In this document: piece after piece, positions 1 through 64,000 of the stretch | Layout: every line of letters starts with the position of its first letter | Numbering within the stretch: the stretch's first letter is position 1 | From: Amoebophrya sp. A120 | Lineage: Eukaryota; Protista; Dinoflagellata | NCBI GenBank assembly: GCA_905178155.1 | Contig: CAJINV010000012.1 | Location: 3,086,802-3,150,801, forward strand | DNA length: 64,000 nt | Direction: 5' to 3' | The notes under the pieces: generated by a model | Seen by the model: only the letters and a program-made list of their open reading frames with translations | The model's database searches: none | What the model was told of the DNA's origin: nothing | Made by a program: the position numbers and the translations under genes

Positions 1-2112
1 ACGTGGAAAATGTGTTTTACTACGGGTACGTCGTCCCCTTCGTCGATTTGGCGGTTTTCGTCGGCGAAGCGAGCTACTTCTGGAGCCTGTACTGGAGCAA
101 AAAATTGGAGGACAGCGCCATCGAGTTCTATGACCAGTCCGTGTCGAATTTCCACCTGTTGGTGAAAAAATCCGAGTTCTGGTTCCGCACGTTCGTCAAG
201 GACCTGTTTTTCGACGAAAAATTTTACCTGAAACTGCTCTTGCAGGACTACTTCAGCACGAAAGAATCTGCTACTTCTCCCGCGAACAAAATACGCGGCG
301 GGGGAGTAGAGGGAAGTAAAACCAATGTCGTGATGAAGAACGGGCACGAGATGGCCAAGCTGTGGATCCAGAAGCACCTGAACCTGGACGTGACCTCGCG
401 GGAGTATTTTTTGCAGGTGAAAAAGGAGGAGGAAATCTTGCAGAAGAAGCTATAACCCGCTCAGGCGTTACAATCTCAAGCGTTACAATAGAATTTGGAA
501 ATCTGTGATGCAAGAAGTGCATAATCCAGGCAGCCAAGTCCGATGTGACTGCGCATGACAAGTTCCGGAGTCCCAAACCGCACTACAATCTGCCGAAATT
601 TGTGTTGCAGAAAGTGGAATGGTCTGCGAGTCTGTCATGCTCACTATGCAAGACAAATTCCAGATTCGATTGTAACGTTTGAGATTGTAATGTTTGAGCA
701 GGTCATAGAAGCAGGAGCAAGAAGAAATCAAGCGGAAACTCGCGGAGGAGCATATCACGAGGAAAAATCCCCCCCTCCCCATATCAAAGGGAAGTTTCTG
801 ATGCTGGATTTGCGTATACAAATCAGGTTTGTCTTGCAGTAGAGGACAGCAGGCTCCTGCCAAGCCTGAGTAGAGAGCTTTTGGCCTAGGCGCTTAGCAT
901 GAGAAACGTCTATGCTGTAGGCCCAACAGCATCACAAACGGCCTGCATAATGCGGCAGAGCCTGCGGAGTTGTCTTCTTGCAGGACAGACGTGATTTGTG
1001 GTCTCAAATCAGCAAGACAAATCTCCGGAAACATACCTTTTCGATGTGGGGAGTGGGGATTTTTCCTCTCAATAGAACAGGTGAAGGAAATGGAACGCGA
1101 GGCCCGGGCCGCCAAGGAAAAAGCGGAAAAGGAGCGGGCCGAGCTGTGCGAGAACAGCTTTATCAAGGGCGAAAACGGGGAAATCTTGCCCAACACGGCG
1201 TGCCACGAGTTTCAGTTCCCGAGTGACGCGGTGGAAGTAGCGGAAAGTATTGCAACGGGAAGCGCAACAAGCATTAACTCAACGGCTGGTGGAAGCACTA
1301 CCGCTGCTTCCACGGGGGAAAACAGCAACAGCACAGCAACGGCTTCTTCAGAAAGAAAGACCGAGGCGTCGTCGTCGTCGACGCAACAGTTGCAACAGGA
1401 TCAAATCATACCCGTCGAGTTGGATGTGCATGCGAAGCGGGCTATCCTGAGGAAAAACGTCCCCACCCCATAGTCAAGATGGGAATCTCGCAACACAAAT
1501 CGAGAAGTTTTGGGAGTCAAGCATGACAAGTTCCTCTCTGTAGTGTAGTGCAGTTTAGCAAGTACAGCCGCAACACATATCCATCTAGTCAGCTTGTTTA
1601 CAGCATTACAAAGTCCAAAACACGATTGGAAATGCCTCGCATGGGGATGCGCATTACAAATCTTCCTGTAACTGCAAATCTGCATGACAAGTATGGGGTG
1701 GGGACGTTTTTACTCAGCATACGGGCCGAGGGCTTTCTGGACACGGATTTCGCAAAATACGACAAGGACCCGTCTGCAGTGGACGGCATTTCGCAGTTGG
1801 AGTGGTATTATAGGAATCCTTGTTTGACATGCACTACAAATCCACTTGATTAAGTATTGTCTTTCCTTTCTTTGCATACAAAATGCCTGGACATGTAGTT
1901 CGAGAATCTTGAGTCTTCCATAGCTCCTCGCTGCCTGTGAAGATGCATAAAATTCAGCAGTGCACAAATGAAAATCCCTCAGGTTCTACTTTCTGTTCAC
2001 CGAGCCCTACAGCCTCCAGGCGCTGTTTTACACCACCACCATGGACAAAGTCTTGGTCTACAGTTCGATTTTGGTCCCCACCTTTCTGTTCTTCAGCTTC
2101 CTGGCCGGGTAA
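1..2112 (+). CDS. Hypothetical membrane-anchored protein, 5' end outside window; 3 introners plus 1 GT-AG intron (1805-1982)
   Basis: Manual splicing gives a continuous frame ...ILQKKQEQEEIKRKLAEEQVKEMER...HAKRAEGFLDTDF...LEWFYFLFTEPY...FFSFLAG, TAA at 2110-2112. Confidence 0.7.
451..707. mobile_element. Introner, family D
   Basis: TIR TATAACCCGCTCAGGCGTTACAATCTC; DR GAAGC/GAAGC. Confidence 0.92.
753..1074. mobile_element. Introner, family C
   Basis: TIR TATCACGAGGAAAAATCCCC; DR GAGCA/GAACA. Confidence 0.9.
1443..1721. mobile_element. Introner, family B
   Basis: TIR TATCCTGAGGAAAAACGTCCCCACCCCA; DR CGGGC. Confidence 0.92.
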
Positions 2113-2921
2113 GAGTCGACGTCTTGTCTGCGTTTGTCAAGAAGCTGATTGAAGATGTACGACAAACTGATAAAAATGGGGAACGAATGCTAGATTTGCA
2201 TGCCGAATGGAATTAGAATGTAAATACAAATTGGAAAATGATGAAGATTCAACCTGTATTGTAAAAAACTACGAGTAATAAGGAACGCGCTCTTCTCATT
2301 CTCTCATGCTGATTTCTTTGATAGTACACCATTTTCAATTCGTCAATCGCGACGACAAAGTCAGCTCTTGATAATTAGTAAAAAATCGCACCACACGACC
2401 GGAGCTACTTACTTCTTTACTGGCACCAACCGAGCTACTGGCACCAACAATGCTGCCGTTTTGTGTTATGATGTTCTGTGTGATGGTCGCTGAAAATTTG
2501 GTATTTCTGAAGGGCATTCCTGGCTGTGGTTTGCACGAGGTGTTGGGTAGTAGTACCACATGGGAGAACAAGCGGTGGTCACAGTCAGCTACTAACTTGG
2601 AAAGGAGCGTGGTGGCAGCGGGTGATGTGGAGTACGTTGTTGTTTGCTTTATAGCAGGGGCAGCAGCGACAAAAAACTCGCTCCTGCGCCGCGCATGGAT
2701 CACAAGAGAGAACAAGAGAGCTGTCAATTCTGATCGAGGTGTAGTACAAGCGCGAGAGAGATGTCTAGATACATGTGCCTACACCTAGTCATAAGGCCAC
2801 CTGTCAAAGTTGTGCAACCACAAACGTTATCCACAATATCATCTTCCTAGCCTCGTCGGTCCGTCTTTCGAAAATTGTATCAAAAGCTCCCTACGACCAC
2901 CATCTTCACATTTTACACAAA

Positions 2922-5776
2922 ATGCCTCCTGCTCCCGAGCGGGTCGAGACCGAAGATGTTTCGCCCCCGATTTCTCCGCAGAGCTCGATTTCCCGCGAAA
3001 TCTCGGGCAGTTTCGGGATTTCGCCCCGTGCGGCTAACGTGTTTCGCCGAAGGGCGACTTTTATGCATGGCAAATATGTCTGGGTCTGAAAGGATGTAAC
3101 TTGTGATGCTGCATTTGGATACTGCAAAAATCTGTACTGCATGAACAGCAAAAGATGCTCAGTTTTTGCCACGGCGAAAGGGCATTTCTCATGCGTTATA
3201 GGCATCAGGAAGGCCTCACAAAATCTGTGATGCTAGAGCATGCATCACAGAAGTCAGGAGTCCTGCAAAATGTGCATGACAAAGCTTGCATCCTTCCAGA
3301 CCCAGACATATTTGCATTCGATAACTTTGATCCACGAGACCCGGGCGCAGAAATCTTGGGTCGATTGGTGCCGGTACAAGGGGCGGGAAAAGATTGAGCG
3401 GTTTTTGGAAAGCGACCGCTACATGCAGACCTTCATGCTGGCCTGCGTGTTTCTTTCCACCGTGACATTCTGCTGGGAAACGATGGAGGACTACCAGGAG
3501 CGGTACAAGCTGTACTGGAAGTCGATGGAATTGTATGAAATGCAAATACTTATTTCTGGGCCTGGAAGATTGCCACGCTCGTCATGCATATTGTGCATGA
3601 CTCATGATGCCTGTAATGCATAACCTGGCATCACAGATTTTGAGAGGGCTTTCTGATGCGTATTCCGCATAAGGAATGCCCTGTCCGCGTAGCACAAAGT
3701 GGACTTCTTTTGCTGTTTATGCAATACACATTTTTTTGGAATCCGAAGGCAGCATCACAAGTTGCAATTTTCCAGACACCGACAACACATTTGCATTTCA
3801 TAAATTGGTTTTCGTCACGATTTTCACGATCGAATACCTCGCGCGGTTGACCGTCACCAGTAAACCCTACAGGGAATTCCTCCTCACCCCGCTGAACATT
3901 TTAGACGTCGTTTCCGTCGTGCCAACCTGGGTGTCATTGCTGGCCGAAGACGGGTATGGATTGCAAAAATGTCTGGGTCTGGAATATTGCAACTTGTCAT
4001 GCTGTCTTTGGATTCCCAAAAAATCTGTATTGCGTGACCAGCAACAGGAGCCCAGTTTGTGTTACGCGGAGAGGGCATTTCTCATGCGGAATAGGCATCA
4101 GGAAGCCCTCTAAAAATCTGTGATGCTAGATCATGCATTACATGCATCATGGACGACACAAAATATGCAACACAAATCTCAGAATCTTCCAGACCCAGAC
4201 ATTTTTGCATTTGATAACGGCTACTGGATCCACGACCAGCGCATCTTCCGGATTATGACCTGCTCAAACGTTACAATCTCAAACGCTACAATAGAGTCTG
4301 GGTTTTGTATTGCATGATGAGCATGACAGACTCGGACAGCATTCCACTTTCTGCAATACAAATTTCGCCAGATTGTAGGGGGGATTGGGGCTCCAGAACT
4401 TGTCATGCGCAATCCTATGAGAGTTGGCTAGATAATGCACTTCCTGCAACACAAATTCCAGACTTTACTGCAACGTTTGAGATTGTAATGCCTGAGCGGG
4501 GTATACGGATTTTCCGGCTCTTCTGGGTGTTCAAGTTCGGAAGACATTCCACCGAAATGAACTACATTGTCACGGGCATGATCGTATCAAATACCACTAT
4601 GTCTGGGTCTGGAAGAGTGCAGACATTTGTGATGCAATTTTTGCGTGACGCAAATCGTTGGGCATGCAAGCCCTAGCATCACAGGTTTATTCGAGCAGGT
4701 ATTCCAATTCCTAATCCGCATGACAAATCCCTCCTCCTGTGACAAGAAGTGGAGCCTTTTGTTGGCCATGCATGACAGATTCTGGCATGATGTAAAATTG
4801 GCATCACAAATTCCATTTTTTCCAGACCCAGACATATTAATTTGCAGTGGATAGATCGAGAGCAGGACGTCCTTCTTGCTGTTGTCCACGTTTCTGGTCT
4901 TGGCACTGGTACGTTGTTGATCGACAAGTTTGAAAGTTTTTTGTCATGCTTGTCGTGCTTGACTTGCATCTTTTATCATGCGGAATTGATATTATCACGC
5001 GCACTATCCACTTCTACCAAGGTTTTCTTCTCCTATCTCATGTTTTCCGTCGAACGAGGCGAGTGGGACGAAGCCCGAGGCTGTTTTGCCCGCGCGGACG
5101 AGCCCCACTACAGCGGTTGCAGTCCCTATGCGGACGTGCCAACCGCGATCTACTGGGCAATAACGACGGTGACGACGGTCGGGTACGGGGATACCTACCC
5201 GATCACCGCTTGGGGCAAGCTGGTAACGGGCGCTTGCATGGTGTGCGGGATTTTCTGTGTCGCCTGTCCAACAACCGTGCTCGGAGTGGAGTTTGGAAGT
5301 ATTTGTGTTGCGCTGTGTGCAATAAAACGGTGTTTTGTCATGCGAATTAACGCAAGAACGACGAAAATTTTGATTTCATTGACAACAGAATTAGCATCAA
5401 ATGATGAAATTTTCACCTCCCAGACCTCTTCAACCTGACGAAGCTGGAAGCCCGGCGCAAGGTTGCGAGAGGGGAGATGGTGAACATGACAAAAGAGGAG
5501 CTGGAGCTGATCGGTCTGTTGAAGAAGCTCGGGAAGGCGCGGGGCAGCATGGAGAAGAAGGTGATGTTGATTCGGCAAATTTTGCAAAAGGATGTCTCGA
5601 CGAGTCAGACGACGTCTTCGCGTAGGAAGGGGAGTTCTGAAATCGACAACCACGCCGCGAAATTACTAAGCAGTGACTCCGCGGAAGTGATGGACCAATA
5701 CGAAGATTTTTTGTGTCGGACTGTGGAGAATGGGAGGATAGAGTCGGCGCTGAGAGTGGCGCTGGATAAGGATTGA
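2922..5776 (+). CDS. Voltage-gated potassium channel (6TM, Kv-like); 5 introners plus GT-AG introns 4909-5021 and 5299-5423
   Basis: Spliced product has S2 ELVFVTIFTIEYLARL, S3 LNILDVVSVVP, S4 RIFRIFRLFWVFKFGRHS and pore YWAITTVTTVGYGDTYP. Confidence 0.95.
3062..3323. mobile_element. Introner, family A
   Basis: TIR TAT..GCAAATATGTCTGGGTCTG; DR ACTTT. Confidence 0.92.
3534..3802. mobile_element. Introner, family A
   Basis: TIR; DR AATTG. Confidence 0.9.
3955..4216. mobile_element. Introner, family A
   Basis: TIR; DR ACGGG/ACGGC. Confidence 0.9.
4254..4505. mobile_element. Introner, family D, inverted relative to 451-707
   Basis: TIR; DR CGGAT. Confidence 0.92.
4585..4853. mobile_element. 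Introner, family A
   Basis: TIR; DR GATCG. Confidence 0.9.
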
Positions 5777-6219
5777 GGTTGGTAGCGGTGGGGTGTTATC
5801 AGTGAAATCCAGGAAATATGCGACGCCCGTCTTTTTATCGTTTTCTTTTCCTCTTGTTTCACCACAAGAACGATCGAGTTTATATCAACTCGAAGGATTT
5901 TGGGATCGCGAGGAGACTAAGGAAGTATTTTCTCATATCGATGACTGGGTCGTATGGGCTCCAGGTCCCACTGATAAGCGTTTTCAAAAGCGTTCAGCAC
6001 ACAGTAGCACTTTGCTACTTTGCAGTGGTAAATTCAATTGCGTTCCATAATGGTAAAAGGTTCGGAAAAGAGTCGCCTGAAACCTTGCGAGCGGTCACTT
6101 CGAGTGAGACTGAGAGGCGCGCTGCCACTGTTGATGGTGATCAAAAGTAAGATGCTTCGTGTCACAATGCGCATTCTATCCCGGCAGGATTCGTCAGTTT
6201 CTCTGTTCTGCGGGATAGA

Positions 6220-7590
6220 ATGCTGAAGCGGGGCGCTCCGGCGCGCGCTCTGTCGGGCGGTAGAGAGTTTTTGGACTATGCGGGCTTTTGCGACTACGTC
6301 CGACCCCTGCAGTTTTCGTCCGTGCGACAATACAAGGATTGGGTTCATACAGACGCGCGACCGCCAACTGTACCAGTGTGTCCACATATTATGTACAAGA
6401 ATACCGGCTGGACTTCGTGGACAAAGGCCCTCGGGTATGAACGCGAGAAGCACTACAACCGGTTTCGGGAAGTACGTGACTTGCAGCGGTCACGGACGAT
6501 GACCCGGAGCCGTGGCGCAACGACGAACGGCATCGCACTGCAGCAATTTTGCGATGCGATCAAAAGCAAATCCGGCGACTACGACTTCCTGTGGCTGCGT
6601 GGCGGCCGACTGGGATTGCTCTTCCGTCAGCGAGAAGCGGTAGCAGATAAGTGGTGCGCGATTCAAGTCAGGACGGCCGAAGTGCGACGCGAATCAGTCC
6701 ACAAGAAAATGGAGTTCCGATTTCACGATGTTGGCCTGGCTGGGCGCGGTACCGAAATCGGAGTCCTCACGGCGTGTGCGAAAGAAGGGAAAATGCAACT
6801 GCAATCCTACAGCGACATAGAACGAGAAGCATCACACCGAACCCGATTTTACCTCTGGTTGCCCGAGCTGCGCGCGGTCAATGTAAGTGAAATGTTAGGC
6901 ACGCTAGACGAAATGTGGAGCACACTGCCGCGGTTGCCAAGCGCCCATTGGATAAATCTTTCCCTGCAGAACACGCGACTTCGGCTCTCCGCGGTTTTGT
7001 TGTCACAGGTGGTGCAGCATCTGTACATTCCGAGCGCCCTGGAGCTACGCTTCGTGTGTCATCGTGGTGACTTTAATTCCTACGACGCAATCGTGGGGTC
7101 CGCACGAATGATACACCGCACGGCGTGTCTTCTTCCGGGAGATAGCGGTAAAGTGAAGGTCAAGCTAACCCACCCCGTCACCACGGACGCGAACGTTCTC
7201 GAGTCGTTCACCTTAGACAGGAGCGATCCCTTCGATTTTCTGACAGTCTTCGTACGGGAAGGAGACCTGCTCGTCGGGCTTTTCCTTCTGCCGAAGAGTG
7301 CACTCGATGCTGCGGGCGTGCTGTCGCGAAGTCGTGCAGGGGGTCAGTCGTGCGTTGTCCTGAGTCCGCCCGGTAGCCGGCCGACTTTGCCCAAAATCGC
7401 CAAGGTTGTCCCGGACGAGGAGAAGTTTTATATCGATGTTGCAACAGAAAACGCAGCTCCAGCACGAAAAGCTGAAGCAGTGAACCAATTCAAGCGGATC
7501 ATGCAGGAATTTGGCAGTGATCTCGCACAATTGGCATCCGCCGACTCTAGGGAAGATAGCAATCCGGCTTCGACATTCATTTCCGAGTGA
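6220..7590 (+). CDS. Intronless 456-aa protein, paralog of 8085-9443; N-terminal P..P...YK..GW.SW..ALG module and putative degenerate PD-(D/E)xK-like folds
   Basis: Long uninterrupted ORF; shares blocks with its neighbour (FCDYVR/FCEYVR, DF.FLW.RGG..GLLFR, WCAIQVRTAE, ARM.HRT, FTLD..DPFD.L). Fold assignment is inference. Confidence 0.85.
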   Translation: MLKRGAPARALSGGREFLDYAGFCDYVRPLQFSSVRQYKDWVHTDARPPTVPVCPHIMYKNTGWTSWTKALGYEREKHYNRFREVRDLQRSRTMTRSRGATTNGIALQQFCDAIKSKSGDYDFLWLRGGRLGLLFRQREAVADKWCAIQVRTAEVRRESVHKKMEFRFHDVGLAGRGTEIGVLTACAKEGKMQLQSYSDIEREASHRTRFYLWLPELRAVNVSEMLGTLDEMWSTLPRLPSAHWINLSLQNTRLRLSAVLLSQVVQHLYIPSALELRFVCHRGDFNSYDAIVGSARMIHRTACLLPGDSGKVKVKLTHPVTTDANVLESFTLDRSDPFDFLTVFVREGDLLVGLFLLPKSALDAAGVLSRSRAGGQSCVVLSPPGSRPTLPKIAKVVPDEEKFYIDVATENAAPARKAEAVNQFKRIMQEFGSDLAQLASADSREDSNPASTFISE

Positions 7591-8084
7591 AAATTCAACG
7601 TCTGAACTTGATCAATTACCTCGCCCCAAAAATGAGGAACGAACGCTGCGCGGATTTGCAGTGCCGGCTTCCATTCGGATTGCGTGAGGCGATGACTGTA
7701 GCACGCCAAGGATTTATGTGCTGCGGAGCGGCTTTCCGTGATTGTGGCGGAATAGGGAATGTGACATTCTACATACGAGAGCGGGCGTATCCGTACACAC
7801 ACATCAAAAATACTTTCTAATTCGATCTATGCAACAGTAGCAACGTTTGAGAAGTATCACTGAAACTAATAGACAACTCATCGAATCATATCATCCTGCC
7901 TCGCTTTTTGCCGGTCCTCATGATGGTGTTGGAGGTCAGTTACTTACGTCGGGGTCAGCAAACATGAGAGGAGGGAGAATGCACTGCTCCTGTGCAAATA
8001 CCTGGGTGTGGTCCAAATAGTTTTAAATCGATACCTGTCACCAGCTGAGAGCACCAGGAGAGCTGAAGCTCCGCGCCAAACAAG

Positions 8085-9443
8085 ATGTTCAAGCGTTTTT
8101 CTCCGTTGCTTGGCCGAGGGCGTCCCAAATGCGCAGACTTCTTGGAATTCGGTGGATTTTGCGAGTACGTCCGGGAGTTGAAATTCCGCGACGTTCTTCA
8201 GTACCAGAACTGGGTCCGCCACGGGTCGTGCCCGAAAATGATACCGCACTGTCCGGACAAAGTGTACAAAGACCGTGGTTGGGTGTCGTGGAGGCACGCG
8301 CTGGGGTATACTCACGAATGCAAGCACAATAAAGTGCAAGACTTCGACGAGTTGCCGCGCGCCGAGACCCTCTGGCGCGGTCGCGGAATGACAAATAATC
8401 GCGTAGCGCAGGAACAGTTTTACAAGCAGATCACCGGCGCAACTTCTGACTTTGAGTTCCTGTGGGTTCGAGGTGGTCTTGCCGGCCTGCTTTTTCGCCG
8501 CACCGGCGCGCCCGACAAAAGATGGTGCGCGATTCAAGTTCGAACGGCGGAGTGTCGGCGGAAAGCACCTTCGGGGGAGATGAAGTTCCGGCTAGTGGAC
8601 GTTGGCGTTCCCGCTACCGACGCAGGAATCCTCGTGGTTGCTCCAAGTGAAAACAAGATGCAGCTCTTTGCCCATTCCGAACTGGAAGCGTGCTGCGAGA
8701 GCAAGACCACAGCGTGCCGAAATTCGATCTGGATGTCGGATATTGCAACAGCGAGTACATGTGACTTGACACGGAATCTGTTTGGACTTTGGGATGTACT
8801 GCCACGATTCGAGTGCGCAGAGTGGATGAGAATTCTGGTCCGCAGTCGGCTGCACCGGTTGCACGCTCTTGTCATTCCGCAGCTGATCGACAGGCTGTAC
8901 AAGCCCAGCGGTCTCCCGTACAGCTTCGTCACGAAATGGGGCAAGTTGAACGCTTCGGACATGATCGTTGGTCCGGCACGCATGTTGCATCGAACGGGCG
9001 TCCACACACGACAGCGAGACGGAAGAATCAAAGTCAAGGCCACGGCAGAAGTGAAAACGGATACGAAAGAGGTGCAGCGATTTACACTGGACACCGGGGA
9101 TCCATTCGATTATCTTGTTGTTCCGGTCCACGTGGACGAAGTCGTCCGTGGCGTCTACGCTTTGCCAAAAGTGGCTCTGGCTTCCGCGAACGTTCTGTCG
9201 CGCAATCGAGTTGGAGGACGGTCCGCATTTACGCTGTACCCCCCTGGATGTGGATCGGATCGGCGAGTGCAGTACCGGGCTATCCCCGGCGAAGAACGGT
9301 TTTACGTGGACATGTCGTCTTCTGGTGTTGAGGTGGAGAAGTTTGCGGGTTTGTTGCGAGACCACAGCGACAGCACTACTGGTGCGTCCGCTTGTCCGGA
9401 GACGCCTTTTGAAGATTCTTCCCAAGACAAAAATGATGAGTAG
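8085..9443 (+). CDS. Intronless 452-aa protein, tandem paralog of 6220-7590
   Basis: Long ORF, colinear similarity to the upstream paralog over nearly its full length. Confidence 0.85.
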   Translation: MFKRFSPLLGRGRPKCADFLEFGGFCEYVRELKFRDVLQYQNWVRHGSCPKMIPHCPDKVYKDRGWVSWRHALGYTHECKHNKVQDFDELPRAETLWRGRGMTNNRVAQEQFYKQITGATSDFEFLWVRGGLAGLLFRRTGAPDKRWCAIQVRTAECRRKAPSGEMKFRLVDVGVPATDAGILVVAPSENKMQLFAHSELEACCESKTTACRNSIWMSDIATASTCDLTRNLFGLWDVLPRFECAEWMRILVRSRLHRLHALVIPQLIDRLYKPSGLPYSFVTKWGKLNASDMIVGPARMLHRTGVHTRQRDGRIKVKATAEVKTDTKEVQRFTLDTGDPFDYLVVPVHVDEVVRGVYALPKVALASANVLSRNRVGGRSAFTLYPPGCGSDRRVQYRAIPGEERFYVDMSSSGVEVEKFAGLLRDHSDSTTGASACPETPFEDSSQDKNDE

Positions 9444-9791
9444 ATGAGACTTCTAACGGTCGCAGTGCAATGAATTCGCGGAATATCATCGGCCTGGAAA
9501 AAACCGGAACTTGCTTTCTCCATCTGGCCGCAATTATAGAGGAGAGTGTTTATTTTTAGAGTCGCCGTCGAGTGAAATTAGAACGGTATTTAAGAATTCC
9601 ATGAATGGTACTAGATACACGCACCGCTGAACGATTCGCCCGTTGTCAACTGCACAAAGCATTATGCACTACTCATAGCCTGTGTTACAGCGTACTATTA
9701 CAGAATGATGTTGACCTTTTGATGCAAAATCTCGAATGCATGCGGCGTTGTAAACTTCTTTGCTAGAAGAAAGCCAAGCCCTTGCGCCATT

Positions 9792-12700
9792 ATGTCCTCC
9801 TGCCTCGCCGCCTGCCGGTCCAGCACGGCGAAATTTTCCCACGGTTTCCACCAAAAACTGTGCACCCAAGCCGTTCTCCGGCCCTGTTTGACCCTCTCGG
9901 TTATCATCTTCACGGTTATTTTCCTGACCACGCTCGCCTTCCTCACGAAAGCCGACTTTCCCGATGAGGATCAGCGATCGAAAGACTCCGTGGACATGTG
10001 GCGGGTCCGGGACAACGAAATTATGCGCACCGAAGACGCGTATTACTCCGCCCTGGGCCACCGAGCGCGGTGGGTTGAGGCAGAATCGCGGTTCGAAACG
10101 GAACAGGAATACATTGACTGGAGGGACAGCAAAATCCGGTACCCGTCTTATCCATTGTAGAAACAACGTCGATCCCCACTCCAATCTTGTCATGCCAAAC
10201 TCGCAGACGCTTCTATCTTTGGTTGCATAGAAGCAGCGCTTACATCTTCTCGACTCTGGGGCGGGGAGAACGACGTGGGTTTTTCCACAGGATTCCATTC
10301 GGCACGACGTGAAAGAACTACTCTTCGGCCCAGCGCCCGTGCAGTCCTCGGAGCTCGGCGGCCGGACGCAGATTTACTATCGGTCGGTGGATCGTAGCCG
10401 CAAGATCTTTACGCCGCAAAATTTGAAGGCGATGTGCCTACTGGAACTATGAAATGCAAAAATGTCTCTGGGTCTGGAAGAATCCGAAATTTGTTATGCT
10501 GTTTTTGCATGACACAGAATGTCTGTCATGGAAGCCCTAGCATCACAGCTTTTTAGAGGCCCTCCTGGTGCCTATTCCGCATGACAAATGCCCTCCACGC
10601 GTAGCACAAACCGGACTCCTCTTGCTGGTCATGCAATACAGAATTTTTTAGAGTGCAAAGTTAGCATCACAAGTTCCAACCTTCCAGACCCAGACATTTT
10701 TGCAATCGATAGGAACGGGTGTGGCACGAGATTGGGAAACTGGGGGACAAAATATGCAGCGCAAGTATAATGTCTGGGTCGGGAAAAAATATTAAAGTGG
10801 AGCTTGTATTGCATGTGTTGCATTTTTAAAAGATCTGTATTGCACAGCCTGCAAATAAGGCTCCGCTTTTGCGGCATACAAAGACGCAGTTTGTCATGCG
10901 TGCTACGCATCAGACTGCGTCAGGTAAACTTGTAATGCTTGGCTGCTGCACTTGAGAGCGCCAGGCTTATTCATACTTTAGCATCACAAGTTTCGTGCAG
11001 GCCCAGACATATGTGCATTTGATACAAAAGTAAATTCTACCAGTCCGGCGCACGGATCTCTCGCATGGTGCAAATCTACGCCGGGAATCTCTTAAATCGG
11101 CCGTTTACGTTTCCGATAACCGATTGCGACGTGACCGCGACCATGTCGCAACAGCAGGTGGACACGATTGTCAACAACGAAATCTACGCGAAGTACAATA
11201 GCGGCGACTACGGGTACGGGTTTTTTCTCGACCGGGATTTTCCAACGAACGGCTACGCCGTGGCGACGCGGTCGGGTTTCTCGGGGTTGGACGGGGAAGA
11301 CGAAATTGGCGGCGAGGGCTTGGACAAGCTGCAAGAATTTCTCGGGGTGGAAGACACCTTTTTCAATCCGAGATTTCTGTACGAGAAATGGTATATTCTG
11401 CCGAACAGCCACGGGCAGGTCGAGGTGCGCATCATGGACCCACTCATGAAAGACGCGGCGGGGCAGGAGCTCGCGCTGGGTCGGGATTTGACGCTCGGAC
11501 TGCCCCTGACTTTCATCGCGGTGTGGGTCGTGGTGTACGTGCACACCGGCTCGCTTTTCTCCGCTTGTCTCGTGCTTCTTTTTGTCCTGTTCGCGATGAT
11601 GGGTGGCTTTATCGGGTACTATCTACTCGCCCGACTGGCTTACTTTGACTCCTTTCTGCAGCTGACGCTGTTCGTGATGCTGGCGGTCGGGGCGGACAAC
11701 TTTTTTGTGATGTGGGAGGCGGTCAAGATTGAAAAAGAGAAAGCGAACGTCGATGGGGAAAAGGAAATGAAAAAGGAGCATGATCTACTTCTTCAAGACC
11801 ACAACTCCTCCCTTATGATCCAAAAGTCGGCGACAGTATTGAACAAGAAGTCCTCGTCTGCTTCATCTTCACCTCAGCACCAGCCACTTCCGAAGGCCAT
11901 TTTGAACACGAAGAGCAGACGAAAAGTTTCGCTCTACCTGGCGCTACTTCGGGCGTCAAAGCGGGCGTCGGCGTCGATGTTTGAGACCAGTTTCACCACC
12001 GCCATGGCGTTTTTTTCCATGGTGATGTCCAAAGTCTCCCCCGTAGCGCACTTCGGGTTTTTCGCGGGCTTTATGATTGTGTCCGGCTACGTGCTAGCCG
12101 TCATCGCCTTTCCGCAGGTCATCGGCCTGTTCTACCTCCGTTTCGAAAAGGGCGGCCGCAGTTTTCCGGAGGTAGAGAACTCTGGTTCCGCGCCGGAGCA
12201 GGAGCAGAACCAAAACAAATTCGGCGCTTCTACTACCGCTGCAGTTTCCGCCTGGGAGGAAGGGGACAAAGACGAGGACAGGAGCCTTGTTGAGACGAGA
12301 AAGCCAGACGCAACACTAGCAGACGCCAGTACAATATCGTACGAAAAAAGTGTTTCACTGTAAGGATTTTGCAAGTTTTGCATCACAAGTTTGTTCTGCA
12401 TGACAGAGAAAATTTGCCATGCGAGATTTCCAAGGGAAAACACCGCTAAAAATCCATTGTCTTGCATGTGTAGCAAGACAAACACTTCTGAGATACATCT
12501 TCTGCATTAAAACAGTTTTTCCTTGCGATATACAACGAAGCCAGACCATGTGGAGGTGGAAGAAACCGTGACCAAGAATCCCGCGCACGAAGTAGCTGTT
12601 ATGTATTGCAAATGTGTCTGGGTCTGGAAAGTCGTGAAGCCTGTATTGCTTGTCTTGGATTTTTCCTGTAAGATCTGTATAATGCATCATGATCAACAAT

Positions 12701-15700
12701 CAAAAGGAGCCCTCTTATTTTGTCATGCACAAGCGCAGGAGTTTCTAATGCGCTCCACAACTACGCAGGAGGGGATGTCCGAAAAATTTGTCATGCTTGG
12801 ATGCAGCTTAGGCAATCTTGGCCACCCAGCTTCCCAAGTTTCCAGACAACATCCAGGGATATTTGCATTCGATAGCTGTAGACGGAGAGGGAGAACACAA
12901 AGAACAAGCGGAGGATCAAGAACATCATCCTGTTGGTAAAACGGTCCCTTCTCGTTTGTACACTTCGATGACAAGTGTGCTGCAGCCGGACACAGTGCAG
13001 AATTCGTTGCACAAGTTTTACAAATTTTTGACCAAGTACGAGAGGGAACTGAGGTTTTGCGCGAGCAAAGGGCAACCTGGTAGTTTTACAACTTCTACAA
13101 CCGCCGTCAGTCCGAGGACCACTCCTTCGGCCTGTTTATCAACTGCAAAAATTTCTGGGTCTGGAAAGTTGGAACTTGTAATTCTGGCTTTACATTCCTG
13201 GGAAATCTGTATTGCATAACCGACAAAAGCCGCAGCCATTGTTGTCATGCAAAAACGCAGTTCCTCATGACATGCGGGCTGCCTATGAGAAAGTGCTCCG
13301 GAAAGTTGTCATGCTCGTCTGCATTTGGAAGTGTTTCCATCATGCACATTTTAGCATCACAAGTTTCCAGACCCAGACATATGTGCATTTGATACTGTTG
13401 CGCACAATACAAGTTCTACCCGATCGCCCTAGCGATCGTCGTGGCAACAACGGCGTACTCCGTGTGGCTGCTGACGCTCATGCTGGACCTGCAGTCGCCG
13501 TCCAAGCCCTTTGAGTTTATGCCCGAGACGCACATGATGGTGGGTTTTCGGAAGGACGGCTAGTATGACACTGCACAACGCGACGTCGCCTTTCCCCTCG
13601 TTTGCACCGCAAAGCATGAGCAGCAATACAAACTGCACACGTGGAACCGGTGCGTCGTAAGTTCTTCATGCGCCGAGTGTTGTAGTAGTACTGTTAACAG
13701 TTGCATCGGGTGTCTTTGTCATGCAAAAGATGTTGCCACAAGACAGCCAGTAGATTTGGGATTTTGGTTTCTGTTTGGATAACAGATTTGAGGGGCAGTA
13801 GGGGACGGTGTCGTGCTCTCGCATAGCTACCAGATGTTTCTCAGTAGCGGGGGGAACCAGCAGTACCGGCCTGTGCACATCGTCTATGGCCTGAATGCCG
13901 ACGAGCCGCTGCAGAACGCGGATGAGTTTTCCAAGTGGTTTATCCTGTGTCAAAACGTCCCCACCCCAGAGTTGTCATGCAGAATTGCAATCACAGGAAA
14001 ATTTGTAATGCGCGTCCCCATGAGAGTCATTTCCAATCGTGTTATGCAATTTGTGACGCTGTAAACAGGAAAGCAGGATCGCTTCGTGATGCGGCGGTCC
14101 TTGCTAACCCGAAGTACAGAACAGAGGAATACTTGTCATGCGTGACTCCCAAAACTTCTGGATCTGTGTTGCAGAATTCCCATCTCTGTGGTGGGGACGT
14201 TTTTACACAGAATATGGTTCCCCTGGAAAACGAACGCGATTCCGAACTTTTACTTCTATCAAATGTAAAAATGTCTGGGTCTGGAAGATTGCAACTTGTG
14301 ATGCTGCATTTGGATGCCTAAAAAATTTGTCTTGCATGCGCAGCAAACGGATTCTAATTTTTGCTACGCGGAGAGGGCATCTGTCATGCGGAATAGGCAT
14401 CAAGAATCCCTCAAAAAACCTGTGATGCTAGGGCATGCATCACAGACATCTTGGCTCATGCAAACCGTGCATGACAAGTCTCAGCATCTTCCAGACCCAG
14501 ACATTTTTACGATCCATAACTTCGATAGCGACCCAGTTTCTGTTGGCGCGAACCCGAACCCCAACGTGGCGCAAACGAGGTCCGTCACGAACGTGCGCGC
14601 CGTGAGCCACGTGCTGCGAGTCGGGGAGCGGCTGAAGCAAACGGCCTGCGCAGACCGGCCGATCTGCAAAAAGCGGCACGTGTCCGGGAAGCTGTTTGTG
14701 CCGGAAGCGATGTCGTGCGGGATCCGGAACATGTTCAAGGTCAACTCGACCGCGCGGGACGATTTGGCCCTACCCAGGTTGGTCGGGGTGAACAACACCC
14801 CGGTGGCGACTCCGGGACCGCTGGGGGTATCACATGCAAAAATGTCTGGGTCCTCTGGAAGATTGCGAGATTTGTCATGCTAGTCTCGCATGACTCTGCA
14901 CTCTGTATTGCGTGGCCACCAAGAGGTCGGTCCTCTTGCCTGTCATGCAAAAGCGCAGTTTCTCATGCGAAATACGCAGCACAGAAACACAAAAAAACTT
15001 GTCATGCTTGGCGGCGCATGATTACAGAGCACTTTATTGTTCACGGACTTGCATCACAAGTTTCCAGACCCAGACATTTTTGCAGTTGAGAGGGGGCGCT
15101 GTATTACAACGTACCGGACGCCGTTCTGTTCCCGCAACCGCCCTATTAACTGCAAATGTGTCTGGGTCGAGAAGGATCCAACTTGTGATGCTGTCTTTGG
15201 ACGCTAAAAAAATCTGTATTGCATAGCCAGCAGGAGGAGTCCCGTTTGTGCTACGTGGAGGGGGCATTTCTCATGCGGGATAAGCATCAGGAGGCCCTGT
15301 AAAAATCTGTGATGCTAGGTCATGCATTACAGGCGTCATTGGTCTTCATGCAGAATATGCATGACAAACCTGGCAATCTTCCAGACCCAGACATATTTGC
15401 ATTTCATACGCCCGCAATCTTCAACTACAGCGACCCGGCCGTTGTGCAGCACCCGTTCTTCCCCGCGCCTAACACATTACCCTATGCATTGCAAATGTGT
15501 CTGGGTCTGGAAGGATGCAACTTGTAATGCTAATTCCGGACTGTGAAAAGATCTGTGTTGCATGATTATCATATACAAGTTGTCCACTTGTTTTGATCAA
15601 TGTGAGAGGAAGTTTCTCATGCAGGGTAGGCATGAGAAAGGTCTCGCCGAATCGGTCATGCTATGTCCTGCATGCAAGCCCTCATGGGTCATGGAAAATC

Positions 15701-17822
15701 TGCATCACAAGTCTTGCAATCTTCCAGACCCAGACATATTTGCATTTGATATACCCTCCGGGGAACCGATTTCCCTCACTAAACCCGCTTTCGTCGCGGA
15801 GGCGCACTACCGCGCGCAAGACTTTTCGTGGTCGGAGCACGCGCGGCGCGCCAGTTTACTCACGGAGGAAATTGCGTTGCGGGAGCGGGAAGCGCAGCAA
15901 GATGCGAACTTGGCGGAGGTGGACTGGGTGGAGCTCTCCGACAGCCGACACCCCGGGGAAACGAATTTTAGCCGAAAGATTTTTACCTTCAACGAGACGT
16001 ATTGGCGGAATATCGACTTTAAACTGTACGCAACCACGGTGTTTGCGCCGGTGCTTTCCGGGGACGGGGCGGGGGTGTCGTTCAAGGAGATGGATAGTCT
16101 TTACCACGCGGTCCAGGACATTTTGGACGAGGAAAACCAACACGCACCCGCGGAACTAGGGAAAGCCGTGCAAATCGGCGACTACGGGTACTACGTACTC
16201 AACCTGGAACTCCGCAACACGCTGTTCGGCGGCCTGCTGTTGATGATCCCGTTGTGCTTCGGCTTGCTCGTGCTCGCCAGCGGGAATGTGATCGTGTCCG
16301 TGCTCGCCATTTACAACGTTTCCTTCCTAACCATGCAGGTGATGGGCTACTTCAAGCTCTTAGGCTGGGAGTTGGGCTTGCTAGAATCCCTCGCGGGAAT
16401 CATCGTGATCGGACTGGCCATGGACTACACCCTGCATTTCTGCCACGTCTTTGTGGAGGCTGGGAAGATAAAGAAAGAACAAGTCGTATCCTGAGCAAAA
16501 ACGTCCCCACCCGCTAGTCAAGATGGGAAATCTGCTAGACAAATCGACAAGCTTTCGCTGTGGCGCATGACAAGTTTCCTCTCTTAGTGTAATCCTGTTT
16601 AGCTAGTTCAGCAGCATCACAGATCTAGCGATGCGTGCTGCTTGGAGCATCACAAATTACGAAACGCGACGAGACATCGCTTCTATCGGGGCTCAGCATG
16701 AGAAACATTTGCAGCATGCAGATTTGCATGACAGCTATGGGGTGGCGAGGTTTTTACATAGGATAAGGCGCATTGTATTCCGCCTCAACGCCGGCGTCAA
16801 ACTTGGTCGAGGACCCCGATACGACCGACACGTTTGAGAAGCCCCGACGGGAGCAGCGCGTAGAGCACGCTTTCTTGTTTATGGGTCCGACCATCTTTGC
16901 CGGTTTTGTCACCTCGGCCTCTGCCGGCCTGTTTCTGATGATCTTTAGCATCACCCCCTTTTTCAAGCAGATGGGCATCGCCATTTTCTTGACCATTTTG
17001 TATTAAAATGAAGAATCTCGATCTCCCCATATCAAAATGGAGATCTGTGATGCGGGATTTGTGTACAGAAATCGGCTACTTTGTCTTGCACTAGAGGACT
17101 GCAGGCAGGTGCGCAGCCTGAGGAGGGGCGTTTTGGTGTAGGTGCCTAGCAAGGCAGCCGGAACCTCTGTAGGCGATTGCAAATTTCTCGCACAAGAACG
17201 CGGCAGAGTCTGTGGACTTGCCTCCGTGCAATACAGAAACGATTAGTGGTTACAAATCAGCATCACAGCTATCCCTTTTTGGTATGGGGAGGGGGGCTCA
17301 TTTTTCCTCACAATATTTTGACTTCGGTTTACATGTCGCTGTGCTACCTGCCCTATCAAATGTAAAAATGTCTGGGTCTGGAAGATTCTGACACTTGTCA
17401 TGCACGTTGTAGCCATGATGTCTGTGATGCATCCCCTAGCAATAAAGATTTTTTGAGGGCTTCTTGATGCGTATTCAGCATGGCAAATGCCTTCTCAGCG
17501 TAGCAAAGACTGCCTTTCTTTTGGTACTCATGCAATACAGATTTTTTTAGAATCCAAAAGCAGCATGACAAGTTGGATTCTTTCAGACCCAGACATTTTT
17601 ACATTTGATATGCCCTGTCTGCTTTTGCTCTTCGGTCCAGAGCGACGCTTCGGGGATTTCAGCTACATGGGGGAGATTGTGGCAGAACGGGTCAGCGGCC
17701 GAGTTTCCACCGTGAGTACGGGTAATGGTACCACTCCTGGAGGTGGTGGTCGTGCACCAGCAGCAGCAGAGGGTGCGTCGCCAGAGGATGCGCAGCCGGA
17801 TGACGCGCAGCCAGCCGGGTAG
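9792..17822 (+). CDS. Dispatched/Patched-family (RND, sterol-sensing domain) multi-pass membrane protein; 15 introners
   Basis: N-terminal TM; IFTPQNLKAMCLLE; SSD-type motifs LAVGADNFFV and TSFTTAMAF; second half IGLAMDYTLH, GPTIFAGFVTS, YLPCLLLLFGPE. Confidence 0.9.
10149..10294. mobile_element. Degenerate, shortened introner, family B
   Basis: Relict AACGTC..CCCCAC / GGGG..GACGT TIR; element+5 removal restores frame YPSRHDVKE. Confidence 0.6.
10448..10711. mobile_element. Introner, family A
   Basis: TIR; DR GGAAC. Confidence 0.9.
10753..11024. mobile_element. Introner, family A
   Basis: TIR; DR CAAAA. Confidence 0.88.
12335..12530. mobile_element. Introner, family F
   Basis: TIR TATCGTACGAAAAAAGTGTTT / AAACAGTTTTTCCTTGCGATA; DR TACAA. 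Confidence 0.85.
12600..12874. mobile_element. Introner, family A
   Basis: TIR; DR GCTGT. Confidence 0.9.
13137..13394. mobile_element. Introner, family A
   Basis: TIR; DR CTGTT. Confidence 0.9.
13564..13825. mobile_element. Introner, family G (diverged)
   Basis: TIR TATGA..TGCACAAC-like; DR GCTAG/GCTAC. Confidence 0.8.
13941..14214. mobile_element. Introner, family B
   Basis: TIR; DR TGGTT. Confidence 0.9.
14257..14518. mobile_element. Introner, family A
   Basis: TIR; DR ACTTC. Confidence 0.9.
14828..15091. mobile_element. Introner, family A (ends AGA)
   Basis: TIR; DR GGGGG. Confidence 0.88.
15144..15408. mobile_element. Introner, family A
   Basis: TIR; DR CGCCC. Confidence 0.9.
15483..15751. 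mobile_element. Introner, family A
   Basis: TIR; DR TACCC. Confidence 0.9.
16487..16765. mobile_element. Introner, family B
   Basis: TIR; DR AGTCG/AGGCG. Confidence 0.88.
17001..17315. mobile_element. Introner, family C
   Basis: TIR; DR TTTTG. Confidence 0.88.
17354..17610. mobile_element. Introner, family A
   Basis: TIR; DR TGCCC. Confidence 0.92.
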
Positions 17823-18093
17823 TAGAAGGGGGAGGAAAATGCGTGTTTCTGGTGATGGAGGAAAGAAATAAAAGAGAAATTTACTATTCGCGTTTTTTGT
17901 TTCGTACCCTGCGCGCTGTGCTAAGGAAAAGGAAGTAGAGAAGAACTGCGCGACCTCGTCGTGCTGACCGCCGCCGGCTTTTGGATCTAGTCTTAGTTGT
18001 CGGCACGGGGTCGGTAGTACGCCAAGGGGTATTACCGAAAAAGTCCTGATTTAATTGTACCGACGGTTATTTTATTCGATGAGTGTGATGTGG

Positions 18094-18115
18094 ATCATCA
18101 TCATCATCATCATCA
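18094..18115. repeat. (ATC)7 microsatellite
   Basis: Seen directly. Confidence 0.85.
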
Positions 18116-18660
18116 GTACAACAAAAAAACCTGTAGCGCGTGTTGTTTATGCATGGTACAAGATTGCGTTTTTCTTCTTGCACAAAAACGAGAAGATGGA
18201 TGGTCTAAATTGCTTTGAAGAAAAGCAATCTTCTTCTATCACTACAGAGGTACGTAGTGGAAGTACTAGACTAGAGTTGCTAGTGGAATACTGCAATGTA
18301 CAGGTAGTAGAAGTTGTACTCGAAAAATCGGTTGCACGACGGCATCATTTGCAATTTCTTCCTGCGCGTGCAGGGGCGCACCGTAACAATCACACTCACT
18401 TCCATCGGTCCCGAGCAGCCTGTGTCATTTTCCTGCTCGCTGCTCTCGCATCCATTTTCGGTTTAGGAGCCTCCTGTGGAAATCTAATTGGTTTCATCGG
18501 AAGATTGGTGAATCTGCTTCTGCACTGGAGGGAAGGTAGCATAGATAACCTTATTGCAGCCAAATGTCACTACTAGAAGTTTTGATGCACCACCGAGCGA
18601 GACGATCTGAGAATAGATTGATACTGGAGAATGGGCGGCTTGTGATCTTGAAGCAGAAAG

Positions 18661-20401
18661 TATCCCACCAAAAAAATCGATCATACTCATACAGGGCCGC
18701 AAAAAGCCCAAAAATCGCTATTTTTTCAATTTTTTATTTTCAAAAATTTTTCGCGGTGTCCGGCAGACCCGGGCAGCCGCTTCTGTTTTGGTGCTCTTAT
18801 GACGTAAATATTGCGCGGCCTATCTTCTTTGGCTGCTTGGAGTAGTTTCGCTACTCCAGCAACTAAGAGGCGGCAGCAGGCCGAGTAGCTATGAGGAGGC
18901 GGATGCTACTCCAATAGGGCCGTCAGACAAACCACAAAGAAGATGGCGCAACTACTGGAGACCAATACCATTGCGCGGCCCTGTCCCATTGATTTCGTTG
19001 GCGTTATGGCCATGGGCCTGCATTTCTGGGCACATGCCGAGGAGCCCGATACCCCGCCTTGGCCTTACTTACCACCAGCTCCTCGTCGGGATTTTAACTG
19101 CTTTGCCCCCCCCCAGACCGGCAACGCCGTCCAATCTGGAGAGACTGCTCGCGCACTTTCTGGCCCCAGATGAGCTAAGGCAAAGTGGGCACATGATTGG
19201 CCTCGAAAAGACGGCCATTGCATGCGGATCAAAAAAATCGATCATATCACTTTCGGGCGCCGGAGACCTCTTCCGGGCCGCCCCATCAGCGGAGTCGATT
19301 TGCTGAACTTCCACAGCTGAATTTGGCAAGATTTTCGCACTTTTTCGAAGTTCGAAAAAATGCCGATTTTCGATATGATCGATCGGCCTCAAAAAATGGC
19401 CGTTAGCTCGGTCCCAAAAAAATAGATCATACATTTTTGCGAGTATGATTAATGCCATTTTTTCACTTTTTTCAAATTTTCTAAAAGAAAATGGCAGCTT
19501 TTGGCATATGATCAATTTTTTTGGGCCGCTGCTATGGTGAAAAATTTGCAAATTTACAGTTTTTGAAAAAACGCCAATCGCGGTGCTACGGCGCAGGTCA
19601 GCAAATATGATCGATTCCGGACTCAGCTCGTGCTAAAAAAAATTGATCATACCGCAAAAGCTGTCAGCTTTTGCCGATTTTGCCACGTTTTGTTGGCCGT
19701 TTTTCCACGTTCTCCGCACTGAAAATTGCTGTTTGAGATGGCCTTTTTTGGTCCCGTCCCTGGTCGATCGCTCTGGCGGCGATCCTGTGGAGGCGTGCCA
19801 GAGGATGCCACCGGAGGTCTGCCCAAGAACCCCAGAACGCCTCAAAATAGAAGGCCCAGCCCTTAGGCTTTTGCGCGGCCCCCAGCACAACCCATGCATG
19901 TTTGTCGCAGCACCGTCTCAGCGGGGCTAGAGCTGGCATCCTGAAGGCCATTCCTTTCCTCCTGGGCCGAGCATGTGCCAGGCTGCGTGGATCCTTTGCC
20001 TCCATCCATGTGACAGGCTTGGGAGCGGGAGTTATGAGAGACAAGCGCCCGACGGCGGGGCCGGTAGGTGAGGAGGGGCTTGGACCGGTAAGAGGGGGCC
20101 GGCAAGAGGCCGAAGAGCAGAGCCAGGACAATTGTCGCGGGCGACATATCCGCGCCAGTCGCCTCCTCGTAGCTAGTTGAACTACTACAGGCAGCCAGTC
20201 CAGAGCTCAGCAACGTTGCCGCCCAAGCAGAATGCTCCAGGCCTTACCTCCAAGCCATGCAAATTTTCCGCCGAAAAAGAAAAATCGCTGCCGAAATACA
20301 GGATTTTTGTTAAAAAAGCGCAGGCTTTTTTCAAAAAAGTAGCATTTTTTGTGTCTTGAATTCGGCCAAATATGAGTATGATCGATTTTTTTAGTGCGAT
20401 A
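18661..20401. mobile_element. 1741-bp intergenic TIR element with TAT...ATA ends (long relative of the introners)
   Basis: Left end TATCCCACCAAAAAAATCGATCATACTCATA; reverse complement of right end TATCGCACTAAAAAAATCGATCATACTCATA; DR GAAAG at 18656-18660 and 20402-20406. Confidence 0.9.
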
Positions 20402-20724
20402 GAAAGTACACGACGTAAAAGACCTCACTTGCAACCACCAGACTGCTGTACTTTTTTTAACCACGTGTGCGTGACAAAGAGTTTGTACTTTCCAGGTTTT
20501 GGTAGTATCAACAGTTTTATTGGCTCGAAATAGATAGAAGCCGTAGTCTACTTCACCAGCGCACGAAAATCAGTTTACACTTTATTTCCCCTTTCACACA
20601 AGCACGTTTCCGACGATTTACGCGACTTTTCCGGCGGCTGTCTGTCAGTCGTGAGAGACTGTTTTCTTGAAAAGAACAACGCATTGGGAATAATATAAGA
20701 GCTACTTATAAACAAAAGGGGAAA

Positions 20725-23700
20725 ATGGAGCATCAAAGGCAGGAACAAACAGAGGAGAGGGGGATGAACAGCAAACCTGATGCGGGCGAACAGCAGATCT
20801 ACTACTTCGGGTATGGGTCGAATATGGGCGCCAAGTCGCTGAAGGGCCGAAAATATCAAATGCAAATATGTCTGGGCCTGGAAGGTTGCAAGGGTCTTTA
20901 TCATGCACATTTTGCATGAGTGATGAGGTCTGTGATGCGCAGGTCCTAGCATCACAGATTTTTTGAGAGAGCTTCTTGATGCTTAGTTATCACGCATGAG
21001 AAATGTTGCCCTCTTCGCGTACCAAGAACTGAACTCCTCTGACTGCTCATGCAAGACAAATATTTGATAGAATCCGCAGGCAGCATCACAAGTTTTGCAT
21101 TTCCTTAAAGACCGAGACATATTTGCGCGCGATACAAAAATCCTTCGGGACTGCGAACCCGACCGAGAAAACGGGGGCTGCGTATCCCGTGTAAAAACGT
21201 CCCCACCCCATAGTCATGTTGGGAACTCAGCAACACAAATCCACAAGTTCTGGGCGTCACGCGTGACAGATTTTGCGCTGTATTGGGGTGCAGGTTAGCA
21301 AGGACAGCCGCATCCCAAATCCATTTTTCTGTCGTGTATACAGCATTACATATGCCAAAACACAACTGAAGGTGCCTTTCACAGGGAGGCGCATTCCAAG
21401 TATTCCTGCGCTTGCAAAAAAGAAAATAATCTGCATGACAACTTTGGGGTGGGGACGTTTTTGTTTTTCCTTAGGATACTGAGTCGTGGTTCCCTACGAT
21501 ACGAATCTTTATCAAGTGCAAATATTTCTGGGTTCGGAAGAAAATAGACATCTATGCTGCAGTTTTTGCACCTGCATAAAGCAAGGAGGTCTACTAGTAT
21601 GCACATGGAGCAGCAACATGAGAAGTTCTGCGAAGTAGGCGTCTTCTTGATATGCACTCCTGCACCATGAAAAATCCCCACTCCTAGAGACAAGAGGAAT
21701 CGCACTTCTGTTCTGGACTACGCAAGAACACAGATTTTGTTTGGCTGTTCCAGAAGCAGAATTGGCATCACAGGTCTGCACCTTTGCAGGAGACCCAGCT
21801 ATGTTTGCAACGTATAAGAATATTCGTGATGGTCATCTACCCGATTTGATTCCCGCCGGAGGTACGACAGCATCAAAAGCGAAGGACGGTGACGGAGTTG
21901 CAGCTGCAACTGCAACAAGCGACCCTGACACACAACTTCTATCAAATGTAAAAATGTCTGGGTCTGGAAAATTAAAACTTGTCATGCTAAATCCGAATAA
22001 TGCAAACATCTGTGTTGCATGAGTGCCAAAAGCTGTCCACTTTCGACCAAGTTGGGAGGGAGTTTCTCATGCGGGATAGGCATGGCAAGGACCTCACAGA
22101 CTCTGTCATGCTAAAACCTGCATTCCAGACCTTATGGGACATGGAAAATCTGCATGACAAATCTCGCAATCTTCCAGACCCAGACAGTTTTACATTTGAT
22201 AACTTCCTAAGCCAACCCATCGGACGGTGCCAGCCATCCTGAGGAACTACCAGTTGATATCAAAATGTGAAAAATTCCCCCTCTTCAGAGGCATCAACTG
22301 GAAATCTGTGACGCGGGATTTGTGTAAGTACTTACACCGTTCAGCTTTGTCATGCAGTAGAGCACTTCTGCAGGCAGATGCCCACCCTGGGTAGAGCGGG
22401 GTTTATTTGCCGTAGGCGTGTAGTATGGTAGACGCTCCTTTCCCTGTAGGCCTAACAGCATCGCAAACGGCGCAAATTATAATGCAGCTGACCCTTTTGA
22501 TTTGCCCTCTGGCAACATCAAGACAGTCATATCAAATCGACGGCGCAAATCTGCAAATCCGTGCTGTTTCCAGTCGAGGAGGGGGGATAATTTTTCCGCA
22601 CGATAGTTGACCTTTGACCTGCCCGGCTTCCCCCTGGCCGAGCTATCAAATGCAAATATGTCTGGGTCTGGAAACTTGTGATGCAAATCTACGAATTGTG
22701 GGCGCAGTACAATATCAGCCCAGCATGACAAGTTTTTGCGCTGCTGTGTATTTCGTTTTTCGCATGACAAACTGCGTTTTTGCGCGACAGGCAAGAGGCC
22801 CTTTTCCTGCTTCTGTATCACGGTCTTGCTTCCAGACAAAACACCAGACATATTTGCAATTGATGCGAGCCCTCCTGGGCCAACATCCAGCGGGCGGAGA
22901 ACGCGGAAACGCAAGGAGTGTTGATTACGCTTTGCAAATATATCATCTGGGTCTGGACTTGTGATGCGAAACTTCCAGGACAAAAAGATCTCAGATCTTT
23001 CTGTGATGCATGACGAGGAGTAATGGCGAGATTGATACTTCTCGTAGTGGAGGGCAGTTCGTGGTTCTAGTTCTAGACGCAACTGCGGTCGCAAGAAGCC
23101 ACGGAATAATTGTCATGCTGGTAAAAGAAGCGCCGCACAAGGGTACTAGCTTGTGCGTCGTACGAAGAGAGTAGACCACCATCCCATGACAAATTCGAAT
23201 TGGCTGTGTCTTTCCGGACGCCCAGGGACGATATTTGCTTTCGATACTGATTATCAAATGCAAAAATGTCTGAGTCTGGAAGAGTGCAAACTTGTCATGC
23301 ATGTTTTCCATGCCCCCCGAGGTCTGCAATGCAGCACCTAGCATGAGAGGTTCTGCGAAGTCTCTATCATGTCTGTCCTGCATGACAAACTGCCGCCAAT
23401 CTTGTTCAAGCGTGGACACCTTTGGGTGATCATGCAACACAAATTTTTGCACTATCCAGACTTAGCATGACAAGTTGCATCCTTCCAGACCCAGACATTT
23501 TTGCAACGCATACTGATCGAGATGACCCGAAAAGACTTCGACGAGAAAATTGTGGCCACAGAGCACCAGGCGTATCAGGTCATCGAGGTCTCCTGTGAGG
23601 TCGATGTTGAGAACAATCCAGTTTTCTTATCATTTGTAAAACTTTTCGCACCCCAGAGTTGTCATGCAGATTCGCAATGACGGGAACATTTGTAATGCGC

Positions 23701-26135
23701 ATCTCCATGAGAGGCGTTTCTAGTCTTGTTTTGGCATTTCTAATGCTGTAACCAGGATGAGCAGATGGATTTGTGATGCGTTTGTCCCTGCTAACCTGTA
23801 CCACACTGCGGACTGCAATTTGTGATGTGTGAGTCCCAAAACTTCTACGCTTGTGTTGCAAATAAATCCCCTTCTTGACTCTGAGGTGGGCGGGACGTTT
23901 TTACTTAGCATATTTCTCCGCCTACCTTGGCGGAAAAAAACGCATCCCCGCACTCACCCTGCACGTGCCAGAGCCGTGGAAGGTCCGGGACTTGTCCTGG
24001 CGCACGGGAGCCTGCAGCTTGCGGCGCTGCAGGGACAGAGCGGCGAGGAAGAAAGATGAAAAGCCTGCTTGTTGTACGGAGGTGGAAAATATTAAAACAG
24101 GCGATGCTGCCGGTGGTCCACCAGGTAAAGAAGAAGCTACGGGCACGACAGCAAGCAAGAAGACAAAAAAAGACGGAAAAGTCGTTCCGACCTACATCCC
24201 GCCGGCGGAACGGTACTTGAAGTTGCTGCAAATGGGCGCCTACGCATTGCAAATATGTCTGCTTCTGGAAGTAGGATGCAAGCTTGTGATGCTCTTTGTC
24301 TGTGGTCATACAAAAATCTGTCTTGCGCGAGAGGTAAAAGTTGCGCTTTTGTTAAGTACCTTGATAAAGCCTCTGATGCTACGCTATGCCTTCCGGACCT
24401 CCTAGCTATTGAGACAAGAGCTGCATGGCAAGAAATTCGGTACCTTGCCAGACCCAGACACATTTGCATTTGATAGCGCCGAGGAGCAGGGACTGAGTAA
24501 AGAGTACCAGGAGTTTCTGTATCAGACAAAATAAGCACAAATTGTAGCTTGGTACAAAGTTTTCCGGGCCAAGGAGGACGACGAAAATCAAAATCGCATA
24601 GAATTATGAAATTACTGCGCACGGGATTGCTCCACCTGCATCTTGCATCGGGCAACTACTTCTTGGTGTAGGCATAAGGACGCATAGTGAAGATCACTTT
24701 TGTAGTACTACAGTAATTGTCCCAAAAATGGGAGCAAAATCTTTTGCCATGAAAAGTTTATCTTTGGACAGCAGTGCCACAACTTCCTCCCGGGCCCCGG
24801 TCTGCTTTGGTTCTAGAAAGTCATTTTTTCCCTGCATACGCCGCAACAGTTGCCCTCTCTCGAAGATTCCACGAGCGGAAAAATCTTCGGTACCTGCCTC
24901 CGCGTCTTTTGGGGGAAGATTTTTTGCACAGCGCTCTTCCTGCTCGTGCAGGGAATTTTGCTGTATGGAAGGGGAAACAAGCTGTGTTAGTGCAAGTCTG
25001 TGATGCGATTCAACATGCAGAGCAATTGTAGAATTATTAGGTGGCCAACTTCTACGCGCCGGTCTTCATGCATTGCACAGTCCTCCCAACCGTGTTTGGG
25101 TTTCCGTTTCCCTCTTCTATCTGCGCATGGCAAGGAGGTTTTTTTGTCATGCCCGACAGTGGTCAACAGATTCGTAATGCTGTTTGTTCCCATACAAATT
25201 GGATGCTAACACAGTTTTTTTCTTGGATATTTATCGCACGCTGCGCATTCCCATTAAGTACTCCTGGGCGGTGCTTGTTTATTCGATAAAGACCTATCCT
25301 GAGTTGTAAAAACGTTTCCATCCCATACTTATTTGTCATGGAAATGTGCAAGCGTAAAATCTTTGTCATACGCAGGAGCGTTTTTTTAATGCCCTCTGGC
25401 AGTTTGTCAAGCTAGATTCTGGGTAAGCTGATCGAGATTGACTAGGGATGCAGCTGCAGTTGCTCCGCACGATTACACTGGAAGACCACACTTGTCATAC
25501 GTGAGTCGTCCCAAAACTTCTGGATTCGTGTTGCAAAGTGCCCATCGCCATTTTGACTCTGGGGTGGGGACGTTTTTACTCAGGATAATACCCACCCGCT
25601 CTTCTGGGTCGTGATGCTTTGCCTTCGGTACTGCCCGAAAAGATTTTTGTACGCAGACAACTACGGCCGGGGAAAGGATGTAACCGTCTGTCTGTCCTTC
25701 CCAGAGTTTGTGGAGGTATCGAAAGGAAAAATCCCCCCTCCCCCTATCAAAACGAAATTTCTGATGCTGGATTTGTCTACACAAATCCGTGTATTGCTGG
25801 AGAGCACTGCAGGCCCATACTACGTGTGAGCAGAGAGGTTTTTGCCTCGGCACTTAGCATGAAAAACATCCGCGCTGTAGGCCCAACAGCATGTCAAACC
25901 GCCTGCACAATGCGGCGGCTGTCTGTGGAGTTGCCTTCTTGCAAGACAGACACGATTTGTGGCCACAAATCAGCATCACAAATTTCCACCAAAAATATAC
26001 CTTTTTAGTATGGGGAGGGGGGATTTTTCCTTTTGAGAGGAGGTGCGAAAAAACTACGAATGGCAAAAAGTGGAAATGGTCGAAGAAGATGTAGGGTCAG
26101 TTGGTGCAGGGATGGCGGGAAAAAAGAGCCAGTGA
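20725..26135 (+). CDS. Gamma-glutamylcyclotransferase (GGCT/AIG2-like, resembling fungal GliK-type); at least 12 introners; exons at 24520-25230 uncertain
   Basis: Spliced motifs YYFGYGSNM, PAILRNYQLTFDLPGFPLAEPSWANI, GVLIEMTRKDF, PAERYLKLLQMGAEEQGLSKEYQEFL. Confidence 0.85.
20854..21134. mobile_element. Introner, family A
   Basis: TIR; DR GAAAA/CAAAA. Confidence 0.88.
21183..21478. mobile_element. Introner, family B
   Basis: TIR; DR CTGCG/CTGAG. Confidence 0.88.
21510..21816. mobile_element. Introner, family A (diverged)
   Basis: TIR relict; DR decayed ATCTT/AGAAT; frame restored. Confidence 0.75.
21940..22201. mobile_element. Introner, family A
   Basis: TIR; DR ACTTC. Confidence 0.92.
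22258..22605. mobile_element. Introner, family C (diverged)
   Basis: TIR; DR GTTGA. Confidence 0.85.
22644..22865. mobile_element. Introner, family A (ends ATG)
   Basis: TIR; DR CGAGC. Confidence 0.88.
22926..23246. mobile_element. Introner, family A (older member of a twin)
   Basis: Starts TAC; DR TTGAT/CTGAT. Confidence 0.8.
23252..23512. mobile_element. Introner, family A (younger member of a twin)
   Basis: TIR; DR CTGAT/CTGAT. Confidence 0.9.
23628..23912. mobile_element. Introner, family B
   Basis: TIR; DR TTTCT. Confidence 0.88.
24241..24475. mobile_element. Introner, family A
   Basis: Starts TAC; DR GCGCC. Confidence 0.88.
25295..25587. mobile_element. Introner, family B
   Basis: TIR; DR AGACC/ATACC. 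Confidence 0.85.
25717..26038. mobile_element. Introner, family C (ends AGA)
   Basis: TIR; DR GGAGG. Confidence 0.9.
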
Positions 26136-27110
26136 GATTGCAGCTGAGTATAGAGAAAGAGAAATCAAATGACTTTCCAACTTTTTTTTCTCCTCACGCG
26201 CTATTTACGGGTTTCTAATATAATTCATTCTAACCCGATCGCTCCCTCTCGCCATTTTGTCCGCCCGGTCCTTTCAGTCGACGGTGCTTCTTCGGAATTC
26301 CTGTTGCGTGATGTTCTATACTGCACCCGCTTTGATAGATGACATGATCTGGTCTTCCTTCTGTCCTTGAAAACGTATGTTTTTTGCAACACCTTCTGCG
26401 GCATGACGATAGATTTCCGTCTTCTGTGCATAGAAGGCGGTAGAAGTTCCGGCACCTTCTTGTTTCCGTGGATGTCACGTCACGACTACTATCATGTCAG
26501 TACTCTCGTCTCCCCGTCCATAAGATAAATCGCCAAAATGCTGGGGAAGTACGACAAGCACTTGAAGATTGGAAAGAGCAATCGGCGCTGCTTAAAGTAG
26601 ACGACGAAATATTTATAAGTAAGTACATATAGGTACTTGATTGCTGATGAATCATGGCTAGTATTGCTCGCGATGAAGTTGTTCGCACTGCGTCTGGAGG
26701 AAAAGAATTTGAGTTCGTTGCTTCTGCAAAACTCGTCAAGGAAACTGCGCTCGTCAAGAGTGTGACTCGCCAGTCATTTGTCAGAAAAGTCTAGGACACG
26801 GTGACAATTTTTTTTTGCGTACGTCGTTTCGCTCTCTGTCTCGTGGGACGAAAGTTTATAGCGAAGACCCATCCTATGTTCATCTTGTACGGTCACGAAT
26901 TCTACTATCGTGCTAGCACTCTTTACGTATAGGCGTAGCATGAAGAAGTAGTCGTGTGTGAAGTATTAACAAGTTTCTACCTCGTCGTCCAACGAGAACG
27001 ACTACTTCAGAGCGTATTTTTTATCCCACCGTTCCTGTGTAGTATCTCTGTCTCTCTCAGCACAGCAGGGAATTAGGCAAAGATGAATAGAGTTAGAGTA
27101 AGTAGTACTT

Positions 27111-27862
27111 TTGTTATCAACCTCTGTGGCTGATCGGCACAGGATCTTGATACTGCTCTTTTGTTTGTTGTTCTTCACGGTAGAGAACGCGCACGGCGAG
27201 TGTGCTCGCGAACTGGGGTCTCAGCGGATCTTGGAGGGAAGTGACAGTTGCAATATGATACGCCGACCTCTTCTTTCATTGTTTCGCGCGAACACGTCAG
27301 GCAAGAACTGCGAGAAGACGAGCCCATGTATGCACCCAAGCTGTGGAAGACACGAAACCTACCAGGTTGCGACAATTGGCAAGGTTTCGCTGGCACTCTG
27401 CAGCGCTTCGGAAGCGGAAACTTCGGAATCAAAGCAAACGGATCCTGTGATCCGAAGCGCATCGCCGGTGAAAAGGAAAACTGCCATCAAGTGACTGAAG
27501 CGGAGACTTGCAATATGGCGACCGTCCAGTTTAAGAACGTTGCATGCGATTGGATCCCTATGGCGTCATGCAAGTGGGATGAGACGATGTCGAAGTGTGT
27601 CACATCTTTTGATGATTGTGATACATACAATGAAGATGTAAAGGACGAGACGGGCGATTTTTGCGGGCCGGAGACCCAGTACGCATGCACCTGGCAGGAG
27701 CATGGAGCTGCCAACGGGTCCGGAGTTTGCCGTCCGGTCGGCGGGGATGAAGATTTTTCGTGGACATGGGACGAGACTCTCGTCCCTGTCGACTGGACAT
27801 GGCAGCCACGAAACCTCATGGAACTTCAACACAAAACCTCTTTAGGCACGTGCCTTGTATAA
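27111..27862 (+). CDS. Putative secreted cysteine-rich protein; start and splicing uncertain
   Basis: ORF 27248-27862 is Cys/Trp/Asp-rich with coding-like composition; a hydrophobic signal-like stretch ILILLFCLLFFTVENAHG lies upstream in another frame. Confidence 0.5.
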
Positions 27863-28639
27863 AATATTAATGCGGCGACTACGTGTGCTGTTGTGTTTTT
27901 CATTTTCAGTCTACGCGTCTCAGTCTCTGTTGCAAACTCATTCTCAGTCTTTGATTAAGTTTTGTTTACATATTTTGCAAGGCGAGAAACTACATATGTC
28001 GCAATACGACACAAGTACTAGATAAACTTGATGTCGATTGAAGATTATGTGGCAAATTTTCAGAAACCCACGCAAATTTTTGCACTGTCCTGCGCACTGC
28101 AATTGGTGCCGAGCCAGCTCAATCAAATCATCACTGTAAAGCGATTTCTGGCAAATGCAAAACTACTTCGAGCTTCATCCATGTATGTTTTCAGCATAGC
28201 GAGCAATCTGTCTTCTACTTCTTTCACGCTGCAGAATCAGTTACAATACACTACCGCACGACTTCTACTTACTTATCACGGCCTACTTTCAGTCTTGACA
28301 CAGTCACGACCTGGAACCTAAGCGAGCACGCTTCACCACCCCAGTGTTGCGCAATAAAGCATCCCGATCTCCCCGTACTTTGTAACGTTCGCTAAAGCCG
28401 CGCGGAATACTAGTAGCCCTATTGAATACAGGCCAGAGGTGGAGTGCCATCCAGTTGGCGGCTCACGCGACTCGTTTTTATTTTTGCCTCCCGATCTTTT
28501 TGCTTTTTATTGTACTGCCCAAATGTCTCTACTTGCAAAAAGAGAAAAAATATGCTCTTCAACAACGTAGTTTTCAGCGAATGCAATGTCTCCAGTCACG
28601 GCTTTTCCCTTTTGAGCCAAAGATGAATAGCGGAGACAT

Positions 28640-28736
28640 AGAAAAACGCAAAAAAATTACATATGAGAAAAACACAAAAAAACTACATATGAGAAAAACA
28701 CAAAAAAATTACATATGAGAAAAACCCAAAAAATAC
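28640..28736. repeat. Minisatellite, ~26-bp unit GAAAAACACAAAAAAATTACATATGA, ~3.5 copies
   Basis: Seen directly. Confidence 0.8.
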
Positions 28737-30601
28737 ACTGGTTGTGCGGAGCATCAACAGCTTTGAAGTGCAAAGTGCAGCTGCAGGCCCGATCCAAAAT
28801 GCAGGCACCAGCTTCCAGAAAAGTTTTTATCTGAGTCTCAGCTATCCCGACCTACTCCTTTTTTCGCATTTATACCACAGTCCACGCAATAGCCTTGCAG
28901 CAAGATGCGGATGTTTCAGCAACTTCAAGTGAGTTCCCAAAGTAGAGGTATGCTTGACACTACCGCGCTCCGACCTGCTTTATAAATCGAACTTAGGTAC
29001 GTAACAAGTTTACTTTGAAAAGTAGCAGCGGCGCGAAAGGAACAAGCACGAAGCCACCGGCTGGTGTCCCGTGTGCTAACCAGGAGGTCCTCATTTTGTC
29101 GGGACACGCAAAACGCATACTATTGTTTTAGTACTGCTGATATGCGCCTCGGTCATCTAAAAGTTTTAGTAAGAAGTAAGACTAAGAATCCGGCTTCAGA
29201 GCGTCAACCTCCGGGGCAATAGATATCACGAAGCTACTAGTACAGGAATTGTCACACGGGCGCTCTTGCAGTTTTATCCAAATTGCATCGGGATGAACAG
29301 CATCGACATCTTGTCGGACTTTCTATAGCCTCTAGAGTTTCCTCCCCTCGTTCTGAACTAAACTGCCCCAAGCTCAAGACTTTCCCTCCCCCACAATTTT
29401 TTTCGAAACCCGCAAACGTAGGAGCGCTAGCGCTTTCAGACTGAAGCAGAAGCTTTTTCGCCCGTGACCAGATTCGGCTAGCAACATGCCAGCGGTACTG
29501 GTGCGGTAGAAGAAACTTTCGGATGAAGCGCTGTGACTCCAGCACCCTAGCCATGCTTTCCCCCCGTTTTCGTTTAAGTACGTGTTTCCACCCTGCCCCA
29601 ACCCCAACCCTTGCTCGTGAAGCGAAGTGTTTGTTTGCTCCGTCTGCTGTACCAGGAGCAGGAGAGGATCATGGAAAATACTCTACTGTTTTGAAGATTC
29701 CACTCCTATGTAAGTAGATCAATGAAATCTACATAGTCAGTAGCGCAGGAATGACGCAAACAAAGCTTCGAACAACCACTCCGACATCCCCTAAGAAGCG
29801 TAGGTCTTTCCCGACTAGCACTAGATAATAGCAGGCCCCCGACGTAGCCCGACAGGAGCCTCGGCTAGACGAAATCATACAAGGAAAGTGCAAAAGAACC
29901 TCCAGCAGGGTGCGGAAATGCACCCACATGCCCTCCCCCCCAAGATCGAGACCAAGACCCAAACTCTTTTCTACAATGGTATGATATAAAATGACTGCGC
30001 GTTGCGAATTACTGCGGGCATATCCTGCCAGTGCTGTCGTAAATCGCAAGCGCAGTGAAAAAAAACTAAAAATGTACTAAGCGCACAGTTGCACCACAAG
30101 CCCAGTTGTGTGCGACTTTGCTGGGTGGCAGCCCGAAGCAGGCCGAGAAAGTGTTCCAATGGATCAGCGACTTTATTGACAAGTCTTCCTCGTCTCCTCG
30201 GTCATGTCGCAAGTCGCGTTTGAGTCCGAGTTTTTTGTTTTGGCCTTTTAGCCAGCGGGTACCGTGGATCTTTTGTCCGGAGCGAAGATCTCCGCCTCAA
30301 GGGTTGCTGCCGTGGTCAAGAATGTAGAAGCGATGTTCCTAATATCTTGGTTCGAAGAGGAGCTTTTTTTTCTTTTATTTTTCCAGGAGCTGCACCCAGA
30401 TGGATCCCGTGTTCACCTTGATGTCATAACCATTGGAGCTCAGGATCATACATGCTTGACGCTTGTCGCCAATTCCGCATGAAAGGGACTTTTTGATCTG
30501 TGTGGGAAGATGAAAAAAAGGTTACGGCGGCCTTCTGACTTGGACGTACCGAGGTGAAAAAATTCGAGCTCGTACAGACACGCGAGTAGAGTATTCCGTG
30601 C

Positions 30602-33600
30602 ATGTCGAAGACTTCAAGGTCAGAGATTCAAATGCCTCGTCTGCCGTTCGTGCGTGTAGTCCTCGCTGCGCCCTGTGGTCTCTTGCTCACGCAACTCAGT
30701 AAGCTTCTGGCCGAGGCTCGAGTGGTGGACACGTGCAGGGAAGCCATCAATGACTTCTACTTCGGTCTCTACGAGGATGAAATCGACGGGCAGCCCGTGC
30801 TGTCCAAGGCCGATCCCGAAAACAACTCTACCGTGCAGCTCGAATGTATGGGAGTGTCAGAATCGAAATTGACAAAATCGAAATAATTTGCCATGCATAA
30901 AATAGATTCCAGCTCGAACCCAGTTTCTAAGTGGCGCATGACAAATTCTGGTGGTACCTGAATACAGTTTGCAATGCTGTTTAGGCAAAGAAGACTGATT
31001 CTCTCATGCTGCTTTAGCAGCTCGAGCTATAACCCCAAAGAGGCTTACAATCGGCCTCACTTGCCTGCTCTGCATCACACGTATTTCGCGTCATGCATTT
31101 TATGCATGACAAACAAGGTCCGAGCACGGGGACAGAGTCCCCGCGCGGCGACCTTCCGGCATTTGTCTGGGACGAGTTCATCGGGGGTTGTGGTGGCTGG
31201 CACAGGGCGGGCAGGCCCCTGCAGCTCGGTGCCTCTGTGTGTCCTGCGCTCCCTGATCCGCGACAGACCTACGGACGGAGCTCCTCTGCTTGCCCACACT
31301 AGATCCGCTGGCCCACCGCGAACAGTGAAACAAAAAGAAAAGAAAGGAAGAAGCTGGCGCCGGGCCGGGTCGGTGCCGATAGCACCGGCGCCACGTCTGT
31401 AGCTGGCCCCTAGGTCATGACGCGGGGACCGAGTCCCCGCGCTGACCTAGGGCTTCTGCCCCTGGGCCGTGCGGTTAGTTTCCGGGAAGCGCCAAAAGCT
31501 GGCCCCTAGATCATCACGCGGGGACCGAGTCCCCGCGCTGACCTAGGGCTTTTGCCCCTGGGCCGTGTGGTTAGTTTCCGGGAAGCGCCCACAGCAGCTG
31601 GCCCCTAGGTCATGACGCGGGGACCGAGTCCCCGCGCTGTCCTAGGCGGGCTTTTGCCCCTGGGCCATGCGATTAGTTTCCGGGAAACGCCCAAAGCTGG
31701 CCCCTAGGTCATGACGCGGGGACCGAGTCCCCGCGCTGACCTAGGGCTTCTGCCCCTGGGCCATGCGGTTAGTTTCCGGGAAGCGCCAGCAGCTGGCCCT
31801 AGGTCACGACGCGGGGACCGAGTCCCCGCGCTGACCTAGGGCTTTTGCCCCTGGGCCGTGTGGTTAGTTTCCGGGAACGAAGCGCCCGCAACAGCTGGCC
31901 CCTAGGTCATGACGTGGGGACCGAGTCCCCGCGCTGGCCTAGGGCTTTTGCCCCTGAGCCGTGCGGTTAGATAGTTTCCGGGAAACGCCCAAAGCTGGCC
32001 CCTAGGTCATGACGCGGGGACCGAGTCCCCGCGCTGACCTAGGGCTTTCGCCCGTGGGCCGCGCGGTTAGTTTCCGGGAAACGCCCGAAGCTGGCCCCTA
32101 GGTCATGACGCGGCAACCGAGTCCCCGCGTTGACCTAGGGCGTTTGCCCCTGGGCCGTACGAGAAACCCGCTCTGGATACTTGAGCCCGCTCTGGATATT
32201 TGTTCGATTCGGATCCACGTATGCTTTCTGCTCTGGATATTCAGTTTCTCTGCCCCCTGCTCTAGATGTGGTAGCCGAGGGCGCGCAGGGGGTTTGTCTG
32301 GGGTGTGTCGGGGGTGTCTTCCGGGGGTGTGAGACGGGGTTCTGCCTGGGGTGTGACGGGGGGGTGTGTCGGAGGTGTGTCTGGGGTGTGTCCGGGGTGT
32401 GTTCGGGGTGTGTGTTGCAAATTGCAAATCACGATGCTACGCAGCCACTTTGCATACCCCAGAACACACCCCAAAGCTTCAGCACTTCTTGTCGGGGGGG
32501 GGTGTGTCGGGGGTCTGTCTGGGGTGTGTCTGGGGTGTGTCCGGGGTGTGTTCGGGGTGTGTTCGGGGTGTGGCCTGCAAATTGCAAATCACGATGCTAC
32601 GGACCCACTTTGCATACCCCAGAACACACCCAAAAGCTTCAAAAGTTCTGGTTTGCTGCAGTTTAAATAGTAATTATTTCGATTTTGTCAATTTCGATCC
32701 TGACAGTTCCATAGAATGGGCAAAGTATGCGCAGTGCGTGAAGTACGTCCGGCGGGACGCTTTCACGGCGAAGGAGTACCTGGTATGGATTGCAAATATG
32801 TCTGGGTCTGGAAGAGCCAAACTTGTGATGCTGCATTTGGATGCTAAAAAAATCTGTATTGCATCAGTAGCAAGAGGAGTCAAATGTGGCTACGCGGAGA
32901 GGGCATTTGTCATGCAGGATGCGCATCGATAGGCGCGCAAAAAATCTGTGATGCTATGGTATACATCACAGACATCATCATGGATCATGGAAAATGTGCA
33001 TGGCAAACTTCTCCTCTTCCAGACCCAGACATTTTTACATTTGATACCTGGAGAGTATAGACAAGCCGGCGTACTCGGTCGCGTTGGGCTAGGGTTGTGT
33101 CAGGATCGCAAGCGTCAGAGTTGAAATAATAGTTTGTCATGCATAAAATGCAACGCAGAAATTGCCTCTATTGCAGAGGACGCAAGGGAGGCAGATTGTG
33201 GCGCTGGTAAGGGTCGAGAATCGGGCTGCTGATTAGCATCACAGAGAGGAGCCCCAGCCCCTTTGCCCGAAACAGCATAATAAACTGGCCTCCGGTACGG
33301 ACAAAATTTGTCATGCACTGACTAGAAACTGTGGGTCCAACTCCAATGGGTATCGATTTTATGCATTACAAGTGGTTTTAGTCGGTTTAGCATTACAAGT
33401 TATTTCAACTTTGTCGATTTCAACCCTGACACATCCATATGGGCCGACAGTACCCGGTTCTGCTCACCCCCGCAAAGCCCGACCTCAGCCGATATTTCCT
33501 CATTCCCGCATTAGATTTCGTGGTGGGCGGGTTCGTGAAGCATTCGGGCGTGTACGATGCGGCGGAAGAGCACGTGCTGCGGAGATTGCTATGAACTGCA

Positions 33601-36600
33601 AAAATCCCTGGATGTCTGGAAGAATACAAACTTGTGATGCGCATTTCAGAACACAGAAAAATCTCCAATGCATAGGCAGCAAAAGTTGCCCACTTTCTGT
33701 CACCAATCTGGGGGATTTGTCATGCGGATTCGGCATTGCGAAAGCTTCTCGAAACCTGTGATGCTAGAGCTTCCATGCCAGGCCTTCTGTGTCATGCAGA
33801 AACAGCATGACTCTTGTTCCAGAGCCAGACATTTTTGCAGTTGATAACTGCTTCGGGAAGACGACTGCGTGATTGAGATCGGATCCAACATTGGCAGCTA
33901 CACCGTGGTAATAGCAGATGAGGTGGGCATAAACGGGCTGGTCTACGCCTACGAACCCTTCCGGAAAATCTTTCACATCTTGAACGCCAATGTAGCTTTG
34001 CAGGGATTTGGCAATGTGGTACAGACTTAGTTTATTTGCTGATTTTCTTTCTTTCTCTTTGTCAACGCCTCGTCGTTGGTTCAGAAGCCTTCTAAGCATC
34101 AAGGAGGTGCATGCTGTGCAAGGCAGTGGGTACTAGAACAAGCATGGGACGGACGAGTTATGACGCTGCACAGAAGTAGAAGTAGTAGTGGAGCTAGAGC
34201 TCGCTCGTACAATAAAGTCTGCGTATGTAGTTGACAGCTTTATTATGCTCCACCCTGTTTGACCACTACGCAGGTGACCCGGCAAGTGGGCATGAGCAAC
34301 GTGACGCAATTCGTGCACGTGAATGCCCCGGACCTGAATGACTACATAAATCTCGGTATCCTCTGTAAAAACGTCCCCACCTCCCGAGAGTTGTCATGCA
34401 AATCTGCACACCTACAACGCTTCTCGTGCGCAGTCCCATGAGAAGCGCTTTCTCATGCTGTTTTGGGATTTGTCATGCTCGAATCAGGATGAGGTAGTCG
34501 ATTTGTGATGCGGGGGTTGCGCAACTACCTCAAATAACAGGACTACACTACGAGCCCGAGTTTTCTCATGCGCGACAGCCAAAACTTGTGGATTTGTCTA
34601 GCAGGTTCTGCGTCTTGATTATGGGGTGGAGAAGTTTTTACATAGGATACTCGGCGCGGCTCGGGTGTTCCACCAGCAAAAGGAAGAGGTTATCCCAGAG
34701 TGGAAAGCTAGCATATCAGATTTGTAATGCAAAAACGCATAGTACACACGAAGCCGAAAGCGAAAGCTCATGCTATGCGCGAGACTGTTGAGAATTTGGT
34801 CTTTGTCGTGCATTATTCAACATCCTATTGTTCCGTGCAAATATCAATATGGCATTCTAGCATTTTGCTCTGGGATACAGTTTATCAAATGTAAAAATGT
34901 CTGGGTCTGGAAGAATGAGCGATTTGGCATGCAGCTTTTCCATGACCCATGAGGTCTGGAATGCAGGACCTAGCATGACAGATTCTGTGCGATCTCTCTC
35001 ATGCCTATCCTGCATCAGAAACTCCCTCCCGACTTGGTCAAAACTGGAGAGGGTTGAGAAAAAGGACGCGATTAAAAAGGACCAGGCGGAGATAGACAAA
35101 AACTATACAGAAGCAGAGCAGGAGCAACAGAAAAGGAGAAAAATTGAAAAAGAAGCCGAGCAAGTGAGCCACGAGGACGGACGCAGGGACGCGGGAAAAA
35201 AGCGAGAGCAGGAGGCTCCTAAATTCCCCACAGTCGAGCAATTAATGGCGGACGACGCGATACTGGTGCAGGAGGAAGAGAAACAAAGGGAAAGCGAGAG
35301 AAGAAAACAGGAAGAAATGAAGAGGAGGAGGCAAATGCAGCATGAAACCCCTATGCAGAGAGAATTAGCCCAGATGTATAGAGCTCAGGAAAAAGACAAC
35401 AGTAACAAAAAATGAACGAAGATAGCACGAAACTTTGACCATTGCGCAAATATATAAGAGATTGATGATTGGAAAGCATAGTAGAGGTAGGAAGTAGCCT
35501 CGTACGAGACAGAAAAAAGGAGACCTAAAAATGACAAAGAAGAGTTAGACAGGGGCTCAGGGAGACTAAGGCGGATGCGGGGTGTTCTGGCGGGTGCAGA
35601 GGGAAGAGCGAGGGCAAAAAGCAGAAATTTCTGCAAGAGTGAAAGCAGAGGAACAAGATGGTCGCGCGTGAACCCCGATTCGACCCGTCCTTGTTTCGTA
35701 TCGTCTTCGCCAGCCGATGGGGCACGGCGCTGCTTCTCCTATCGTCTCCGCCAGTTGAAGGCGCTGCTATCCATAACTAACCAAGAAGAAAGGACAAAGG
35801 AACTATATCAAAGAAGTGGCGCCAGGGTTGCTAATTTAAAGACTGCGCTAAGGCAGCACCCCCCTTCCCCAAGGGGTCCCCCCCGGGGCGGGCGCGGTGG
35901 CGGCTCTGCAAATGCGGAGCTCCGCGGGCCGATTCTCTGAAAACGCATAAAAAAGGGCGCGGGAAGCAGATCGGTAAAAAGTGTCCGAAAGAGGCATGCC
36001 GTTGGGTCGTCCGCCATCGTGATAGGATCACCGTGTCTGATCAATAGACCCCCTGTATATTTTTTAGCGCGCAACCGGCCACAGAAGTAAGATCCGAGCA
36101 AGTTTGTAAGACTACCCCATCAAGGCAATACTGGAGCTCCACCTTGCTCGCGGGCTTGGATGGTAAGGCAGGTCAGCCACACATAGCGCCTACTGGTTGC
36201 GGCCATGCGTAAGCAATCGATAGCGGTTTCGCAGGTGCAGCCGGGTGGTAGTTAGGATGTGGACCGGGTCTCCACCTAGGGGTATCGGCAGAGGCTAAAT
36301 CTGTTCTAGCGCCCAGGTATTGGCAGAGGCTAAATCTGTTCTAACGCCCACCCGCCAGGAGTCGAATGGTACTACCACTACTACTGACTTGGTCAAAACT
36401 GGACGACTTTTGGTAATCATGCAACACAGATCCTTGCTTGTTTCAGATTTGGCACGACAAGTTGCATTCTTCCAGACCCAGTCATTTTTGCATTTGATAC
36501 AGTTGGCGCACGTCCACTTCGACGGCAAGGAGGAAATTGAAGTCGAGTCTCTGGATAACCCGTGTAAATAAAACGCCCTCACACGACGACACCCCAGATT

Positions 36601-38638
36601 TGTCATGCAAATTTGCATGATGCACAGGACAGGAGCAGGATGTAGTTTCTCATGCGGAGCTCCTACTGCTGCCCCATGGACGAGGGGGGGACATTGTAGT
36701 TCTTGCCTCGTGTAGTTATTATATCGGGATTTGTCATGCTATCATCAGAGAGATAAGCACGTCGTTTTTGCAATGCGGGTGCCCCCGCCAGGCACAACTG
36801 GTGGAGCAGCGCTGCGACTCCAAGCCTCCCTGTCGTGCGCAATGGGGGGCCTAAGCTTGTTTATTTCTGTACTAGCGAGGAAGTCCCGATATTATACTTG
36901 ACTCTGGGAACGATTTTGTGGGTATCAACTGCAAATATGTCTGGGTCTGGGAGAATGCATGTTTGTCATGCTTGTCTGGCATGACTCTCAAATCTGTCAT
37001 GCACGCTACCCAAGAGCACCGTTTTTCTGTCATGCAGAAACGCAGTTTGTCATGCAGAATAGGCAACACCTGGAAGCTCAAAAATTTTTCATGCTGAGCC
37101 AGCACTTGTGGCCTCCTCTTGATACGCCACCCAGCATCACAAGTTTCCAGACCCAGACATTTTTGCATTTGATAGTGGGGCCGTTCTTGTTACAACCGGG
37201 GATACGTGATAACCTGTGGCACCGGGGCAGCATCAAGTGTGAAAAGCAGACGAAACACGAGTCGCCGTTGAGTTTTGTCAAGATAGACACGGAGGGGATG
37301 GAGTTAGAGGTTGTGCAGGGCGGCCTGGAATTGATACAAACCTATCAACTGCAAAAATGTCTGGGTCTAGAGACTTGTAATGCTGCGTTGGGAATAGTGA
37401 ATGCTCTGTGATGCACAGGCAAGCATGAGAAATGTCTGCGCTTCTTTGTGTTGCGTTTTTCGCATGACAAACTGCGTGTTTGCATGACAGGCAAAAGGGT
37501 CTCTTCTTGGAAACGCATCACAAACTTTTTGGTCATGCCAGACAAGCATGACAAATCTCGCAATCTCGAGATCCAGACATTTTTGCATTTGATAAAACCT
37601 ACTGGCCGCTGATTTACGTCGAGAGCCAGCCATACTTCGCAAACGGCGATACCAGGTAGGAACAGTGAGTACGTGAAATTGGTAGCTCCACTACCACTTG
37701 ATGAAAATAGGTTTCATCCTTGGCCATCATGTCAGAGATACAACAATATACATGAGTAGCGGAGTTGTAGTAAGTTCCCGCAACACATTGCACATGCACG
37801 TCGCAAGATATTACGCACCTCGGCTCTGGTTGTGCCCCTGCGTCCTACTAGCATGAGATGAAAAAATTATATCAGGACTGTTTTTACATTTACCTCTTCA
37901 GGTTTGTCGACTTTATGGCTGAGACGGCGGGCTACGGCTGCAAACCGGTGCAGAACCTAGAAATGCACGAGATCCTCCTCTATCAAGTGCAAAAATGTCT
38001 GGGTCTGGAAGAATGCAAGTTTGTCATGCAGTTTTTCCATGACCCGCGAGGGCTGGAATGCAGGACCTACCATGACAGATTCTGTGCGATCTCTATCGTG
38101 CCTATCCTGCATGAGAGACTCCCTCACGACTTGATCAAAACTGGACGACTTGTGGCAATCATGCAACACAGATTTTTGCATGATTCAGATTTAGCATTAC
38201 AAGTTGCATTTTTCCAGACCCAGACATTTTTGCATTTGATATCCTCTGCGTGCCTAACGAGCGAGCGGAATACTGGAACAATAGGATACGCGAAGATTTT
38301 TATCGAAAGGAAAAATCCCCCCACCCCATATCGAAATGGAAATCTGTGATCCGGGATTTGTGTACACAAATCGGCTTTGTCTTGCAGTAGAGGACTGCAG
38401 ACAGATACAAAGCCGGACTCGGGATGTCTTGGTGTAGGTGCCTAGCAAGGTAGGGGCGTCCTCTGTAGGCCAGACAGCAATACAAATTGCCTGCAGAACG
38501 CGGCGGGGTTTTTTATTTGTTTTCTTGCAATACAAAGACGACTTGTGGCCTCAAATCAGCATCACAAATTTTGAGAAGTGTCCCGTTCTGGTATGGGAAG
38601 GGGGGATTTTTCCTCACAATAATTTTGCGGCGGGGTAA
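30602..38638 (+). CDS. FkbM-family SAM-dependent methyltransferase with hydrophobic N-terminus; 12 introners plus 2 GT-AG introns
   Basis: Spliced motifs DFVVGGFVKHSGVYDAAEE, VIEIGSNIGSYTV, VYAYEPFRKIFHILNANV, FVKIDTEGMELEVVQG, PLIYVE; stop at 38636-38638. Confidence 0.92.
31401..32157. repeat. Tandem array of 8 GC-rich ~96-102-bp hairpin units
   Basis: Unit AGCTGGCCCCTAGGTCATGACGCGGGGACCGAGTCCCCGCGCTGACCTAGGGCTTTTGCCCCTGGGCC...; starts at about 31401, 31497, 31596, 31695, 31791, 31893, 31993, 32089. Confidence 0.95.
32290..32641. repeat. GGGGTGTGT(C/T)-rich repeat within a duplicated ~160-bp block
   Basis: Many GGGGTGTGT units; TGCAAATTGCAAATCACGATGCTACG...AAAGCTTCA occurs twice (about 32416 and 32577). 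Confidence 0.85.
32784..33046. mobile_element. Introner, family A
   Basis: TIR; DR CCTGG. Confidence 0.92.
33090..33439. mobile_element. Introner, family H (short form)
   Basis: TAGGGTTGTGTCAGG...CCTGACACATCCATA; DR TGGGC. Confidence 0.85.
33590..33846. mobile_element. Introner, family A
   Basis: TIR; DR ATTGC/ACTGC. Confidence 0.88.
34357..34649. mobile_element. Introner, family B
   Basis: TIR; DR CTCGG. Confidence 0.88.
34691..34877. mobile_element. Introner, family J (older member of a twin)
   Basis: TIR TATCCCAGAG / CTCTGGGATA; DR GAGGT/CAGTT. Confidence 0.8.
34883..36499. mobile_element. Introner, family A, interrupted by a 1.3-kb insert
   Basis: Halves 34883-35048 and 36386-36499 join to a normal copy like 37981-38241; DR CAGTT. 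Confidence 0.9.
35049..36385 (+). mobile_element. Probable 5'-truncated non-LTR retroposon insert
   Basis: 18-bp DR GACTTGGTCAAAACTGGA (35031-35048, 36386-36403); 3' tail ACTACCACTACTACT; decayed charged ORF. Confidence 0.75.
36556..36896. mobile_element. Degenerate introner, family B-like
   Basis: Relict left TIR; DR CTGGA/CTTGA; frame restored SLDSGNDFVG. Confidence 0.65.
36923..37174. mobile_element. Introner, family A
   Basis: TIR; DR GTGGG. Confidence 0.92.
37343..37594. mobile_element. Introner, family A
   Basis: TIR; DR AAACC. Confidence 0.92.
37981..38241. mobile_element. Introner, family A
   Basis: TIR; DR TCCTC. Confidence 0.92.
38301..38621. mobile_element. Introner, family C
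   Basis: TIR; DR ATTTT. Confidence 0.92.
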
Positions 38639-39233
38639 CTACCAGGGTCGTCGCTTCCGCTTGGAAAAAACAGCGCGAATGTGTTTCCTATCGTTACTAC
38701 TAGGAGCTGCAACTACATGGCGTAAAGGTAACTGGCATATGCAGCATGGCAGATATCCTCGAGCAAGGAAGCCGCGTGCTTTTTTGTCACCGATGTTCCT
38801 GACTTCACGGCGTGTTTGTCTTGAGAATACAGAACAAGCTGAATTCTATAATGGAAACCACACTGATGGAAGATTGAGGAAGCAGACCTCTTTTCGCGAC
38901 GAAGTAGAACATACGAGGATACTAGTGTAGGAGTGAAACCATGAACACGACGAGGATGATCATGCCTGGACGGCTTAAAGTTTGCATGATCTTCACAGAT
39001 AAGGCCGCAATGCAGATGCAATCATTTCTCAAAAAGACGACCAACAGCGTGCTGGGGTAAGTATTTTTTCCCCTGAAGAAACCGTCGGAATTGTGTTCGA
39101 GTTCTGCTTAATTAATGCCGTACCAAGGTCGTCAGGACGTGCAGCAAGAAGTTGCAGCCTGACTGGTTTGAAGACCATCTCCTTCCGCCAGGCTAGCGCT
39201 CTCGGGCCGAGGAGTTCAAGAACTGGAAACGCC

Positions 39234-39360
39234 TATCCTGTGCAAAAGTGCCGCAGTCGTTTAGCGTGAGAAATAAAGTATATAGTGCTGATGTCCCTTA
39301 CGAAAAAGATTTGTAACGCATGATCGCAATTATACGGGTGCGATGCTCTTGCACAGGATA
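39234..39360. mobile_element. Family E-like element outside any recognised CDS
   Basis: TATCCTGTGCAA...TTGCACAGGATA; DR ACGCC. Confidence 0.85.
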
Positions 39361-40995
39361 ACGCCGCCGCAGTGACAATGTGCATCGTGGGGCGATAGAT
39401 CGGACGAGGATCAGTTGTAGCTCTCGCGTAACTCTAGGCTGCAGCTGGCTGCCGCTTCGTTTTGCTTTCTTTCAGAATGCCAAGAGCTTGAACTCTCACG
39501 ACAGAAACTTTTGCGCAGGAAAATAAAGCCTTTACATTGCAAGAAAATAGCAACTTTACATTACAAGATGGACCTACTTCACCAAAAAAATAGAGCGTTG
39601 ACGTGACAGACGAACTTTTTTGCTTTCAAACTTCCAAACTCACACAGCGATCAGCAAAGAAGCAGAGGAATAGTTTTTCTTTTCATACTAGTTGAGAAAC
39701 TCCAGGCTTCCCGTTCACTAAATCCCGTCCACTAAAAAACAAAACGTATCGGAGGTACTGTAGCATCAGTACTAAGGGCGTTGCAGCGACGAGGTAGCCA
39801 CATTTGCAGAGCAGGCCCAAACGTGCCCGCTCCTTTTTTCAGCGGGGCAAGGTGTTGAGACTCTCGGCAGCGGACTTGTATTGCAGCGGAGCGCGGGGTC
39901 TCTGGCTACCAGGCACCCTGAACTAGGCTGGCAACTAGGAGCCCTCTTGCCACAGAGCTGAGCAGTTGGAGGGGGCCGGAGGCTGTATCTACCAGGTGAA
40001 CGCAGCCCCCTTTGGGGGCCGGTAGCTCGGAAGCCTTCATGCTTTGGCAGCCTATATCTTTCCACCAGGTGCGTCATGCAGTCGCCTTCTACTGGGTAGG
40101 CACAGCCTAGGCACCGCCTCCTTCTACCAGGTATGGTAACTGCAGCTTCCTTTTACCAGGTGCATGCAGCTTCCTTGGGGAGCCGGCATCTACCAGGTAG
40201 ATACAGCCTCCTGGGGGGCCTGTAGCTAGGGGGCCTTCTGTGGGAGCTTGGGAGCTCTGCTTCTACCGGGTAGATACAGCCCGCGCTAGGGTGGAGCAGG
40301 GTAGCGCTGTTGGCCTTGTCCCCAGCGAATTCGCTCCCGTTGTTGGCGATTTACCAAGGTCGTCAGGTCGTGCAGCAGGAAGTTGCTTGAAATTGAGCAC
40401 TCTTATCGGGCGTCAAACTTGAAGATAAAAGTGTCAACAAACGCGGCCTTGCGCCCCAACGAGCGCAAAGAACGACGAGAAAAGAAAAGCCAACATATTT
40501 GGATACAGTGAGTACAACCGCGATGAAAGAATCAAAGTCTTTTAATCTTTTATCAAGTTATTTGGAACAACTTTTAGTACAACTACAACTACTTGATGCG
40601 TTATACCATCAGGATCCCCTTTTCCGCCAATTTGTTGATGTTTTGAAAATCACAGAAAATTAATACGTCTTATCTCCCGCTGAATTAGAAGACACTTCTA
40701 AGTATACGTGAAGATACGACGAGACGACGGCACTGGTTTCATTGACGAAGTTGTAGATAATTTCTAAAGATGCCCCCGCCTCCTGCTACCGTGAGTGCTG
40801 CTTCTTCTGCCTGAGGACGAGGACAAGGGAAGGAAACCGAGTGTATTTCATACACCCCTGATCAAAACTACAACTACGACTTCTACCCCCGACAGCGAAT
40901 AAAGCCGGCTTCTTGCTGCCGTTAAGGAAGCAGCTCCGCACGGGCTTCATCCGGTAGAGCAGCAAACTTCTTTGACACAGACACCAGGGAACCAA

Positions 40996-41301
40996 TACGC
41001 ATCACGAAAGTTGTCCCTTGATGTCTGGAATAAGCTTGTGACGCTGAAGATAAGTACCTGGATAATTGCAAAGTGGCTGGCCGCCGTACGGCACAGCAGC
41101 TGCATGAGAAGTTTTGCGACGCTTGCTGCCGATTCATTCGTAAAAGAACTACGCATGGCTGCAATAAAGAAACTACCATATAATCGATCCAGCATGACAA
41201 AGAGGCTAGCCGCTCCGGTACTTCACGCATCACAGTTCTTGTGGTCCTTCAAATATTGCACCACAAATCCAGACGTCCAGGGAAGATATTTGCCATGCAT
41301 A
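40996..41301. mobile_element. Degenerate family A element just upstream of the ubiquilin ATG (probable 5' UTR intron)
   Basis: Relict GATGTCTGGAA / TCCAGACGTCCAGGG..ATTTGCCATGCATA ends; DR decayed. Confidence 0.6.
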
Positions 41302-41322
41302 CACCACATCACGACGAAAACG

Positions 41323-44300
41323 ATGCCGGTCTCCGTGTCTTTTAAAGTGTCGGGTGGGGATATCAAAATGAAAAATCCCCCATCCCCGTTTCAAAAGGAA
41401 ATTTCTGATGCTGGATTTGTGTACACAAATCCGCGCTGTCTTGCTGGAAAGCACTGAAGGCCCATGCCAAGCGTGAGTAGCGAGGTTTTCGCATAGGCAC
41501 TTAGCATGACAAACATCCGCGCTGTAGGGCCAACAGCATGACAATCCGCCTGCACAATGCGGCGGAGCCTGCGGAGTTGCCTTCTTGCAAGACCGACACG
41601 ATTTGTGGCCACAAATCAGCATCACAAAGTTCCAAAAATATACCTTTTCAGTATGGGGAGGGGGGATTTTTCCTTTTGATAGGGGAAGCCTTTTCCCTGG
41701 ACCTCGAGCTCGAAACGACGGTGGAAGCGGTAATGTTTTTTCGTGTGTAGTAGTTCTGCATGACAATCCTTGACATTCTAGCACATTCTGCATGACAATG
41801 CATTTATTATCAGCGCCAAACATATCACTACAGGTGAAGCAGCAGTGCTCCGAGAAGACTTCAATAGCAGCGAGCGGCATGAAGCTCATCTACAAGGGAA
41901 GAATACTCAAAGACAAGGACACGCTGAAAGACCATTCCGTCGAAAACGGGCACACCATGCACATCGTCAAGGGCGCGAGTGCGGCGAGCCCAGCGCCAGC
42001 GGCAACAGTAACCACCACTACAACGACGACTTCAACTGCACCCGCGGCAAATGCCAGTCCGCCGGCGGCAGCACCGCCAAATCCGCTAGCGGCGGGACTC
42101 GGGGGCGCGGCCGGGGCGCCGGGAATGGGCGCCGGGGGTATGGACCCGATGATGATGCAGCAGATGATGAGCATGATGGTACTGATATTAGCTCTGCATG
42201 GCCAGCCGGATTTTCACCACGATAATATATAAACTGCTTTGCGTGTTTGATCAAGAACAAGTTGCCACCTTGTACAAAGACTTATGGTAGAACGACAACG
42301 AGAACGAGTACATGACTCTTCATATGATCATCTTCACACTAGAACAATAAATTCCTCAGGGCGGCGGCGGACAGGGGGGCGCCTTTCCTCCGATGGGCGG
42401 CGCGGCTGGCGGCGCGGCGGCACCAGGTATCAAATGCAAATATGTCTGGGTCTGGAAGAGTGAAACTTGTGATGCTGATTTTGGATCCTACAAAAATCTG
42501 TATTGCATGAGCAGCAAGACCACGAGTCAGTTCTTAACACGCGGATAGGGCATTTCTCCTGCGTAATTAGCATCAAGAAGCTCTCAAAAAATCTGTGATG
42601 CTAGCAGCAGCATCACAGACCTCACGGGTCATGCAAAATGTGCATGACAAGCCGCGACTCTTCTAGACCCAGACATAATTGCAATCCATACCAGGCGGAA
42701 TGCCCGGAATGGGCGGGCCCGCGGGGATGCCGGGCATGAATCCCGAAATGATCCAACAGATGATGTCAAACCCCATGGTGCAGTATGCATATACAAACTT
42801 GTCACCGGGTCGTCTGGAAGATGATTGCAAGACTTGTCATGCAGGATTTCCATGTTGTTGTTGCCCGATCCATTTGGTCTGGCACACACAACCAAGCATG
42901 AAACATTAGTCGGCGAGATCCCTACTATCATGCCTCTCCTGCGTCTGCGTGAGAAACTGTCCGCAAAAATGTTGGACATCAAGAAATAAAGTCGTGAACA
43001 ACTTGTGGTAAGAACAATCTCGCAACACTGATTTTTGATGCACGATACTACAGAAGTAAAGTTTTAGCATGATAAGTCGCAACGTGTCTTGTTCCAGACA
43101 GAGATGACGTCTTTGCTTTGCATACAAAGCAGAGCATGCAGTATCAAATGCAAAAAGGTCTGGGTCTGGGAGATTGCGAGATTTGTCATGCTTGTCTGGC
43201 ATGACTCTGAACTCTGTGTTGCATGGCCGCGAAGAGCTCCTCCTCCCTGTCATGCAAAAACGCAGCTTCTCATGCGGAGTACGCAACTCAGAGCCATGGA
43301 AAAAACTTGTCATGCTTGGCAGCGCATTATAGTGAGTTCACTATTCCCTTTCTTGCATCACAAGTTTCCAGACCCAGACATTTTTGCAGTTGATATGCAG
43401 CAGCTGATGCAGAACCCGGAGATGCTGCAGCAGATGATAAATTCGAACCCCATGCTGCAGCAGATGATGCAGCGGGATCCAATGGTGGGGCAGATGATGC
43501 AGAATCCCGCCATGATGCAGTCCATGATGCAGATGATGTCCAATCTATCAAAGTGAAAAAAGCCCCCGCCCCATATCGGAAACGGAAGATGCGCGAATTT
43601 GTGATGCTGTATTTGAGTACACAAATCGACTTGTATTGCTAGAAGGCCAAGAAACGAAGCTGCGGCCTAAGTTGCAGGTAATCTGTCATGCTGTTTCCCA
43701 CTTGTCTAGTTGCCTCCTGTCATGCTGGAGACGCATAGGTTTATTCCCACGCTAGGCAGCACTACAGTCCGCATCTTTTGCCTTCTAGCATCACAAACCT
43801 GATTTGTGAGCACAAATCTGCATCACAGATTTCCGTTTTGATATGGGGAGGGGGCATTTTTCATTGTAATACAATCCGCAAATGATGCAGCAGGTGATGC
43901 AGCTCCAGCAGGCCATGGGTGGCGCGCAGGGCGGCGCGGGCCTGGCCGGCCTGGGTGCCGGCGGCATGCCCGCATTAGGCGGCGCGGCCGCGGCGGTGCC
44001 ACCCGCAAGCGGCGGCGGTGTAGCGCCCGGAGCAGGGGGTGCAGCGGCACCAGGTATATAGTTCTTGTTTTCTCGTCGAAAACGAAAAGCAAAACTGTAT
44101 GACTTCGTTCGTGATTCCATTTACATGTGACGAGCGAAGGCTGATCGGCTGCCTCATGCAAGAACCAACACGAAAAATTTTCTGATTGAGCATGTGCATC
44201 CGTTCATCTTTATGCTTTTTTCTACGTATTGGGCAAACAAAAACTAACCTAACCAGGCGGAGCGCCACCACCTAACATGGCCGCGCTGATGCAAATGTTG

Positions 44301-44718
44301 GGAGGAGCAGGAGGTACTAGTACCATTACTGTCCAATACATCGATGATAGTTTCTTGGTAGATGAAGGTGATCGCGTCGACATCTCTACACCCTCTCTCG
44401 ATGCGGTAGTTGTTTCAACTATCTTGAGCAAGTTTTTCATCCGTGTTTCATCCGGGTACTTGTCATGATCGTGAAGGAGGAGGTCGTGTCCAGAAATTCA
44501 AGAAATTGTCTCGAAAATAAATGACCTTAGGTGGCATGCCCGGCGCTGGCGGTGCGCCCGCAGCACCGGCGGATAACCGGCCACCAGAGGAAAGGTTCAC
44601 GTCCCAGTTGGAGCAACTGGCAAATATGGGCTTCACGGATCGCCCATCCAACATCCAAGCATTGGTGCAGGCCAATGGCGACGTGAATCAGGCAATTAAC
44701 TTTTTGCTGGGCGGCTGA
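41323..44718 (+). CDS. DSK2: Ubiquilin/Dsk2 (UBL-STI1-UBA proteasome shuttle)
   Basis: UBL MPVSVSFKVSGGEAF...KLIYKGRILKDKDTL; STI1 repeats MMSNPMVQ, LMQNPEML; UBA PEERFTSQLEQLANMGFTDRPSNIQALVQANGDVNQAINFLLGG. Confidence 0.95.
41361..41681. mobile_element. Introner, family C
   Basis: TIR; DR GGGGA. Confidence 0.92.
42428..42690. mobile_element. Introner, family A
   Basis: TIR; DR CCAGG. Confidence 0.92.
42784..43124. mobile_element. Degenerate introner, family A
   Basis: Relict TIR; DR TGCAG/CAAAG. Confidence 0.7.
43142..43395. mobile_element. Introner, family A
   Basis: TIR; DR TGCAG. Confidence 0.92.
43546..43871. mobile_element. Introner, family C subfamily
   Basis: TIR; DR CAATC; close inverted copy at 58054-58374. 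Confidence 0.92.
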
Positions 44719-45830
44719 CCTGGTTGTGGTTTTATTCTGCTTTTTTTGTCACAAAAAGTTTGATGATACTAGTGGTTCTGTCTACGATGTTTTCTTGTCA
44801 AACCTGCCCAGCACCTTCTTTACAAGCGAAACTCGCAAGACTTCCGCTCCCCTCTCCTGCGTGTCAAGGTCAACACAATTTTTTACCCACGACCTCAAAA
44901 TGTGACGAGCAACTTTTTTTTTGCGCCCAGCAGTGTGACTGTGCACGCTGGCGCTCGTCGAATGTATCAGGAGGTACGGTGGAGGCAGCGAATTTTTAAG
45001 TTTTATTTCAACCCGTTTTACTACAACTGAATACCCGCCGCCCTTTTCTCAATTTGAATTTTTTTCTCAAGAAACAGGCCCAGTGGCAGAAAGCCAAAGT
45101 CAAAGAAGTGATTTAGTCAAGCTAGCACGACCTCCTTGAAGATGAACGAATAAATTGCAATTACAGGAGCCTCGCTGAAGATTGATTACCCAAAAAGTAC
45201 GTCTACGTGTGAAGATTGTTTGTAGAAAAAGCCAAGAATAAAACAACATCAACTGGCAAATAGCTAATGGCAATGTCAGGGCGGCGGCACTGTCGGAGGT
45301 ACGCCTTCTAGGAACCGGTTTGATGTTGAACAAGATTTCGGAGATAAAATGACGAATATTTTCAGAAATTACCGTTTATCGATCGCCACACGTCGTCGCT
45401 ATCGGCCGGATGATTGAAATTTGGCTTCTTTTGTAGTTGTGTCGTGCTAGTGCCAGTACCGCTGTTCGTTTTGGTTGTGTGCGTGGCTTACTACAGCGGC
45501 GTACGAAGGGGCACATGTACTTACTCTGCCACCGAGAGTGGAGTGATGTTGAGTCAGAGTGAAGTTGTACTAGAGCCTGCAGATGAGTGTAGTCTGTCCT
45601 TATTTCGAAGTTCTCGTGGTTCCACCAGTGCCTCTAAGGAAGGTAGTAAGTTGTCGCGTTGCAGCTCTGAACTTGAAGGTCTTGATCTGATAAATTGGTT
45701 TCATCTTCCTCGACTACTACTCATGTACTTGTCAACCTCACTTTTCGGTTTTCACTACAACGACGTGTAGGAAGTTATGTGAAGCGAAAGCTTCATCTGC
45801 GAGGAGGGAACACAACATCAACCAATTAAT

Positions 45831-48284
45831 TTGAATTTCGAAGAAACTACGGACCGCAAATCCGCAAGAAGAATGAGATCTGGTCGCGGAGCCGCGGCAT
45901 TTTTCGACCACATCGATCATTTCTGTACCGCACAGGAGCTTGGAGGCCTACCAGGTACAACAGCCGAACTGCATCAACCAGACCTGTTTGCGTCTGTGTC
46001 TCCTTCATCTGTGGGAATAAACAGCCATGTTGATTCGGGTTGTAGTGGCGGCGATCTCCTCTTACCTCGCAACTCCATGATCCGAAGCTGCAAAAATAGT
46101 AGACCTGCGCGTGGTAGTGGTTTTTCCAGTCTGGGAACTACTCGAACCGCCTTTATTCCTGAGGCGGCAGACGTATCAAATGTAAAAATGTCTGGGTCTG
46201 GAAACTTGTGATGCTGGGTGGCGTCTCATGATGAGGCTACAAATGCTGGCTCAGCATGACAAGTTTCTGAGCTCCTCGGTGTTGCCTTTTCTGCATGACA
46301 AACTGCGGTTCTGCATCACAGAAAAGCGGAGCTCTTGGGTAACGTGCATGACAGATTTAAGAGTCATGCCAGACAAACATGACAAACATGAATTCTTCCA
46401 GACCCAGACATTTTTACAGTTGATAAGACGCGGACGAACAGGCCCCCGAGCCAGACGTCCCGGACGACGGGCTTCCAAAAAAGGGGTCCCTCAGCAAAAA
46501 AACGCCGCCGCCGCCAGTGTATCGGATGCAAATATGCAGTCTGTGTGGTCGGAATGAGTGCAGGTGTAGTTTGGCATGCTACTCTTGCATGACCCAGAAG
46601 GGGTGGCATGCAAGTCTAGCATCTTCTTCTTCACCCGTCTTGTTGAGAAGGTGCCTCAACACTGCAGCCTAGTCCGCATGACAATCTCTCTCTTGTTTTG
46701 CCAAATTTTGGGCCATGTTTGCTGTTCGTGCAGATTGACAAAACAGATTTCAATGTTGTCTGAATTGCGCATTACAAGTTGCAAAAATTTTCCAGAAGAC
46801 CCACACATCCATGTTTGCAATGCATACGCGATTCGGAATGACCGAGCAGGGCGACAAGTGCCAGTGCAATCTGCACGACACCGACGGAGCACTGACCGCA
46901 CACACCGCAAAATCGAAAGACTTTGAGATGTATCAAATGCAAATATGTCTGGGTCTGGAAGATTGTGAGATTTGTCATGCTAGTCTGGCATGACTCTGAG
47001 CTTTGTATTGCGTGGCCACAAAGAGCCTCTCTCGCCTGGTGTCATGCAAAACGCAGTTTCTCATGCGGAACACGCAGCACAGAGGCACGAGAAAACTTGT
47101 CATGGTTGGCGGCGCATTACAGTCCATTTGTTATTGAATGACTTGCGTCACAAGTTTCCAGACATCCAGGGATATTTGCATCCGATAAGATGCGAATGAA
47201 GGAAGCTTCGAAGGATTCCACGGCGGAAAAAGCGAAAGTATCAAAGGCAAAAATCTCTGAGTCTGGGAGGATGGAACTTGTCATGCTGTCTTTGGATTCC
47301 AAAAAAATCTGTATTGCGTAAGTAGCAAGAGGAGTCCAGTTTATGCTACGCGGAGGGGGTATTCCTCATGCGGTATAGGCATCAGGAAGCCCTCGCAAAA
47401 TTTCTGATGCTAGGTCATGCATTACAGGCATCATCGTTCATGCAAAATGTGCATGACAAGTGTTCCACTCTTCCTGACCCAGACATTTTTGCATTTGATA
47501 GAAAGCAAAGGCGGACACGTTCCGGAGAAATTTGAATTTCTACAAGGAAGCAAAGGCGGAATTGGTATCCTGTGCAAAAGTATCGTACTCGTATTGCAGT
47601 CATGCATTACCATTATCTCAAGACAAATCTTTTTCTCAAGGATTTAAATTTTATCTCTCATGCTGAGGAAATTTGTATGTAATGCATTTATACGAGTGCG
47701 ATACTTTTGCAATGCATAATTGGACGCGGCCTACACCACGTACAAGGACAAACAGGAAGGATTGCAGGACGCTTACGCGCACTTGCGGCAGATGCACACG
47801 AAGTCCTGCACGCCCCTGCTATCAAATGTAAAAATGTCTGGGTTTGGAAAGGGAGAAGTTTGTCATGCACATTTTCCATGATCCATGATGTCTGTCGTGT
47901 ATGCCATGGCATCACAGATTTTGTGAGCGCCTATCGATGCGCATCCTGCATGACAAATGCCCTCTCTGCGTAGCCAAATTTGACTCCTCTCGCTGCTCAT
48001 GCAATACAGATTTTTTTAGCATCCAAATGCAGCAGCACAAGTTTGGCTCTTCCAGACCCAGACATATTTGCAATCCATACCTGCAAGACGCCTACGAGGT
48101 CGAACTGGACTGCAGCCGGAAATACCGCAAAGCAGTCGACCAGTACTTTGCGCGCGGTATGCCACCCACGTGCAAGTACGGTGTAGTGCCCATGATCAAG
48201 CCGTTTGCCGTCGACGTGAACTTGGCCAAGCAGCAACACGAACTGAAGGGCATCGCCGGGTTTCTGGGGAGGTGGTTTTTCTGA
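45831..48284 (+). CDS. Hypothetical protein, 5' end uncertain; 6 introners
   Basis: Frame restored across six elements: EAADADEQAPE...PVFGMTEQGDKC...FEMRMKE...ELDAAYTTY...LQDAYEVELDC...RWFF stop. Confidence 0.7.
46174..46425. mobile_element. Introner, family A
   Basis: TIR; DR AGACG. Confidence 0.92.
46520..46826. mobile_element. Degenerate introner, family A
   Basis: Relict TIR; DR decayed CAGTG/CGCGA; frame restored. Confidence 0.7.
46931..47187. mobile_element. Introner, family A
   Basis: TIR; DR AGATG. Confidence 0.9.
47239..47500. mobile_element. Introner, family A
   Basis: TIR; DR GAAAG. Confidence 0.9.
47566..47718. mobile_element. Introner, family E
   Basis: TIR TATCCTGTGCAAAAGTATCGTACTCGTAT; DR ATTGG. 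Confidence 0.9.
47820..48079. mobile_element. Introner, family A
   Basis: TIR; DR CCTGC; close inverted copy of 32784-33046. Confidence 0.92.
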
Positions 48285-48917
48285 AAAAGCGTGGTTTTCT
48301 TGCACGAGCCTTCTCTCGCGCCGGTTTAATGTTCAAAGCGCTCGATCATGGCAGTTTATTACATCTAGTTTACTCACCTGCTCAATGGTGTAAATGCTTT
48401 ATTCTACTGGTCGAGAATCTTCTAGTTTGTATGTCTGTTTCATCTGCAATAACACGTTGTGACACCCCGCTCACCCCTTCCCCTACTTTCTGCTTACATC
48501 CGTAGAAGTTCTTGTATCTCAACACAACTGTAAACTTTGTTCTTCCTCATGCATACTGAATTTTCTGTTTCTGCTTTACGTAAACCGAGTTAAGCAGTGT
48601 GGACATTGATTGTACAGGCCTGGTCCTGGGCTTCTTCTTCTGCACAGCAACTTGGCTCACTAGGAATTATTGTTTTGTGGGTCCTCGCGTCCGGACAGAC
48701 AACAGTTGTTTCCCACCAACTGGCAGATTGTTTCAAATCGATCTCAAGAAGAAAAAAGTTTCCGAAGACAGTGGCTAAAGAGGAACAGGGGAGCCAACGA
48801 CCTCGCGGAGCATGTTGTTTGGCCGGATGTTGCAAGAATTTTGCGTTGTACACGTGGGGTCATGTTGCGAACGAGCAGAAGAAGGTTGGAACTCACCCCA
48901 TGGGTGTTTCTGAATAA

Positions 48918-49179
48918 TATCAAATGTAAAAATGTCTGGGTCTGGAAGAATGCAACCTGTGATGCTGAACTTGGATTCCAAAAAAATCTGTATTGCATGA
49001 GCAGCAAAATGAATGCAATTTTTGCTACGCGGAGAGGGCGTTTGTCATGCGGAATAGGCATCGCGCAACCCTCAAAAAATCTGTGATGCTAGGGCATGCA
49101 TCACAGACATCATGGCCAATGCAAAACATGCATGACAAATCTCAGAATCTTCCAGACCCAGACATTTTTACATTTCATA
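48918..49179. mobile_element. Family A element, apparently intergenic or UTR
   Basis: TIR; DR AATAA. Confidence 0.9.
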
Positions 49180-49919
49180 AATAAACTAACACGTTTATTA
49201 GAGTGCGTGTACAACAGCCACCAAAAGAGTTGCAATGATATGGATGTACGGAGTTGTTGTAAATGAAATGCACGATGATGTCTTTTCCACATCATTTCGG
49301 AATGCTTGAAGATCTACCTCCATGAATTATGAAAATTTTGTCACTTTCTTAAAAAGCTGGACGATGTAATAACGGTGCTATCTTGCTGGTGCTTTGCGTT
49401 TTTGTGATCCAGCGGTAGGCCGCGTCATCCCTGTCTTGGAAAGAGAAGCCGACCTGCTGCTGCCACCATGGTGTCCCCTCCGAAACCCATCGTGCCCACG
49501 GAGCGCTACCAGAAGCTCTTATCGACTGAGGAAAAACTTTTTTCACCGAGTCAAGGAGAGCGGTGAAATAGAAATTTGATTTGCGCCACTGCTTTTCTGA
49601 TGGTTACTGCAAGAAGCGAAGGCCGCCCAAAGGGAAACTGACGCATGACGAATTTTTTCCGAGACAAGGGCACGAGCATGTAGCAATTTTTGACTCTACG
49701 TAAAAGTCATTTTCCTCTCCATACCGGTGCATCTACAACCCGATGGGGCACGTGGATAAGGGCCAACACGCAGAAATTGTGATTCAGGTATAAGAATTTT
49801 TTTTGTTGGACCGATCGCGCAATAAATCACCCGAAGATGCAGACATATTCATTGACCACCATCATGTGTTTAATATTCGAAAGCATCAGGTGCTGAAACA
49901 CACAACAGCTCCGCCACGT

Positions 49920-52900
49920 GAGTTCTTCCTCCGGCGCGCAATCCGAGTACGCGAAGCATTATCAAGTGTAAAAATTTCTGGGTCTGGAAGAATGCGCGAT
50001 TTGTCATGCTTCTCTGGCATGACTACTTAAATCTGTCATGCAGGTTACCCAAGAGCCCCACTTTCCTGTCATGCAAAAACGCAGTTTGTCATGCAGAATA
50101 GGCAACACCTAGAAGCTCAGAAACTTGCCATGCTGAGCCAGCACTTATGGCTTCCTCATGATACGCCACCCAGCATCACAAGTTTCCAGACCCAGACATT
50201 TTTACATTTGATAAGCAGCCGAAGAAGCAGCCGGATAGTTTCAGCCTGAAAAATATTACAATGAAAAATGCCCCCACCCCCGAACGTGGAAGCATTTGTA
50301 TTGCAAAACTTTCCAAATGAAACATTCGCCCTCTTGCATCTATCAGCATCACAGGTTTTCAATCGTGAATAGCAAAAATTTGCATTGCAAAAGACCCCAG
50401 CAAGAGCGGCACTTGTCATGCAAGCGATGCGATACACACCTACATTCTGCATCAGAAAGATTCATACTCCTTTCATGCATGACAAAAAGTTTTCATTTGC
50501 AAACTTCGCATCACAAATTTTTGCAATTTAGGGTTGGGGGGCACTTTTCACTGTAATAAAAAATAACCCCCAGCAGTTGCAGCACTTTCCCTTTCCGAAG
50601 TCCTTCCGGCGGAAGGTGGCTGAGATATGCCTTGCAAAGAATATGTCTGGGTCTGGAAAGAGTGGCACTTGTGATGTTGCTAGCTGACGATCATACAAAA
50701 ATCTGTATTGCATGAGCAGCACGAACAGGCACCAAGATTTTTGCAACCCGGAGAGGAATGAATTTCTTATGCAGAATAGGCATGAACGAGCCGTCGCGAA
50801 ACCTGTAATGCTGGAGCAGGCATCACCGACATTGCGGGCCGTGCAAAATCTGCATGGCACACTCCCTCAATCTTCCATACCCAGGCATATTTGCAGTGGA
50901 TACGAGATAGACCTGAGCAAAAACCTGGAGCTGGAGCTTCTGGAGCCCTTCAACGGAAGAATTGGATCTTCGCTGCAAAAGCCGCCGACTTCTTCCGCCA
51001 CCGGGGCCAGTAGTAGCTCCGGCAGCAAGGGCAGCAGCTCTGGCGGGGCAAACAACGAGCTGAATCTGGTGAAGATTGATCCCGACGAGATCACAACCGA
51101 AGTCGCCGGGCAGAAGCGAAAATTCCCCGGCAGCGGGCTAGAAATGGCGTTCAGCAGGAGGGCGGAAAAGTATTTTTCAATTGATAGATGCTCTGTCTTC
51201 GGAACACCTACTTAAGTACACCACTGAAGCTTGGCTTTCTTTACCAAGCACAACATCTACTTCCGCATGAGTAGGTTTTAGTTTTACTTAGTATAATTTT
51301 TCTGTTAGTGCAAGAAAAGTAGGCCTCGTCTTGCTTCTAGAGCAACAAGTTTCTGGTATTTTTTCATGAGGAAAAGCAAAAGTCTTTATCTTCTAACAGA
51401 GAAGTCAGGCCGGACGCCATTGAGGCGCGGAAAAAATATCTGGAAGAGAACGACGACCTGCCCGTTTTATTTGACAAGATGTTCGACTTCCTGATGTCGA
51501 AAAAGCCGATAACGCCCATATCCTGAGGAAAAACGTCCCCACACCAGAGTCAGGATGGGGATGTCGCAACACAAATCCAGAAGTTTTGGGCGTCCCGCAT
51601 GACAAGCTCCCTCTGTACTGTAGTGCAGTTTAGCAAGTGCAGAAGCATCACAACGCCACTTACGTATCCTGTTTATTGCATTACAAGCTTGTTCAAAACT
51701 AGACTGGAAAAGCCTCTGATGAGGATGCGCATCACAAATGCTCCTGTAGTTGCAAATCTGCATGACAACTCTGGGGTGGGGACGTTTTTACACGGCATAG
51801 CCCAAGTCGGCGCTGGCGGATTTTCTGTTCCAGCAATACGAGCTATGAGTGTGCACAACTCCCCCTCCCCCTCAGTTGTATTGCATGAACAGCAATACAG
51901 ACACCCCCACCTGTGGAGCCTGTGCATGACAAGTTCATGCACCTAGTGTAGTACTTACTGTTTGGGGTTCCGGAATCTGTCATGCAAATAGTACCACGCA
52001 GCAACGCTTGGGTTTGGTACTTTGCATGACAAATAAGGGGGAGGGGGCGTTGTGCACTCTCATACGAGCACGATCGGCTGGACCGAGACCGAAAGGCGCG
52101 GCTGGAGCGGGAAAAGGAGCTGAAGGTGGAGCCGGCGAAGTATGCATTGCAAAAATGTCTGGGTCTGGAAGATTGCAGGAGTTAGAGTTTGTCATGCATA
52201 TTTTGAATGACCCATGATGTCTGTGATGCATGCCCTAGCATCACATATTTTTAGAGGGCCTTTCGGTTTCGTTGCCTCTACTGCATGAAAAATGCCCTCT
52301 CCGCGTAGCACAAACTGGAGTCCTCTTGCTGGTCCTGCAATACAAATTTTTTAGAATCCAGCGACAGCATTACAATCTATCTTCCAGACCGAGACACTTT
52401 TGCAATCCATACGAAGGTCTTGATACCCAAACCGCCAACGAAGGTCATCGAATACAAGCTGGAGGACGAGAGAAGAAGGCAAGACCAAAAAGACAAGAAG
52501 CAAAAAAAGTATCAATAACGGATGGATATAGTTGGGAAGTTTTTGCTGCGTAATAATTTATCCTTTTGATTGTGGTCCTTTCATCGTGCATAGCGTAAGT
52601 ACAACAAGTATTCCAAAACCGAAAACCCCACCGCTTCTCAGAATCGACATGCTGGAAGCCTACGATGCGGAGCAGAAGCTCATCCAACGGGGCCGGGATC
52701 TATCCTGTTCAAAAGTATCGTATTCGTATTGCAATCATGCAATACAAATCTTTTTGTTGAGTCAAATCCGCATTACAAATTTTGTTTCTCATGCTGAGGA
52801 AATTTGTAATGCATTTACACGAATACGATACTTTTGCAGTTCATAGGATCTTCTGCGCAACAAGATGGTGGCCAAGGCGGGCCAAAATCTGAAGAACAAG

Positions 52901-53708
52901 TTCATGGGGCGCAAGACGGAGCCGCCACCGAGCACGCAGGTGGGGGAAGACGGGTCTCCGATAGTAGCACCGCCGCAGGACGACTTCATGACGTCGGTTC
53001 TGGGAGGCATGACCGTCGATCCCAAGCTGTTTCAGTCAGCCACCATGGAGGATTTGGGTATCAACTGCAGAAAACATGTCTGAGTCTGGTTCTGGAACAC
53101 TGGAGGTGAAGATGACTTGCATGAGCCAGAAGTTCTTCCTCTGGCGTGCAACAAATGGCATATATCACACGTTTCATCATCAGCGAGGAGGTTTCTTCTA
53201 AGTGGTTATCCCGCATGAAGTGAAATCCGCCACGTTTTGCTTGCTATGCATGACAGATTTGCGTCTGGTCTAAAACGCGCATCGCAAGTTTGCATCCATC
53301 CAGACCTCCTCCCGGACCACATGTTTGCAATGCATAGGAGGAACAGCAGAGCAAGCGGCAGCGCCTTCCGCCGACGTGAAAAACAAGCCAACTTCCGTGC
53401 GAGTAAGTGCCGCGCCGCCACTGGAAAACGAAACCCCGGCCGCTCCTGCGGGGGTAGCTGCAGAAGGTGCACGAGACGAGGACCTATCTCCCGCTGCTTC
53501 CGGCCTCGCCGTCTCAGATGAGGTGCCGGTCGCGCCCGAACTGCCTACGCCGGCGGATCACCAAGAACATGCGGACGAGACGCAGCCAGCAGCAGATGGA
53601 GGTGCTCAGGAGCAGATCCTTACCAGTGGTCCACCGTCGTCTCCGGCGAAGACGGAAGAGGTCGACTCGCCCGGCGTCGGGGATCATGGCAGTATTGAGG
53701 GCGGCTGA
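49920..53708 (+). CDS. Hypothetical protein with RIIa/DPY-30-like dimerisation-docking motif; 5' end uncertain; 8 introners
   Basis: Spliced ARKKYLEENDDLPVLFDKMFDFLMSKKPITPKSALADFLF resembles a D/D domain (inference); frame continuous to TGA at 53708. Confidence 0.65.
49960..50213. mobile_element. Introner, family A
   Basis: TIR; DR AGCAT/AGCAG. Confidence 0.9.
50254..50558. mobile_element. Introner, family C-like ends with different interior
   Basis: TIR TATTACAATGAAAAATGCCCCC; DR AAAAA. Confidence 0.88.
50626..50902. mobile_element. Introner, family A
   Basis: TIR; DR TGAGA/CGAGA. Confidence 0.88.
51519..51799. mobile_element. Introner, family B
   Basis: TIR; DR GCCCA. Confidence 0.92.
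51844..52064. mobile_element. Introner, family G
   Basis: TIR TATGAGTGTGCACAACTCCCCCTCCCC; DR CGAGC. Confidence 0.92.
52141..52411. mobile_element. Introner, family A
   Basis: TIR; DR CGAAG. Confidence 0.9.
52701..52845. mobile_element. Introner, family E
   Basis: TIR; DR GGATC. Confidence 0.9.
53059..53336. mobile_element. Degenerate family A introner now bounded by GT-AG
   Basis: G-TATCAACTGC...TGCATA-GGAG; DR TTGGG/GGAGG. Confidence 0.75.
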
Positions 53709-54572
53709 GGAATAAACAAGCGGGATAGTAGAGGACTCAAAGCTGCGATAGCTTAGTGTTTGGCTTTGGGCATCCGTCACAAAATTTTAAACTTTGGAAC
53801 AATAGTAAACCAAGTGCATGAAGATCAATTGCGAAGCAAAAAGAAGCTGGTGCGCCGCACACCAAAAACTGAGACTTTTGATTGCAACTTGGATGAGGAT
53901 GCAGTCATGTTGTGGATGTCGTCTCCAAAGTAAGTGTAGCATGCTGTTGTCCGGTATGAGCTGCAAAAAAGCATTTCATCGTGGTCGTTTCTGCTTCTGT
54001 CGTTGATAGTACAAGATTTTCGTGCTGAATACAACGACTGGAGAGTTGCTGGTTGGAGTTTCGTGTGGGAGGAGCGCGGTGTGATTCATTGAATTGCATC
54101 ATGAGTGTTGACTTTGTAACCCGGGTTCTTCTAATGCCTACTTTTACCTTCATCCTGCTGCTATCCTCAAGTCGTTTTGGAAACCCGTCAAGGATCATCG
54201 CTCGTGAGTAAACGTATGTGAGCAGAGTTTAATCTTCTTGCGCTCGAGGAGGTCGACGAGTAGACAACAAAGAAGCCTTGTTTATTTGAGCGAGAAGTTG
54301 CGCACCAAGAGCAAAAGCAAAACCAAAAGGCAGAAGATGAACACCACCAGGCCTGGTGCTCTACTGGTACTAGTGAATTCAGCGAAAAAATATGAAAGTG
54401 CGAACCTTTCATACGCTTCTTACACAAATGGACTTCTACAACTGGCAGCAAGTGCAACTACTATGAAGAGTCGCGACGTTGTACTGGTGCTTTCATCCTT
54501 TGCGTCGTTGCGTTTGCTTGTTTAACGTGCCCCTGCTCGTCGTCATCCACGAGGTTCTTGGTCTGCCGAATC

Positions 54573-54941
54573 TATCAAAAGAGCAAAGCTCGCGGAAATA
54601 ACGGGAGGGGCCGCGATAGGGAACTACGTCGTCTCTTTGCCAAGTCAAATTGACCAAGTCAACTTTCTCGTTGCAGGTGAAGTAGGTTTGGTCGTCACGA
54701 GGACACGGCGAGGACATCAAATCGCGGACCATATGGAGAGAAAAAAGTTTGTCACTGTCACTAACTTGCGGGCTTTGCATTACAAATTTTTTTAGCATCA
54801 CAGCTTTCCTCTGTGTTGCAGAAACATTAGGGAAACAAATCCCTAAGGAAGTTTGGCTGTGATGCATTTTTACGCATGACAGAAAGTTTTGTACTGCAAA
54901 AATGCGCATGAGTGATCGTGACGAACTTTTTTTGTTCGATA
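54573..54941. mobile_element. Introner-like element, family I (diverged)
   Basis: TATCAAAAGAGCAAAGCTCG / CGAACTTTTTTTGTTCGATA; internal GCATCACA/GCATGACA motifs; DR GAATC/GACCA. Confidence 0.6.
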
Positions 54942-54948
54942 GACCACT

Positions 54949-57900
54949 ATGCAGCTGCACTACATCGAGGAGGAATGCGGCCAGCAGGTCGAAGTCACCG
55001 AGGAATACCTGCGGCATATCAAAAGGAAAAATCCCCCCACCCCATATCGAAATGGAAATCTGTGATGCGGGATTTGTGTACACAAATCGGCTTTGTATTG
55101 CAGGAAGGCATCGCCGCCAGATCCCCAGGCTATACAGGGGCGTATCGGTCTAGTTGTTCAGCATGGCAAACGGCTCCGCTTTAGGCCCAACAGCATGACA
55201 AATCGCCTCCATAATGGGGGCGAAGCTTTTGCCCTTGTCTTCTTGCAAGACAGACGTGATTTGTGCCCTCAAATCAGCAACACAAATTTTCGGAAGCATG
55301 CCTTTTCGATATGGGGAGGGGGGATTTTTCCTCACAATACGGCACCATTGCGACCAGGAGGATTTAAGTACAACTGCAGTTCTTTCGGCTTTTATACTTA
55401 TGCTGATCATGCATACGCTTACGCATCATCATTGGAACATAATCTAATTCCCTAGCCGAGCATTGCATGACACAACATCTACAACATCTCCCTTAACAGC
55501 CCGGGTGCACAACCTCGAGATCGAAATCGATGCGGAGGAGCAACACGCCGACACGATCGGGGAAAACCTCCCCAACCTCGTCTCCCTGAAGCTGAACGGG
55601 AGCAAGGTATTCTACATTCGGGAGCTGGGCGTGAAATTCCAGAAGGTCCGGTATCTGTGGCTGAACCGGGCCGGGCTGCGGGATTTAGACGGGTTGGTTG
55701 CCGCGCTGCCATTACTGGAGGAGCTCTACGTAGAAACTGCTTTGTCTAGTTGCTTACTTTTGTCATGCGTGTTAACCTCATAGCAGAAATAAAAACTGTC
55801 ATGCTACACCCAGATAATATTGCTATTTGATCGAAGACGAGAATCGAAAAATCTACTATCACGACAGATTTCCTTCAACGAGGTCGAGGAGCTGTCCGGC
55901 CTGCAGTTCCACGAAACCTTGCAAGTTTTGGACCTGGAAGGGAACCAGGTTTCCGACTTGAACGAGCTTGAGAACCTCGCGAGCTGCCCAAAATTGACGG
56001 AACTGACGCTGGAAGACAACCCGATTTGTATCGAGACGGATAATGATTTTCATGATTACATATTGCGTAGCTTTGACGTTCTCGTTGTGAAATAACTTGG
56101 ACCTGTAGAAGGTAGTTGCACTTCTCGACGTATGATGAAGAACGTATGGCAATAAACCTTGTCATTTTATCACCACAAATAACAGATAAGAAGTTCCCGG
56201 ACCTGGCATCGGAAATCAAGCGTGTCGTGCCGCAGCTGGAGACGTTAGATTCCGTATGAGAGTCGTGCACAAGAACTTCACGTCGCCCTCGTTTGGAGGG
56301 CAAGAGTAGCGACAGAAGCGCAAGCAACGATGCAGAGCTCTTTCTAGTAGATGACAAATTTATAATTTTTTACGTAACACTGTCGTGCTGTTCTGGGCGC
56401 TGGTACCTGTCTGTCACGCAAACAGTGCCAAAAGGCATCGGCTGGAATTCCACCGTTTCTGCATTGTGTACAAATGAGGGGGAGACGGGGAAGTAGTTGT
56501 GCACTCTCATACCCCGAGCCGATTGCGGAATCATCTACCTCCGGGGCGATGAACTACGCCGGAACGGCAGCAGCGTCCTCCTCTTCTGCGGCCGGTAAGG
56601 ACCACGGAGCAGCGCAGCATGATTCGAGTCTCAACAAGTCTTCCCGTGCGCCCGTGGATCCGTCTGCTTTGTTGGCCTCCTCCACCACCTTCAACCAAGC
56701 GAGTTCTCCCTCCGAGGAGGTTGGCAGCTGCGACGAAGAGAATGGTATGATGAACAACCCGCTGTTCCGAGCGGACGCCGCAACCCAGAACGACTTGTCA
56801 CGCCTGCGGTCGCGGGCCCGGGCCGGAAGCGGGTCGTCGCGGACGAGTGCGGAGCCTATAATGCCGTTGGAGGAGGGACCGACAAAAAGTAGTTCGTCTA
56901 CTTCAACAGCATCGTCCAACATGATTACGACTCCTGCCACCTCCGCGAGTAAGTATCTGTACACATCATCATCATCAGCAGTACCTGCAACTTCTCTATT
57001 CGCAGGAACGGCAAGAGCCGGCGGAGTTCCTCTCGGGCAGAGCAATAACCACCTGGATCAGACCACCACCTGCGACAACTCCGTGACGGACTACGACAAA
57101 AGCACAATCGAGAACACGGAAGAAGTATCAAACCTGCAAATTCGTGTGGGTCTGAAAAAATGAAACCTGTACAACTGCGTGTCTTACATTCCTGTAAAAT
57201 CTGTACTGCATGACCAAAAGCATCGCGCGCTCTTTTGTCATGCAAAAACGCAGTTCCCAATTCGCGCTACGCATGAGGAAGCGTCCAGAGAGCAATCGTG
57301 TCCTGCTGGGCTGCACTCAGGAGTGTGTTCAATCAACGCCGCCCAGCATGATCACAGGTTTCCAGAGGGCCCAGACATTTTTGCAGTCGATAGGAAGAGA
57401 ACTCCAACTCCTACGGCACGACGACCACGTTCACGAGTGGGGGGACGGCAACTGTATCAATTGAAAACATCATGTCGTGGTCTGGATTGGTGATGCGAAA
57501 TTTGAAGGACAGCGAGGCTTTGTGATGCATGAATGCGATGGGCCATATTTTTTGTCGTGCTGGAAGTGGAAGCCACTTTGTCATGCAAAACGCGGTAGAG
57601 TATGAGTAAGAGTTCTTCGCAATACCAAGCGAAAGATTTGGGATGCGTATAGTACAAAATAATGGTCAAAACATCGCGCTGCAATCCATGCCTCAGCAAC
57701 ACAATTTCGGCGCGTCTCTCCAGACCCAGACATGAGTATTTGCATTCGATAAACCACACTGGTGAACAATAATACTGGTGGAGAACAACCATCAATCGGA
57801 ACAAGCGGGCCAAGCGGGTCGTCTGCACTCGTTTTATCGGGTGGTCCTCACGGTGGTCCGGACGCAGAAGTTTCTGGTGAGCAAAATGTAGGCGGGTCCG

Positions 57901-60019
57901 AACAGCATCAACAAGCCCTGGATCATGTATCCCAGAGAAAAAAGCAGGCAGGTCACATTTGTAATGCAAAAATGTATTACAAATGTCATGTGAGCTGCTT
58001 CCTTTTTTCTGTGTGATATCATGCTGGCATCGGCCAGAACGAACCGGACGAAATATTACAATGAAAAATGCCCCCTCCCCATATCAAAACGGAAATCTGT
58101 GATGCAGATTTGTGGCGACAAATCAGCTTTGTGATGCTAGAAGGCAAAAGATGCGGACTGTAGGGCTGCCTAGCGTGGGAAAGCCTTGCAGCTCCAAGAT
58201 GACAGGAGGCAACTGGAAGTGGGAAACAGCATGACAGATTACCTGCAATTTAGGCCGCAGCTTCGTCACTTGGCCTTCTAGCAATACAAGTCGATTTGTG
58301 TACTCAAATACAGCGTCACAAATTCGCGCATCTTCCGTTTCCGATATGGGTTGGGGGCTTTTTTCACTTTGATACGAAAGGGAGTTGATTGTGGAACAGA
58401 TCAAGCAGACGCGGCAGCATTTCTGGAATAGCTATGCGTTGCAAATATGTCTGGGTCTGGAAGAGTTCGAATTTGTGATGCGAAGTCTACATCATGACAA
58501 AATCTGTCATGCATGGCTAGCAAAAGGCCCCAGTTCTTGTTACCGAAAGAGGGGATTTGCCATGCGGATTAAGCATAATTGGGACACCTGGCCATTAAAA
58601 TCTGTGATGCTAGAGCTTGCATGCCAGACGATCTGGATCAGGCAAAAACTGCATCACAGATCTCACATTCTTCCAGACCCAGACATATTTGCATTTGATA
58701 ACAGCAGGCCGGGAACCAGTAGCTCCTCCCGATCCGGGGGGACTACTAAGAACGGGTTAGTACATCAACTACCGGGAACCTCGCACGGGGCTCCTGCTCT
58801 AGTATCCTCCGTCTTGCCGGTGTCCTACCGCCCGTACACCACCGCGAGCAACCCAGTTTTTGGTGCGGGATCATCTTCGAGCGCTAGTTCTTCGTCCAGT
58901 TCTTACCATCTCCACTCGTACTACCACAGCCGTCCGCCGACGAGCACGTCCAGCTACAGTGCGTCACTTTTGGACCAGCAGGCGAGCAGTATGGAGCAAA
59001 GGACCGGGTTGTCGTCCGCCATGACAAGCTCGACGAGCGCGACCACCTCGGATCTGATATCGTGTTTAAAAACGTCCGCACCCCAGGCGCAAGATGGGAA
59101 ATCTGCTACACAAATCCCCAAGCTTTGGCTGTTGCGCATGACAAGTTCCTTGGGATAATCCTGTCAAGCTTCAGCTAGTTCACCAGCATCACAGACATGA
59201 CAAATTCCTAAACACGAATAGAAACTGCTTTTCATGGGGCTCCGCATTAGAAACCTTTTCAGCATGCAGCTTTGCATTACAAGCATGGGATGGGGACGTT
59301 TTTACATAGGATATCTGACCAGCAATACGGACGACGTGTTTGCGGGGACAAACCCGCTGAAGGCGATCCGGCAGCGGCGGAAGAACTTGGGGATGAAAGA
59401 GCACCACACCGGCTCGGAATCCATACACCACCTGCTGCAGAAATTTCAGAGCTACCTGCAGCCAAGCTGCCTGGGGGAAAGCGAGTTGCAGAAGAGGAAG
59501 AAGGTACGTAGTACTTAGGGTTGTTGCAGATCATGTGGCAGCGCATTAGTTTTGTTGATTTTTATCAGAAGTACCAAGAAAGAGATCACGCACGAGAGGG
59601 CAAAGCCAATCGGTGAAGCCTTAAGGTTGTGCAGTGGTGTATGCAAATTAACTACTTCATATGATAATATAATCGGCGTGAGAGAGTGAAACTGAAAATT
59701 TTGATTCATCAAACCTCCTGAGGCCTTTGAAGAAGCGGGCGGCTTGCGACCGCAGACGGCGGACGTGAGGATAAGTGCGAAGCCGGGTAGTTTGAACAGC
59801 TTCGACGACAATAGTCCAAATCGAAGTGGGATGAAAAGCAGGGGCAGCTCTGGGAACCACTATCAGCCTTCGTTTGTCGGTGGGCCGCAGTCCTCCACTT
59901 CGACCCTCCGCAACAACAAACCCTCGCCGATCAAGGAAAATTCCGCGAATTTGGAGCTGAGTTTGGAAGACCGCCCCACCGCGGTCACCACGCGAGGCGA
60001 AGTTCTTACATTAGACTGA
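54949..60019 (+). CDS. LRRC56: Leucine-rich repeat protein LRRC56/ODA8-like (flagellar dynein arm assembly); 5' end may extend upstream of 54573
   Basis: IGENLPNLVSLKLNGS, IRELG, LWLNRAGLRDLDG, LEELYISFNEV, LQVLDLEGNQVSDL, CPKLTELTLEDNPIC match the LRRC56 pattern as I recall it. Confidence 0.8.
55017..55339. mobile_element. Introner, family C
   Basis: TIR; DR CGGCA. Confidence 0.92.
56255..56511. mobile_element. Introner, family G
   Basis: TIR; DR TTCCG/CCCCG. Confidence 0.85.
57126..57392. mobile_element. Introner, family A
   Basis: TIR; DR AGAAG/GGAAG. Confidence 0.85.
57455..57751. mobile_element. Introner, family A (diverged)
   Basis: TIR; DR AACTG/AACCA. Confidence 0.8.
57928..58018. 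mobile_element. Minimal 91-bp introner, family J-like
   Basis: TATCCCAGAGAAAAAAG / CTTTTTTCTGTGTGATA; DR TCATG. Confidence 0.85.
58054..58374. mobile_element. Introner, family C subfamily
   Basis: TIR; DR CGAAA. Confidence 0.92.
58433..58700. mobile_element. Introner, family A
   Basis: TIR; DR ATAGC/ACAGC. Confidence 0.9.
59058..59313. mobile_element. Introner, family B
   Basis: TIR; DR TCTGA. Confidence 0.88.
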
Positions 60020-61852
60020 GTCAATTGTTGTCAAAATCAAAACCGCCTTTGGTATTTGTTGTAACCAGTCGATTTTTTAAGTTTAAACTCCGTATCTATT
60101 GATTAAAGCGGTACTAGAAATAAACTCGAGGTCCACGCAAAGTCGGACAAAATCCTTTCAGTTTTGACTTTTTGACGCAAGAACTCTTTGTACTTGTTTT
60201 CTACCGGAAGATGTTGTAACGCGGACACGTATGATCGCAGAACTTTTTTACAGTAGAACTAAATAAAACTCCTTGTCGCGCGGCCGGGAAATTCCGACTC
60301 GGCTGCTTCTGACTGGCTTGAGGCGAAACAAGGCTGAGCAGCGACAAGAGAAGCGAATTGTTCAAGCTCCACGCGGCTGCGCTTGGTAGTTGGTATTGCT
60401 TTCTCGTTACCAGGGCGAGACGAGAGTAAGCGAGTCAGTAGCTTTTGATCAAGAGAAGGGTAGAGATCACGGTTGTCAGGCGAGAGGAAGTGGGTGTGAG
60501 AAGAGCATGAGACAGAGAGAGTCAATACCTATTGTTTGATGATGTAAGCGTATGCACAACGGGTTTTTTCCGAACTGGCGCGGCGACGAAATCCGAGCAC
60601 AGGCAGCGGCGATGCTTTGCGCTTCGTGTCCTTACTAGCGTCGCTCTTGCGCTAGGAAGGGGCCCCCGTGGGGAGGAGGGCGCACGGGTTGCGAGCCACC
60701 GGAGAGGGGCGGGGCGGTCTCGACGATAGCCCGTTCGCCGTGCGCGGTTTTTGCTCGAGGCGCGCAACAACGACGGCCCGCGCCAGAGTACTTGCTTCCG
60801 CAAGCTAACGAAGACGCCAGGACGCGCAGCAGTTCCCTGCAGTCGCGCGCGCGCCTTGCGGAGGCGGCCGCCCGCAAGCGTGCCGATCCTGAGGACCCGC
60901 GCGCCCGCCCCGGCCCACACGATAGGCGCCGGCCCAGCTAGCCGCGTGGCTGGCCGCCGGTTCGCTCGCAGCCCAGCGCGGCGCTGGGCATGCAGGTCTT
61001 TTGCCGCCCTCTGCAGTGCAAATACAAACATAGCGGCGCGCCTGCGCGCGTGGTTCTTGCGGCTGGCGTCCCGGCGTTGATGTGCGTCGTCCCGCGCCAG
61101 ACCCTTCATAAATTCGGCCGCCGCTTTACGGCGCGTCCCGTCTTTTCGGTGTGCGGCCTTGCCGTCCTGCGGGACGGCTCATTCAGATGAATACCATTGT
61201 CATCACTCGCGCCTGCATCCGTGCAGAGGCACACAGACACGCGGATTCAAAAAGGACGTGGACTGTTCCGTTCGGAAGTGGCTGAGTGAAGATCTTGAGA
61301 TGCGGGCGAGGCTGACAGAGTTAGTTTGCCGAAGATGTTGAGAGAGGAAGTCGCTTGGTTCTGCAGCGGCAAGTGAAATTTAGAGGCCACGTCTTATCTT
61401 TGGAGAGCGGATTTTTGTCGCATGAAGCCGAGTCGGAATTTATCTCGCACAGTGAGAGAGAAATCGCTTCTTGTTGTATCTCCGTAAAACAACTCAAGGG
61501 AGGTACTCTCGCACGCAGTCATAGCGATTATAGCTTGCGACTGATTCACATTCATTCTCTATACAGCACGTCGGCTTCTCCGCTAACATGAGTCTCTACT
61601 ATGTCAACTTGACACCACCTCTTGCCTTCCGCGTGCACAAGGTGCTAGGACCACTCGTACCACCAGCCATCGCCCAGAATGAAATGTGAATAAAAACACC
61701 AGCAGCATCACCGGCCTTGCAGAAACAAGAACACGCGACCACTGCCATTTTACTTAACCTCCGCGACGCAGTGCTAGAAAAACTACTACCTTCAGCATCA
61801 CGATCACCTGCTATTATCTACAACTCCCGCGGCCCGTACGGCTGGCGCGACC

Positions 61853-64000
61853 ATGTCGTCCGCGGACTCGCAGGAGGTCCCTCCCGACGCGTTGAAGTCG
61901 CGGAAAAAGTCCTTTCGCATGATTCTGGACGACCACATCGCAGAGCGGGATTGGGACAGCTTGAGCATTCTTCACGACCTGGCGAAGGAGGACGAAGCGA
62001 CAGGAGACGGAGAAGCGAATGCAGCGACGACCGGAGGTGGCCACGTCGACGACGATTCTCCCATCGCGAAGGCCGCAAACGCGAATCTCGAGCGGCTGCA
62101 GATCCTCGCTGAAACGGCACATCATGCGGAAAGCGGTTCCTCCGGGCCCGGCACGCCGCGCGGGGAGGGGGAGAGCGCGGCCAACAAGAAGGGCCGTAGC
62201 GTCGAGGTGATATCTTCCTCCGAAGACGAAAGGGAGGAGCGAGAAGAAATGAACTCGAATATCCTGAACAAAAACGTCCCCACCCCAGAGTTGCCATGCA
62301 GATTTGCAATCGCAGGAGCACTCGTAATGCGCATCCCCATGAGAGGCATTTTTCAGTCGTGTTGTGGCATTTGTCATGCTGTAAACACGATAGCGAGATG
62401 GATTTGTGATGCGGCTATCATTGCTAACCTGAACCCCAATACAGCGCAATACCTGTCATGCGTGAGGCCCAAAACTTTTGGATTTGTGTTGCAGACTTCC
62501 CATCTTGACCACGGGGTGGGGACGTTTTTACGCAGGATATCGCAGCTGAAATCGAACGCGCAGGCCCTCCACAACTTGCAGGAAGAGCTGGAGGAGCAGC
62601 TGCAGCAACACAAAGGGAAAGAAGATGGCGAAAATTATTTGTCCACGTCTCTGAACAAGCAGGCGCGGGAAGAGCTGGCGCACACGAGAAGAGACCAGTC
62701 GCTCATTGCTGGGCGGAAGGGGGAGATCGCGGCCGACCCAGCCGAGCTGATGTTTTTGATAGAAAGACGGTTCAAACGCGCCGTTCCCCTAGCAGCGGAT
62801 AGTGAATTGAAGCAGTTTCCGGTCATAGAGAAGATCATGAACACGCGGGAATGGATTTTGCAAACCCGGAAATTCGAGCGACTGGAAGCGGAGTACGCAA
62901 AATTGAGGCAGCCGTCCGCAAAACTCCAGTTTCTGAAATTACAGCGGGCGAAAGCGTATACTTTGTTTCAGTACAACGTTTTATTTGGGATTATATTTTG
63001 TCAAAAAGTAGTAGACATTGCGTGGAGGTGTTCCTGCATGACTGAAGACGGCACAATTTCGAATACAGTAGATGACGGTAAGTAGAAAATGACAATTTCA
63101 AAGGGAAGATAAAGCAAAATTGTCAGGCTTCGCAAACTCGAGAAACACTGCGACATCTACACCCGGTGCACGATGGCCGAGGGACAGGGGTACAAAGAAG
63201 TGCTTTCGCACTTGATACCATTAGCAGAGTCCAAGCCAGAAGCCAGGAAAATTCTCGAGAGGCAGCAATACATCCGCGCGGAGGCTGCGGTACATTATAC
63301 CATTTTGCGTTTTAGTTCCTATCATGCGCGATTCATTATCCATCATCATTCTTTTATTTTGTCATGCGCGAAAAGTCGCATAATGTGCATCTGTACTATA
63401 ATCCGATCCCACAGCGAATCCGCGAGGTATCCTTTGCAAAAGTAAGTATCGTACTTACTCGTATTGCAATCATGCATTGCAGTTCTTTTTCTCGAGGTAA
63501 ATCCGCATTACAAATTTTGTTTTTCATGCTTAATGCATTCATACGAGTAGGAAAACGATGCTTTTGCATTTCATAAGAGGAGCAGCCGCACAATTTGTAC
63601 GCGACGTTGCGGCAAATCTACCCCGTGGAAGATTGGGTGTTACGCGCGATCATGTCCTCTATTCAGAAGGAGGTGGAGTGGAACCGGGTGGCGGAACTTA
63701 TCCTGTGCAAAAGTATCACACTCGTATAAATGCAAGTCTTGCATTAGAAACAAGGTCCGAGCACGGGGGCTGGGGCCCCCGTGCAGAGACCTTGCATCTT
63801 TGGAGGGCATTGGGCGGTCGGAGCAGTTTCCGAGGCCGGGCGGGCTTGCTCCTCGCGACATTCGAACGCAACCACAACGGGGACGCGCGTCGCGAAGTAG
63901 AGGAATGGCCAGTGCCGCGCCATCCCCAGCGGGCTACCACATAGGGCGCCCCGATGGGCGCCCGAGGGGTGGCGCGTTCGCTTCCACTTGCAGGACTCCG
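61853..64000 (+). CDS. Hypothetical coiled-coil protein, continues beyond window
   Basis: ORF 61853-63085 (includes one read-through introner) plus downstream exons YKEVLSHLIPLAESKPEARKILERQQYIRAEAA and QKEVEWNRVAEL. Confidence 0.65.
62260..62539. mobile_element. Introner, family B
   Basis: TIR; DR TCGAA/TCGCA. Confidence 0.9.
63428..63575. mobile_element. Introner, family E
   Basis: TIR; DR CGAGG/AGAGG. Confidence 0.85.
63699..64000. mobile_element. Left end of a long family E element, running off the window
   Basis: Starts TATCCTGTGCAAAAGTATCACACTCGTAT; no right TIR within 300 bp; shares AAACAAGGTCCGAGCACGGGG with about 31110-31130. Confidence 0.75.

What the first reader, a model, noticed from the sequence alone, without database searches (positions are those of the whole stretch)
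451..64000. About 80 TIR transposon-introns with TAT...ATA ends and 5-bp duplications, removed without GT-AG
Seen: about 9 families with different TIRs nearly all start TAT (a few TAC/TAG/TAA) and end ATA, flanked by a 5-bp DR with no obvious consensus. At the coding junctions I spliced, deleting element+5 nt restores conserved motifs (K+ channel S2/S4, the GGCT LTFDLPG motif, the ubiquilin UBL). Most copies cannot give GT...AG in any register. Known: Amoebophrya has non-canonical introner elements with inverted and direct repeats, and to my knowledge their excision machinery and mobiliser are unresolved. Inference: introns are defined by the paired TIR stem rather than by splice dinucleotides, implying an unusual splicing mode alongside ordinary GT-AG introns in the same genes.
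Basis: partly seen in the sequence, partly recalled or inferred. Interest (0 to 1): 0.9.

Follow-up and report, generated by a model that had tools for sequence, protein, structure and literature searches.

The report
Transposon introns cut at fixed offset
About 80 small transposons sit inside the genes of the algal parasite Amoebophrya and are missing from its transcripts although most lack normal intron ends; this is a published phenomenon, but the cut likely always falls one base before and four bases after the element, which narrows how they are removed.

Summary
Observation confirmed; phenomenon already published. The window is Amoebophrya sp. A120 DNA. I curated 82 elements (41% of the window): 78 start TAT, 78 end ATA, 56 have an exact 5-bp repeat, and only 5 can give GT-AG in any register. 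Removing element+5 opens 11 gene models. Transcript contigs skip exactly element+5 at 16 of 16 visible junctions; 14 more fit by length. These are the introner elements of Farhat et al. 2021.

Not found in the papers I read: imperfect repeats fix the cut. The intron is N-TAT...ATA-NNNN (exact at one junction, bracketed at others), so it starts N-T-A like the window's 18 canonical GTA donors. All families share an inward-pointing 9-mer array. One element is nested in another, and two pairs leave zero-length exons.

Best mechanism (inferred, about 0.5): the host spliceosome with relaxed G/AG rules, ends held together by the hairpin. A non-spliceosomal, euglenid-like route remains open (0.3). No transposase was found. 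The scan noted similar hairpin-bounded introns in two other dinoflagellate genomes (unchecked).

The parts
451..707 (+). element, DR GAAGC exact
   Evidence: RNA joint skips 262
753..1074 (+). element, DR GAGCA/GAACA; register 3-5
   Evidence: RNA joint skips 327
1443..1721 (+). element, DR CGGGC
   Evidence: RNA joint skips 284
3062..3323 (+). element in K+ channel gene, DR ACTTT
   Evidence: adjacent contig pieces, skip 267
3534..3802 (+). element in K+ channel gene, DR AATTG
   Evidence: adjacent contig pieces, skip 274
3955..4216 (+). element, DR ACGGG/ACGGC; register 4 or less
   Evidence: piece ends at 3949; length sum
4254..4505 (+). element, DR CGGAT
   Evidence: length sum
4585..4853 (+). 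element, DR GATCG
   Evidence: length sum
10149..10294 (+). old element in Patched-like gene, DR CGTCT/CCATT; register 4-5
   Evidence: piece ends at 10147; length sum; P0001 residue
10448..10711 (+). element, DR GGAAC
   Evidence: length sum
10753..11024 (+). element, DR CAAAA
   Evidence: length sum
12335..12530 (+). element, DR TACAA
   Evidence: ORF
12600..12874 (+). element, DR GCTGT
   Evidence: ORF
13137..13394 (+). element, DR CTGTT
   Evidence: ORF
13564..13825 (+). element, DR GCTAG/GCTAC; register 5 would make a stop codon
13941..14214 (+). element, DR TGGTT
   Evidence: ORF
14257..14518 (+). element of the main family, DR ACTTC
14828..15091 (+). element ending AGA, DR GGGGG
15144..15408 (+). 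element, DR CGCCC
15483..15751 (+). element, DR TACCC
16487..16765 (+). element, DR AGTCG/AGGCG; register 3-5
   Evidence: piece ends at 16484
17001..17315 (+). element, DR TTTTG
17354..17610 (+). element, DR TGCCC
18661..20401 (.). 1,741-bp intergenic TAT...ATA element, DR GAAAG; no Pfam hit in three ORFs
20854..21134 (+). element in the gene with the LTFDLPG motif, DR GAAAA/CAAAA
   Evidence: ORF
21183..21478 (+). element, DR CTGCG/CTGAG
21510..21816 (+). old element, DR ATCTT/AGAAT
21940..22201 (+). element, DR ACTTC
22258..22605 (+). element, DR GTTGA
22644..22865 (+). element ending ATG, DR CGAGC
22926..23246 (+). element starting TAC; 5 nt from the next element (zero-length exon at register 4)
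23252..23512 (+). element, DR CTGAT
23628..23912 (+). element, DR TTTCT
24241..24475 (+). element starting TAC, DR GCGCC
24964..25229 (+). old element, DR TGCTG/TTTAT; least secure call (short gene model, no homolog checked)
25295..25587 (+). element, DR AGACC/ATACC
25717..26038 (+). element ending AGA, DR GGAGG; GT-AG at register 4
30847..32713 (+). 1,867-bp element swollen by a 96-bp tandem array, DR GAATG
32784..33046 (+). element, DR CCTGG
33090..33439 (+). element starting TAG, DR TGGGC
33590..33846 (+). element, DR ATTGC/ACTGC
34357..34649 (+). element, DR CTCGG
34691..34877 (+). element, DR GAGGT/CAGTT; 5 nt from the next element (zero-length exon); GT-AG only at register 3
34883..36499 (+). 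element carrying a 1.36-kb insertion, DR CAGTT
36556..37204 (+). outer element starting TAA, DR CTGGA/CGTGA; its 3' TIR is split by the next element
36923..37174 (+). element nested in the 3' TIR of 36556-37204, DR GTGGG
37343..37594 (+). element, DR AAACC
37981..38241 (+). element, DR TCCTC
38301..38621 (+). element, DR ATTTT
39234..39360 (.). element outside the gene models, DR ACGCC
41361..41681 (+). element in ubiquilin UBL, DR GGGGA
42428..42690 (+). element, DR CCAGG; GT-AG at register 4
42784..43124 (+). old element, DR TGCAG/CAAAG
43142..43395 (+). element, DR TGCAG
43546..43871 (+). element, DR CAATC
46174..46425 (+). element, DR AGACG
46520..46826 (+). old element, DR CAGTG/CGCGA; joint not among the rows shown
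46931..47187 (+). element, DR AGATG
47239..47500 (+). element, DR GAAAG
47566..47718 (+). element, DR ATTGG
47820..48079 (+). element, DR CCTGC
48918..49179 (+). element in untranslated sequence between two ORFs, DR AATAA
   Evidence: length sum 1,184 nt
49520..49723 (+). old element, DR GCTCT/CCGGT; register 4-5
   Evidence: RNA joint skips 209
49960..50213 (+). element, DR AGCAT/AGCAG
   Evidence: length sum
50254..50558 (+). element, DR AAAAA
   Evidence: length sum
50626..50902 (+). element, DR TGAGA/CGAGA
   Evidence: length sum
51519..51799 (+). element, DR GCCCA
   Evidence: length sum
51844..52064 (+). element, DR CGAGC
   Evidence: length sum
52141..52411 (+). element, DR CGAAG
   Evidence: length sum
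52701..52845 (+). element, DR GGATC
   Evidence: length sum
53059..53336 (+). old element, DR TTGGG/GGAGG; GT-AG at register 4
   Evidence: RNA joint skips 283
54732..54941 (+). element just upstream of the LRR gene's ATG, DR GACCA
   Evidence: RNA joint skips 215
55017..55339 (+). element, DR CGGCA
   Evidence: RNA joint skips 328
56255..56511 (+). element, DR TTCCG/CCCCG; register 2-5
   Evidence: RNA joint skips 262
57126..57392 (+). element, DR AGAAG/GGAAG
   Evidence: RNA joint skips 272
57455..57751 (+). element, DR AACTG/AACCA; the only junction that fixes the register exactly (intron 57454-57755, GT...CC)
   Evidence: RNA joint 57453 to 57756, no ambiguity, four runs
57928..58018 (+). 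shortest element (91 bp), DR TCATG
   Evidence: RNA joint skips 96
58054..58374 (+). element, DR CGAAA
   Evidence: RNA joint skips 326
58433..58700 (+). element, DR ATAGC/ACAGC; register 2-5
   Evidence: RNA joint skips 273
59058..59313 (+). element, DR TCTGA
   Evidence: RNA joint skips 261
62260..62539 (+). element, DR TCGAA/TCGCA
63428..63575 (+). element, DR CGAGG/AGAGG; GT-AG at register 4

Best explanation
These are non-coding inverted-repeat transposons of Amoebophrya A120 that sit in exons between 5-base repeats and are absent from spliced transcripts, and they are likely removed by the host's own spliceosome, which would read the element's TAT end as a relaxed GTA donor and would take the acceptor four bases past a predicted end-to-end hairpin. 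Step 1, insertion (inferred from anatomy): one unidentified transposase recognises the shared TAT-N7-AAA end and an array of inward-pointing 9-mers, inserts in either orientation with no target preference, and duplicates 5 bp. Step 2, removal (shown at 16 junctions): the transcript loses element+5 nt, which restores the original coding sequence whatever the length or phase. Step 3, register (exact at one junction, bracketed at others, assumed general): the cut lies 1 nt before TAT and 4 nt after ATA, so the intron is N-TAT...ATA-NNNN. Step 4, chemistry (inferred): +2 T and +3 A match the canonical GTA donors, so a spliceosome that no longer needs +1 G or the 3' AG is the simplest catalyst, with the hairpin standing in for intron-end pairing. 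Odds: steps 1-2 and identity 0.97; fixed register 0.8; spliceosome as catalyst about 0.55.
For: Identity: an exon is 100% identical to a protein named Amoebophrya sp. A120; the 1,365-aa protein spliced at register 4 equals it at every residue, while other registers differ (that annotation is transcript-based, so not independent). RNA: 14 joints and 2 pairs of adjacent pieces all skip element+5; 14 more elements fit three exact length sums. Register: exactly 4 at 57455; 4 or more at 49520 and 10149; 4 or less at 3955 (piece end) and 13564 (register 5 gives a stop); every other visible junction allows 4. Donor likeness: 82 of 82 have T+2/A+3 at register 4; 18 of 18 canonical introns begin GTA. 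Farhat Table S4 lists only NT- starts as predominant in A120 and TT- in A25, whose repeats begin TTA: both fit N-T-A (my inference). That paper finds nearly all spliceosomal proteins and all snRNAs but U1 in A120. The three elements with the weakest predicted end pairing (24964, 42784, 53059) all have G at +1 (post hoc, n=3).
Against: No preference for G at +1 (30 of 82; one search tested 29 of 81 against 30% G in exons, p=0.16) or for AG at the 3' end (9 of 81, p=0.09); the same in 183 oriented metagenome copies (59 against 55 antisense equivalents; AG 16 against 11). Drift of +1 towards G in imperfect repeats is not significant (14 against 7, p=0.19). No branch-point or pyrimidine-tract signal was apparent by eye, and copies work in both orientations (21 and 12 in the main family). 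The hairpin would hide the donor bases that a spliceosome must pair with (established knowledge, recalled). T+2/A+3 is also simply the transposon end, so the match to GTA may be chance. U1 was not found in this strain. Only one junction fixes the register exactly; all contig runs come from one study and two samples, and their RNA status is the tool's guess.
Confidence: 0.5

Rival explanations
1. A separate, structure-guided pathway (endonuclease plus ligase, or a specialised second spliceosome) cuts 1 nt before and 4 nt after the terminal stem, as proposed for euglenid nonconventional introns.
For: Ends are free at +1, -1 and -2; either orientation works; ends are predicted to pair in 73 of 78 elements against a median of 0.075 for canonical introns; fixed asymmetric overhangs suit a ruler enzyme; euglenid introns of similar geometry are released as circles (review PMC11282704, passages); U1 not found.
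Against: The cut falls exactly where N-T-A mimics GTA, apparently in both A120 and A25; the outermost pairs are only about half-formed in predictions (0.5-0.6); elements with little predicted end pairing are still needed for the ORF or are seen removed (42784, 53059). No such enzyme has been identified.
Confidence: 0.3
2. The spliceosome removes them, but ends are defined by proteins bound to the 9-mer array or the TIR sequence, not by RNA pairing.
For: The 9-mer occurs in 76 of 82 elements (10.5 per kb against 0.06 in exons) and also in 5 of 18 canonical introns; the first copy usually lies 31-44 nt from either end.
Against: Inward-pointing subterminal arrays are what a transposase-binding site looks like (established knowledge), which explains them without a splicing role; the motif was derived from these same elements.
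Confidence: 0.12
3. The joints are reverse-transcriptase jumps across strong hairpins at short direct repeats, not real splicing.
For: Hairpin plus direct repeat is the classic setting for template switching (recalled); the RNA runs also hold element sequence (depth over elements).
Against: Of the first 80 elements, 54 would shift the frame if retained, and 15 must all go to give the 1,365-aa protein that aligns with its A25 orthologue. At 57455 the joint lies one base outside the shared letters, where a jump would not land.
Confidence: 0.02
4. The elements are cut out of the DNA in part of the life cycle, like ciliate internal eliminated sequences.
For: TA at both ends and TIRs recall such systems (recalled).
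Against: Contigs of run X7, which behaves as DNA, run from exons into elements at single-copy depth (20-31), and one runs unbroken through two canonical introns and element 10149. None of its listed joints is an element+5 skip, though 529 joints were not shown.
Confidence: 0.02

Closest known systems
Introner elements (IEs) of Amoebophrya sp. A120 (Farhat et al. 2021, PMC7789003)
   Same: Same organism; repeats starting TAT + 7 nt + at least three A; 3-5-nt direct repeats (5 bp in their Fig. S19 legend); about 240-265 nt; RNA-validated non-canonical ends; hairpin model; mixed with GT-AG introns; no mobilising transposase found.
   Different: They call the splice sites variable relative to the hairpin and the border unknown (Fig. 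3 legend) and found no family-specific repeat motifs. Here the repeat is strictly 5 bp, the register appears fixed (1 nt before, 4 nt after), the start reads N-T-A like canonical donors, and a 9-mer array is shared across families. I could not see their figures, where the logos may show part of this.
A120 introner families in Gozashti et al. 2025 (PMC12130899)
   Same: Most of the 22 table rows that I saw are classed as TIR DNA transposons of unknown superfamily, 100-350 bp, with mostly non-canonical ends.
   Different: Their automated calls give duplications of 2-5 bp and inconsistent carry/co-opt assignments; no single register. Their family 38 has integrase-like ORFs, which no element here has.
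Euglenid nonconventional introns (review PMC11282704, passages)
   Same: MITE-like origin, terminal pairing, repeats at junctions, no GT-AG, coexist with spliceosomal introns, unknown machinery.
   Different: Conserved CAG/CTG at +4..6 and -8..-6 and pyrimidine|purine junctions there; TAT/ATA at +2..4 and -7..-5 and free junction bases here. Circular products shown there, untested here.
Fritillaria non-canonical introns and Aureococcus/Micromonas introners (passages in PMC11282704, PMC7789003)
   Same: Transposon-derived introns; Fritillaria shows that a spliceosome can be retuned to other ends.
   Different: Those keep specific end dinucleotides; here +1, -2 and -1 are free.

Membership tests
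Amoebophrya A120 introner elements | Host is Amoebophrya sp. A120 | tested here: met
   100% identity to a protein named A120; 56% to A25; full 1,365 aa equal
Amoebophrya A120 introner elements | Inverted repeat starts TAT, seven variable bases, then three or more A | tested here: met
   position counts at both ends against section 11 of PMC7789003
Amoebophrya A120 introner elements | 3-5-nt direct repeat over the exon/intron borders | tested here: met
   5 bp: 56 of 82 exact; 231 of 302 in flank-blind loci
Amoebophrya A120 introner elements | Removed from transcripts with non-GT-AG ends | tested here: met
   16 of 16 visible junctions skip element+5; 15 of them cannot be GT-AG
Amoebophrya A120 introner elements | Repeated in families; predicted hairpin | tested here: met
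   clusters of 33, 9, 9, 4, 2, 2; end pairing predicted in 73 of 78
Non-autonomous TIR DNA transposon (MITE) | TIRs, fixed-length target duplication, no coding capacity, dispersed copies in both orientations | tested here: met
Non-autonomous TIR DNA transposon (MITE) | A cognate transposase-coding element; assignment to a superfamily | tested here: inconclusive
   no transposase or integrase domain in 20 window ORFs or the 50 longest ORFs of 634 kb of loci; whole genome not held
U2 spliceosomal intron | GT...AG ends | tested here: not met
   5 of 82 in any register, 4 of 82 at register 4
U2 spliceosomal intron | Donor T at +2 and local donor consensus (GTA) | tested here: met
   82 of 82 N-T-A at register 4; 18 of 18 canonical GTA
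U2 spliceosomal intron | Branch point and lariat product; dependence on snRNPs | not testable with these tools
   contigs only; the one raw-read run laid gave 4 partial reads
Euglenid nonconventional intron | CAG at +4..6, CTG at -8..-6, pyrimidine|purine junctions | tested here: not met
   ends are TAT/ATA with free junction bases; definition
Euglenid nonconventional intron | Released as full-length circular RNA | not testable with these tools
   needs intron RNA sequencing
Programmed DNA elimination (IES-like) | Absent from somatic DNA | tested here: not met
   run X7 keeps the elements at single-copy depth; joint table truncated

The most novel reading that the evidence does not exclude
Amoebophrya A120 runs a ruler-type splicing reaction that needs no G at the donor and no AG at the acceptor: it cuts one base before and four bases after a transposon's terminal stem, in either orientation, even through nested elements and zero-length exons, by a non-spliceosomal enzyme or a second, remodelled spliceosome. 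One transposase with a shared 9-mer binding array would have seeded tens of thousands of such introns.
Probability: 0.35. Interest if true: 0.8.

Novelty: already known. Interest (0 to 1): 0.4.

Why it matters
The elements are in print, but how they are spliced and what moves them are still open there. A fixed register turns a list of seemingly random splice sites into one rule (N-TA...ATA-NNNN). That lets A120 genes be annotated without RNA, tells where to place lariat or circle primers, and points to which spliceosomal contacts (+1 G, -1 G, U1) must be relaxed if the spliceosome is the catalyst. The shared end and 9-mer array give a query for the missing transposase. A reaction that erases any such insertion without a trace would also explain how a transposon can fill 40% of a gene-dense region.

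Tried and rejected
No whole genome was held and the metagenome assembly could not be searched by handle, so no genome-wide tally or transposase search was possible. TIR pattern in viral contigs: 0 matches. Autonomous partner: a 4.2-kb candidate in L057 is two separate elements around an exon; three other long candidates (L049, L066, L047) were not opened; no transposase domain in 70 ORFs. Selection for GT or AG at insertion: not found. Drift of +1 to G: looked strong in a small set but was not significant in the larger one. A 5'/3' asymmetry of TIR conservation: none in 183 oriented copies. Rfam: no match. Putting the DNA-like run X7 into crowded RNA joints out of the table (529 not shown); one search hid 19. 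So 18 of the 48 elements in the laid stretches have no visible row, and 34 of 82 lie outside them. Several gene rows were in the wrong frame and were redone; only the Patched-like, K+ channel and other in-frame rows are used. Roy et al. 2023 was not held; its preprint appeared in a listing and I did not read it.

Full report
What is there. I read the whole window and scanned it three ways, then curated by reading frame. There are 82 elements between 451 and 63575, covering 26,126 bp (41%); the median length of the first 80 is 264.5 bp. Starts are TAT 78, TAC 2, TAG 1, TAA 1; ends are ATA 78, AGA 2, ATT 1, ATG 1. Both ends share TAT-[C/G]-N4-G-N-AAA. The flanking 5-mers are identical in 56 of 82 and differ at one place in 15. 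An ungapped scan gave 78 pairs (21 from a tandem array) against 1-3 in three shuffles. Defined without looking at flanks, 29 of 37 window elements and 231 of 302 elements from a metagenome assembly have an exact repeat at k=5 and almost none at k=3, 4 or 6-10. The target has no consensus. The first 80 cluster as 33, 9, 9, 4, 2, 2 and 21 singletons, with both orientations in each cluster.

They behave as introns. Removing element+5 from 78 elements, plus 18 GT-AG introns, opens 11 gene models: a K+ channel (425 aa), a Patched-like protein (1,365 aa, 15 elements and no canonical intron), the gene with the LTFDLPG motif, a methyltransferase-like gene, ubiquilin and others. Pfam supports the channel, Patched and ubiquitin labels; the GGCT, FkbM-like and LRR labels are recalled from motifs. 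The 129-aa model at 24.8-26.1 kb is weak. Only 5 of 82 can be GT-AG in any register.

Transcript evidence. Contigs of runs X1-X4 (one study, two samples; RNA status is the tool's guess, but the same contigs also lack the GT-AG introns) were laid on 1-18000 and 46000-59600, which hold 48 elements. Fourteen joints and two pairs of adjacent pieces are visible, and all 16 skip exactly element+5. Fourteen more elements fit three length sums exactly (160, 179 and 1,184 nt). No visible element joint of the RNA runs disagrees. Eighteen have no visible row because the tables were cut; 34 lie outside the laid stretches. Run X7 behaves as DNA and keeps the elements. The RNA runs also contain element sequence, so efficiency cannot be judged.

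Identity. An exon of the Patched-like gene is 100% identical to a 1,365-aa protein labelled Amoebophrya sp. A120, and 56% identical to the A25 orthologue. Farhat et al. 2021 (PMC7789003; I read the abstract, sections 10, 11, 12 and 16, search passages, supplement legends and part 3 of the supplement, but no figures) describe A120 introner elements with repeats starting TAT, seven variable bases and at least three A, direct repeats of 3-5 nt, RNA validation, a hairpin model, no U1 found and no transposase in A120. That is this finding.

What the imperfect repeats add. Where the two 5-mers differ, the transcript shows how many bases (r) of the upstream copy stay in the exon. At 57455 (AACTG/AACCA) the joint is 57453 to 57756 with no ambiguity in all four runs: r=4. 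At 49520 (joint) and 10149 (piece end) r is 4 or 5; at 3955 (piece end) r is at most 4; at 13564 r=5 would create a stop codon; the rest allow 4. Only r=4 reproduces the public protein at every residue (transcript-based annotation, so not independent). The intron is therefore N-TAT...ATA-NNNN. At this register all 82 have T+2 and A+3, and all 18 canonical introns of the window begin GTA. Farhat's Table S4 lists only NT- starts as predominant in A120 and TT- starts in A25, whose repeats begin TTA; both fit N-T-A (my inference). Their Fig. 3 legend calls the sites variable and the border unknown. The 22 of 118 Amoebophrya rows that I saw in the Gozashti 2025 family table (PMC12130899; passages and supplement file 8) give duplications of 2-5 bp and no single register. 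Six searches showed no paper that resolves the mechanism; subscription papers such as Roy et al. 2023 were not readable, and figures may show more than the text.

Results against a plain spliceosomal reading. G at +1 and AG at the 3' end are not enriched, in the window (29 and 9 of 81; p=0.16 and 0.09) or in 183 oriented metagenome copies (orientation method 23 of 23 correct on window elements that it could call). Drift of +1 towards G is 14 against 7, p=0.19. Ends are predicted to pair in 73 of 78 elements up to 420 bp (median 0.77, canonical introns 0.075; 72 of 78 fold with z below -2 on 8 shuffles each), though the outermost pairs average only 0.5-0.6; the one element folded with the dedicated tool, with flanks, gave z=-1.4.

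Transposon side. A 9-mer, [T/C]TGT-N-[A/T]TGC, occurs 273 times in elements (76 of 82; 10.5 per kb), once in 16 kb of exons, 3 times in 18.6 kb of other DNA and 8 times in canonical introns (5 of 18). Forward copies lie towards the 5' end and reverse copies towards the 3' end, mostly starting 31-44 nt in (motif chosen from these elements). With the shared end this suggests one mobiliser for all families (inference). The exact TIR pattern hits 145 loci, all from one metagenome assembly, with copies up to 96% identical to window elements, and none in viral contigs. In L054 an element end abuts 54 bases identical to window 16040-16093, where the window has no element; that element's other flank belongs to another gene, so the contig is probably misjoined and this is half-evidence of a polymorphic insertion. 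No transposase was found.

Hard cases that the pathway must handle (from reading frames only, not RNA): element 36923 lies inside the 3' TIR of element 36556; the pairs 22926/23252 and 34691/34883 are 5 nt apart, leaving zero-length exons at r=4; two elements are swollen to 1.6-1.9 kb.

Other papers seen: PMC11282704 (passages) for euglenid and tunicate introns; the K. veneficum parasite preprint 10.1101/2024.09.05.611473 (passages), which reports canonical introns and U1 in that strain; PMC11453091 and PMC12787238 (passages), nothing further on mechanism.

Verdict. Real, RNA-supported and already known as the A120 introners. The fixed register, the N-T-A donor likeness and the shared 9-mer array are additions that make the open mechanism easier to test; the register rests on one exact junction and four bracketing ones. 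I favour a relaxed host spliceosome helped by the hairpin (about 0.5) over a separate structure-guided pathway (0.3). Interest 0.4.

Noticed in passing
window 35031-36403: A 1.36-kb insertion inside element 34883, flanked by an exact 18-bp direct repeat and ending in short ACT repeats; looks like a 5'-truncated non-LTR retroelement (recalled features). It holds a charged coiled-coil-like ORF with no solid Pfam hit.
   Followed up: partly
window 31401-32572: A 96-bp tandem array (7.7 copies) and GGGGTGTGTC repeats inside element 30847; a fragment of the 451-type element begins at 31028.
   Followed up: partly
window 18661-20401: Largest clean TAT...ATA element, intergenic, with its own repeated subterminal motif and no listed match in the fetched loci; may be a deletion derivative of an autonomous element.
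   Followed up: partly
window 6151-7590 and 8067-9443: Two intronless paralogous ORFs (479 and 458 aa stop to stop) free of elements, each with a weak MepB-like hit below the cut-off; covered by X2 contigs.
   Followed up: partly
window 4909-5021, 5299-5423, 41730-41833, 55730-55867, 63290-63414: Five of 18 canonical GT-AG introns contain the element 9-mer; they may be decayed elements, or the motif may have a splicing role.
   Followed up: partly
metagenome loci L001-L145: The middle base of the 5-bp repeat mismatches less often than the others (7 against 19-27, p=0.02) in 80 imperfect copies; not seen in the window's 26. Unexplained.
   Followed up: partly
window 41301 and 63699: Orphan element ends: a right end just upstream of the ubiquilin ATG with no left end found, and a left end at 63699 that runs into other sequence near the window's edge.
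   Followed up: no
window 39117-40390: A palindromic stretch at 39976-40213 between GGGGG repeats, and a roughly 40-bp imperfect direct repeat near 39120 and 40350.
   Followed up: no
window 48080-53721: One X4 contig runs from the ORF ending at 48284 through to the ORF ending at 53708, with the element in the untranslated gap removed; a contig does not show a single transcript.
   Followed up: no
whole window: All 11 gene models lie on the + strand, in line with the one-way gene clusters reported for Amoebophrya.
   Followed up: no

What the first reader, a model, noticed from the sequence alone, without database searches (positions are those of the whole stretch)
13559..21483. Stop codons in diverged direct repeats fix the splice register at 4|1 (intron = N-TAT...ATA-NNNN)
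Seen: at 13559/13826 the DR is GCTAG/GCTAC; keeping the upstream 5th base makes an in-frame TAG, so the junction lies before base 5. At 21178/21479 the DR is CTGCG/CTGAG; keeping the downstream 4th base makes an in-frame TGA, so the junction lies after base 4. Old copies decay in downstream bases 1-4 while keeping base 5 (ATCTT/AGAAT, CGTCT/CCATT, TGCAG/CAAAG, TTCCG/CCCCG). Inference: cuts fall 1 nt 5' and 4 nt 3' of the TIR stem, an asymmetric ruler. This assumes one register for all families and the standard code. It agrees with my recollection of 4-nt DRs reported for strain A120.
Basis: partly seen in the sequence, partly recalled or inferred. Interest (0 to 1): 0.8.

Follow-up and report, generated by a model that had tools for sequence, protein, structure and literature searches.

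The report
Fixed cut rule for hairpin introns
In a marine parasite whose introns are mostly jumping-element hairpins without the usual GT-AG ends, spliced transcripts place the cuts one base before and four bases after the hairpin, which likely means that its splicing machine reads a shortened start signal and counts to the end instead of looking for AG.

Summary
The window holds at least 82 TAT...ATA hairpin elements with 5-nt direct repeats (DR): the Amoebophrya A120-type introners of Farhat 2021, whose Fig. 3 legend calls the intron border unknown. Spliced contigs from one sample show 15 of 15 listed joints removing element + 5 nt. Six diverged DRs bound the junction and overlap only at 4|1; one (24962->25234) fixes it exactly. 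So intron = N-TAT...ATA-NNNN. 'Base 5 is kept' is not supported: it diverges about as often as bases 1-4, and then the intron-side copy is mostly G (15 of 18), giving GT. In 305 strand-oriented elements of a second assembly, intron +2 T/+3 A deviate once and their stem partners 11 times, so the 5' end is likely read as sequence, not only as a stem. Best reading: a spliceosome with relaxed G+1 and no AG rule; rival: a Euglena-like stem-and-spacer machinery. The elements are known; I did not find the register stated in print (7 searches), although Table S4 hints at it. The scan used similar logic on other genomes (GT-AT introns); I found no note on this one.

The parts
13563..13829 (+). Intron under 4|1 (G-TAT...ATA-GCTA); element 13564-13825, DR GCTAG 13559-13563 / GCTAC 13826-13830
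   Evidence: joint 13558->13826, 4 letters ambiguous, skip 267 = element+5; TAG at j=5
21182..21482 (+). Predicted intron (G-TAT...ATA-CTGA); element 21183-21478, DR CTGCG/CTGAG
   Evidence: TGA in frame for j=0-3; net removal fits contig length; the joint itself was not printed
24963..25233 (+). Intron with exactly fixed borders (G-TAT...ATA-TTTA); element 24964-25229, DR TGCTG/TTTAT
   Evidence: joint 24962->25234, 0 letters ambiguous, in X1 and X2; j=4
24519..24842 (+). Intron; element 24520-24838, DR TTCTG/CGCCG
   Evidence: joint 24518->24843, 1 letter ambiguous: j=4-5
10148..10298 (+). Intron; element 10149-10294 (right end ATT), DR CGTCT/CCATT
   Evidence: contig piece ends at 10147 and record arithmetic 179=179: j=4-5
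16486..16769 (+). Intron; element 16487-16765, DR AGTCG/AGGCG
   Evidence: piece ends at 16484, arithmetic 260=260: j=3-5
25294..25591 (+). Intron; element 25295-25587, DR AGACC/ATACC
   Evidence: joint 25291->25590, 3 letters ambiguous: j=2-5
21509..21820 (+). Predicted intron; element 21510-21816, DR ATCTT/AGAAT
   Evidence: net removal only
22925..23516 (+). Two back-to-back elements (22926-23246, 23252-23512) sharing one DR copy; under 4|1 the exon between them has zero length
   Evidence: ORF stays open; contig length fits removal of both
9792..17822 (+). Host gene 1: Patched/sterol-sensing-domain protein, 1365 aa, 15 introner introns
   Evidence: Pfam PF02460 and PF12349 on exon 11032-12330
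20725..26110 (+). Host gene 2: open for 432 codons to at least 26110 after removal of 14 elements; N-terminal YFGYGSN motif recalls gamma-glutamylcyclotransferases (recalled; no Pfam hit on the 42-aa exon)
   Evidence: X1 record 2 spans it by length arithmetic

Best explanation
These are transposon-derived hairpin introns that spliced transcripts show to be cut one base before the opening TAT and four bases after the closing ATA, likely by a spliceosome that has relaxed the G at +1 and dropped the AG rule. SHOWN: insertion leaves a 5-nt duplication, splicing removes element + 5 nt, and the mRNA keeps bases 1-4 of the upstream copy and base 5 of the downstream copy, so the original coding sequence is restored wherever the element lands. 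INFERRED: the element's own TAT supplies donor positions +2 to +4 (N|U-A-U, against canonical G-U-A/G). +1 comes from the target site, any base works there, and G is favoured over time. The terminal stem likely brings the 3' end next to the donor, and the acceptor is placed by distance (4 nt past the stem, 7 nt from the first A of ATA) with no dinucleotide rule. Whether that A is a branch point is untested.
For: Register: 15 of 15 printed joints skip element+5; four of them plus two piece-derived ones are informative, and they overlap only at j=4. Sequence reading at the donor: in 305 transcript-oriented elements from both genomic strands, terminal-triplet deviations are +2:0, +3:1, +4:9, -7:3, -6:4, -5:7, so +2/+3 against their pairing partners is 1 vs 11, p=0.006. 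In the window, 9 deviations fall at +4 (5), -5 (2) and -6 (2), none at +2, +3 or -7. Wobble could excuse the +2/-5 asymmetry (5 of 7 are A>G) but not +3/-6: pair-breaking changes at -6 occur, two of them in introns seen spliced (14828, 25717), while wobble-keeping A+3>G was not seen. Drift to GT: where base 5 differs and the exon copy is not G, the intron copy is G in 6 of 6 (window) and 9 of 12 (second assembly; p=0.025 vs 45 of 110), together 15 of 18 vs 68 of 173, p=3.6e-4, best of 40 cells. AG at DR positions 3-4 occurs in 29 of 273 perfect DRs vs 6.9% background (weak). The exactly mapped intron 24963-25233 does not pair its ends in the predicted fold. Published Table S4: all 9 top A120 motifs are NT-NN and all 9 A25 motifs are TT-NN, and A25 repeats start TTA, so both strains would have +2 T/+3 A (my inference). 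A120 is reported to keep U2, U4, U5, U6 and 83 of 89 spliceosomal proteins, with U1 not detected.
Against: No lariat, branch point or snRNA pairing was tested. Only one junction is fixed exactly by RNA, all RNA evidence comes from two genes and two runs of one sample whose RNA status is a guess, and contigs hide minor forms. The +1>G signal weakens to 8 of 12 vs 42 of 102 (p=0.085) under symmetric detection, and was 3 of 6 on one strand. G at +1 is also lost (5 cases, 1). The -2>A drift did not replicate alone (4 of 8, p=0.19). The -7 A is not invariant (3 deviations). No G enrichment at +5 on the donor side (TATG left-only 51 vs right-only 58). All 16 terminal dinucleotides occur at the acceptor, which is hard for a spliceosome. 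Second-assembly elements were not checked against RNA, and their strands are calls from codon use (benchmark: 63 right, 0 wrong, 19 uncalled of 82).
Confidence: 0.5

Rival explanations
1. Same 4|1 register, but cut by a non-spliceosomal stem-and-spacer machinery (endonuclease plus ligase, or a dedicated complex as proposed for Euglena), which measures 1 nt and 4 nt from the paired TAT/ATA.
For: Ends form strong duplexes (median -32.6 vs -10.5 kcal/mol for random pairs). No dinucleotide rule at either end. U1 not detected in A120. Euglena offers an experimentally shown precedent, N3-CDG...CH'G-N5-6, and such a machinery could also read some bases.
Against: It does not predict drift of +1 specifically to G, conserved bases matching canonical +2 U/+3 A, or exact splicing of an old copy whose ends do not pair in the predicted fold.
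Confidence: 0.3
2. 4|1 is only the dominant or a family-limited register; some families or minor isoforms cut elsewhere in the repeat (for example canonical GT-AG at 13564, +3 nt).
For: Contigs cannot show minor forms, and only 1 of 6 informative junctions is exact. The paper's Fig. [quoted passage not shown] 21 of the window's 27 diverged DRs have no RNA-read junction.
Against: The six informative introns have visibly different ends and inner sequences, and none excludes j=4. Perfect DRs make borders look variable to aligners, as described for Euglena 'slidable' introns.
Confidence: 0.15
3. The joints are reverse-transcription template switches or assembly artefacts at direct repeats, not splicing.
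For: Hairpins flanked by direct repeats are the classic substrate for template switching (established knowledge). X1/X2 are only guessed to be RNA.
Against: The 24962->25234 joint has no ambiguous letter (the DR copies share 1 of 5 bases). All 15 elements of gene 1 are missing from one contig and leave a 1365-aa ORF.
Confidence: 0.03

Closest known systems
Amoebophrya A120 introner elements (Farhat et al. 2021, PMC7789003; read: abstract, sections 10-12, 16, 32, 35, passages of the supplement's text; no figures seen)
   Same: TAT-starting inverted repeats, short direct repeats, repeated families of mostly about 250-320 nt, non-canonical ends; top published motifs all NT-NN.
   Different: The paper gives DRs of 3-5 nt and variable or unknown borders. 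Here the DR is uniformly 5 nt, the border is fixed at 4|1, and +2 T/+3 A are constrained on the transcript strand. Fig. S19-S23, which I could not see, may already show part of this.
Euglena nonconventional introns, 5'-N3CDG-/-CH'GN5-6|R (Nomura et al. 2025, PMC12501133; read: abstract, sections 8 and 12, passages)
   Same: Paired terminal triplets with unequal spacers to the cuts (short 5', longer 3'); likely MITE origin; borders resolved by using non-slidable introns.
   Different: Triplet TAT/ATA at +2/-7, spacers 1 and 4, no purine needed at the first exon base, conserved bases coincide with the canonical donor; unrelated lineage.
Non-canonical U2 introns of Fritillaria (via review PMC11282704 passages and the search listing of PMC13326754; Henriet 2019 not read)
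   Same: Transposon-derived introns with non-GT/AG ends handled by an adapted spliceosome.
   Different: Fritillaria has preferred ends (AG-AC, AG-AT); here neither terminal dinucleotide is fixed.
Micromonas/Aureococcus introners (via PMC11282704 and PMC7789003 passages)
   Same: TIR plus target duplication, with part of the duplication used to build splice sites.
   Different: Those give canonical GT-AG; here only 4 of 82 do.

Membership tests
Amoebophrya A120-type introner element | Terminal inverted repeats starting TAT | tested here: met
   78 of 80 left ends TAT, 76 of 80 right ends ATA
Amoebophrya A120-type introner element | 3-5 nt direct repeats at the borders | tested here: met
   exactly 5 nt
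Amoebophrya A120-type introner element | Repeated families, removed from transcripts | tested here: met
Amoebophrya A120-type introner element | Window comes from strain A120 itself | not tested
   no genome held; the assignment rests on the element signature in PMC7789003
Canonical U2 spliceosomal intron | GT (or GC) at the 5' end | tested here: not met
   GT 30, CT 21, AT 16, TT 15 of 82; GT 104 of 305
Canonical U2 spliceosomal intron | AG at the 3' end | tested here: not met
   9 of 82; 27 of 305
Canonical U2 spliceosomal intron | Lariat with branch-point A; snRNA pairing | not testable with these tools
   no raw reads cover the genes; no genome held to find snRNAs
Euglena nonconventional intron | CDG/CH'G motif with 3-nt and 5-6-nt spacers | tested here: not met
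   TAT/ATA with 1-nt and 4-nt spacers
Euglena nonconventional intron | Purine as first base of the 3' exon | tested here: not met
   C at 13830 and T at 25234 are retained; A+G is 0.59 of perfect DRs vs 0.56 background
Euglena nonconventional intron | Terminal hairpin joining both ends | tested here: met
   duplex energies; holds for 13564 but not in the predicted fold of 24964
Non-autonomous TIR DNA transposon (MITE) | TIRs and fixed-length target duplication | tested here: met
Non-autonomous TIR DNA transposon (MITE) | Autonomous partner with transposase | not tested
   no search run; PMC7789003 found none in A120, PMC12130899 (passages) reports an integrase-like family

The most novel reading that the evidence does not exclude
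Amoebophrya runs a U1-less spliceosome with a rewritten code: the donor is N|UA and the acceptor is found by counting four bases past a hairpin, with no AG. Any transposon ending TAT...ATA with a 5-nt duplication is then a perfect intron at birth. This would be a second, independent stem-and-spacer code beside Euglena's, and one run by the spliceosome itself.
Probability: 0.35. Interest if true: 0.85.

Novelty: new variant of a known kind. Interest (0 to 1): 0.62.

Why it matters
The elements are published, but their borders are marked unknown and the splicing mechanism is posed as an open question (PMC7789003; 65% of A120 introns are non-canonical). A fixed N-TAT...ATA-N4 rule would turn the reported 'broad variability of splice motifs' into one rule seen through target-site letters and aligner sliding. 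It would let tens of thousands of junctions be annotated correctly. It also says where to look for the mechanism: U+2/A+3, the 4-nt spacer and the A at -7. It explains why insertion is harmless at any site and offers a direct comparison with Euglena's spacer code.

Tried and rejected
RNA junctions were read for 9600-26400 only, and 16 of the 31 joints there were not printed. Diverged DRs outside that stretch have no RNA test. No listed holder is on record as RNA. The homologue search with the 42-aa first exon of gene 2 found nothing. No whole genome is held. No Rfam match in the window. Stop-codon test in the second assembly: only 1 of 65 diverged DRs gave a constraint (j not 0), uninformative. 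Codon-likelihood test of which copy is exonic: inconclusive (positions 1-4 p=0.20/0.14; position 5 p=0.64/0.48; only position 4 leaned upstream, 17 of 22). Apparent loss of T from the 3' spacer in the window (20 vs 5) did not replicate (15 vs 13): dropped. 'Invariant -7 A', suggested by the window, was not upheld. An orphan-end scan at 16 of 24 matches was too noisy to use. Rows dropped: 123 of 412 elements unoriented and 5 oriented ones with fewer than 2 DR matches; 103 of 414 unoriented and 6 with fewer than 2 matches. In the window, candidates outside genes or without family-like ends (such as 5797, 19507, 39986) were left out by hand. 150 of the 153 loci were in the script box, and the scan covered 19 of 64 parts of the collection. 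Literature: 7 searches gave no paper stating the register; subscription papers, theses and the supplement's figures are not covered. PMC12005148, PMC11453091, PMC12130899, PMC12621601 and PMC13326754 were seen as passages only.
Full report
What is there. The window is eukaryotic, about 50% GC, with + strand genes broken by repeated elements, mostly 250-320 nt, that begin TAT and end ATA. I curated 80 elements, later 82. They match the description of Amoebrophrya A120 introners in PMC7789003; the strain itself was not verified, because no genome is held. The flanking direct repeat is exactly 5 nt: 69-73 of 80 identical at positions 1-5, 27 of 80 at position 0 and 15 of 80 at position 6; 53 perfect, 27 diverged. 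A pattern scan of metagenome contigs gave 153 loci from a second assembly with the same families (best matches about 70-95% identical). In them 412 elements detected without reference to the DR show the same 5-nt window.

All six pairs exist. Removing element + 5 nt gives a 1365-aa Patched-like ORF at 9792-17822 (Pfam) and a stretch of 432 open codons from 20725. At 13564, TAG arises only if upstream base 5 is kept; at 21183, TGA arises for j=0-3. One Amoebophrya species reads stops as sense (PMC12005148, passages), but 1365 codons without a stop show the standard code here. Two weaknesses: at 13564 a canonical GT-AG cut would also be in frame (+3 nt), and 'base 5 is kept' fails. Mismatches are 11, 11, 9, 10, 7 by position in the window and 17, 20, 12, 22, 17 in the second assembly.

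RNA test. Contigs of runs X1 and X2 (one sample, guessed to be RNA, evidently spliced) were laid on 9600-26400. All 15 printed joints (of 31) skip element + 5 nt. Diverged DRs bound j: 13564 0-4 (and no +3 form), 24520 4-5, 24964 exactly 4, 25295 2-5. From piece ends with record arithmetic (179=179, 260=260), 10149 gives 4-5 and 16487 gives 3-5. The only common value is 4. The joint at 21183 was not printed, but record 2's length predicts a start at 20600 and a bin depth of 6.78 against 6.77 observed, so the transcript crosses all 14 elements of gene 2 with the expected net removal. The two raw-read runs did not cover the genes, so minor registers are untested. No RNA junction was obtained for the rest of the window.

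What the ends say about mechanism. Under 4|1 the intron starts NT (GT 30, CT 21, AT 16, TT 15 of 82) and ends in any of 16 dinucleotides; 4 of 82 are GT-AG. (a) Where base 5 differs, the upstream (intron +1) copy is G in 6 of 7 in the window. In the second assembly, oriented by coding strand (289 of 412; benchmark 63 right, 0 wrong, 19 uncalled of 82), it is 9 of 12 against 45 of 110 elsewhere (p=0.025). Pooled, it is 15 of 18 vs 68 of 173, p=3.6e-4, the top cell of 40. With symmetric detection it is 8 of 12 vs 42 of 102, p=0.085: probably real, but modest. (b) Terminal-triplet deviations among 305 oriented elements are +2:0, +3:1, +4:9, -7:3, -6:4, -5:7. The window shows the same pattern in 9 cases, although its list was partly found by requiring TA. 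The asymmetry follows the transcript strand, so it acts on RNA and not on transposition. G-U wobble can explain +2/-5, but pair-breaking changes at -6 and +4 are tolerated while A+3>G was not seen. (c) The ends usually pair strongly (13564), but the one exactly mapped intron does not pair its ends in the predicted fold. (d) Table S4 of PMC7789003 lists only NT-NN motifs as predominant in A120 and only TT-NN in A25, whose repeats start TTA. My inference is that both strains share +2 T/+3 A. Against a spliceosomal reading: no acceptor rule; -2>A drift unreplicated; -7 A not invariant; no donor-side +5 G bias; U1 not detected in A120.

Reading. Shown: 5-nt duplication, removal of element + 5, and a 4|1 junction in the six informative introns. 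Inferred (0.85): the register is general. Inferred (0.5): a spliceosome reads N|UA and places the acceptor by distance from the hairpin end. Rival (0.3): a dedicated stem-and-spacer machinery as proposed for Euglena, where N3-CDG...CH'G-N5-6|R was shown by knock-in (PMC12501133).

Novelty. The elements, their repeats and their transposon origin are known. The paper marks the border as unknown or variable (Fig. 3 legend). Seven searches found no statement of the register, but Fig. S19-S23 could not be seen, the S23 legend places the repeats 1-5 nt from the splice sites, and Table S4 already points to NT. The principle of unequal spacers is established in Euglena. Earlier notes of this scan apply similar logic to GT-AT introns of other genomes; none came up for this genome or for Amoebophrya with these words. 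Verdict: a new variant of a known kind, a usable rule that makes an openly stated question testable. Interest 0.62.

Noticed in passing
window 22926-23512 and 34691-36499: Twice a younger element sits exactly at the 3' splice point of an older one, sharing its already diverged DR copy, so under 4|1 the exon between them has zero length and removal must be ordered or recursive (2 of 82).
   Followed up: partly
window 35031-36403: A roughly 1.36-kb insert inside the element 34883-36499, flanked by an 18-nt duplication (35031-35048, 36386-36403; read by eye), with short charged ORFs; possibly another mobile element.
   Followed up: no
L062:1-54 vs window 16040-16093: 54 nt identical to the Patched-like exon, followed in L062 by an element where the window has none; the far flank does not match, so this is a polymorphic insertion joined chimerically or a misassembly.
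   Followed up: partly
window 6220-7590 and 8085-9443: Two neighbouring intronless, similar-looking ORFs (456 and 452 aa); the N-terminal P..P..Y...GW..W..ALG stretch recalls an integrase repeat unit (recalled, not tested).
   Followed up: no
window 40996-41301: Element upstream of a ubiquitin-like gene's coding start with TAC left end and flanks ACCAA/CACCA, which match better shifted by one base; outside coding sequence the spacing may be freer.
   Followed up: no
window 30847-31114 and 63699-63750: Element fragments with only one recognisable end, each running into a similar GC-rich sequence; the first lies next to the roughly 99-nt tandem array at 31378-32166.
   Followed up: no
window 26181: The X1 contig has one extra T here and X2 does not; in a T run near the end of gene 2, possibly an assembly or contig error.
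   Followed up: no
window 21940: Three raw reads of run X8 match this element's left end with a foreign flank: the same family at another site.
   Followed up: no
window 34020-34274 and 37657-37902: Ordinary GT-AG introns coexist with six or more introners in one FkbM-like methyltransferase gene, so both kinds must be removed from one transcript.
   Followed up: partly
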